NCBI GenBank assembly: GCA_031362905.1
Contig: JANLTL010000498.1
Location: 1 to 36,691, forward strand
Direction: 5' to 3'
Source of the DNA: Burkholderiales bacterium
Lineage (GTDB): Bacteria > Pseudomonadota > Gammaproteobacteria > Burkholderiales > JAEUOS01
DNA length: 36,691 bases
A program made the translations under genes and the position numbers. Shown in pieces: positions 1 to 36,691 of the stretch. How positions within the stretch are numbered: the stretch's first letter is position 1; the number at the start of each line of letters is the position of its first letter. The notes under the pieces were generated by a model, which saw nothing but the letters and a program-made list of their open reading frames with translations, searched no databases and was not told where the DNA came from.

Positions 1-208
1 CGGGCTATTGGTGTCCGGCAAGCTCGAGTACCGCACGCACACCCTGCGACGGAATGGTCGTTGGGGGGCATTGCGCCAGACTTTCCTGCGCGGCCAGGAA
101 ATTGCGCGCGACGGCAAGCCGTTCGGTTTACCCATTGGCCAGTTTGTGCGTCCGGACTACTCCGCCGGCGGGATCACGCGCGCTGCGCAAGACAAGCTTT
201 TGCTATAA
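1..208 (+). CDS. C-terminal fragment of a probable cyclic amidohydrolase (dihydroorotase/allantoinase-like), 5' truncated by window, possibly frameshifted
   Basis: GALRQTFLRGQEIARDGKPFGLPIGQFVRP resembles the G-x3-T-x-LRG-x5-DG-x5-P-x-G-x-F C-terminal signature; the expected TP-x-DG motif (TPCDGM) lies in another frame at 39-56. Confidence 0.45.
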   Translation, partial: GLLVSGKLEYRTHTLRRNGRWGALRQTFLRGQEIARDGKPFGLPIGQFVRPDYSAGGITRAAQDKLLL

Positions 209-209
209 T
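201..209 (+). promoter_or_regulatory. extended -10 sigma70 promoter of tRNA-Arg
   Basis: TGC-TATAAT ending 10 bp before the tRNA 5' end. Confidence 0.7.
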
Positions 210-218
210 CGCAAGCAT

Positions 219-295
219 GCGGCTGTAGCTCAGTTGGATAGAGTACTTGGCTACGAACCAAGGGGTCGTGGGTTCAATTCCTGCCAGCCGCACCA
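219..295 (+). tRNA. tRNA-Arg(ACG)
   Basis: GCGGCTG/CAGCCGC acceptor stem, D-loop AGTTGGATA, anticodon loop CT-ACG-AA (253-255), T-loop GTTCAATTC, encoded CCA; 77 nt. Confidence 0.98.
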
Positions 296-303
296 GCAAT
301 ATC

Positions 304-331
304 AAGGGGCTACCGAACGGTAGCCCCTTTT
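304..331 (+). terminator. Rho-independent terminator after tRNA
   Basis: AAGGGGCTACC-GAAC-GGTAGCCCCTT perfect 11-bp stem running into a T tract. Confidence 0.85.
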
Positions 332-470
332 CATTGGTGCACGGACCTCCCGTCTGCCCAAGGCAGGACGAGTTGCCATTTTTCGACCGCAGAGGCGAGC
401 TCCGCTGCAACCTTCGCGGGTGCCGGCACGCCATCCAGGCCGCGCCCTTCCCACTCGCCAATGCTGCGGT

Positions 471-1433
471 TCAGCCTCGTGCAAGCACGGCAATCGCAGG
501 GCGGGGCCCGCTCGCTTTGCCGCTGATCGGCGCGCGCGGCAGCCTGTTGGTGCCCGCCTCGATGGCAAAGTGAAAATCAAGCGAATACCACGGCCCCTCC
601 TTGCTGCTCCCACCAGAGGTGCCGCCCGCGTCTGGCGCCGCCTCGTTTTCATGCAACACGTAGGTGCCGATCAAGGCAGTTGTCACGCCATACTGCACAT
701 CGGTCTCGAGATACGGGTCATCACCTGAATACACCTGCGAAAACTGCGTTTTAAAGCCGTCTTTCGAAATCAGAAAATGCACGTGGGCCGGGCGCATGTT
801 GTGGCGACGCTGCGCGCGCACCAAATCTCCCACCGGGCCATTGATCGGTATCGGGTAACCCGCCGGTTTGACGCTGCGAAAGTGAATGTGGCCCTCGGCA
901 TCGGTAGTGAAGATGCCGCGCAAATTCATGTCCGGCTGCACAGGATCCTGATTTTCATAGTAGCCCTCGGACGAGGTGTGCCACACGTCAACGTCGGCAC
1001 CCGCCACCGGCTTTCCCTCCAGGTCCTTCACCCATGCGTTAACGAACAAGGGTACGCCCGGCGTCGACGGATGCGCAATTGACGCGCCATTGGCAAGCTT
1101 CGGTGCCCCAGTCCGCCAGAACGGGCCGAGCATGTTGGCCGACGTTGCGCGCGTGCCGTTGGCACCGTTGTTGATCAGACAGACGAGTTGCGAAATGCCG
1201 AGCGAGCCTGCGGCGAGCACCACTTCGTTGTGCGACGCCGTAGTGTGCTGCCCAAGGGACGCGATCACGCCACAGGCCTGCTGAAACTCGGGTTCGGTGA
1301 GCTTCGCCTCGCGCACGAACGCATGCAGATGTTTGACGGCAAGGCTCATGATTTCGCGAAAGCGCGGGTTATCGGCGCGCGCAATCTCGGCGAGCACGGC
1401 GGGGGTGACGTCTTTCTCGGTATTGATGATCAC
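471..1433 (-). CDS. intradiol ring-cleavage dioxygenase (hydroxyquinol/catechol 1,2-dioxygenase family)
   Basis: LGPFW, VDVWH, GYYENQD, GYPIP, RPAHVH (2 Tyr/2 His Fe ligands); N-terminal HLHAFVRE helix; GTG at 1433 follows AAGGA. Confidence 0.9.
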   Translation of the reverse strand: MIINTEKDVTPAVLAEIARADNPRFREIMSLAVKHLHAFVREAKLTEPEFQQACGVIASLGQHTTASHNEVVLAAGSLGISQLVCLINNGANGTRATSANMLGPFWRTGAPKLANGASIAHPSTPGVPLFVNAWVKDLEGKPVAGADVDVWHTSSEGYYENQDPVQPDMNLRGIFTTDAEGHIHFRSVKPAGYPIPINGPVGDLVRAQRRHNMRPAHVHFLISKDGFKTQFSQVYSGDDPYLETDVQYGVTTALIGTYVLHENEAAPDAGGTSGGSSKEGPWYSLDFHFAIEAGTNRLPRAPISGKASGPRPAIAVLARG

Positions 1434-1578
1434 GGCAATCCTTTTTTGTACGTCCACGTGGCAAGTAGCGAGGCGTTCAGCATAGCATCGCGTCCGGGCA
1501 GATCACCAATTGCCAGCACTCTGGTCTACACTCATGCGCATCATTCACCACCGAAGCCGTTCGAACCGAAAGCGAGAC

Positions 1579-2589
1579 ATGAACGCCCATCTGCCGTCAC
1601 CCCGCGTTGCCCTGCGCTCGCCACTCCGTACTGCCATGGCCGTCGCCACGGCCGCCATCATCGCCACCCTCGGCAGCGCCGCCAGCGCGCAATACCCCGA
1701 AAAGCCAATCCGCTTCATCGTGCCCCAAGCGCCCGGCGCCGCCACAGACACGGCTTCACGCATCCTCGTGGCCGAGCTCACCACCCTCCTCGGTCAGCAA
1801 ATCATCGTCGAGAACCGTCCCGGCGGCGGCTTCACTATCGGCCTCGACATCGTGGCCAAGGCCGTGCCCGACGGCTACACCATCGGCATGGGGCCGGTCG
1901 GCGCGATGGTGATCAGCCCGAACATGATGGCCAAACTGCCCTACGACATCGAGAAGGATATTTTTCCGGTCACGCTGGTCACGCGTGGCCACTTGCTGCT
2001 CGCGGTGTCACCCAAGTTGCCGGTCAACAGCGTCGCCGAATTGATAGCGCTCGCCAGACAATCGCCCGGCAAACTCACCAACGCATCGTCCGCCAACGGC
2101 TCGCCCGGCCACGTCGCTGGCGAGTTGTTCAAAAACATGAGCGGGACGCAGATCGTCCATGTGCCCTACAAGGGCGGCGCGCTCGCGATCAACGACTTGA
2201 TGGCTGGCCAGGTCGATGTCATGTTCGAAAGCCTCAACTCGATATCACCGCATGCGCGCTCGGGCAAAATCAAGGCCCTCGCGGTGACTGGTGCGCGCCG
2301 CTCACCGGGCTTTCCCAACATCCCGACAGTCGCCGAAGCAGGGGTGCCAGGCTACGACGCCCCCACCTGGACCGGTGTGATCGCCCCGCCCGGTATGCCG
2401 CGTGCGGTGATCGACAAACTGAGCAGCGCAATTAACCGCGCAATTGCCTCTCCGACTTTCAAGGAGCGCTTCGGCTCGATCGGGGACGAGCCTGCCGGCG
2501 GCACACCGGAAGAATTCGCCGCCATGTTCAAGGTCGAATTTGCCAAATGGCGCGAGGTGGTCAAGCGGTCGGGGGCGAAGTTCGACTGA
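1579..2589 (+). CDS. Bug/TctC tripartite tricarboxylate transporter substrate-binding protein
   Basis: signal peptide, YPEKPIRFIVP-x-APG, VENRPGGG, PDGYT, HVPYKGG; start uncertain (1579 or 1636). Confidence 0.93.
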   Translation: MNAHLPSPRVALRSPLRTAMAVATAAIIATLGSAASAQYPEKPIRFIVPQAPGAATDTASRILVAELTTLLGQQIIVENRPGGGFTIGLDIVAKAVPDGYTIGMGPVGAMVISPNMMAKLPYDIEKDIFPVTLVTRGHLLLAVSPKLPVNSVAELIALARQSPGKLTNASSANGSPGHVAGELFKNMSGTQIVHVPYKGGALAINDLMAGQVDVMFESLNSISPHARSGKIKALAVTGARRSPGFPNIPTVAEAGVPGYDAPTWTGVIAPPGMPRAVIDKLSSAINRAIASPTFKERFGSIGDEPAGGTPEEFAAMFKVEFAKWREVVKRSGAKFD

Positions 2590-2602
2590 AGACGCTGGAT
2601 GG

Positions 2603-2672
2603 AGAATGGCTCTGGGAGCGGATCACAGGCACTCAACGGCCTAGACCCATTGGTGAAAGCGCCTCTCAGACC
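2603..2672. repeat. two copies of dispersed imperfect-palindromic repeat family
   Basis: AGAATGGCTCTGGGAGCGGATC (2603-2624) is 21/22 identical to 8376-8397; 2640-2672 is 25/33 identical to the reverse complement of 25638-25670. Confidence 0.7.
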
Positions 2673-2689
2673 GGCCATTCATAGAAAAT

Positions 2690-3358
2690 TCAAATCGCCT
2701 TGCGCGCCCGCGTCGCGCGCAGCTTGCGCAGCGCTTCGATGTTTTGCGCCACGCCTTCCATGTTCGGATTGATCACAATCGCGCGCTCGAAGTATTCAAG
2801 CGCCCTGTCGAACTCATCCATCTGCGCGTAGATTTGCCCGTAGCCCGAGAGCACGCCGAAGTGCACCGGGTTGCGTCTGATGACTTCATCGCAATCGGCG
2901 AGTGACTCCTTGAATTTTTTCATGAAGAAATACACCGTGGCGCGTTTGTTCCAGGCTTCGGCGAAGTCTGGTTTCTTGCGGATCACTTCGGTGAACGTGA
3001 CCGCTGCCGCTTCCGGCTCACCCGAATTCATTTGCGCGACGCCCTTCTTGAACAAGGAATCGATCTGGGCATCGCCGCTACGGCTCCAGGCCGCCCACAT
3101 GGCTGCTTCGGCGGCGCTGCGGTTGGCATCGTCTTCGTCGAACAACACTTTTGCCAGGGCGGCTCCATCGGACGCGCGACCGATGACGTGAAGGCGCTTG
3201 ACGGCGGCCAGACGCGCCGCAGCAGTCTTGCTCGAGAGTTGTTTGAGCGCTTGCTCGCGCGTGAGGTCTGCTGCCGCTGCTGAACCTGCCGCTGCGGCAC
3301 CCCCGAGCGCGCAGAGCAGCAGCACCAGCGCCGGCAAACAGCGCTTCAGAGGCTTCAT
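2690..3358 (-). CDS. exported tetratricopeptide repeat protein with N-terminal HEAT-like helices
   Basis: signal peptide; TPR motifs PDFAEAWNKRATVYF, NPVHFGVLSGYGQIY, ALEYFERAIVINP; 4-bp overlap with upstream gene. Confidence 0.85.
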   Translation of the reverse strand: MKPLKRCLPALVLLLCALGGAAAAGSAAAADLTREQALKQLSSKTAAARLAAVKRLHVIGRASDGAALAKVLFDEDDANRSAAEAAMWAAWSRSGDAQIDSLFKKGVAQMNSGEPEAAAVTFTEVIRKKPDFAEAWNKRATVYFFMKKFKESLADCDEVIRRNPVHFGVLSGYGQIYAQMDEFDRALEYFERAIVINPNMEGVAQNIEALRKLRATRARKAI

Positions 3359-4017
3359 TTCACTGCCTCACGCAGCCAGAGCACCAGCGGCAGCGACAAC
3401 TTGAAGCCCTCGGCAATACGTTGCTTCAACTTGGCAGCGTCGAGTCCCTTCAACGGGGTTTCAGTCCAGACGATGAAACTCTTTTGCTTGATGTACTCGA
3501 TGTGCGGCGTGTCGTTCGCATAGCCCTTGGGTGGACGCGCAAGTTTTCCTTCGTCGGCAAAGCCCTGGTAATGCGCCCACAGGGTCTTGTGCTTGAGCAG
3601 CTTTGAAAATTTGGCCGGCTCATCTGCGATCTTGCGGCGAATTTTCGCGAGCACGTCTGCGGGCGGCAAATAGCATCCTCCCGCGACCATGAGTTTTCCG
3701 TGATGATCAATATGCAGGTAGTAGTGCGACCCTGGATCCTTCTTGCCGCCGGGCGCAATCACGGCCGAAAAATGCGTCTTGTACGGGCTTTTGTCTTTGG
3801 TGAAACGGATGTCGCGATTGATGCGGAACAGGGCCTTTTTCGCCTCCTGCCCGCTGACCGGTTTATCGAATTTGGCGGTCGCGGCGATCACTTCCCCAAC
3901 CAGCGCGATGAACTCGGCGCGCAAGATGTCGTAACTCGGCTTGTTCATCACAAACCAGGCGCGGTTGTTGTTCTCCGACAGGCCTTGCAAGTAGTTGACT
4001 AGTTCGCGTGTGTTCAT
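3355..4017 (-). CDS. DUF2461 (TIGR02453) family protein
   Basis: L-x2-NNNRAWF, FRINRDIRFTKDKSPYK, YYLHI, PPKGY; GAGGA RBS before ATG at 4017. Confidence 0.9.
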   Translation of the reverse strand: MNTRELVNYLQGLSENNNRAWFVMNKPSYDILRAEFIALVGEVIAATAKFDKPVSGQEAKKALFRINRDIRFTKDKSPYKTHFSAVIAPGGKKDPGSHYYLHIDHHGKLMVAGGCYLPPADVLAKIRRKIADEPAKFSKLLKHKTLWAHYQGFADEGKLARPPKGYANDTPHIEYIKQKSFIVWTETPLKGLDAAKLKQRIAEGFKLSLPLVLWLREAVK

Positions 4018-4431
4018 GGTGTCCTCAATCTGGAGCACTCAAAGTATCACAAGGTGCCAACTGCCAAGACCCTGGCCTGCAGTGCGAGCGTTCTCAGGAT
4101 TCCATGGATCAGGCGATTTTCGGATGCCACTGTGGATGCCCGGGTTGCAACAGGCTATTCCGAAATTCCCGCTGTGCGAGTAGACTTCACCATTATGGGG
4201 AGGCGGTTGCGCTTTCGGATGGGGAATGTCAACCACCTGCATAATGTGTCCTTGATTGCTTCCGCCAGGAATGCAGCCTTTGGCACAGCCTTACGGAGGT
4301 GTGTACAGTGTCAAAGGCGATGCTGGGTGGGTCGCTCAGAGCAACTGTTCGTCGATTGATGGCAGATTGCCGCTAGAAAAAAAACGGGATCGAGCATGTT
4401 GAATGGTTACCGCCTCTGGGAGCATAGGTAG

Positions 4432-6528
4432 ATGCCTCTTACGCTGAAAATCTATATCCAGGCCGCCGGAGGGACGACGTTTGCAGGTGAGCGTGTTCTT
4501 GACGGTGAATGCGTGACCATCGGGCGCAGCAAGGATTGCACGCTGAGCCTGGACGATCCGGAAAAATACCTGTCGCGCATTCAGGCGGAATTGCTCATGG
4601 GTGAGGACGGCTACCTGCTCAAGGCAACCTCGAAGCATTCTCCAGTGCTGCTGAACGGCGAGGCACTCGGAATCGACAGTGAGGTCACGGTTCGCGCCGG
4701 CGATACCGTGACGATGGATGTTTATGACCTCGAAATCGTGAGCACGGGTGCGCCCGAGGGGGACCCGGATGCGACGACCATCGTGCCCGAAGCGGATCCT
4801 GAGGCCACCATGATTTTCGGCGGGCTGTCGCGTTCACCGAAGGCGTTCCAGGCAGGGCTTGGGGGACGTGTAGCCCCGCTTGCCGCAGCGCCTCCGGCAG
4901 GTCTGAGTGTCGGACAAGTGCTGCGGGGAAGATTTCGCGTGGAAGCGACGCTGGTGGCCAGCGGCATGGGGACGGTATACCGGGCGCACGATCTGTCGCA
5001 GGGCAAAGATGTTGCGCTGCGCTTGATGCCGCCGGAACTGCTTGCCTCCGAGCAGGCCAGGCGGCGCTTCATGCAGGAAGGCAAGATCGCGATCCAGCTC
5101 GCGCACCCGCACATCGTGGTGACCCATGACGTGCATGCAGATGCGGAACACGTGTTTTTGACCATGGAACTGCTCACCGGCCAGACGCTGCGCGCCGCCA
5201 TGGAGGAGCGCAGCCGCGCTGGGCGCAAGTGGAGCGAATCCGAAGTCGTGGCGCTGATGCGCCCCGTATGCGAGGCCCTCACCTATGCCCACCAATTCAC
5301 GGTACACCGGGACATTCGCCCGGAAAACGTGTGGCTGGGTGATGCCGGATCGGTCAAGCTGATGGATTTCGGGCTCGCACCAGGGCTGCCGGAGGGTGAC
5401 GTCACCCTGTCGGGGGCAGCCACTGGCGCCGCTGGTTACTACATGGCGCCCGAGCAACTTGCCCGTTCCGCCAGTGTCGATCATCGCGCCGATCAATATG
5501 CGCTCGGGGTCATGCTCTACGAAATGCTGGCCGGACGCATGCCGGCCGGGCGTATCGAATCACTCGGCGCGCTGCGCGCAGACGTCAGCCCTGGCCTGTC
5601 GGCAGCGGTCGACAAGGCACTCTCGGCCAATCCGGCAGAGCGGTTTGGCAGCGACGCGCAATTCCTTGCCGCACTGCGTACGCTGCCGCAACGGAAGTTC
5701 ACCACACCGGCAAAGGCAGCTGACCAGCACGCCGGCGCCGGGCGCCTGAAATGGTTCGGCCTGGGGTTCGCTGTGCTCGCCGGCCTGGTGGCTATGTTCC
5801 TGCAATGGCCGATGCTCAAGGGGCTCCTTCCCGACGGTGAAGTGCACAAGCAGCAAGAGCAAAAGATTGCACGGCTCGATGGAGAGGCAAAGGCGTTGCT
5901 GAAGATGGTCGAAGTTGACCAGCGCGAACTGAAGGAGGCGGTAGCCAGCGCCAACCGCGATGTAGAGCGTATCGCCGGGCAACTGCGCTCTGTGCGCACG
6001 AGCACGGAGCGCGCCGGCCTGGAACTGGCACAGCGCGAGGCACGCAATACGGCCAGGCTGTTGGGCGCGCTGGAAAACAAGCTGCGCGACCAGGCAGAAG
6101 GGCCTCAAGGCCTGCCTAAAGCGGAGGGGAGTCTTAGTGCTGCGGCAACAGCATCCAAGGGGGCGGACAAGGCCGGAGCGATCCGGCTCCTCGAAGAAAC
6201 CGTGAGCTCGCTTACCCAGATGCGCGCGAGCATCAGTGAAGACCGCAAGGCTGCACAGGCATCACACCATCGCCGCCAGGAAGAGTTGCGAATCGCCGAG
6301 GCGCGCGCCATGAAAGAGGAAGAAGCACGCCTCAGGGCTGAGGCCGAGGCAAAGGCAAAAGCCCTCGCGGAGAGCGAAGCGCGTGCCAGGGCCGCAATGG
6401 CCGCGCGGGCCAGAGCGGAAGCTGAAGCGCGGGCCAAAGAGGCGGTCGCCAAGGCAGAGAGCGATGCGCGCGCCAAAGCGGAGTCGGATGCAAGAATCAA
6501 GGCCGAGGGCGAAGCACGCCCGCGCTGA
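4432..6528 (+). CDS. FHA + Ser/Thr kinase-fold + transmembrane + Ala/Glu/Lys-rich coiled-coil protein; probable pseudokinase
   Basis: TIGRS..LSRIQA..LLNG (FHA); GMGTVY, VALR, HRDIRPEN, DFG, YMAPE, DQYALG; TM WFGLGFAVLAGLVAMFL; AKAESDAR repeats. Confidence 0.88.
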   Translation: MPLTLKIYIQAAGGTTFAGERVLDGECVTIGRSKDCTLSLDDPEKYLSRIQAELLMGEDGYLLKATSKHSPVLLNGEALGIDSEVTVRAGDTVTMDVYDLEIVSTGAPEGDPDATTIVPEADPEATMIFGGLSRSPKAFQAGLGGRVAPLAAAPPAGLSVGQVLRGRFRVEATLVASGMGTVYRAHDLSQGKDVALRLMPPELLASEQARRRFMQEGKIAIQLAHPHIVVTHDVHADAEHVFLTMELLTGQTLRAAMEERSRAGRKWSESEVVALMRPVCEALTYAHQFTVHRDIRPENVWLGDAGSVKLMDFGLAPGLPEGDVTLSGAATGAAGYYMAPEQLARSASVDHRADQYALGVMLYEMLAGRMPAGRIESLGALRADVSPGLSAAVDKALSANPAERFGSDAQFLAALRTLPQRKFTTPAKAADQHAGAGRLKWFGLGFAVLAGLVAMFLQWPMLKGLLPDGEVHKQQEQKIARLDGEAKALLKMVEVDQRELKEAVASANRDVERIAGQLRSVRTSTERAGLELAQREARNTARLLGALENKLRDQAEGPQGLPKAEGSLSAAATASKGADKAGAIRLLEETVSSLTQMRASISEDRKAAQASHHRRQEELRIAEARAMKEEEARLRAEAEAKAKALAESEARARAAMAARARAEAEARAKEAVAKAESDARAKAESDARIKAEGEARPR

Positions 6529-6642
6529 CGGCATCCCCGCGCTGCCGGCCAATGCCAGGCCAGCCTGACGCCGGGTGCCGAGCGCCGGACGCCTCGGCCA
6601 AATATCCTTGGTCTTTGAAATACGGACTGCTGACCTTCTGCT

Positions 6643-7125
6643 TCAGTGCCCTTCGACCAGCGCAATGGCTTCGGCAGCGATACCCTCGCCCCGTCCAGCG
6701 AAGCCGAGCCTCTCGGTGGTCTTGGCCTTGACGTTCACGTTGGAAGCATCGATACCGCATGCGCTGGCAATCCGCGTTGCCATGGCCGCGGCATGCGGCG
6801 CCATCTTTGGCGCCTGGGCAATGATGGTGCAGTCAATGTTGACAATGGAGAATCCCGCGTTGTTTACGCGCGCAGCGGCTTCCCGCAACAGCGCCTGACT
6901 GTCCGCGTCCTTGAAGGCTGCGTCAGTGTCGGGAAAATGCTTGCCGATATCGCCCAAACCCGCCGCACCCAGAATGGCGTCGGTGATGGCATGCAGCAAC
7001 ACGTCGGCATCGGAGTGGCCGTCGAGACCCCGGTCAAATGGAATCGTCACGCCACCGATGATCAAAGGCCGCCCCGGTACGAGTGCGTGTACGTCAAAGC
7101 CCTGGCCGATACGGAGCGGAGTCAT
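6643..7125 (-). CDS. ispF: 2-C-methyl-D-erythritol 2,4-cyclodiphosphate synthase
   Basis: [53 protein letters not shown]; real start at 7125 within the longer ORF. Confidence 0.98.
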
Positions 7126-7314
7126 GGTTGCGATGGCGTGATCGAATGCGGATGAAGCCGTCACTTTACCTTGCGCCGCATGCGCCGAGCGTGCGCGGAG
7201 CCATGCACCGCTCACTCGCCGCCTGGTCTTGCCGGGTTGCCGGATAAACTGCACGTCTCGTTGGCAGCGCAGGCCTTGCATGTCTGCTATCCCACTCCAA
7301 ACCGGACATTCGCC

Positions 7315-8325
7315 ATGCGCCCTGTCGCTCAAACCATTCGCCGCCATCTTCTGAGCATCTTTACGATGAGCGCCACTGCCCTGCTCGCCCTCAGTGCGGG
7401 ATGGAGCGGCGCCGCCACCGCGCAAGCGGCTGCCGCCGGCGACATCCGCATCGTTGCGCCCTTCCCGCCCGGCGGCCCGGTCGATGTGCTCTCCCGCATC
7501 GTCGCCAATGGCCTGCGCGAAAAATCGAACGCCAATGTAATCGTCGAGAATCTTCCCGGCGCGGCCGGCAACATCGGCATCGATAAGGTCAAGCGCGCCG
7601 CACCCGATGGCCGCACCCTGCTGGTGATTCCGGCGGGCAACCTCACCATCAACCCGACGTTGATGAAGGATTTCCCCTTCAACATCGACCAGGACCTGGT
7701 GCCCGTCACCATGTTGGCCAAAGCGCCCAATGTGCTGGTGGTGCATCCGGGCCTGGCCGCGCAGAACGCGCGCGAACTGGTGGCGCTGGCCAAGTCCAAA
7801 CCCGCTACGCTCGCCTTCGCATCGCCCGGCATCGGTAGCGGCCTGCACCTCGCCGGCGAGTTATTCAAGCTGCAAACCGGTACCGACCTCTTGCATGTGC
7901 CCTACAAAGGCACCGGCCCGGCGCTCACCGACGTGCTCGGCGGCACCGTGCCGGTGATGTTCAGCAATCTGCCGGCCACTCTCGCGCACATTCGCAGCGG
8001 CAAGTTGCGTGCACTCGGGATCACCGACAACGTGCGCGCGGTCGCTGCACCAGACATTCCGACGCTCACCGAACAGGGCATCGCCGGCGTCGAGGTCACC
8101 TCCTGGTATGGCTTGCTCGCACCGCGCAATACGCCTGCGGCAGTGGCCATGCAGTTGGCAAAAGACAGCGCCGAGATCCTCAATCGCCCCGCCACCATCG
8201 AGGCACTCAAGGGCCAGGGTCTCGCGGTGTGGGTGATGCAGCCGGAACAGTTCCGTACCCACATCCGCATCGAGACGGCGAGCTGGGCGCGCATCATCAA
8301 GGCGCGCAACATCGTCGCCGAGTGA
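7315..8325 (+). CDS. Bug/TctC substrate-binding protein
   Basis: [36 protein letters not shown]. Confidence 0.93.
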
Positions 8326-8375
8326 AACCACGGTGGGGCCGCGCCGGGACGAAATTGTCAAGCGCGACTCGACCA

Positions 8376-8445
8376 AGAATGGCTCTGGCAGCGGATCTCG
8401 CTGCGTCATCCCGCTGCGAGACGCTCTGGGAGCGGGTTTCAGACC
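8376..8445. repeat. two copies of dispersed repeat family between convergent genes
   Basis: AGAATGGCTCTGGCAGCGGATC (8376-8397) and GCTCTGGGAGCGGGTTTCAGACC (8423-8445). Confidence 0.7.
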
Positions 8446-8489
8446 AAATGGCCTGAGCGATCGCTTCCCCGCGGCCAGACTCTGACGCG

Positions 8490-10802
8490 CTAAGCCTGCG
8501 CCCGCTGCAGGGCTTCGAGAATCTTCACCGGTGTGATCGGCAGCTCGGTGATGCGCACGCCGATCGCATCGTGCACGGCGTTGGCCACGGCGCTGGCAAT
8601 CGGCAGGATCGTCGCTTCCCCCGCACCTTTCGAGCCGAACGGCCCGGGGCCGTGGCCCTGCTCCTGCGTGATGGTGATGAAGTCGCGCGGCAGGTCTTCG
8701 GCCAGCGGCACGCGATAAGTCAGGGGATCGCCGTTGAGCAAACGCCCTGCGTCATCGTAGATCATGCGCTCGAACAGGGTTTGCCCGAGGCCCATGACGG
8801 CGGCACCGTCTTCCTGGCCCTTGCACACCAGCGGATTGAGCGAGCGGCCGGTATCGCCGCTGGCCACCAATTTGAGGATGTCGAGCTTGCCGGTCTCGGT
8901 GTCGACTTCAACCTCGACCGCACCCCAGCCGATCTCCCAGAACACGCACTGCGCTTCGAGCGGGGCGTGGTGATCCAGCGGCGGCTTGAAGTAGCCATCG
9001 GCGGAAAATTCATAGCCGGTGCCGCCGAAGTGGCGCATCACCAGCGGCATCAGCGGCTGGCGCTGTACACCGCGCACGATGACCGCATCGTCCAGCGTCA
9101 ACTCGCCGACCGGAGCATTCATTTCGAGCGCCGCGAACTCGAGAATCTGGCGCTTGAGCGCCTCCGCGGCGCGCATCACCGCGCGCCCCATCACGGCGAC
9201 GGCAGAGCTGGCATTGGTGCCCTGGTCAAAGGGTGTGAAGTCGGTATTGATTTTTGCGAAAGACACACGCTCGGTACGCGTACCCAGCACTTCGGCCACC
9301 AGTTGCGCGAGCGTCGTGTGCGCGCCCTGCCCGATCTCCACCGTACCGCAGTGCAGGAACACATCGCCGTTGGTGGTCATCTTGACGCGCGCCTGGGCCG
9401 GCTTGTTGACGCCGCCACCATCCTTGAAGCCAATGGCGAGACCAATACCGCGCTTTTTCGGCCCGGCGCCGCCACGCTGGCGGCCGTGATACCCAATGGC
9501 TTCGCACACGATGTCGAGACCGGCCTGCATGTCGCTGTCTACGCCGCTTTCGCCCGGCATGAAGGGTTCGCCCAATTTGAGCAAGTTGTGCTTGCGCATC
9601 TGGTAAGGATCGATCCCGAGGCGCCGCGCGATCATGTCGAGCTGCGACTCCGATGCCCAGCTCGCCTGGGTGCCGCCAAAGCCGCGAAACGGCCCCGCCG
9701 GCGCAGTATTGGTCATGACGCAGGCACAGCGCGAGTTGATGTGGCTCCAGCGGTAGGGCCCCGGAACGCGGTAGCCGGCCTTTTCTGCCACCAGGGGGCT
9801 GGCATCCGAGTAGGCACCGGCGTCGAGCAGGATCTCGCTGTCACGCGCGACCAGGGTGCCGTCGGCCATCACACCGGTTTGGAGACGCAAAATGGCTGCG
9901 TGTTGCGTGTTGGTGAGAAAACTCTCTTCCATCGTCAGGCACAGGCGCACCGGCTGGCCGGTCATCAGTGACAGCATGACTGAGACAGCTTCAGTCTTGA
10001 CATTGTTTTTGGAGCCAAACCCGCCGCCAATGTAGGGCACGTGCACGGTCACGCGGTTTTCCGGGCGTTTGAACATGCGCGCGATTTCCTTGCGCAAGGG
10101 AAACGGATTCTGGCAACTGGCCCAAACCTCGATCTGCCCGGCGCGCGCATGCGCGACGCTGACGAAGGGTTCGAGGTGGTAGTGCGTCATGCGCGAGAAG
10201 CGAAACTCGTCTTCGAACACGTGGTCGCAGCGTGCGAAGGCATCGGCGCTGCCGGTCTGATATGCGAATTCGTAGCAGACGTTCTTGCGCGGGCGCAACG
10301 CCGCACTGGCGCCGGCACCATAGGGCGGCACGATTCCAGCAGGCGCGGTCTCGAACAACGCAGGAAAGTCGTCAGCCAATGCTGCTTCGATGCTAGCCGC
10401 GACCGGCAGGCCGGCGTACACCACCTTGATCACCTGCAGCGCCTGCACGGCTACCGTTTCGGACTCCGCCACCACCGCGCAGACGATGTCACCGATATAG
10501 CGCACAGTATCGAGTGCGACCATCGGCTGGTCCTTGATGTAGTAGCCATAAAACGGCACCACGTGCGCCGGAATGTCGTCGCGGGTCAACACGGCGCGCA
10601 CGCCGGGCATGGCGCGCGCGGCGCTGGCATCGATCGACACCACGCGCGCGTGCGCGCGCGGACTGCGCAGCAACTTCGCATGCAGCATGCCGGGCAGGTT
10701 GATGTCAGGGCCGTAGAGGGCCTGGCCGCCGAGCTTGGCGCGCGCATCGCTGCGCGGCACCGAGCTGCCGACCTGCTTCAATGCGGACGCGACGGTGCTC
10801 AT
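8490..10802 (-). CDS. xanthine dehydrogenase-family molybdopterin-binding (large) subunit
   Basis: GGGFGSK, GPFRGFG, EIGQG, GPFGSKGAGE (catalytic Glu); ATG at 10802 overlaps upstream stop (ATGA). Confidence 0.95.
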   Translation of the reverse strand: MSTVASALKQVGSSVPRSDARAKLGGQALYGPDINLPGMLHAKLLRSPRAHARVVSIDASAARAMPGVRAVLTRDDIPAHVVPFYGYYIKDQPMVALDTVRYIGDIVCAVVAESETVAVQALQVIKVVYAGLPVAASIEAALADDFPALFETAPAGIVPPYGAGASAALRPRKNVCYEFAYQTGSADAFARCDHVFEDEFRFSRMTHYHLEPFVSVAHARAGQIEVWASCQNPFPLRKEIARMFKRPENRVTVHVPYIGGGFGSKNNVKTEAVSVMLSLMTGQPVRLCLTMEESFLTNTQHAAILRLQTGVMADGTLVARDSEILLDAGAYSDASPLVAEKAGYRVPGPYRWSHINSRCACVMTNTAPAGPFRGFGGTQASWASESQLDMIARRLGIDPYQMRKHNLLKLGEPFMPGESGVDSDMQAGLDIVCEAIGYHGRQRGGAGPKKRGIGLAIGFKDGGGVNKPAQARVKMTTNGDVFLHCGTVEIGQGAHTTLAQLVAEVLGTRTERVSFAKINTDFTPFDQGTNASSAVAVMGRAVMRAAEALKRQILEFAALEMNAPVGELTLDDAVIVRGVQRQPLMPLVMRHFGGTGYEFSADGYFKPPLDHHAPLEAQCVFWEIGWGAVEVEVDTETGKLDILKLVASGDTGRSLNPLVCKGQEDGAAVMGLGQTLFERMIYDDAGRLLNGDPLTYRVPLAEDLPRDFITITQEQGHGPGPFGSKGAGEATILPIASAVANAVHDAIGVRITELPITPVKILEALQRAQA

Positions 10803-11305
10803 GCTGCGCTCCCGGCGCGCAGTACCCGTGCAGCCTCTTGCACCGCCTCGATGATCAGCACATAACCGGTGCAGCGGCACACGTTGGAACTGATCCACTC
10901 AACGATGGTGTCATGGCTCGGGTCTGCATCGCGGTCCAGCAGCGCCTTGGTCAGCAGCACCATACCGGCCGTGCAGTACCCGCATTGAAACGCACTGCGC
11001 GCCACAAACGCCTGCTGGATCACACCCAGACTGCCATCCCCGGAGGCAAGGCCTTCGATGCTCAGCACCGCGCAACCGTTCACCTGAAAGGCAAAGGTGG
11101 AACAACTGGCCACCGGCGCGCCGTCCACCAGTGTCACGCAGGCTCCGCACACGCCACGCGAACAGCCGAGCTTGGTACCGGTGAGTCCCAAGTCGTCGTG
11201 CAGCAGATCGGCGAGCGTGCGTTCGATCGGGACATCGCGGCGCAGCAGTTGTCCGTTGACATGGCATTGCAGCGGATACCCATCCAAGGCGGCGGCTTCA
11301 GACAC
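10799..11305 (-). CDS. molybdenum hydroxylase 2x[2Fe-2S] (small) subunit
   Basis: GCSRGVCGACVTLVDG..SC, QCGYC, CRCTGY; GTG at 11305 follows GGAG. Confidence 0.95.
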   Translation of the reverse strand: MSEAAALDGYPLQCHVNGQLLRRDVPIERTLADLLHDDLGLTGTKLGCSRGVCGACVTLVDGAPVASCSTFAFQVNGCAVLSIEGLASGDGSLGVIQQAFVARSAFQCGYCTAGMVLLTKALLDRDADPSHDTIVEWISSNVCRCTGYVLIIEAVQEAARVLRAGSAA

Positions 11306-12170
11306 GTTCTGCTCCTGCAAGTTGACGGGCCAGCAATACCGATCCGGCGGCGACGCAGTAGGCGCGGGTTGCGACCGGATCGAAGAAGTCGCTGGGCAGT
11401 TGCGTAAAGGCCTGGTCGGCGATGTCTTTGGCCGCGCTCGCGATTTCGCGCAGTTCAGTGCCGGGCAAGTTCAGTTCCAGCAAGGCTGGGTGCAGGTATT
11501 CGGTGCCGACGGCACAGCGCAACCGCCAGCCCGCGCCGCCGCCATCGACGGGGCGGCGCAGGCATGCGGCCAGCGTGATCAGCGGGCGCATTGAGCGCTC
11601 GTAGGCGTACCAGGCAAGACCGCCGGTATCAATCGTGATGGCCGTCAACAAGGACCGTGGCGGGATGCGCCCGGCCCACAGATCAGCCGCCGCGAGCTTC
11701 GAAGCGCCCGCCGTGCTGGCGAACTCTAGCTCGGCCCCGATGGCGCTGAGCAGCAGCGCGCCTTCATAACGCGGGCGCAACGCCATCAGATTGCCGCCGA
11801 GGGTAGCGCGAAACCGGATGCGCGGATTGGAGATACGCGACCAGGCGTGCGCAAAGCCGGGCGCGCCTTCGCGCACCGTCGGGTGGCTGCAACCAGCACC
11901 ATGGGTGACGGCAGCGCCGATGCGCAGGTACCGTGCATCGGCGCTGACGGTGCGCAGCTCTGCCACATGCGCCAGATTGATCAATTCGCCAGGACTCAAG
12001 CCTTCGTTGAAGCGCGCCACCAGATCGGTGCCACCGCTCAGCAACACCGGGTTAGCGGCACGGCCGAGGGCATCGAGCGCTTCGGCCACGGTGCGTGGCT
12101 CGTATAACTTGAGCTTGGGCAGACTGCGCGCAGAAGTCGGAATCAGGCCGGCCGAACTCACCAGTTGCAT
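11298..12170 (-). CDS. molybdenum hydroxylase FAD-binding (medium) subunit
   Basis: PRTVAEAL, SGGTDL, IGAAVT, IRFRATLGGNL. Confidence 0.92.
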   Translation of the reverse strand: MQLVSSAGLIPTSARSLPKLKLYEPRTVAEALDALGRAANPVLLSGGTDLVARFNEGLSPGELINLAHVAELRTVSADARYLRIGAAVTHGAGCSHPTVREGAPGFAHAWSRISNPRIRFRATLGGNLMALRPRYEGALLLSAIGAELEFASTAGASKLAAADLWAGRIPPRSLLTAITIDTGGLAWYAYERSMRPLITLAACLRRPVDGGGAGWRLRCAVGTEYLHPALLELNLPGTELREIASAAKDIADQAFTQLPSDFFDPVATRAYCVAAGSVLLARQLAGAERV

Positions 12171-12263
12171 GGCATTACCTCTGGAAGGAGCGCATCGCGC
12201 CCCGAACTATCTGACAAGGGCGGGACTCCGGGCACCTCAACACCATCCCATGCTTTGCATCAT

Positions 12264-13328
12264 TCATGCGGGTTGCAGGGACGGTTTGGCCGTGGCTTGC
12301 AGCGCCAACCGCGCCTTTGCCTGATCGGTGGCGCGCTTTTCGAGCATGCGCCGCACCCGTGCGAGGCCCATATCGTGCTCGTACAAGAACTCGCGCTCGC
12401 GCGCGTCGGCCGGCATGCTCTCCAACACCCAGCGGTCTTGTTCGAGCACGTCCCAGTGCAGGCCCTCGAGCCGGTTGCGATAGAGAAAGCGCCAGACGTT
12501 GCGCTGCCAGCCCGACACTTTGCGGGTGCGCCAAAAGTACACCTGACAATGGGTCTCATCGACCGGCGTGGCGAAACCGGCAATCCCGAAACTGCCACCG
12601 GGGCCGTACTTCTTTTGATACGGAATGGTCAGGCGCAGCCACATGCAGCCAGTGTCGCCCAGCTCAACCCAGTCGAAGTTCACATCGCGCTGGCCGACCT
12701 TCTCGAATACGACACCGGTAGTCGTCTTGCGCACGCGCATCTCGGAGCGCTTGTCGCCATCGGCCATCGAGTGCGAGCTTGCGTGCAGATAGGCGCCGTG
12801 CATCGGGTCCATCACATTGTCGATGGCGTAGCGATAACTGGTGTTCCAGTTGGACAGACACAGGAAATGGGAATATTCATCCGAGACCAATTCTTCCGGC
12901 AGTTCGAGCGGTGCAGGTTTGGACGCAGGATCAACGCCGAACCAGAGAAACACAGCACCGGCGCGCTCCTCAACCGGATAGCTCTTGACGCAGGCCTTGC
13001 CTTCGAGCGGGCAATGCGCCGAGGCAGGCACTTCTTTCACAGTGCCGCTACCGTCGATCTGGATGCCGTGATACCAGCAGGCGACGCGATCGCCAAGGTT
13101 CCAGCCCAGCGACAGGCGCGCCCCGCGATGCGGGCAGCGGTCTTCGAGTGCGCGCACCTGGCCCGTGGCGTCGCGCCACAGCACGATGCGTTCGCCCAGC
13201 CGGGTGATGCCGACCGGTGCGTTGTGCACCTGCCAGCTCGGCGCGACCGGGTACCAGAGGTCGCGAATGCCGGTAGCGAGAATCTGCTGCGTGTGGCTTT
13301 CAATGGTGCTTGCTTCAAGAGTGTCCAT
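12264..13328 (-). CDS. Rieske non-heme iron ring-hydroxylating oxygenase, alpha subunit (no canonical beta subunit nearby)
   Basis: CPHRG..CWYHG Rieske ligands; NVMDPMHGAYLH and EQD mononuclear Fe ligands. Confidence 0.95.
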   Translation of the reverse strand: MDTLEASTIESHTQQILATGIRDLWYPVAPSWQVHNAPVGITRLGERIVLWRDATGQVRALEDRCPHRGARLSLGWNLGDRVACWYHGIQIDGSGTVKEVPASAHCPLEGKACVKSYPVEERAGAVFLWFGVDPASKPAPLELPEELVSDEYSHFLCLSNWNTSYRYAIDNVMDPMHGAYLHASSHSMADGDKRSEMRVRKTTTGVVFEKVGQRDVNFDWVELGDTGCMWLRLTIPYQKKYGPGGSFGIAGFATPVDETHCQVYFWRTRKVSGWQRNVWRFLYRNRLEGLHWDVLEQDRWVLESMPADAREREFLYEHDMGLARVRRMLEKRATDQAKARLALQATAKPSLQPA

Positions 13329-13358
13329 GTGGGGTCTCCGGTGGTCTGTGTGTTTGGC

Positions 13359-13655
13359 TCAAGCGCCGAGGCGTGCCATCTCGGCTTCGAACAAGGCCGC
13401 CGTCCACGCCGTGCCTGCGGCCGTGCGAAACGACTCGGCGTTGAAGTGCGACACGACCGCATCAATCGTTTCGGCACCGGTGACGAAGGCATGCTCGAGC
13501 GCATCGCCCAGCGCGTTTTCGTAATCGACGGGCTCGGTGGCACGGGTTTGCCAAACGATATTGGGCACCTGGCCGGGCACATCGATCTTGCCTTTGCCGG
13601 CGACATTGTTGGGCTGCGCCGGTTGCCAGGGCTTGAGATAGGGATTGAAGTTCAT
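13359..13655 (-). CDS. small recombinase-like HTH domain protein, Rieske oxygenase-associated
   Basis: 98 aa; YENALGDALE..F..G and G-x2-WT-x3-F-x2-EM-x-RLG pattern; AAGGAG RBS; between ferredoxin and oxygenase. Confidence 0.8.
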   Translation of the reverse strand: MNFNPYLKPWQPAQPNNVAGKGKIDVPGQVPNIVWQTRATEPVDYENALGDALEHAFVTGAETIDAVVSHFNAESFRTAAGTAWTAALFEAEMARLGA

Positions 13656-13681
13656 GGCGAGTTCTCCTTGGTCATCGTGAT

Positions 13682-13999
13682 TCATGCTGCGCTTGATTGC
13701 ACCTGAATGTCCTGCCCTTCCACGCGCACCGGAAAGGTTTTGACATCGCGGCAGGGCTCACCGCGCAAGTGTTTACCGCTAGTGACGTCAAACACCGCGT
13801 TGTGCAACGGGCACTCTACCTCGCAGCCGTCCACGAAGCCCTGGGTGAGCATGGCTGCCGCGTGCGGGCATACGTCTTCAATTACATGCAGGTTGCCGTC
13901 CACTTCATAGACACCAATCCTGATACTGCCCAGGCTCGCGCTCAAGGGCTGATCTTGTTCGACTTGGCCACGGGCGCCAACGGTAATCCAGGAATCCAT
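13682..13999 (-). CDS. Rieske-type ferredoxin
   Basis: CPH..VECPLHNAVFD. Confidence 0.95.
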   Translation of the reverse strand: MDSWITVGARGQVEQDQPLSASLGSIRIGVYEVDGNLHVIEDVCPHAAAMLTQGFVDGCEVECPLHNAVFDVTSGKHLRGEPCRDVKTFPVRVEGQDIQVQSSAA

Positions 14000-14040
14000 T
14001 GTGGGTCTCCTTTACGAAAGGTGAGTGGATGCGGCGCGGT

Positions 14041-15294
14041 TCAAGCGGATACGGAAGCGCCAGCCATCGCGTTGAGCGGCAGCTTGTTGAGGTCATTGCC
14101 CGGGTCGGACAGCGCCGCCAGATCGGGGTAGCGGTCGTCGCGCAGCCATTTGCGCGCGATCTTGATTTCGCGCCCGGCGTTGACCGCGGCCACGGCACGC
14201 ACCCGGGCGCCGTCACAGAAGAAATAAAGATGGGCGCGCTTGGCGGGTACATGGCGTTCGATCACCTGCATGCGCTCGTCTGGCAGACCCAGCAATTGCA
14301 GGTTGTCGTCGTACTGATCAGACCAGAACCACGGCGCAGCGTTGGCTTCTGCATCAGGCGCCAGGCCCAGTGCAGCCCTTGCGGCCGCCACTCCCTGGCG
14401 CTGCGCGTTCTCCCAGGATTCAATCCGCAAGCGCTTGCCATCGGGCCGCTGTGCGTTGGCGACGTCGCCCGCCGCAAAAATGGCAGGGTCGCTGGTGCGG
14501 CCATACGCATCGGTGAGCACGCCATTGCCAATCTCCAGACCGGCGCTGGCGGCGAGGGCGTCGTTGGCGACGAGGCCGATGCCCACCAGCAGCAGATCAC
14601 CGCCAAGCCGGTCGCCGCTCGCCAGGGTAATGGCGACGCCGGCGTCCGCCGTGTCGACGCGCTGCACCGCATCGCCCAGACGCACCGTCACGCCTTGCGC
14701 CGTGTGCAGCGCGAGCAAATGCGCGGATACACAGGGCGGCACCGTGCGCATACACAAGCGCGGTGCGGCTTCAACCAGCGTGACCGCCCGGCCCAGCAGG
14801 CGCGCCGACGCGGCCACTTCGAGTCCGATCCAGCCACCACCCAGCACCAGCACCTGCTGTGCCGCCAGGATGTCGCGCTTTAGGGCCAGCGCATCTTCAA
14901 AGGTGCGCAGGCTCGCAACGCGCGGGTGCGGTGCCAGACCTGGCAACTGGCGTGCACGCCCGCCATTGGCAAGGAACAACACGTCGTAGGCAATCGAATC
15001 GCCAGCGGCAGTGCGAATCATCTGTGCGGCGCGGTCAATCGATTCGACCGATTGACCTGGCCGCCAATCAATCTGCAACTGCGCGAACGCGTCATCGGCA
15101 ATCAACGCCAGATGCGCTACTGTCACTTCGCCTTTGAGCACTGCCTTGGAGAGCGGCGGACGCTCGTAGGCCCTGTGCGGCTCATCGCCCAGCCAGACGA
15201 TGCGGCCGCCGAAACCTTCACTGCGCAAGGTCAGCGCGATCCAGCGACCGGCCTGGCCGGCGCCGACGATGACGAAGGTGCGGGTAGCGCTCAT
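14041..15294 (-). CDS. glutathione reductase-type ferredoxin-NAD(P)+ reductase
   Basis: GAGQAG, YERPPLSK, GGGWIGLE, TSDPAIFAAGD, RIESWENA, PWFWSDQY. Confidence 0.95.
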   Translation of the reverse strand: MSATRTFVIVGAGQAGRWIALTLRSEGFGGRIVWLGDEPHRAYERPPLSKAVLKGEVTVAHLALIADDAFAQLQIDWRPGQSVESIDRAAQMIRTAAGDSIAYDVLFLANGGRARQLPGLAPHPRVASLRTFEDALALKRDILAAQQVLVLGGGWIGLEVAASARLLGRAVTLVEAAPRLCMRTVPPCVSAHLLALHTAQGVTVRLGDAVQRVDTADAGVAITLASGDRLGGDLLLVGIGLVANDALAASAGLEIGNGVLTDAYGRTSDPAIFAAGDVANAQRPDGKRLRIESWENAQRQGVAAARAALGLAPDAEANAAPWFWSDQYDDNLQLLGLPDERMQVIERHVPAKRAHLYFFCDGARVRAVAAVNAGREIKIARKWLRDDRYPDLAALSDPGNDLNKLPLNAMAGASVSA

Positions 15295-15322
15295 GGGTGG
15301 TGGCCCTTGTCCGTTGCGTCAG

Positions 15323-16279
15323 TCAGTCACGCTTGTCAGTCAGGAACTTGCCATCGGCACGATGGCCCTTTTGCCTGCGCGTATGGCCATCAATGCCACC
15401 GTCAACTGCCCACTCTGCAAACAGGGTTGGGCCAGGCTCAAACTCACGCGCGACCCACTCTTCGGTCAGCTCGTCATCATCCGCATAGTATTCAATCAGG
15501 CCGCCGGCCGGATTGCGGAAATACCAGAAGTAGGCCGACGAGATCGGATGACGCCCCGGCCCCAACTGGGTCTCCCAGCCGCAGCGGCTGAACTGCAAGC
15601 CGCCGCCGAATACTTCGTGAATATCGCGCACCGCAAAGGCCACGTGGTTGAGGCCGCGCTTGCCGTCCGGTGTGCTGAGCAAAAACAAATCGTGGTGCCC
15701 CCCGCGCGGCGCGCAGCGCATGAAAGCGCCGCGGCCGGGGTAACGGTCTGACGTAACGAACCCGAGCGCGGCATAGAACGCTTCGGTGGCTGCGAGATCG
15801 GCGACGAAGAACACCACATGCCCCACTTCGACCGGCGTGGCACGCTCGTACACGGTGCCACGCTGGTTGAGACGCGCGCGTTGATCCCAGGTATTCATTG
15901 CGACGCCCTGCACTTCCACCGCGCGCTTGACGCTCACTTGAAAGCGAATCGCCAGACCATTGGGATCGGTGCATCCCACGCCCGCCGCACCATCCACAAA
16001 GCCCGGCAGATTGAACATGCGCTCGCGCAACGCCGCGAGACTCGCCGCGTCGCGCACGCCCCAAACCACTTCACGCAGCGTCGGGCCATCCTCTATTGCG
16101 GATGGCAGGGTCACTTTCTCCGGATCGGCCACCAACACGCGGCAGCCGTTGAGAGACTCGAACACCAACCGCTCTGCGCTCTCCTCGAGCAGCCGCAAGC
16201 CCCAATCGGTGAAATAGCGGCGGCTGGTGGCGAGGTCTGACGCCCCGTAGGTGATTTCGTCGATGCCGAGAATGGTCAT
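15323..16279 (-). CDS. type I (VOC) extradiol ring-cleavage dioxygenase
   Basis: two VOC domains; GHVVF, HHDL, LNHVAF, GPGRH, YFRNPAGGLIEY metal/catalytic residues. Confidence 0.88.
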   Translation of the reverse strand: MTILGIDEITYGASDLATSRRYFTDWGLRLLEESAERLVFESLNGCRVLVADPEKVTLPSAIEDGPTLREVVWGVRDAASLAALRERMFNLPGFVDGAAGVGCTDPNGLAIRFQVSVKRAVEVQGVAMNTWDQRARLNQRGTVYERATPVEVGHVVFFVADLAATEAFYAALGFVTSDRYPGRGAFMRCAPRGGHHDLFLLSTPDGKRGLNHVAFAVRDIHEVFGGGLQFSRCGWETQLGPGRHPISSAYFWYFRNPAGGLIEYYADDDELTEEWVAREFEPGPTLFAEWAVDGGIDGHTRRQKGHRADGKFLTDKRD

Positions 16280-16312
16280 GGTGCCGTGATCCGGATAGGT
16301 GGCGCGTGAAAG

Positions 16313-17314
16313 CTACTCGGATTTGATGCCGAATTGCTGAACCAACTTGCCAAAGCGCTCGTCGTCGGACGCGATCTGCCTGGCCAACACCGCCGGGTCA
16401 CCGCCAATTGGCTCAATGCCCAGCGTGGCCATGCGTGCCATCACATCGGGCATCTTGAGGACTTCGTTGAAATGGCCATTGAGCGTGCGCACGATGTCGG
16501 CCGGCAGGCCTTTGGGGCCGACCAGGCCCATCCAGGCGCTGATATCGAGGTCTTTGTAGCCGAGCTCGATCAGGGTCGGCACATTGGGCATCAGCTTGGT
16601 GCGCGTGCGCTCGGCGACCGCGAGCGGGATCAGCTTGCCGGTGCTGACATGTTGTCCTACTGCACCCGGCGTGATCCAGCCAATCGCGACGTGCGCGCCG
16701 AGCGCATCCACCACCACTGGCGCAACGCCTTTGTAAGGCACGTGTGTGACCTTGATACCGGCCGCCAGATTGAGCATTTCGCCAGCGATGTGCATCGGCG
16801 AGCCGGTGCCGGGGCTGCCGTAGTTGAACGCCTTGCCAGCCTTGGCGTCAGCGATCAACTGCTTCATATCCTTCACACCAGAGGCCGGAGCGGTCACGGC
16901 GAGCAGCGGAATGTTGCCGGTCTTGATGATGGGCGTGAAGTCCTTGTTGACGTCGTGCGCAAGATTGGGACTGACCTTTAGCACGTGTTGCGCAATGGGG
17001 AAAGTGCTGGGCGTGAACAGCAGGGTGTAGCCGTCGGGCGCGGCCTTGGCCACATAGGAATTGCCAATCGTGCCGCTGGCACCGGGCCGGTTGTCGATCA
17101 ACACCTGCTGCCCGAGCCGGACAGAAAGTTTCTCGGCATAGGCGCGGCCAATCGCGTCGGTGTCACCACCAGCAGGATAGGAAACGACGATCGAGATCGG
17201 CTTGGCAGGCCAGGCCTGGGCAGCAGCATTGCCAGCGGCGAGCATGGCGAGGGCGGCGAGAGGGATGGACAGATTGCGCGTGGCAACCTGGAAAGCGGTT
17301 TTGCGGGTCATCAT
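16313..17314 (-). CDS. Bug/TctC substrate-binding protein of the catabolic operon
   Basis: WPAKPISIVVSYPAGGDTD, DNRPGASG, PDGYTL, HVPYKG; AAAGGAG RBS. Confidence 0.93.
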   Translation of the reverse strand: MMTRKTAFQVATRNLSIPLAALAMLAAGNAAAQAWPAKPISIVVSYPAGGDTDAIGRAYAEKLSVRLGQQVLIDNRPGASGTIGNSYVAKAAPDGYTLLFTPSTFPIAQHVLKVSPNLAHDVNKDFTPIIKTGNIPLLAVTAPASGVKDMKQLIADAKAGKAFNYGSPGTGSPMHIAGEMLNLAAGIKVTHVPYKGVAPVVVDALGAHVAIGWITPGAVGQHVSTGKLIPLAVAERTRTKLMPNVPTLIELGYKDLDISAWMGLVGPKGLPADIVRTLNGHFNEVLKMPDVMARMATLGIEPIGGDPAVLARQIASDDERFGKLVQQFGIKSE

Positions 17315-17373
17315 TGTCTCCTTTGATATCGACTTGCGGTAGGTGAGTGAAGCTATGGCAACTGGGTCGCGAT

Positions 17374-18870
17374 TCACGCCGCCCAGGGGAGTGGTGCGAC
17401 ATTCATGCCCCAATAAAAACTTTTTTGTTCCATGTATTCGAGAATGCCCAGGCGCCCCTTCTCGCGGCCGATGCCGCTGTCGCGCCAGCCGCCAAATGGG
17501 GTCGCAATCGAGAACTGCTTATAGGTATTGATCCACACTGTGCCGGCCTGTACCGCCCGGCCGATGCGCCAGGCGCGCTTGTAGTCACGGCTCCAGATGC
17601 CGGCAGCGAGCGCATAGATGCTGTCGTTCGCCTGCGCCAGCAAATCGTCTTCGTCATCAAACGGCAAGGCCACGAGTACCGGGCCAAAAATCTCCTCACG
17701 GCAGATCGCGCTGTCGTTGGCCAGACCCTCAATGATGGTCGGCGAGTAATAGCTGCCGCCCTCAAACCCCTCGCCATCGGGGCGCACACCACCCGCGAGC
17801 AGGCGACCGCCATCGGCAAGGCCGCGCGCCACGTAGCGCTCAACGCTGTCGCGATGGGCGTGACTGACCAGCGGCCCCATTTGGGTACGCTCCGATACCG
17901 GATCGCCGACCCGCAGCGCTTTGGCACCCTGCACCAGCCGGGCCATGAATTCGTCGTAAAGCCTGCGTTGCACAAACAGCCGAGAGCCGGCGATGCAGGA
18001 TTCGCCGGACGAACTGAAAATCCCGTACAGCACGCCGGCCACGGCGTGATCGAGATCGCAATCATCGAACACCATGGTCGGTGACTTGCCACCGAGTTCG
18101 AGCGACACCGGCATCATCTTGTCGGCGGCCACATGCGCGATCTGGCGCCCGGTGGTGGTGCCACCGGTGAACGACACGCGGCGCACCAGCGGATGCTTGA
18201 CCAGGAGGTCGCCAATCACCGATCCTTTGCCGGGCAGCACGCTGATGATGCCCCTGGGCACGCCGGCCGCTTCGCAGATACGCGCCAGTTCGAGCGCCAG
18301 CAGCGGCGTGATCTCGGCCGGTTTGACCACCACCGCATTGCCAGCCGCCAGCGCCGGCGCCATCTTCTGCGCTTCGCTCGCCACCGGCGAAGTCCACGGC
18401 GTGATCGCGGCCACCACCCCCATCGGCTCATGCACGCTCATGGTGAGCTGATCGCCGCGCATCGGCGTCAACTGGTCTTCGAAGGTTTCGCAGGCGGAGG
18501 CAAAAAACTGGAACGTGCCGGCCGCACTGTCGACCAGTGCGCGCGTCTCGTTGATCGGCTTGCCGTTGTCGCGGCGCTGCCATTGCGCCAGGTCTTCACG
18601 CCGCGCGCGAATTTGCTCGGCTACGCGGAACAGCACGCGCGCGCGCTCATGCGCCTTGCGGCTGGCCCAATCGGTATTGTGAAACGCGTGGTCCGCACGC
18701 TCCACGGCTTCATTGGCGTCGGCGGCGCTGGCGGCGTGCAATTCGGCGCTGACGCTGCCATCGGCGGGATAAATGCTGGTGTAAGCGTGGCCGCGCCCGC
18801 GCCGCCATTCGCCGGCAACGCAAATCGATACATCGCGCAGTGGCAGGGATTGATGCAAGGGGTCGTTCAT
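17374..18870 (-). CDS. NAD(P)-dependent aldehyde dehydrogenase
   Basis: FTGG, LELGGKSP, GESCIAG, EEIFGPV, PFGG; PWN motif reads PWT. Confidence 0.95.
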   Translation of the reverse strand: MNDPLHQSLPLRDVSICVAGEWRRGRGHAYTSIYPADGSVSAELHAASAADANEAVERADHAFHNTDWASRKAHERARVLFRVAEQIRARREDLAQWQRRDNGKPINETRALVDSAAGTFQFFASACETFEDQLTPMRGDQLTMSVHEPMGVVAAITPWTSPVASEAQKMAPALAAGNAVVVKPAEITPLLALELARICEAAGVPRGIISVLPGKGSVIGDLLVKHPLVRRVSFTGGTTTGRQIAHVAADKMMPVSLELGGKSPTMVFDDCDLDHAVAGVLYGIFSSSGESCIAGSRLFVQRRLYDEFMARLVQGAKALRVGDPVSERTQMGPLVSHAHRDSVERYVARGLADGGRLLAGGVRPDGEGFEGGSYYSPTIIEGLANDSAICREEIFGPVLVALPFDDEDDLLAQANDSIYALAAGIWSRDYKRAWRIGRAVQAGTVWINTYKQFSIATPFGGWRDSGIGREKGRLGILEYMEQKSFYWGMNVAPLPWAA

Positions 18871-19721
18871 AGCGCAATCCGCCCAAAGCTGTTGTGGATG
18901 GCCCGCACGATGCTGTAGACAGTGAGGGCGGAGGTCTTGGGATTGGCGGCGAGGGGCTCGTTTTCCAGCGTCAGATCAAGACGCCCGAATGCGCCACTGG
19001 CGACGATGCGATGCACATTGCGCTGGACGCCAGGATCCGCGATGAGCGTGGCAGAAGTTTCGTCAAAGCCCAATCCGGCCAAGGCGACGGTGGCGGCGAC
19101 ATTGGCGTTTTTTGGATACAGGCGCGCGGCTTCGCGTGCACTGCCTTCGAAAATGATCACGGGCGCAGCCAGATTCGCCAGATCAAAGCGCGCTTCCGCT
19201 GGCGTGCCGCGCCATCCCGCTGGCGGTTTGCGACCCGTATATTGAACTTGCGACAGCCCGCCGAAGCGTGCGGCGGCGAGCGCGTCGATGCCGCCGATGG
19301 CACCGGACACCAGTTGCACGTGCGTGGCGCCCTGTGCGGCAGCATCGGACAAGCGCGCCAGAGCGGAGGCATCGTGCAGTGAGCCGATTGACGCCACCAC
19401 GGCTGGCACGCCGGCGCAGAGCGCGGGTATCACGTGATCGGTCACGGCTTGATGGCCGGCACATTCGACGACCAAATGCGGGCGCGACCGATCGTCAAGA
19501 GCGTCAAGAGCGCCAAGCGCAAGGCTGCTTGCGACCTGGGCTTGGGGCGCGAGGCTCGCACACAGCACGCGCACTGCCATCAATCCCGATTCGGGCACGA
19601 TCACCTGCGCAACCTGGACCAGGCTCTGCGCCTGCAACAGTTGCAGTACCGCAGTGCCAATCGCGCCGCAGCCAATCATGGCCAGGCGCGGCAGCGCCGC
19701 GTCTGCGCGGCATTGCGTCAT
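18867..19721 (-). CDS. nadX: L-aspartate dehydrogenase family protein
   Basis: GCGAIG, VECAG, SGAIGGID, YPKNANVAA, NVHRI, NPKTSALT. Confidence 0.9.
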   Translation of the reverse strand: MTQCRADAALPRLAMIGCGAIGTAVLQLLQAQSLVQVAQVIVPESGLMAVRVLCASLAPQAQVASSLALGALDALDDRSRPHLVVECAGHQAVTDHVIPALCAGVPAVVASIGSLHDASALARLSDAAAQGATHVQLVSGAIGGIDALAAARFGGLSQVQYTGRKPPAGWRGTPAEARFDLANLAAPVIIFEGSAREAARLYPKNANVAATVALAGLGFDETSATLIADPGVQRNVHRIVASGAFGRLDLTLENEPLAANPKTSALTVYSIVRAIHNSFGRIAL

Positions 19722-21370
19722 GCAGCCACCTTGACCGGCGGGCCGGCAAACGCAGTTTTGAAACTGCCAATGGCCAGCATATCGACTTCAAGCATTTTCG
19801 GCCCCGGCAGACGGCCCAGCTCATCCAATAGCCTGGCCGCCTCGCTCAGGCGGCTGACGCGGCGATGCTCGAATTGCAGCGAGTTCGCGAGCAAAGCGTA
19901 GTCGGGCGTGTGCAGGTCAGCGTACACGCGGCGACCACCGTACTGCGCATCCTGAATATTCTTGATGACGCCGTAGCTGCGATCATTCATCAAAACGATG
20001 GTGAAGTCAGCACGCTCCTGCACCGCGCACGCGAGTTCACCCAGATTGAGAATGAAGCCGCCATCACCGGCGAGCAGCAATGTGCGTTTGCCGGTGTTGC
20101 ATACGGCGGCACCAATGGCGGTGCCGATGCCCATGGCGAGCCCCAGGCCAATGCCGCCACCGAGCGCGTGCACGCCGGCACGCGCGTCGTGCAGACGCAG
20201 TTCGCGATTGCCCCAGGTACTGTTCGACACCGTGACATCGCGCACCCAGTTAAATTGGCTGCCCGCAGCGCCCTGCACGGCATCGACCAGCTCGGCATAC
20301 GGCCCCAGGCCTTCGCGCAAGGCGGCGACTGCCTTGACATGCGCGCTGCGCAGGTCAGCGGCGAAGGCTGGATCGATCTTCATGCGCCCTTCAAGCTGGT
20401 CGGCCAACGCCGTCAGGGCCAACGCGGCATCGCCCCAGACGAAATGGCGGCTGGCATAGCAGCGGCCATCGGCGCGCGCATCGGCGTCGATGCGGAAGCG
20501 CGCTTGCGGCAGTTTGAGCTGGTATTTGAGGGTCTCGTTGCCGCGCAGCCGCGAGCCGACGATCAGGACGGCGTCGCAGGTTTGATAGAACGCCTCGACG
20601 GGCGGCGCCACGTTGTAGGCGCCCAACGACAGTGGGTGGGTCTCAGCGACGATACCGCGGCCTTGCGTGCTGGTGACGACACCAAACCCCATCGCCACCA
20701 GGCGTGCCACCGCCGCCCCCGCGCCGCGCGCGCCGCCACCGAGCCACAGCAAGGGCCGGCGGGCGCCGGCGAGTGCCTCGGCCAACGCGTGCACGGCGCG
20801 CGGATCCGGCAGCACCGGCGCCACCGCCAGCGGCTCGAGGTCATCAGGCATGTCGATCAGCGCGGCTTGAATATCGATCGGCACTTCCACGCTCACCGGC
20901 CCGCTGGGCGCATGGAGTGCGGTATGCACCGCCTGCCTGAAGGTGGCCAGTGCGGTCTCGGCACTGCGTACCCGCCAGGCATTCTTGGAAATGGCCTTGA
21001 GCATGCGCAGTTGATCGGGGGCTTCGTGAATATAGGCGAGGTCCTGGTCGAGGTACGGTGTTTCAATCTGTCCGGTGATATGCAGCAGCGGCGTGCCGGC
21101 GGTGAGTGCTTCAACCATGCCACCAGCAGCATTGCCAGCGGCCGTGCCGGTGCTGGTGATGCACACGCCGAGCATGCCGGTGCTGCGCGCGCAGGCGTCC
21201 GCCATGCTGGTGGCCCCGGCTTCGCCACGCGCCGACACGAAGCGGATTGCGCCGCGTTCGGCAATCGCATCGAGGATCGGCATGTTGTGGATGGAAATGA
21301 CGCCAAACGCCGCCTTGACGCCGCAGCGTTCGAGAAAGGCGGCAATGACGTGACCGACGGTGACTTTCAT
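19718..21370 (-). CDS. thiamine diphosphate-dependent enzyme (acetolactate synthase-like decarboxylase)
   Basis: RGEAGA (conserved Glu), GDGGF..MNDRSYG ThDP/Mg motif. Confidence 0.93.
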   Translation of the reverse strand: MKVTVGHVIAAFLERCGVKAAFGVISIHNMPILDAIAERGAIRFVSARGEAGATSMADACARSTGMLGVCITSTGTAAGNAAGGMVEALTAGTPLLHITGQIETPYLDQDLAYIHEAPDQLRMLKAISKNAWRVRSAETALATFRQAVHTALHAPSGPVSVEVPIDIQAALIDMPDDLEPLAVAPVLPDPRAVHALAEALAGARRPLLWLGGGARGAGAAVARLVAMGFGVVTSTQGRGIVAETHPLSLGAYNVAPPVEAFYQTCDAVLIVGSRLRGNETLKYQLKLPQARFRIDADARADGRCYASRHFVWGDAALALTALADQLEGRMKIDPAFAADLRSAHVKAVAALREGLGPYAELVDAVQGAAGSQFNWVRDVTVSNSTWGNRELRLHDARAGVHALGGGIGLGLAMGIGTAIGAAVCNTGKRTLLLAGDGGFILNLGELACAVQERADFTIVLMNDRSYGVIKNIQDAQYGGRRVYADLHTPDYALLANSLQFEHRRVSRLSEAARLLDELGRLPGPKMLEVDMLAIGSFKTAFAGPPVKVAA

Positions 21371-21436
21371 GGGATGGCTTTCGAATCAGGGAACCAGGGA
21401 ACCAGCGAATCAGCGAAGCGGGACCGGACCAACAAA

Positions 21437-22234
21437 TCAGAGATGGCGCGCCAAACCGCCGGACACATCAATCTGGCTGCCGGTGGTATAGGACGATGCG
21501 GGGGTGGCGAGGTGAAAGATGGCGCGCGCGGCTTCATCCGGCGTGCCGAGGCGCTTGAGCGGGATGCCTTTGCGGGCTGCGAGCGCGCCGCTCCATTGCG
21601 CCCAGGTCAGGTCTGCGTCTTCGCGCTGTTCAAAGCGGCGGCGCCACTGGCCGGACTCGACCAGACCAATCAAGATCGCGTTGACGCGAACGCCTTTGGG
21701 TGCGAACTCGGCGGCCATCGAATGCATCAGGCTGAGCGCACCGGCACGTGCGGCCGATGTGGCGACCATGTGTGGTTCAGGCTGCAGGGCCAGCAGCGAG
21801 TTGACACACACCACGGCCGCATGCGGGCTGCGCTCCAGGTGCGGCAAGAACGCGCGGGTCGGGTAAACCAGAGAGAACAATTTGAGTTGCCATTCGTTGG
21901 CCCAGTCGGCATCACTGGTGGTGGCAAAGGTTGAAACCCGCCCCTGACCCGCGTTGTTGACGAGGATGTCGACACCGGCAAACCGTTCGGCGGCAGCAGC
22001 GGCGAACGCGCGCACTTGCGCGGCATCGAGCACATCGCAAGGCATGGCAAGCAGTCGCGCACCGGCGTGTGTGGCACGCAGGCTTGCTTCGGCCTCGCAC
22101 AGTCTTGCTTGATCGCGCCCACAAATCGCCACGGCCGCGCCGGCACGCAAGAACAGATCGGCTGTCGCCAGACCAATGCCTGAACTGCCGCCGGTAATGG
22201 CGCAGGTGCTGGCCGACAAGTCGATGGTCAGCAT
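21437..22234 (-). CDS. atypical SDR oxidoreductase, NADP(H)-type, lacking YxxxK
   Basis: TGGSSGIG, CGR, NNAG, TSAAR in place of YxxxK, RVN, RLGTPDE. Confidence 0.9.
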   Translation of the reverse strand: MLTIDLSASTCAITGGSSGIGLATADLFLRAGAAVAICGRDQARLCEAEASLRATHAGARLLAMPCDVLDAAQVRAFAAAAAERFAGVDILVNNAGQGRVSTFATTSDADWANEWQLKLFSLVYPTRAFLPHLERSPHAAVVCVNSLLALQPEPHMVATSAARAGALSLMHSMAAEFAPKGVRVNAILIGLVESGQWRRRFEQREDADLTWAQWSGALAARKGIPLKRLGTPDEAARAIFHLATPASSYTTGSQIDVSGGLARHL

Positions 22235-22241
22235 GGGCCCT

Positions 22242-23063
22242 TCACGCCTGGCGCAGCGCCACAGCCGGCGCTTCGTCGGCCTGCTGTTGATGAAAATTGA
22301 GCAGCGTCGAGAGTCGCGCGGCGGTGCCGCAGACCTGTGCCACCAGCGTGGCGCGCTTGTCCGTCGCCACTTCGGCACCAGGAACGGTCAAGCCGATCGC
22401 GGCAACGATATGCCCTTCCTGGTCGCGCACTGGCGCGGCGACGGTAGAGATATGCGGTTCAAAAAACGCCTCGGCCAACACCCAGCCGCGCTTGCGGATC
22501 TGCTGCACCATCTCGAACAGCGCGGCGGTATCAACCGGCGTACTGGCGCTGCGCGCTTCGAGCCTGGGTTCGGGGTAGAGTGCGCGCAAGGCACCGAGTG
22601 ACAAGTCGCCCAGCAGCACATGGCCAAACACGGTAGCGTGTGCAGGCAGGCGGGTGCCGACCGACACTGCGGTGGCAAACGGCGCGCGCGAGGGCGCGCG
22701 CTGCAGATAGACCACGTCCCGTACGTCGCGCACCACCAGGCTCGCCGCATAGCCAGTCTCGTCGCGCAGCGCTTCGATCAAGGGGCGGCCCAGTTCCACC
22801 ATGTCGAGCGAGGCCAGATATTCAAACCCCATGCGCAAAATGGCGAGGCCGAGCCGGTAAGAGCGGCCATCGGGTGTGCGCTCAACAAAGCCGAGGTTCT
22901 CCAGCGTCACCAGGAGCCGAAACACGGTGGAGCGCGGAATACCGAGACGCTGTGCCAGCTCGGGCGGCGACAACACCGGTTCACTGCGGGAAAACTCACC
23001 GAGCAGGCGCAGGCCGCGCTCGAGCCCCGGCACGGTGTAACGATCAGAATCGGTTTCGGCCAT
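22242..23063 (-). CDS. IclR family transcriptional regulator
   Basis: LERGLRLL, IPRSTVFRLLVTLE HTH, VGTRLPAHAT, VAAPVRD. Confidence 0.95.
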   Translation of the reverse strand: MAETDSDRYTVPGLERGLRLLGEFSRSEPVLSPPELAQRLGIPRSTVFRLLVTLENLGFVERTPDGRSYRLGLAILRMGFEYLASLDMVELGRPLIEALRDETGYAASLVVRDVRDVVYLQRAPSRAPFATAVSVGTRLPAHATVFGHVLLGDLSLGALRALYPEPRLEARSASTPVDTAALFEMVQQIRKRGWVLAEAFFEPHISTVAAPVRDQEGHIVAAIGLTVPGAEVATDKRATLVAQVCGTAARLSTLLNFHQQQADEAPAVALRQA

Positions 23064-23173
23064 GGTGAAAGGCGGTCTCGGAAAATAGCGGGCGTTGCGC
23101 GTTCAGAATCGGCAAGTCACGGCGGGCAGGAGCGTTGGGTTCGCGCCAACGGTGCGGCAGCCACGCCCAGAAC

Positions 23174-23701
23174 TCAGCGCTTGATCGAGGCCAGCGGATG
23201 ATCCGGCGGATAAGTTGGCGTAACCGGCTTGGCGGCGCCGAGCATGACGCACATCAGGACATCCTCTTCGCCGATGTTGATTTCGCCGCGATACACGCCG
23301 GGTGGAATCGAGATCAGGTCGCGCTCGCCCAACAGGGCTTCCCAGTACTGACCATCTTTTTCGCACATCACCTTGACCTTGCCGCGCATCACGAAGAACA
23401 CTTCTTCGACGTCGTTATGGATATGCATCGGCCCTTCATGGCCGGCCGGAATGATCATGGTCGAAAAGGTGAAGTGCTCGGAAGGTACGGAGCCGGCGTC
23501 CGCAGCGATGCCAGTGCCGCCGGTACCGAGATAGCGCATTTGCGCGCGCCGGTATTTGGGATCAAAGTCCGCCTGAAATTTGAGCGCGTTCCAGTCGTAA
23601 CGGCGCGTACTATGCAAGGCGCAGCGCGACTCCATCCATGCTGAGAAACTGACACCGTCGGGTTTAACCTGAGTGGGGATGGCGGGAGGGTTTTGCGTCA
23701 T
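23174..23701 (-). CDS. cupin domain protein
   Basis: PAGHEGPMHIHNDVEEVFFV (motif 1), DLISIPPGVYR (motif 2); AGGAGA RBS. Confidence 0.88.
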   Translation of the reverse strand: MTQNPPAIPTQVKPDGVSFSAWMESRCALHSTRRYDWNALKFQADFDPKYRRAQMRYLGTGGTGIAADAGSVPSEHFTFSTMIIPAGHEGPMHIHNDVEEVFFVMRGKVKVMCEKDGQYWEALLGERDLISIPPGVYRGEINIGEEDVLMCVMLGAAKPVTPTYPPDHPLASIKR

Positions 23702-23781
23702 GATGATCTCCTGAATGGGGAATCGGCTTGCGGCGTCGGATTGGGGCTTGGGCTTGAGGGTCTTTTTTGATTGATTAATAT

Positions 23782-23818
23782 TGATTTACTAATGATACAT
23801 TGATTCACATATAAACCA
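23782..23818. promoter_or_regulatory. tandem pair of 18-bp imperfect palindromes, putative IclR operator (left)
   Basis: TGATTTACTAATGATACA-T-TGATTCACATATAAACCA; 28/37 identical to 23959-23995. Confidence 0.65.
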
Positions 23819-23846
23819 TATTATTCCACACGATACAGTTTGTCAA
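23818..23846 (-). promoter_or_regulatory. sigma70 promoter of the leftward catabolic operon
   Basis: TTGACA (23846-23841), 17 bp spacer, TAATAT (23823-23818) on the minus strand. Confidence 0.7.
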
Positions 23847-23958
23847 GCCCCTGTCGGAACCACGTCGAGTTTCTGCACAATTCCCCGGCTGCTTGAACCA
23901 AGTGGCCAAAATGCCATAAGGATAAGGATGCACAATGGTACATAATCATGTGAGCATC

Positions 23959-23995
23959 TGGTTTTTTAATGAAACATTGTTTAATATATAGAACA
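23959..23995. promoter_or_regulatory. tandem pair of 18-bp imperfect palindromes, putative IclR operator (right)
   Basis: TGGTTTTTTAATGAAACA-T-TGTTTAATATATAGAACA, 22 bp before the SDR start. Confidence 0.65.
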
Positions 23996-24017
23996 ATAAA
24001 CTGCCAAGGTCCACAAT

Positions 24018-24788
24018 ATGCAAACTCCCCTGCCCTCTACCCTTCTTGCCGGCTATCGCATCCTGGTAACCGGTGGCGCCCGGGGACTGGGTTTTGCATT
24101 TGCCCGCGCGATTGCCTCACATGGCGCCTGTGTCGTGATCGCTGACGTGCTCACTGCCCTGGTAACAAGTGCTGCCGGCACACTGCGAGCCGAAGGCCTC
24201 GACGTGCAGGCCCTCCCCCTCGATCTCGAGAACGAAACCTCGACCCGCACCTGCGCGGCAGCCGCCATCAGTGCTCTCGGCGGTCTCGATGGCCTGGTCA
24301 ACAACGGCGCGATTACCAGTTCGGGCGGCCGCAGTGCACAGGAACTGGAGCCCGCCGTGTGGGACCGCGTGATGAACGTCAACGTGCGCGGCACCTGGCT
24401 GATGACCCGCGCCTGCACCGCCGCGCTGGGCCAGAGCGGCCGGGGTGCGGTCGTCAACCTCGCATCAGACACGCCTCTGTGGGGTGCGCCCAATCTGCTC
24501 GCCTATGTGGCCAGCAAAGGCGCCATCGTCGCGATGACACGCTCGCTGGCGCGCGAGTTGGGTGCCGATGGCATCACCGTCAACGCGGTTGCGCCCGGCC
24601 TCACTTTGGTCGAGGCCACCGAATACATACCCGAACACCGCCATCAGCTCTACCGCGGCATGCGCGCCCTGCAGCGCGACCAGTTGCCCGAAGATGTCTG
24701 CGGCGGCGTGGTGTTCTTGCTCAGCCCTCTATCCCGCTTTGTCACCGGCCAGCTATTGGCGGTGAACGGCGGCTTCGTGATGCACTGA
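24018..24788 (+). CDS. classical SDR oxidoreductase, NAD(H)-type
   Basis: TGGARGLG, VIAD (acidic residue at beta2), NNGA, LAS, YVASK, VNAVAPG. Confidence 0.93.
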   Translation: MQTPLPSTLLAGYRILVTGGARGLGFAFARAIASHGACVVIADVLTALVTSAAGTLRAEGLDVQALPLDLENETSTRTCAAAAISALGGLDGLVNNGAITSSGGRSAQELEPAVWDRVMNVNVRGTWLMTRACTAALGQSGRGAVVNLASDTPLWGAPNLLAYVASKGAIVAMTRSLARELGADGITVNAVAPGLTLVEATEYIPEHRHQLYRGMRALQRDQLPEDVCGGVVFLLSPLSRFVTGQLLAVNGGFVMH

Positions 24789-24792
24789 AACC

Positions 24793-25644
24793 ATGCGCCT
24801 CAACCGCTTACTCGAGCAGTATCCGCCGCGCACCGTGCAGGCGGCTGCGCGGCAACTCTCTTTTCGCAGCACTGAAGGTCGTGACAAGCGCACAGCGCCT
24901 ACCTTGGTATTGCTGCATGGCATCGGCACCGATTCGGCGTCATGGGTGCAGCAACTGGACGCATTCGCGCCGGTCTGCCGCGTGGTGGCGTGGGATGCAC
25001 CTGGCTACGCTGCATCCTCTCCCCTGCCCGGCGACGCCCCCACAGCGGCGGACTACGCCGAAGCATTGTTGGCGCTGCTGGACGCGCTGGACATATCCAG
25101 GGCCCTCCTGCTCGGCCAGTCACTGGGTGCGCTGATGGCCGCCTCCTTTGCGGCACGCTACCCCGATCGGATTGAAAAACTGGTGCTCACCGGTCCCGCT
25201 TCAGGCTACGCCAATGCCACCGCGGCCGAACGCGCCGAACGCCTCGACAAGCGCGTCAAACAAATGAATGAGCAAGGCCCGCAAGGCATGGCAGCCGCAC
25301 GCGGCGCCAACATGTTGTCGGAATTGGCGTCAGAAGAAGTACGCGACTTTCTCGGCGCATGCCAGGCGCGTCTCAACCCTGCGGGCTACCTTCAGGCCGC
25401 GCACATGCTCTCGGGCGCTGTCATCGCGCAAGACGCGGCGCGTTACAGCGCGCCGGTGCTGGTGTTGTCAGGCGCCGTCGACAAACTCACGCCGGAAGCC
25501 GGCTGCCGCGCCGTGGCGCAGGCGTTTCCGTGTGGCTTTTACCGTTCCCTGCCCGGCTTGGGTCACGGCGGCTATGTCGAGGATGCCACGCGGGTGAACA
25601 GCATTCTCGCAAGCTATCTGGGGCTCGCCTTGACGCAGGCCTGA
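24793..25644 (+). CDS. alpha/beta-fold hydrolase
   Basis: LLHGIG, WDAPGY, GQSLG nucleophile, VDKLTP, LGH. Confidence 0.92.
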   Translation: MRLNRLLEQYPPRTVQAAARQLSFRSTEGRDKRTAPTLVLLHGIGTDSASWVQQLDAFAPVCRVVAWDAPGYAASSPLPGDAPTAADYAEALLALLDALDISRALLLGQSLGALMAASFAARYPDRIEKLVLTGPASGYANATAAERAERLDKRVKQMNEQGPQGMAAARGANMLSELASEEVRDFLGACQARLNPAGYLQAAHMLSGAVIAQDAARYSAPVLVLSGAVDKLTPEAGCRAVAQAFPCGFYRSLPGLGHGGYVEDATRVNSILASYLGLALTQA

Positions 25645-25670
25645 GAAGCGCTCCCACCAAGGGTTTCAGG
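25638..25670 (-). repeat. copy of dispersed repeat family at operon end
   Basis: CCTGAAACCCTTGGTGGGAGCGCTTCTCAGGCC; 20 nt identical to 32455-32474, 22/23 to 32965-32987. Confidence 0.8.
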
Positions 25671-25763
25671 TTAGCGCCCGTTTGGTACCAGCGAGCCGGG
25701 GATTACAAAGCGCGCGCGTCGCGCTAAGATGTACCGGTCAAGACGCTCGAATGGAACCCTGCC

Positions 25764-26522
25764 ATGCTCAGTCCCGACCAGATCGCCCAGTATCACGCCA
25801 ACGGCTACGTGGTGCCTGATTTTCAGGTGCCACCCGACGCGCTCGAAGCCATCAAGGCGCGTCACAACGCCCTGCTCGCTGACCACCCCGAGTTTCGCGA
25901 CTACTGCCCGGCCCTGTTTGATTACGACCTGGGCTTTCGTGACTTCGCCGCCAACCGCAACATCATCGACATGGTCGAGCAGTTGATCGGCGGTGACATT
26001 GCGCTGTGGAACATGAGTTTTTTCGCCAAGCCGGCCGGCAACGGCAAGCGCACGCCGTGGCATCAGGATGGCGAGTATTGGCCGATCCGCCCGCTTGCCA
26101 CCTGTACCGCGTGGCTCGCGGTGGATGACGCCACGGTGGAAAACGGTTGCCTGCGCGTGATTCGCGGTTCGCACCAGGAGCGCGCGCTCAAACGCCACAA
26201 CACGGTCACCGCCGCTGACGTCACCCTCACCCAGGAACTCGACCGCAGCGAATACGACGAATCGAAGGCCGACGACATCGTGCTCAAGGCCGGTCAGATC
26301 TCGCTGCACGATGTCTACCTTCTGCACGGCTCGGAGCCCAACACCTCGCCCAAACCACGGCGCGGCATCACCATGCGCTATATGCCCACCACCAGCGTGT
26401 TTGACCGCGATCTGGCGCAACAGAAAGCACAGAGCATCACCACCACCAATCATTCAAAGCGGCAGATTTTTCTGATGCGCGGCACCGATCGCAGCGGCCG
26501 CAATACTTTCGTGAACGCCTGA
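25764..26522 (+). CDS. phytanoyl-CoA dioxygenase (PhyH) family Fe(II)/2OG oxygenase
   Basis: PWHQD, AWLAVDDATVENGCL, HGSEPN, RRGI. Confidence 0.92.
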   Translation: MLSPDQIAQYHANGYVVPDFQVPPDALEAIKARHNALLADHPEFRDYCPALFDYDLGFRDFAANRNIIDMVEQLIGGDIALWNMSFFAKPAGNGKRTPWHQDGEYWPIRPLATCTAWLAVDDATVENGCLRVIRGSHQERALKRHNTVTAADVTLTQELDRSEYDESKADDIVLKAGQISLHDVYLLHGSEPNTSPKPRRGITMRYMPTTSVFDRDLAQQKAQSITTTNHSKRQIFLMRGTDRSGRNTFVNA

Positions 26523-26537
26523 CACCGCGCGCACACC

Positions 26538-27404
26538 ATGGACGGGACCGCCACCCCCTTTGACCGCGCCCACGAGAGCACCGGCAACATCGTGCTGCTG
26601 GAACACCTCAACGTCACCCAAAACGACCAGCGGCTCGCCTCGATCTTCTGGCTGCAGGGCCTGGGCTTCACACGTGACCCGTACATGCATGTGACCGACG
26701 TCAACATGTGGATCAACATTGGCCGCCAGCAGGTCCATTCGCCGACGCGGCCGCCGCAAGTACTGCGCGGCGTCGCCGGCCTGGTCATGCCCGATCTGGA
26801 GATCGCGCGCACCGGTCTGGCCAGCATCGGCAAGAAACTCGAAGGCACGCGCTTCGCGTGGGCCGATCACGGCGACACCATCGAGGCCACCTGCCCCTGG
26901 GGCAATCAGGTTCGCGTGCATGCGCCGCAAACCCGCTTCGGTCTGATGCGCCTTGGCATGCCCTATGTCGAACTGCAGGTGCCGCGTGGCGCCGCCGCCG
27001 GCATTGCCCGGTTTTATCAACAGATCATCCAAGCACCGGCACGACTGCAAAGTACCGATGGCAACAGCGCCGCCCACATCAGCGCTGGCGCCGCGCAGGA
27101 AATCATTTATCGGGAGACCGACGCTGCCATTGCGCCCTATGACGGGCATCACATCGCGCTCTACGTGGCCGACTTCGCGCGGCCGCATGCCGAACTGAAG
27201 AAGCGTGGCCTGATCAGTGAAGAGAGCGACCAGTGGCAATACCGGTTTGAGAAGATCATCGACCCGGACACCGGCGCGCATCTGTTTACCCTCGAGCACG
27301 AGGTGCGCAGCCTGACCCATCCGATGTTTGGGCGACCGCTGGTCAACCGCAATCCGTTGCAGGGACAGCGCAGCTATGTGCCCGGGCGTGATCCATTTTT
27401 TTAA
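26538..27404 (+). CDS. conserved hypothetical protein, VOC/glyoxalase-like
   Basis: LEHLNV, F..GLG, PWGN, HHIALY patterns; coding-like codon use; 15 bp after PhyH. Confidence 0.7.
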   Translation: MDGTATPFDRAHESTGNIVLLEHLNVTQNDQRLASIFWLQGLGFTRDPYMHVTDVNMWINIGRQQVHSPTRPPQVLRGVAGLVMPDLEIARTGLASIGKKLEGTRFAWADHGDTIEATCPWGNQVRVHAPQTRFGLMRLGMPYVELQVPRGAAAGIARFYQQIIQAPARLQSTDGNSAAHISAGAAQEIIYRETDAAIAPYDGHHIALYVADFARPHAELKKRGLISEESDQWQYRFEKIIDPDTGAHLFTLEHEVRSLTHPMFGRPLVNRNPLQGQRSYVPGRDPFF

Positions 27405-27429
27405 GGAGCCGCCGGGCAACTGCCAGTGC

Positions 27430-27462
27430 CTGCGCCGTCCGTGCGCGGCGCGGACGGCGCAG
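27430..27462. terminator. GC-rich hairpin between convergent genes
   Basis: CTGCGCCGTCCG-N9-CGGACGGCGCAG 12-bp stem; no clear T tract. Confidence 0.5.
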
Positions 27463-27523
27463 AAGGCCGCATAATCATTCGAAATCTCAAGGCGTGAGGG
27501 GACCGCATGTTCGATGCAGCCGT

Positions 27524-28567
27524 CTATGAACCAGCGCCAGTGCGGCATCCGGTGCACAAGGTCCAGTGGCTGGCGTCGCGCCGCTCAGCAATGATGCCGC
27601 GCAGCGAATCGATCACCTGGTCCGGCGCATCAATCGCATCCGCTGCCCGTCGCCGGCTGCGCTCGGCAAACGAACGGTCGAACGGCACGCGTACCGGCTC
27701 CCCCGGATTGAGCGGCCGTACATCGCGAATGCTTTGCGCATATTCGGCTACACGTGCCTGAAAATCATCGCCCGAGCCCGCCAACGCTGGATTGACAGCA
27801 AGAATAAACAAACCGCTGTCGCGCTGCGGCGCGGGTGCCGTGGCCTGGCCGGTCATCATGCCGAGCATCTGCACCATCATCGCCAGCCCTGAGCCCTTGT
27901 GGCCGCCCCAGACCGCGAAGGCGCCACCGAATGCGGCGGCCGGGTCGCGAGTTGGCTGCCCTTCGGCGTCGTAGGCCAGGCCCTCGGGGAGCTGTTCGCC
28001 AAGGCGGCGCTTGAGTGCGACCTCGCCGATCATCACGTTGGCGGTGCCGATGTCCCAGATTACCGGCGTGGTGCTCGACGGAAAACCGAAGGCGATCGGG
28101 TTGGTACCGTAGTGGCCTTCGGTGCCGCCGTGCGGCGCCACCTGCTGGGTGCCGCTGCCGGCGATCATGCCGACCAGGCCGGCCGCGGTGATCTGTTCGA
28201 GGTAATACGAATACATGCCGGTGTACCAGGTCTTGGATGCGCCGATCGCGGCGATGCCGGTCTGGCCCGCCTTGTCGATGGCGATGCGCGTGGCGCGCTG
28301 CCCGACCAGGTAGCCGACGTTGTCGCCGCCGTCGAGCGCAGCCGAGAACGGCGTTTGCTGCAGCACCGTGATCGGGCGCCGCGGTGTGGCGGTGGCGCGG
28401 ATGCGCTCGATCACCGACAGCGTGCGTGCGAGGCCGCCGTAGGCGAGGCCGCGCAATTCGCTGTCGATTAAATGATCGGCAATGATCGCGCATTCTTCGG
28501 CGCTGTGACCAACGGTAGCGAGCGTGGCTTCGACGAGACTGCGGGCTTCGCTGACTGAGAGTCGCAT
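27524..28567 (-). CDS. Ldh_2 (type 2 malate/L-lactate/sulfolactate dehydrogenase) family oxidoreductase
   Basis: ELRG, LDGGDNVG, GTNPIAFGFP, GQPTRDP, GGHKGSGL. Confidence 0.9.
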   Translation of the reverse strand: MRLSVSEARSLVEATLATVGHSAEECAIIADHLIDSELRGLAYGGLARTLSVIERIRATATPRRPITVLQQTPFSAALDGGDNVGYLVGQRATRIAIDKAGQTGIAAIGASKTWYTGMYSYYLEQITAAGLVGMIAGSGTQQVAPHGGTEGHYGTNPIAFGFPSSTTPVIWDIGTANVMIGEVALKRRLGEQLPEGLAYDAEGQPTRDPAAAFGGAFAVWGGHKGSGLAMMVQMLGMMTGQATAPAPQRDSGLFILAVNPALAGSGDDFQARVAEYAQSIRDVRPLNPGEPVRVPFDRSFAERSRRRAADAIDAPDQVIDSLRGIIAERRDASHWTLCTGCRTGAGS

Positions 28568-28585
28568 GCTGGCTTCGGTGATCGT

Positions 28586-29083
28586 TCAGGGATTCGGAAG
28601 GTTCGGAAGATTCAAGCGTTCGGAAGCGTGTTCGGTATCCGGCGCGCAGGTGCGGGGTACTGATGCCGAGGCTGGTAATCCGAACACCCGGTCAAAGCCC
28701 CAGGTGAAGGCAAAGGTGTAAACGAAAAAGAAAATGTTCAGGCCCAGGTTGACCATGAACGAGCGCAGGTAGCTGATTTCCAGCCACCATGCCGCCACCG
28801 GCAGCAGCACCACCAGAAAGCCGATTTCGAACCCCACCGCGTGCAGCACGCGCCGGCCGAAGCCGCGGCCGCGCGTCTGGCGCCCGGCTTCCCAGCGCTC
28901 GAACAACGCGTTGTAGCCGAAGTTCCAGACCACCGCAAAGATGGAAGCGAAGATCGCCAGGGCACCGGCGCGTTCGATGCCGCTGTCGCTGACGCTGGAG
29001 AAGCCCAAGGTACCGCACACGAGGGCGATCGCTTCGTACAAGCCGACGTAGACGATCTTGCGCTTGATGCCTTGCAGGGCCAT
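28586..29083 (-). CDS. PACE family efflux transporter (AceI-like)
   Basis: two repeats RKIVYVGLYE / RRVLHAVGFE, WNFGYNALFE, YTFAFTWGFD. Confidence 0.9.
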   Translation of the reverse strand: MALQGIKRKIVYVGLYEAIALVCGTLGFSSVSDSGIERAGALAIFASIFAVVWNFGYNALFERWEAGRQTRGRGFGRRVLHAVGFEIGFLVVLLPVAAWWLEISYLRSFMVNLGLNIFFFVYTFAFTWGFDRVFGLPASASVPRTCAPDTEHASERLNLPNLPNP

Positions 29084-29179
29084 GCTGAAATCCGTGGGGG
29101 TTTGCGCGTGGACGCCGCAACCGAATGGCAACGGCCCGCATTGTCACCGCAAATTGACGGCATCGAACATGGCGGCAGC

Positions 29180-30034
29180 TTATCCCGCGCAGTCCTTCAC
29201 CGCCAGCACACGCGTGCCGAAAACCAACTGCACTGCAAACTCGGTGGCCGAGCGCACCGTCACCGGCCCCGTCACCCTGCCCGGAAGCGCACAGCGGCCA
29301 AGTTCGAGCAGGCGGCCACCTTCGAGCCCCACCACACGTAGTTGACCGCGCGCCGCATCCGGCACCAGAAGGCGTATTTTTCCGGCAATCTGGATCGGCG
29401 TCGAAAGCGCCAGTTCCGGCGAACCGTAGGCGTGATTCGAGAAACCGCCGAGCGCCGCGATTTCCACCAGTGTTTTGCCTTGCCGCCGATACACCTTGAG
29501 CGTGCCGCCGATGTGCGGCGTGATCACTGCTGCAATTTCTGCGCGGCCGTCCCCATCCAGATCCACCACACCAACCGGATTGAGCCAGCGCATCGGCGTG
29601 CCGATGGCGGCTGCCTGGGCACTCTTCTCGAGCCGGCCCTTGTCCAGCCGAATCAATACCAGCCGCGCGCCGCTATCGCGCCGGCTGACAATGGAAAGGA
29701 TTTCCTGCGGTTCATCGGCGGCGAGCCTGACCAGACGCGGCGCGAGATCCTCAAACACCTCGTGCTCCGGCAAATCCAGCGTGGCCGTGCGTCCGGCATG
29801 CGTGGTGACGGCAAGGCGCGCATATTCATGCGGCCGGCCGAGTGCGAAATGCCCGTAGCGCTCAGTTGGTATTTCATAGCGGGCGCTGGCAATGCTTTCA
29901 GCCGCGGCAGGCATGCAGGCCAGCCACAACGCTGCGAACACCACCAGCGCGGCCGTGGTCACCTTCGGGAGGAAGCGCTGCAACCCCGAAATCGGGTGGA
30001 AGCCTTCATCCATCACTGCGTCTACATGGCCCAA
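29180..30034 (-). CDS. exported hypothetical protein with FG-GAP/VCBS-like motif
   Basis: signal-like segment, PTERYGHFALG, VFEDLAPRL, DLDGDGRAEI, TPHIGG; start uncertain. Confidence 0.7.
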   Translation of the reverse strand: MGHVDAVMDEGFHPISGLQRFLPKVTTAALVVFAALWLACMPAAAESIASARYEIPTERYGHFALGRPHEYARLAVTTHAGRTATLDLPEHEVFEDLAPRLVRLAADEPQEILSIVSRRDSGARLVLIRLDKGRLEKSAQAAAIGTPMRWLNPVGVVDLDGDGRAEIAAVITPHIGGTLKVYRRQGKTLVEIAALGGFSNHAYGSPELALSTPIQIAGKIRLLVPDAARGQLRVVGLEGGRLLELGRCALPGRVTGPVTVRSATEFAVQLVFGTRVLAVKDCAG

Positions 30035-30099
30035 TGATGCGACTCAGCAACGCCTGGTGCTGCATGATCGTTGCCAAGCGCCCTTGTGCGATCACTTTT

Positions 30100-30354
30100 T
30101 CAGTTTCCGGCCGCAGCGGCGCACCCGGCAGGTTTATAGACCCGCTCTGTGGAGGCTGGAAACTTGGCCAGCTTGTTTGCCGGGCGGCGCGGCCGCACAA
30201 CCAGCTCGCCGCCGCAGTTCGGGCATTTTCCGCTCAGTTTGTCCGTGGCGCAGGACACGCAGAATGTGCACTCGAAAGAGCAGATACGTGCTTCACTAGA
30301 CTCCGGTGGAAGAGCCATGTTGCAGCATTCACAGTTGGGCCGGAGTTGGAGCAT
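30100..30354 (-). CDS. DUF1272 family Cys-rich protein
   Basis: MLQLRPNCECC, ICSFECTFC, CPNCGGEL, RPRR. Confidence 0.92.
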   Translation of the reverse strand: MLQLRPNCECCNMALPPESSEARICSFECTFCVSCATDKLSGKCPNCGGELVVRPRRPANKLAKFPASTERVYKPAGCAAAAGN

Positions 30355-30420
30355 TGCATTCCCCTGGCTTGTTGAAGGGATTGATGAGAAAGGAGTGACG
30401 GAGGCTTGTCAGGCGAGTAC

Positions 30421-30481
30421 GCGCAACGCCGCAGATGTGCGGACCCGCCGAAGGCGGATCCGAACGAGCGAATGGTTGGCT
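30421..30481 (-). mobile_element. degenerate integron attC-like site
   Basis: minus strand AGCCAAC-CATTC-GCTCGTTC-GGATCCGCCTTCGGCGGGTCC-GCACATC-TGCGGC-GTTGCGC = R''/5/L''/central hairpin/L'/6/R' spacing, 61 bp. Confidence 0.6.
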
Positions 30482-30582
30482 GCCGCATTGTTGGGCAAGA
30501 CCGACTCTTGCCCTCAGGTCTTCGAGGCGACCACTTTGTGCTGCGGTCACGACCGCAGCACCTTCCATGCATCCGGCGCCGA

Positions 30583-31155
30583 CTACTTTGCGAGTGCGCG
30601 GCGGAAGTCCGGATCGTCGACCAATTTTGCTACTAGTGTCTTGTACAACGCGCCATATTGGTTCATGGCTGTTGGGATGGCCACCGCGCCCAAGAACGAT
30701 GATTCCCAACTCGCTTCGGCTGCGACTTCTTTCTCATACACCACGCGGCCGCCGTTCGTGATTGTGAAGCGTGCCGCCAGGCGGCTGGTGCCGGTCCCGA
30801 TGGCCGCGTCAACCTTGCTGTCGGTTAGCTGGCCCTCGATGATTGAGGTAGATGCTGGGTTGAATAGCCCCGAAGCGGTGAGCTCGGCCACCAGCGTGTC
30901 CTTCAGGAACTGTGACCAACTTCCCTTGCCAGGTGCCAGCGTGCTACCTCGAAGGCCGCTAAGCGTGGTGTCCATTGCCGGGTCCTTCCCGGCTGCGAGC
31001 TTGAACGAGCCGACTTGTGCAGGTGCCAAATTGGCTGCACGCAGCTTCTCGACGGTGGCTGGGGTGGCGCCGGTGGCATCGAGTTTGATGTTGGCGCAAC
31101 CAGTGATGGCGAGCGCGAAAACGAGTGGAACTGAGCGAAGTGCGAGACGGATCAT
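30583..31155 (-). CDS. putative lipoprotein
   Basis: signal peptide with lipobox ITGC; ATGA-coupled to upstream gene. Confidence 0.8.
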   Translation of the reverse strand: MIRLALRSVPLVFALAITGCANIKLDATGATPATVEKLRAANLAPAQVGSFKLAAGKDPAMDTTLSGLRGSTLAPGKGSWSQFLKDTLVAELTASGLFNPASTSIIEGQLTDSKVDAAIGTGTSRLAARFTITNGGRVVYEKEVAAEASWESSFLGAVAIPTAMNQYGALYKTLVAKLVDDPDFRRALAK

Positions 31156-31757
31156 GGGAATGCGGCCTCCAGGGAAAGGTCGTTAAGGGTGCGGCTGATG
31201 AGCTGTCGAAGCATCGTTGTCACTGCCTCGGCAACGCTGGGCATTTTCAGGGAACCAGGTGGTGGCGAACCAGAGCCGAGGCTGGTATAGATGACGTGCT
31301 TTCCGCTACGTTGCAAAGTAGGGGCTCCGCTGCGTCCGGGCGTGTATCGCAGCGTGCCCTCATAGCCGTCGCCCACGGTTTGGCCGGCAATACCGAAGGT
31401 AAGGCCGGCAATGAAGCCTTTGCCGGCTGCATCGTCGGAGAGCGGTACGTTGTTGACGGTGACGGAGAGCAACGCACCTCCGGCGTCCGGTAAGTCGCTG
31501 ACACTACTGAACAGGCCGCTCGCGACGATTTGCTCGCTTACGCGAGCCTTCAGGAGCTCAGTCGCTCGTGCGTTGGCCACCCCTCTGGTCTGAAACTCCC
31601 AGAGAAGTTGCACCCCGGCAGGGGAGGCGGGCTTCTTGTACTGGGCACTGGGAACTTCGGGGGCATTGCCGTCCACATAAAAGGCGGCGCAGCCACCCAA
31701 AAATGACATCACTGCTGCCAGTAACAACGAGCGCAGCGCACCTACAAAACGCGTCAT
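31152..31757 (-). CDS. putative lipoprotein
   Basis: lipobox LGGC; FIAGLTFGIAG glycine-rich segment; AGGGAG RBS before ATG 31757. Confidence 0.8.
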   Translation of the reverse strand: MTRFVGALRSLLLAAVMSFLGGCAAFYVDGNAPEVPSAQYKKPASPAGVQLLWEFQTRGVANARATELLKARVSEQIVASGLFSSVSDLPDAGGALLSVTVNNVPLSDDAAGKGFIAGLTFGIAGQTVGDGYEGTLRYTPGRSGAPTLQRSGKHVIYTSLGSGSPPPGSLKMPSVAEAVTTMLRQLISRTLNDLSLEAAFP

Positions 31758-31844
31758 AAATTTCTCCCTGTGTAAACGCGGATTCCATTCTAATCCCCGG
31801 CAAGGCATCACGCTGCCTCCTATGCCGGGGCCGGTGTCTGATCG

Positions 31845-32312
31845 CTAGGCAGGGTGTTGCGTGAGGGAGCGGCGCACCGGTGCAAGAGGGCCGCAGAGGA
31901 CGAGGCGACCGGACTCGCAGCAAGGGCAGCGCGTCACATCAAGCTGCGCCGCCCTGGTCATGAACGCTGCGACCGACTCGATCACCAGAGGTGCTGGTGG
32001 CGGCAGATCGGACAACGCACGGCATACGGCCAACTTCGCAGTCTTATGCCGGCTGGCCAGCAAGCCGAAATGGCGAATCCGCTTGAACCCCGCAGGCAGC
32101 ACGTGAGACAGAAAGCGGCCGATGAACTCAACTGCCGGCAACTCAACGGTACGGCGATGATTCGCTGCGGCAGCATCGCGCACCCGGAACGCCACCCGGT
32201 CATCGTGCAAGCCCACGATACGGTCGTTCGAGATGGCGACCTTATGTGTGTAACGCGCCAGATACTCCAACACCTCGGCCGGCCCCCCCCATAGGCGACT
32301 TCGCATACAGCG
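31845..32312 (-). pseudogene. IS91-family (Y2 HUH) transposase, C-terminal remnant
   Basis: YAKSPMGG / PAEVLEYLARYTHKVAISNDRI, EFIGRFLSHVLPAGFKRIRHFGLLA, CPCC; N-terminal zinc/HUH part absent; frameshift in C8 run 32283-32290. Confidence 0.88.
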
Positions 32313-32331
32313 GGCGACTTCGCATACAGCG
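32294..32331. repeat. perfect 19-bp tandem duplication at transposase truncation point
   Basis: GGCGACTTCGCATACAGCG x2 (32294-32312, 32313-32331). Confidence 0.95.
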
Positions 32332-32412
32332 CCCGATTCTAGAGGCGACCGGGCCGTTCCCCATCCCCAATACTTGATGAGACGGTTCGCCAGAGCCCCT
32401 GACCGGCACCGG

Positions 32413-32474
32413 CCTGAAACCCTTGGTAGCCAAGGGCTGTGGCTTTTTGAATGGTGAAACCCTTGGTGGGAGCG
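32413..32474 (+). repeat. two copies of dispersed repeat family downstream of ispD
   Basis: CCTGAAACCCTTGGTAGCCAAGGG (32413-32436) and TGAAACCCTTGGTGGGAGCG (32455-32474). Confidence 0.8.
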
Positions 32475-32492
32475 GCTCTTCGACTGATGCCA

Positions 32493-33173
32493 CTATAACG
32501 TTTTGAGGTAGGTCTCAGCCACGGCAACGTCCGCCGGGTAGGTGACCTTGATGTTTCTTGCATCACCCGCCACCAGCTTTGGCTTCAACCCCGCGCGTTC
32601 GATGGCGGCGGCTTCGTCCGTCACATCCGGAAAGCGTTGCAGTGCCTCGCGCAGCACGCCATAGCGAAACATCTGCGGCGTTTGCGCCAGCCACAGGCCT
32701 TCGCGCGAGATGGTTTCGGCCACGCGGCCGTCTGCGCTTGCGCGCTTCACCGTGTCCGGCACGGGCAGTGCGAGCAAACCGCCGATCTCGTCATCCTCAA
32801 GCGTGGCGATGAGGCTTTCGATCATGGCTGGCGTGATGCAGGGTCTCGCGGCGTCGTGCACCAGCACCCAGTCCTCGGCATCAGCGTCAATCGTATCAAG
32901 ACCGTTCAGCACGCTTTGCGCGCGCGTTGCGCCGCCAACGCGGTGAATGTGCGCATTGCCCCAGGAAGCCCTCCCACCAAGGGTTTCCAGCCAGTTGTCG
33001 TCGGGCGCGATGACCACGTGGACGGCATCGATGCATGTACATGCGCTGAACGCGGCAAGCGTGTGGGCCAGCATGGGTTTGCCGAGCAGCGGCGCGTACT
33101 GCTTTGGCACTTGCGTGCCGGCGCGCGCGCCCACGCCGGCGGCGGGGATCAATGCAAAGTAGCGCGGTGACAT
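32493..33173 (-). CDS. ispD: 2-C-methyl-D-erythritol 4-phosphate cytidylyltransferase
   Basis: IPAAGVGAR, PKQY, GGATRAQSV, VHDAARP, AQTPQMF, TDEA, NIKVTYP. Confidence 0.98.
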   Translation of the reverse strand: MSPRYFALIPAAGVGARAGTQVPKQYAPLLGKPMLAHTLAAFSACTCIDAVHVVIAPDDNWLETLGGRASWGNAHIHRVGGATRAQSVLNGLDTIDADAEDWVLVHDAARPCITPAMIESLIATLEDDEIGGLLALPVPDTVKRASADGRVAETISREGLWLAQTPQMFRYGVLREALQRFPDVTDEAAAIERAGLKPKLVAGDARNIKVTYPADVAVAETYLKTL

Positions 33174-33181
33174 CGCCTTCG

Positions 33182-33424
33182 TTAGCCAAACAGGGTTTGC
33201 TTGACGACTTCAATGTTGACGCGCGCGTGGGCCGCGACGTCGCTCAGAATGGCTGCGAGCGTGCCGATCTTGACCGGGTCGTGCGCCGGCAAGGTAATGT
33301 GATGTTGCGACGGACTGTCGGTCGTCAGGCGAATATGACTGCCGGTTTGCCGTGTGGTGCGGTAGCCATATGCCGTGAGCCGCCTGGCCAGGTCCATGCC
33401 AGAAACGTCGCGCGGCAACTTCAC
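33182..33424 (-). CDS. hicA: HicA-family toxin
   Basis: GY-x3-RQTGSHIRL, ITLPAH, KIGTLAAIL. Confidence 0.9.
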   Translation of the reverse strand: MKLPRDVSGMDLARRLTAYGYRTTRQTGSHIRLTTDSPSQHHITLPAHDPVKIGTLAAILSDVAAHARVNIEVVKQTLFG

Positions 33425-33627
33425 GCCGCAATCACCTCATCGCGCACAAAGTGCAGCCGGATCAACTTCGGGGCGGTGCCCTCATCAAAGTGGCAATGCA
33501 CCGCGTCTCGCACCTGCGCATGCAATTGTTCGAACGAATCGGCTTCGGCAAATATCGACTCACCCGCGGCACGCGCGGTATAGCCACCTTCGGGTGCTTC
33601 TTCGACGATGAAAATTATCTCGGTCAT
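33421..33627 (-). CDS. short HicB-like antitoxin without DNA-binding domain
   Basis: EIIFIVEEAPEGGYTARA..IFAEADS.EQL..VRDAV; 68 aa; GTGA overlap with hicA. Confidence 0.8.
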   Translation of the reverse strand: MTEIIFIVEEAPEGGYTARAAGESIFAEADSFEQLHAQVRDAVHCHFDEGTAPKLIRLHFVRDEVIAA

Positions 33628-33813
33628 TGTCTCGGCGATCCAGCGCTGCAAAACCCTAGTCTACCTGATGCGTGACGGCGCCGGAATGCAGGCATCCGAG
33701 AGATGCGCGACTGCCAGAGTGCCTGATCTGGCAGTTCCTGGTTTGGCGCTCGTCTCTTCTGGCCCTCAGCCTTGACCGGGCAGAACGCACGATTTCGGGA
33801 AGAGGTGCTCTCG

Positions 33814-33819
33814 TATAAT
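33814..33819 (+). promoter_or_regulatory. possible -10 box for mfd
   Basis: TATAAT ~100 bp upstream of mfd; no good -35. Confidence 0.4.
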
Positions 33820-33915
33820 GCCGTCTGAAAATCAGTGCCGCCATACGTTGTACGCGCCTCGAGTCTTCGCGGCGCGTTTTGCATTTGTAGCTCCCGCTTT
33901 CATCCATTTTTCAGC

Positions 33916-36691
33916 GTGGCCCATTCCTCTCCTCTGCTCGACGCCAGTCTCAAGACCGGCGCACGCCCCAGTTTCGCGCTGCCTGAAGGTTCGGGCGACG
34001 CGCTGCTGCTCGCGCGTCTGGCGCGCCAGCGCGTCGAGAACAAGCTCGGCATGCTCGCCATCGTGTGCGCTGATCCGCACGACGCGGAGCGTTTGAAGGA
34101 CGAGATCAAGTGGTTTGCGCCCGAGTTGCGCGCGCATGTGCTGCCCGATTGGGAGACCCTGCCTTACGACGCGATTTCACCGCACCAGGATCTGGTGTCC
34201 GAGCGTCTTGAGACCCTGTATCTGATCGCGCGCGGTGAAGTCGATGTGCTGCTGGTGGCCGCCAGCACTGCGCTGCAGCGTCTGGCGCCGGCGCAATACA
34301 TCGTGGCGCGCACCTTCTTCATCAAGGTCGGTGACAAACTCGACGAAGCCGCGCTGCGCGCGCAATTTCACATGGCCGGTTACACCCACATGCAACAGGT
34401 GGTCAGCCCGGGTGAATGGACGGCACGCGGCAGCTTGATCGACTTGTTCCCCATGGGCAGTGCGGTGCCGTACCGCATCGACTTGTTTGGTGCGGACATC
34501 GAGTCGATCAAGACGTTTGATGTCGATACGCAGCGCTCGATTTATCCGGTGCGCGAGATTCGCCTGTTGCCGGGGCGCGAGTTTCCCCTCGATGAGGAAG
34601 CGCGCACCGCCTTTCGCGGGCGCTTTCGCGAGGTGTTTGAAGGCGACCCGTCGCGCTTCGCGATGTACAAGGACATGGCCAATGGCGTCGCGACGGCTGG
34701 TATCGAGTATTACCTGCCGCTGTTTTATGAGCAGACCGAGACGCTGTTCGACTACCTGCCTGCGAGTGCGCTGCTGATGACGCACGGGAGAGTGGATGAA
34801 GCGTTCACGGCGTTCTGGAAAGAGATCGAGGAGCGCTACCGGTTTTTGAAGGCCGACACGATCCGGCCCTTGTTTGCGCCGCATGCCATCTATCTCGATG
34901 GGCAATCGTTTTTTGTCGAGTCCGCTGCGTTCGCGGCGGCGACCCTGAAGGCCGCAGCGCCTGCGGCTGACGCGCCGCCGCGCTTGCCCTCGGTCGCAGT
35001 CAACCGCCGCGCCGACGACCCGGTCGCCGCGCTGCGCCACTTCATTGATGCCTTTGCCGGCCGCGTTCTGCTCGCCGCGGATTCCGCCGGACGGCGCGAA
35101 ACCATGCTGGAGTATTTGCGCAACGCCGGCGTCGAGCCGGTGCCGTGCGAGTCGTTTGCCGACTTCCTCACCGCTGCGACGCGCCTGATGATCACTGCGC
35201 ATCCGCTGGGGCGTGGTTTCATCGACAGCGAAGCCGGGCAATCGTTTGCGGTCATCACCGAGGCCGAACTGTATGCCGAGACCACGCGTGCGCGCACCCG
35301 CCGTGAGAAAAAGCGCGAGACCAACGTCGACGGCATGCTCAAGGATTTGTCCGAGCTCAAGGTCGGCGATCCGGTCGTGCATGCCCAACATGGCATCGGC
35401 CGTTACCTCGGCCTGGTCAACATGACCTGGGCGACGGCGTCACCGAGTTTCTGCATCTGCAGTACGCCGACGACGCAAAACTGTATGTGCCGGTGGCGGC
35501 GCTCTCCGTCATCAGCCGCTACTCGGGCGCCGGTGAAGACCAGGCGCCGTTGCACCGCCTCGGCAGCGGCCAGTGGGAAAAAGCCAAACGCAAGGCGGCG
35601 CTGCAGGTACGCGACACCGCTGCCGAGTTGCTCAACCTTTACGCGCGCCGCGCTGCGCGCCAGGGCCACGCCTTCAGTTTCAAAGAACACGATTACGACG
35701 CCTTCGCTGAAGGATTTGGTTTTGAAGAAACCGGCGATCAGGCCGCAGCGATCCGCAATGTCATCGAAGACATGCGCTCGGGCCGGCCGATGGACCGCCT
35801 GATCTGCGGCGATGTCGGTTTTGGCAAGACAGAAGTCGCGCTGCGTGCAGCCTTCGTCGCCGTCGCCGACGGCAAGCAGGTGGCCATCCTCGCGCCCACT
35901 ACCCTGCTGGCCGAACAGCACTTTCAGACCTTCAGTGACCGCTTTGCGCAAATTGGCCACACCTGGCCGGTAAAGATTGCCGAGCTGTCGCGTTTTCGCA
36001 GCGGCAAAGAGATCGCAGGAGCGCTCAAGGGCATCACTGACGGCAGTGTCGATATCGTGATCGGCACCCACAAGCTGCTCTCAAAAGAAACCCAATTCGC
36101 GCGCCTCGGTCTGGTCATCATTGACGAAGAGCACCGCTTCGGCGTGCGCCAGAAGGAAGCGCTCAAGGCGATGCGTGCCGAGGTCGACGTGCTGACCCTC
36201 ACCGCCACACCCATCCCGCGCACGCTGGCCATGAGCCTTGAGGGCCTGCGCGATTTTTCGATCATCGCCACCGCACCGCAAAAACGCCTTGCCATCAAAA
36301 CCTTTGTGCGGCGCGAGGGTGATTCGATCATTCGCGAGGCCGTGCTGCGCGAGCTCAAACGCGGCGGGCAGGTCTATTTTCTCTACAACGAGGTCGAAAC
36401 GATCCAGAACCAGTACGACCGCCTCACGCGCCTGCTGCCTGAGGCGCGCATCGAGATTGCACATGGCCAGATGCCCGAGCGCGATCTGGAGCGCGTGATG
36501 CGCGCGTTCTATCAGCAGCGCTTCAACGTGCTGCTGTGTACCACGATCATTGAAACCGGCATCGACGTGCCCTCCTCCAATACGATCCTGATCCACCGCG
36601 CCGACAAGTTCGGCCTCGCGCAGTTGCATCAACTGCGCGGGCGCGTCGGCCGCTCGCACCACCAAGCCTACGCCTACCTGCTGGTCAATCA
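33916..36691 (+). CDS. mfd: transcription-repair coupling factor; 1-nt frameshift near 35424; 3' truncated by window
   Basis: [33 protein letters not shown]; after the shift [39 protein letters not shown]; start codon uncertain. Confidence 0.97.

Follow-up and report, generated by a model that had tools for sequence, protein, structure and literature searches.

The window, meaning the whole 36,691-nt stretch of DNA that was analyzed, carries a gene cluster inserted between ispD and ispF. Scans with Pfam and NCBIfam recovered, each where it had been placed, all 17 genes that the first-pass annotation had listed between 8490 and 25644; a second TctC/Bug gene lies just beyond that span. The genes and features are as follows.

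7171-8325, plus: second TctC/Bug protein (Pfam TctC, 230 bits)
8490-10898, minus: Mo-hydroxylase large (molybdopterin) subunit (Ald_Xan_dh_C, MoCoBD_1, MoCoBD_2)
10799-11320, minus: Mo-hydroxylase small subunit, 2x[2Fe-2S] (Fer2_2, Fer2)
11298-12170, minus: Mo-hydroxylase medium (FAD) subunit (FAD_binding_5)
12264-13328, minus: terminal oxygenase, alpha-only Rieske type (Rieske + VanA_C)
13359-13685, minus: HTH_62 protein, 108 aa (PF20552, 84 bits)
13682-13999, minus: Rieske-type ferredoxin (Rieske, Rieske_2)
14041-15294, minus: ferredoxin-NAD(+) reductase (Pyr_redox_2 + Reductase_C)
15323-16279, minus: VOC type I extradiol dioxygenase (glyoxalase domain)
16313-17413, minus: in-operon TctC/Bug solute-binding protein (TctC, 199 bits)
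17374-18870, minus: aldehyde dehydrogenase, ALDH (Aldedh, 550 bits)
18867-19721, minus: L-aspartate dehydrogenase (AspDH), NadX type (NF009827, 361 bits vs. cut-off 226)
19718-21370, minus: ThDP enzyme, PRK07064 family (NF005470, 861 bits vs. cut-off 495)
21437-22378 (ORF), 21437-22234 (gene), minus: SDR 21437, PRK07062 family (NF005468, 422 bits vs. 266)
22242-23063, minus: IclR regulator (HTH_IclR + IclR_C)
23174-23701, minus: metal cupin (Cupin_2)
23702-24017, no strand: AT-rich divergent control region
24018-24788, plus, divergent: SDR 24018, classical NAD type (adh_short_C2)
24793-25644, plus, divergent: alpha/beta hydrolase (Abhydrolase_1)

The long ORF starts of the Mo-hydroxylase large and FeS subunits and of the in-operon TctC reach into the upstream genes and are probably overextended. 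SDR 21437 actually begins with the ATG at 22234, which is Met49 of the ORF and lies 7 nt past the IclR stop; the NF005468 alignment begins at residue 49. The divergent control region has a palindrome at 23976-23997 and a sigma-70-like match on the minus strand at 23846-23818, the sole such match in 7000-26600 (1 vs. 3.3 expected).

We compared the cluster with 80 loci from other genomes, chosen for a Rieske oxygenase 62 to 87% identical to that of the window, so that the oxygenase is present in 80/80 by design. The first-pass annotation had taken the genes for one coherent catabolic unit and had proposed a synteny search as a check. The genes are indeed conserved together: all 11 core genes lie within 10 kb in 51 of the 80 loci, and at least 8 different gene orders occur among these 51. 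This recurrence means that the grouping is not due to chance, and the core module, 12 to 13 genes, is widely conserved. Single genes are found in 71 (ThDP), 73 (IclR), 62 (AspDH), and 59 (ALDH) loci. Carriers are Burkholderia, Paraburkholderia, Cupriavidus, Ralstonia, Acinetobacter, Zobellella, and alphaproteobacterial MAGs, with the complete module in A. calcoaceticus and A. nosocomialis; further named carriers include insect- and plant-associated ones (Acinetobacter apis, Entomohabitans, Providencia, Serratia, Erwinia, and Pantoea). The loci closest to the window's MAG are from Burkholderiales MAGs.

Within the module, certain genes stay together. Counting only loci that have both genes, the oxygenase adjoins SDR 24018 in 63/73, with the SDR directly after the oxygenase; the SDR adjoins the cupin in 65/70, and the cupin adjoins the hydrolase in 59/69. 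Likewise, SDR 21437 is next to the ThDP gene in 57/62, the ThDP gene next to AspDH in 57/62, AspDH next to ALDH in 54/57, and ALDH next to VOC in 47/59. The sub-blocks that the earlier assignment of genes to steps predicts are thus present (oxygenase/SDR 24018, cupin/hydrolase, and SDR 21437/ThDP/AspDH/ALDH), and they fit consecutive pathway steps.

We put at roughly 0.55 the probability that the span arrived by horizontal transfer as a catabolic island and that its core module encodes the classical kynurenate ("quinoline") pathway, kynurenate being the best-fitting substrate because each type of enzyme can be matched to a single step of that route. The oxygenase, with its HTH_62 partner, ferredoxin, and reductase, would convert kynurenate to the 7,8-dihydrodiol, which the NAD-type SDR 24018 would rearomatize to 7,8-dihydroxykynurenate. 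The VOC dioxygenase would cut C8-C8a to give 5-(3-carboxy-3-oxopropenyl)-4,6-dihydroxypicolinate, the atypical NADP-type SDR 21437 would saturate the side-chain double bond, the ThDP enzyme would decarboxylate the 2-oxo acid to the aldehyde, and ALDH would oxidize this to 5-(2-carboxyethyl)-4,6-dihydroxypicolinate. The cupin dioxygenase would then cleave the C4-C5 bond of the enolized beta-dicarbonyl ring, the alpha/beta hydrolase would split the N-(2-oxoglutaryl) enamine into 2-oxoglutarate and iminoaspartate, and AspDH would reduce the latter to L-aspartate ahead of its decay to oxaloacetate and ammonia. Both divergent operons would be under IclR control, and a Bug protein would import the substrate. 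The intermediates and EC numbers behind this scheme come from the classical pathway, for which Dagley and Johnson reportedly gave 2-oxoglutarate, oxaloacetate, and ammonia as products. According to another paper (PMC11354673, citing Horibata 1961), pseudomonads form glutamate, alanine, and organic acids from kynurenate, which fits C5 + C4 end products, and a review states, at second hand, that A. baumannii can grow on kynurenic acid (PMC10732645).

The residues of these enzymes that bind metals, form catalytic triads, or mark the cofactor type do not vary across orthologue alignments. The cofactor types that the first-pass annotation had read from the two SDRs agree with their motif residues. 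SDR 24018, the proposed 7,8-dihydrodiol dehydrogenase, has TGGxxGLG, an Asp43 that ends beta-2, and the N122/S150/Y163/K167 tetrad, which make it NAD type; D43 and the tetrad are invariant in 68 sequences. SDR 21437, proposed to be the reductase of the oxopropenyl side chain, has TGGSSGIG and Gly87-Arg88 (NADP type), and it is atypical because T207...R211 stands where YxxxK is expected; neither G87-R88 nor T207...R211 varies among 32 orthologues. Also invariant are H154, H195/196, H212, H244, Y253, and E263 of the VOC enzyme (65 sequences), the proposed 7,8-dihydroxykynurenate 8,8a-dioxygenase, and S110, D230, and H258 of the hydrolase (65 sequences), for which we propose the N-acyl enamine ring-cleavage product as substrate. 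The families closest to the ThDP enzyme are 2-oxo acid decarboxylases (the third best is 5-guanidino-2-oxopentanoate decarboxylase, 244 bits), and ALDH is proposed to oxidize the aldehyde that the ThDP enzyme releases. AspDH, which clears its NCBIfam equivalog cut-off (NF009827), would act on iminoaspartate freed from the pyridine ring. The cupin has invariant H93, H95, E99, and E100 (72 sequences) and lacks the second-motif histidine. Its top PDB sequence match is the quercetinase QueD (E 4e-4), an enzyme type that attacks enolized dicarbonyls, and its fold matches generic cupins, including 5-nitrosalicylate dioxygenase and Ni-quercetinase; we propose that it is the dioxygenase opening the 4,6-dihydroxypyridine ring, though the missing histidine and the generic fold matches count against this.

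No NCBIfam equivalog in our scan names the key enzymes, neither curated families nor the searchable literature assign these genes another function, and our full-text searches found no gene assignment for the kynurenate route or this cluster. If the kynurenate reading is true, these are genes for a breakdown route of the tryptophan product kynurenic acid for which no assignment had been found. The first-pass annotation's mention of a similar unassigned cluster with nadX in P. aeruginosa PAO1, around PA3498-PA3514, stands in part: a preprint (10.1101/2025.04.03.646983) treats PA3504-PA3514 as one region of unassigned function, in which PA3507 is an SDR, PA3508 a regulator, and PA3512 part of an ABC transporter.

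The oxygenase is the proposed, dihydrodiol-forming kynurenate 7,8-dioxygenase. Its C65-x-H67...C84-x-x-H87 and D174-x2-H177-x4-H182 motifs are invariant in 12 sequences. Its family is distant from every characterized enzyme; the closest solved structure, a putative phthalate 4,5-dioxygenase, is at only E 9e-21, and this nearest solved relative is of the dihydrodiol-forming phthalate-dioxygenase type. The reductase is HcaD-like (351 bits, under the model cut-off). The small HTH_62 protein is predicted to associate with the oxygenase, either as a new subunit or as a partner: the modeled complex of the two has an ipSAE of 0.87 vs. 0.00 for the best control. Its gene adjoins that of the oxygenase in 69 of the 77 loci having both, and the two are fused in a cluster of 3 proteins (P0175). 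HTH_62 occurs in 13 of 301 genomes of the order, 12 of which also have the ThDP gene (NF005470), the module's signature marker in our genome counts.

It is rather unlikely that the module serves a different bicyclic N-heteroaromatic carboxylate, with kynurenate at most a side substrate. The substrate could then be xanthurenate or a quinoline-2-carboxylate substituted in some other way, a carboxylate of isoquinoline, or an alkaloid acid from plants or microbes. The logic of the genes, which runs from dioxygenation of the ring through extradiol cleavage and trimming of the side chain to opening of the pyridine and an aspartate-type fragment, fits any 4-oxygenated quinoline-2-carboxylate, and the remoteness of the oxygenase from characterized enzymes, the insect- and plant-associated carriers, and the recruitment of two Mo-hydroxylase lineages beside the oxygenase all favor such a substrate. 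Yet a xanthurenate-like substrate with an 8-hydroxyl would need a monooxygenase and leave the diol dehydrogenase superfluous, which the frequent pairing of SDR 24018 with the oxygenase (63/73) argues against. Moreover, no bicyclic N-heteroaromatic carboxylate other than kynurenate is known to have a described pathway of exactly these reaction types.

The first-pass annotation had named the cluster a candidate complete set for the quinaldate/kynurenate pathway. For quinaldate this fails as a rule, because the Mo-hydroxylase lies outside the conserved module: the window type is found in 1/80 loci (75/63/55% identity), a second lineage occurs in 2 more, and 76/80 have none, which makes completeness for quinaldate a clade-specific add-on. 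In the window and a few close relatives, the three-subunit Mo-hydroxylase has been added along with a second Bug protein; as a funnel, the Mo-hydroxylase would probably hydroxylate a precursor to give the module's substrate, e.g., quinaldate to kynurenate, and it is a candidate quinaldate 4-oxidoreductase. No NCBIfam equivalog scores above cut-off for the large subunit, which in the PDB matches 4-hydroxybenzoyl-CoA reductase best (7e-86), followed by 6-hydroxypseudooxynicotine dehydrogenase (4e-77) and quinoline 2-oxidoreductase (1e-76), so that it is no closer to the last than to the first. That the Mo-hydroxylase and the module are neighbors through the same island sweep, with no common pathway, is unlikely. 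Its rarity and the unrelated genes on the island (PhyH, Ldh_2, BTP, and a transposase fragment) speak for such a sweep, but the Mo genes are immediately beside the oxygenase in 4/4 cases (the window and loci L004, L001, and L002), and two unrelated lineages occupy that position (the large subunit shares 75% identity with its L004 counterpart and 36% with those of L001 and L002), a recruitment that fits an N-heteroaromatic substrate. Furthermore, in L002 (genome G185) the oxygenase, HTH_62, IclR, and TctC genes are kept with the Mo-hydroxylase while the rest of the module is 2.4 Mb away.

A meta-cleavage pathway for a monocyclic aromatic acid, e.g., an amino- or carboxy-substituted benzoate, with ALDH acting on the ring-fission semialdehyde and AspDH handling nitrogen or another amino or imino acid, would suit the oxygenase's best solved relatives (enzymes for phthalate and dicamba), the HpaD-like best family matches of the VOC enzyme, the ALDH/VOC adjacency, and the ALDH scores against HpaE (449 bits) and 2-hydroxymuconic semialdehyde dehydrogenase (402 bits), both under cut-offs, but it is quite improbable: the ALDH scores for betaine-aldehyde dehydrogenase models (493 and 473 bits) are as high or higher and that for phenylacetaldehyde dehydrogenase (430 bits) is about equal, the hydratase, aldolase, tautomerase, and 4-oxalocrotonate-decarboxylase genes of a meta pathway were not found in the conserved set, and no role is left for the ThDP decarboxylase, cupin, atypical SDR, and AspDH, which are as conserved as the oxygenase (62 to 71 of 80 loci).

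The ThDP marker is above cut-off in 13 of the 301 genomes of the order. Tryptophan 2,3-dioxygenase (TDO) is found in 10 of these 13 vs. 50 of the 288 others, and kynureninase in 8 of 13 vs. 37 of 288; because the genomes are related and the carriers are large generalists, this enrichment is weak support for kynurenate. The window's own genome (94% completeness), which has TDO and no kynureninase over the cut-off, points the same way. Other counts speak against it. No TDO gene was seen in the 10 kb around the module at any of the 80 loci, and in the 8 marker-positive genomes with kynureninase the kyn genes are elsewhere, either on a different contig or at a distance of 125 kb. G185, a complete chromosome, has the module with neither gene. 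Only 2 of 21 genomes with TDO and without kynureninase carry the marker, and thus the module is not what generally becomes of kynurenine in the absence of kynureninase.

The transport genes vary. The second TctC possibly goes with the Mo-hydroxylase, since a 50% identical counterpart directly follows the Mo-hydroxylase in L004. The in-operon TctC, proposed for substrate uptake, is found at ≥40% identity in only 12 of the 80 loci; in other lineages its place is taken by an MFS transporter, a porin, or an NMT1-type ABC transporter.

The ORF listing and the Pfam and NCBIfam scans recovered every gene that the first-pass annotation had named at 8490-25644. Fifteen genes are on the minus strand, and two genes on the plus strand are read divergently from a 316-bp AT-rich spacer. 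The window is a complete 36.7-kb contig of a metagenome-assembled genome (5.2 Mb, 745 contigs, 94% complete). Eight DNA sequencing runs, from two studies labeled sediment or freshwater sediment, are listed with the window sequence, and one of them may be its source; no RNA sequencing run is listed with it.

Genes of the cluster at 8490-25644. Fractions give the loci with a match among the best 80 of 533 loci (see text); residues are those that were invariant, counted across 32-72 orthologues unless a number of sequences is given.
Minus strand:
8490-12170, Mo-hydroxylase, three subunits (three genes)
Rieske plus VanA_C oxygenase; C65, H67, C84, H87, D174, H177, H182 (12 sequences)
HTH_62 protein, 108 aa; 69/80
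Rieske ferredoxin; 56/80
Ferredoxin reductase; 47/80
VOC enzyme (extradiol dioxygenase); 66/80; H154, H212, E263, plus H195/196, H244, Y253 (65 sequences)
TctC/Bug solute-binding protein
Aldehyde dehydrogenase (ALDH); 59/80
Aspartate dehydrogenase (AspDH); 62/80
ThDP enzyme; 71/80
Atypical SDR (SDR-21437); 64/80; G87-R88, with T207...R211 replacing Tyr...Lys
IclR regulator; 73/80
Cupin; 71/80; H93, H95, E99/E100
Plus strand:
24018-24788, SDR (SDR-24018); 73/80; D43, N122, S150, Y163, K167
Alpha/beta hydrolase; 54/80; S110, D230, H258

AspDH scored 361 bits against a cut-off of 226 with NF009827, the curated equivalog model for L-aspartate dehydrogenase (NadX), and the ThDP enzyme scored 861 bits against a cut-off of 495 with NF005470. 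SDR-21437, whose true start is the ATG at 22234, was above the cut-off of NF005468. The cofactor fingerprints of the two SDRs are as they had been described, NAD type for SDR-24018 and NADP type for SDR-21437. The spacer carries the sole sigma-70-like match of the region 7000-26600 (1 found versus 3.3 expected). It also contains a palindrome at 23976-23997 (ATTGTTTAATA/TATAGAACAAT), a candidate IclR operator that precedes the SDR-24018 start codon by about 20 nt. Terminator-like sites were not above chance (15 found versus 16.4 expected).

We asked how often these genes occur together elsewhere. The oxygenase was aligned with 11 relatives, and one genome per species was then scanned; 533 of 600 pattern-matched stretches encode a relative of the oxygenase, and the best 80 of these 533, at 62-87% identity, were kept. 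The counts per gene come from tblastn of all window proteins against these 80 loci, with at least 40% identity. With slightly lower thresholds, all 11 core genes were found within 10-kb flanks in 51 of the best 80 of 533 loci, and contig ends cut several of the others. The loci are not independent, because about half are from Burkholderia, Paraburkholderia, or Caballeronia. The core set occurs in at least eight gene orders, with representatives in Cupriavidus, Ralstonia, Acinetobacter, Zobellella, and alphaproteobacterial metagenome-assembled genomes, and the transport genes differ by lineage (TctC, porin, MFS transporter, or an NMT1-type ABC system). Recurrence in many gene orders with exchanged transport genes is the signature of a functional module. 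The oxygenase family itself occurs in Acinetobacter, Klebsiella, Serratia, Burkholderia, and others.

The oxygenase has the Rieske CxH...CxxH motif, DxxHxxxxH, and a VanA_C domain, as do members of the alpha-only (phthalate/VanA) class. The VOC enzyme has, in its C-terminal domain, the iron ligands and the catalytic His and Tyr of a type I extradiol dioxygenase; we assume the roles of its residues (His/His/Glu as iron ligands, His and Tyr as catalytic) by analogy with BphC. The cupin gave only generic cupin matches in a fold search, and its best sequence match was a quercetinase. A protein atlas search returned only generic Rieske clusters.

Gene adjacency was counted among those of the best 80 of 533 loci that hold both genes of a pair. 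The oxygenase adjoins the HTH_62 gene in 69/77 loci and SDR-24018 in 63/73; SDR-24018 adjoins the cupin gene in 65/70, and the cupin gene adjoins the hydrolase gene in 59/69. A second block is formed by SDR-21437 and ThDP (57/62), ThDP and AspDH (57/62), and AspDH and ALDH (54/57), and the VOC and reductase genes are adjacent in 49/50. These blocks are as expected if SDR-24018 is a diol dehydrogenase, if SDR-21437 works with the ThDP enzyme and ALDH to shorten a side chain, and if the cupin and hydrolase catalyze consecutive steps.

The breakdown of kynurenate by bacteria was charted biochemically about 60 years ago. In the classical kynurenate ("quinoline") pathway of pseudomonads, known from biochemistry of the 1950s and 1960s (EC 1.14.99.2, 1.3.1.18, and 1.13.11.10), kynurenate is converted to the 7,8-dihydrodiol and then to 7,8-dihydroxykynurenate, which is cleaved between positions 8 and 8a to 5-(3-carboxy-3-oxopropenyl)-4,6-dihydroxypicolinate. 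The double bond of the side chain is then reduced and CO2 is lost, giving 5-(2-carboxyethyl)-4,6-dihydroxypicolinate. For every one of these steps, the module holds a single conserved gene of the fitting class. The classes that would form the dihydrodiol, dehydrogenate it with NAD, and catalyze extradiol cleavage occur together and are adjacent in most loci. Those that would reduce the side chain and oxidatively decarboxylate a 2-oxo acid make up the conserved SDR-21437, ThDP, and ALDH block, a match of enzyme class rather than of substrate. In number and in kind, the classical reactions each have a counterpart among the conserved genes: they call for a dihydrodiol-forming oxygenase, an NAD-dependent diol dehydrogenase, an Fe(II) extradiol dioxygenase, a reduction that uses a pyridine nucleotide, and decarboxylation of a 2-oxo acid, with C5 and C4 end products; the HTH_62 protein, in contrast, has no counterpart in the old enzymology. 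From these sequence comparisons we infer that the module probably encodes the kynurenate pathway. This is the best available reading and a chemically specific one, and we give it a probability of roughly 55%.

The remaining three enzymes would perform end steps that we propose here and that are absent from the described biochemistry. The cupin would attack C5 of the enolized 4,6-dioxo ring and cleave C4-C5; the Ser-Asp-His hydrolase would split the resulting N-(2-oxoglutaryl) enamine; and AspDH would reduce the released iminoaspartate. The aspartate skeleton would derive from N1, C2 and its carboxyl, C3, and C4 of kynurenate, and 2-oxoglutarate from C6, C5, and the carboxyethyl chain. These steps would give the nadX-type gene a catabolic role and balance the carbon (C10 - CO2 = C5 + C4). 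Pseudomonads turn kynurenate into glutamate, alanine, and organic acids, according to the available text of a 2024 review (PMC11354673).

Known systems resemble parts of the module. The quinoline route of Pseudomonas putida 86 (quinoline 2-oxidoreductase, Qor, and 2-oxoquinoline 8-monooxygenase, OxoOR) resembles the window in its enzyme types: a Mo-hydroxylase of three subunits comes first, and an alpha-only Rieske oxygenase then attacks the carbocyclic ring of a quinoline. Both enzymes were among the PDB matches of the window proteins (Qor, 1t3q, at 1e-76; OxoO, 1z01, at 1e-11). However, the similarity of OxoO to the window oxygenase is limited to the Rieske domain (residues 17-134). To our knowledge, the 8-hydroxycoumarin route needs no ThDP enzyme, cupin, or aspartate dehydrogenase. 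In arginine catabolism, 5-guanidino-2-oxopentanoate decarboxylase is paired with its aldehyde dehydrogenase, and, as proposed for the ThDP enzyme and ALDH of the module, a 2-oxo acid is shortened by one carbon. The decarboxylase family (NF005712) is the third best for the ThDP enzyme, at 244 bits against a cut-off of 500, so the latter belongs to a different family (PRK07064).

The pic cluster for picolinate in Alcaligenes faecalis JQ135 likewise has a Mo-hydroxylase, PicA, beside a multicomponent Rieske oxygenase, PicB, and acts on an N-heteroaromatic 2-carboxylate (available text of bioRxiv 10.1101/530550). The later enzymes of the pic route (decarboxylase, 2,5-dihydroxypyridine dioxygenase, deformylase, amidase, and maleate isomerase) are absent from the module. 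The Pfam and NCBIfam scans found no domain of a pic-type 3,6-dihydroxypicolinate decarboxylase, 2,5-dihydroxypyridine dioxygenase, deformylase, amidase, or maleate isomerase in the span. A PicB-like identity of the oxygenase was rejected because PicB is of the two-subunit type, being likened in the same portion of that source to oxygenases such as anthranilate and salicylate dioxygenases.

A similar gene run may exist in P. aeruginosa PAO1, which was compared by description only. PA3504-PA3514 are treated as one region, with an SDR (PA3507), a regulator (PA3508), and an ABC transporter (PA3512) (10.1101/2025.04.03.646983, as far as its text was available), and PA3505 is placed under nicotinate and nicotinamide metabolism in the accessible part of PMC9732424, as would be the case for a nadX-type gene. 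The names PRK07062 and PRK07064 of the window SDR and ThDP enzyme fit such a run, and NMT1-type ABC transporters flank the module in alphaproteobacterial and other metagenome-assembled loci. The available portions of these two P. aeruginosa papers give no function for PA3504-PA3514.

The alpha-only class has no second structural subunit, and here the window oxygenase differs: the HTH_62 gene adjoins the oxygenase gene in most loci, and a complex of the two proteins is predicted. The candidate partner is not of the NTF2-like beta-subunit type. The median ipSAE of the predicted complex was 0.87, versus 0.00 for the best of three controls; among solved complexes 58 of 80 come up to this ipSAE mark, as do 2 of 110 mismatched pairs, counts that are approximate here because our own alignments were supplied. 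The runs shared at least 88% of contacts, and the pLDDT of the partner was at least 83. In the AlphaFold model of HTH_62 alone (mean pLDDT 74.6), the C-terminal half folds confidently into three helices and the N-terminal half is disordered, yet many of the predicted contacts with the oxygenase come from this N-terminal half. HTH_62 (PF20552) occurs once in the window's genome and in 13 of the 301 genomes sampled from the order; 12 of these 13 also have the NF005470-family ThDP enzyme (the ThDP marker), and the two genes usually share a contig and are no more than about 11 kb apart. One three-member protein cluster (P0175) is a natural HTH_62-oxygenase fusion. The predicted complex, the fusion, and the near-perfect co-occurrence with the module suggest that HTH_62 is a dedicated and so far undescribed partner of a single Rieske oxygenase family. 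Foldseek gave no PDB match at E ≤ 0.001, there was no PDB sequence match, and no mention of HTH_62 was found in a full-text literature search that covers few subscription journals. Another protein, P0156 (544 aa), appeared to be an oxygenase-SDR fusion and was set aside as a possible gene-calling artifact; its SDR part is 59% identical to SDR-24018 but is missing the first ∼47 residues and with them the Rossmann motif at the N terminus.

The Mo-hydroxylase has the molybdopterin-binding, FAD-binding, and 2x[2Fe-2S] subunits of the xanthine dehydrogenase family (L, M, and S). It had been included in the pathway cluster, but it is not part of the conserved module: a close homologue (75/63/55% identity) was present in only one (L004) of the best 80 of 533 loci. 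Two further loci, L001 (11086-14711) and L002 (10794-14667), hold a second Mo-hydroxylase lineage, with 86% mutual identity and 36% identity to the window enzyme, and with the subunit order L-M-S versus M-S-L in the window. In all four cases (the window, L004, L001, and L002) the Mo genes immediately adjoin the gene for the oxygenase, and within the set of the best 80 of 533 the five closest oxygenase relatives include these four. The module is split in the genome of L002 (G185 in the order sample): the oxygenase, HTH_62, IclR, TctC, and Mo-hydroxylase genes form one locus, and the ThDP block is 2.4 Mb away. We read the Mo enzyme as a recurrent add-on that may feed the oxygenase, and its position fits an N-heteroaromatic substrate. 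PDB similarity does not separate the candidate families for the enzyme, and nothing in it marks a quinaldate 4-oxidoreductase; a role with quinaldate is conceivable and decidedly less secure than the kynurenate pathway reading. The second Bug gene, at 7171-8325, has a counterpart located after the Mo genes in L004.

In animals, kynurenic acid is a major metabolite of tryptophan with neuroactive and immunoactive properties, and microbes make it too. We used an even sample of 301 genomes of the order, 13 of which have the ThDP marker over its cut-off, to compare the module with tryptophan catabolism. Tryptophan 2,3-dioxygenase (TDO) and kynureninase were present in 10 and 8, respectively, of these 13 genomes and in 50 and 37 of the 288 without the marker. 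This association is weak support, given that the genomes are not independent by descent and that most carriers are large generalists. That the module is the fate of kynurenine where kynureninase is missing was rejected as a rule, since the marker is in 2 of the 21 genomes with TDO and without kynureninase. In the window's own genome TDO is present and no kynureninase passes the cut-off; in G185, which carries the module, both are missing. No TDO gene lies within 10 kb of the module in the best 80 of 533 loci. Acinetobacter baumannii grows on kynurenic acid according to a second-hand statement in the available text of a review (PMC10732645). The full module plus an MFS transporter was seen in A. 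calcoaceticus and A. nosocomialis, and a 2,754-member protein cluster has 83% identity to the A. nosocomialis oxygenase.

No equivalog in NCBIfam (June 2026) carries a name for the oxygenase, VOC enzyme, cupin, hydrolase, or HTH_62 protein; the families matched by the ThDP enzyme and SDR have generic names only, and source names are generic for about 240 homologues among the matches listed. No gene assignment for the breakdown of kynurenate, quinaldate, or xanthurenate was found in full-text searches of main papers, few of them from subscription journals. If the kynurenate reading is true, it would give sequences to three orphan enzymes (EC 1.14.99.2, 1.3.1.18, and 1.13.11.10) and add three end steps not described before, in which a cupin dioxygenase opens a 4,6-dihydroxypyridine ring, a hydrolase acts on an N-acyl enamine, and a catabolic AspDH traps iminoaspartate. 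It would also explain a nadX-type gene in a catabolic operon, supply a marker for kynurenate consumption in genomes and microbiomes, and bring a new accessory subunit (HTH_62) to the biology of Rieske oxygenases; the Mo-hydroxylase of the window would supply the first sequence of a quinaldate 4-oxidoreductase. That all of this holds jointly, with the module as the genetic basis of the bacterial kynurenate pathway, the orphan enzymes, the end steps, HTH_62 as a required small subunit, and the quinaldate enzyme, we rate at somewhat short of even odds.

The whole cluster is part of a 25-kb insertion between ispF (∼6643-7120) and ispD (32493-33173), next to a transposase fragment. Besides the cluster, the 25 kb that separate these two genes in the window hold PhyH-family, Ldh_2, and BTP genes and a fragment of a Y2 transposase (Y2_Tnp, 31845-32306). 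The gap is 1.6 kb in G058, a family-mate without the ThDP marker or HTH_62. The ThDP block of G185 is likewise between ispD and ispF, and in another genome of the sample (G148) the module adjoins ispF.

The neighboring genes are as follows.
471-1457, minus strand, intradiol (catechol 1,2-type) dioxygenase at the contig start
1510-2589, plus strand, third TctC/Bug gene, divergent from the preceding
4432-6528, plus strand, 698-aa protein with FHA and Ser/Thr protein kinase domains
25764-26522, plus strand, PhyH-family dioxygenase, on the strand of the hydrolase gene and 120 nt beyond it
26538-27404, plus strand, 288-aa ORF
27524-28567, minus strand, Ldh_2-family dehydrogenase
28586-29131, minus strand, BTP family

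On the downstream side, the PhyH gene, the 288-aa ORF, Ldh_2, and the BTP gene are not conserved with the module: apart from one 31% identical PhyH match (in locus L050), they match 0 of the best 80 of 533 loci. Two minus-strand ORFs (25671-26453 and 26454-27557), with no Pfam match and no relatives in the same 80 loci, were taken as spurious, the real gene there being the plus-strand PhyH gene. Six of the seven genes upstream of 8490 match none of the best 80 of 533 loci, and the seventh, the TctC paralogue at 1510-2589, is matched in 6 of them.
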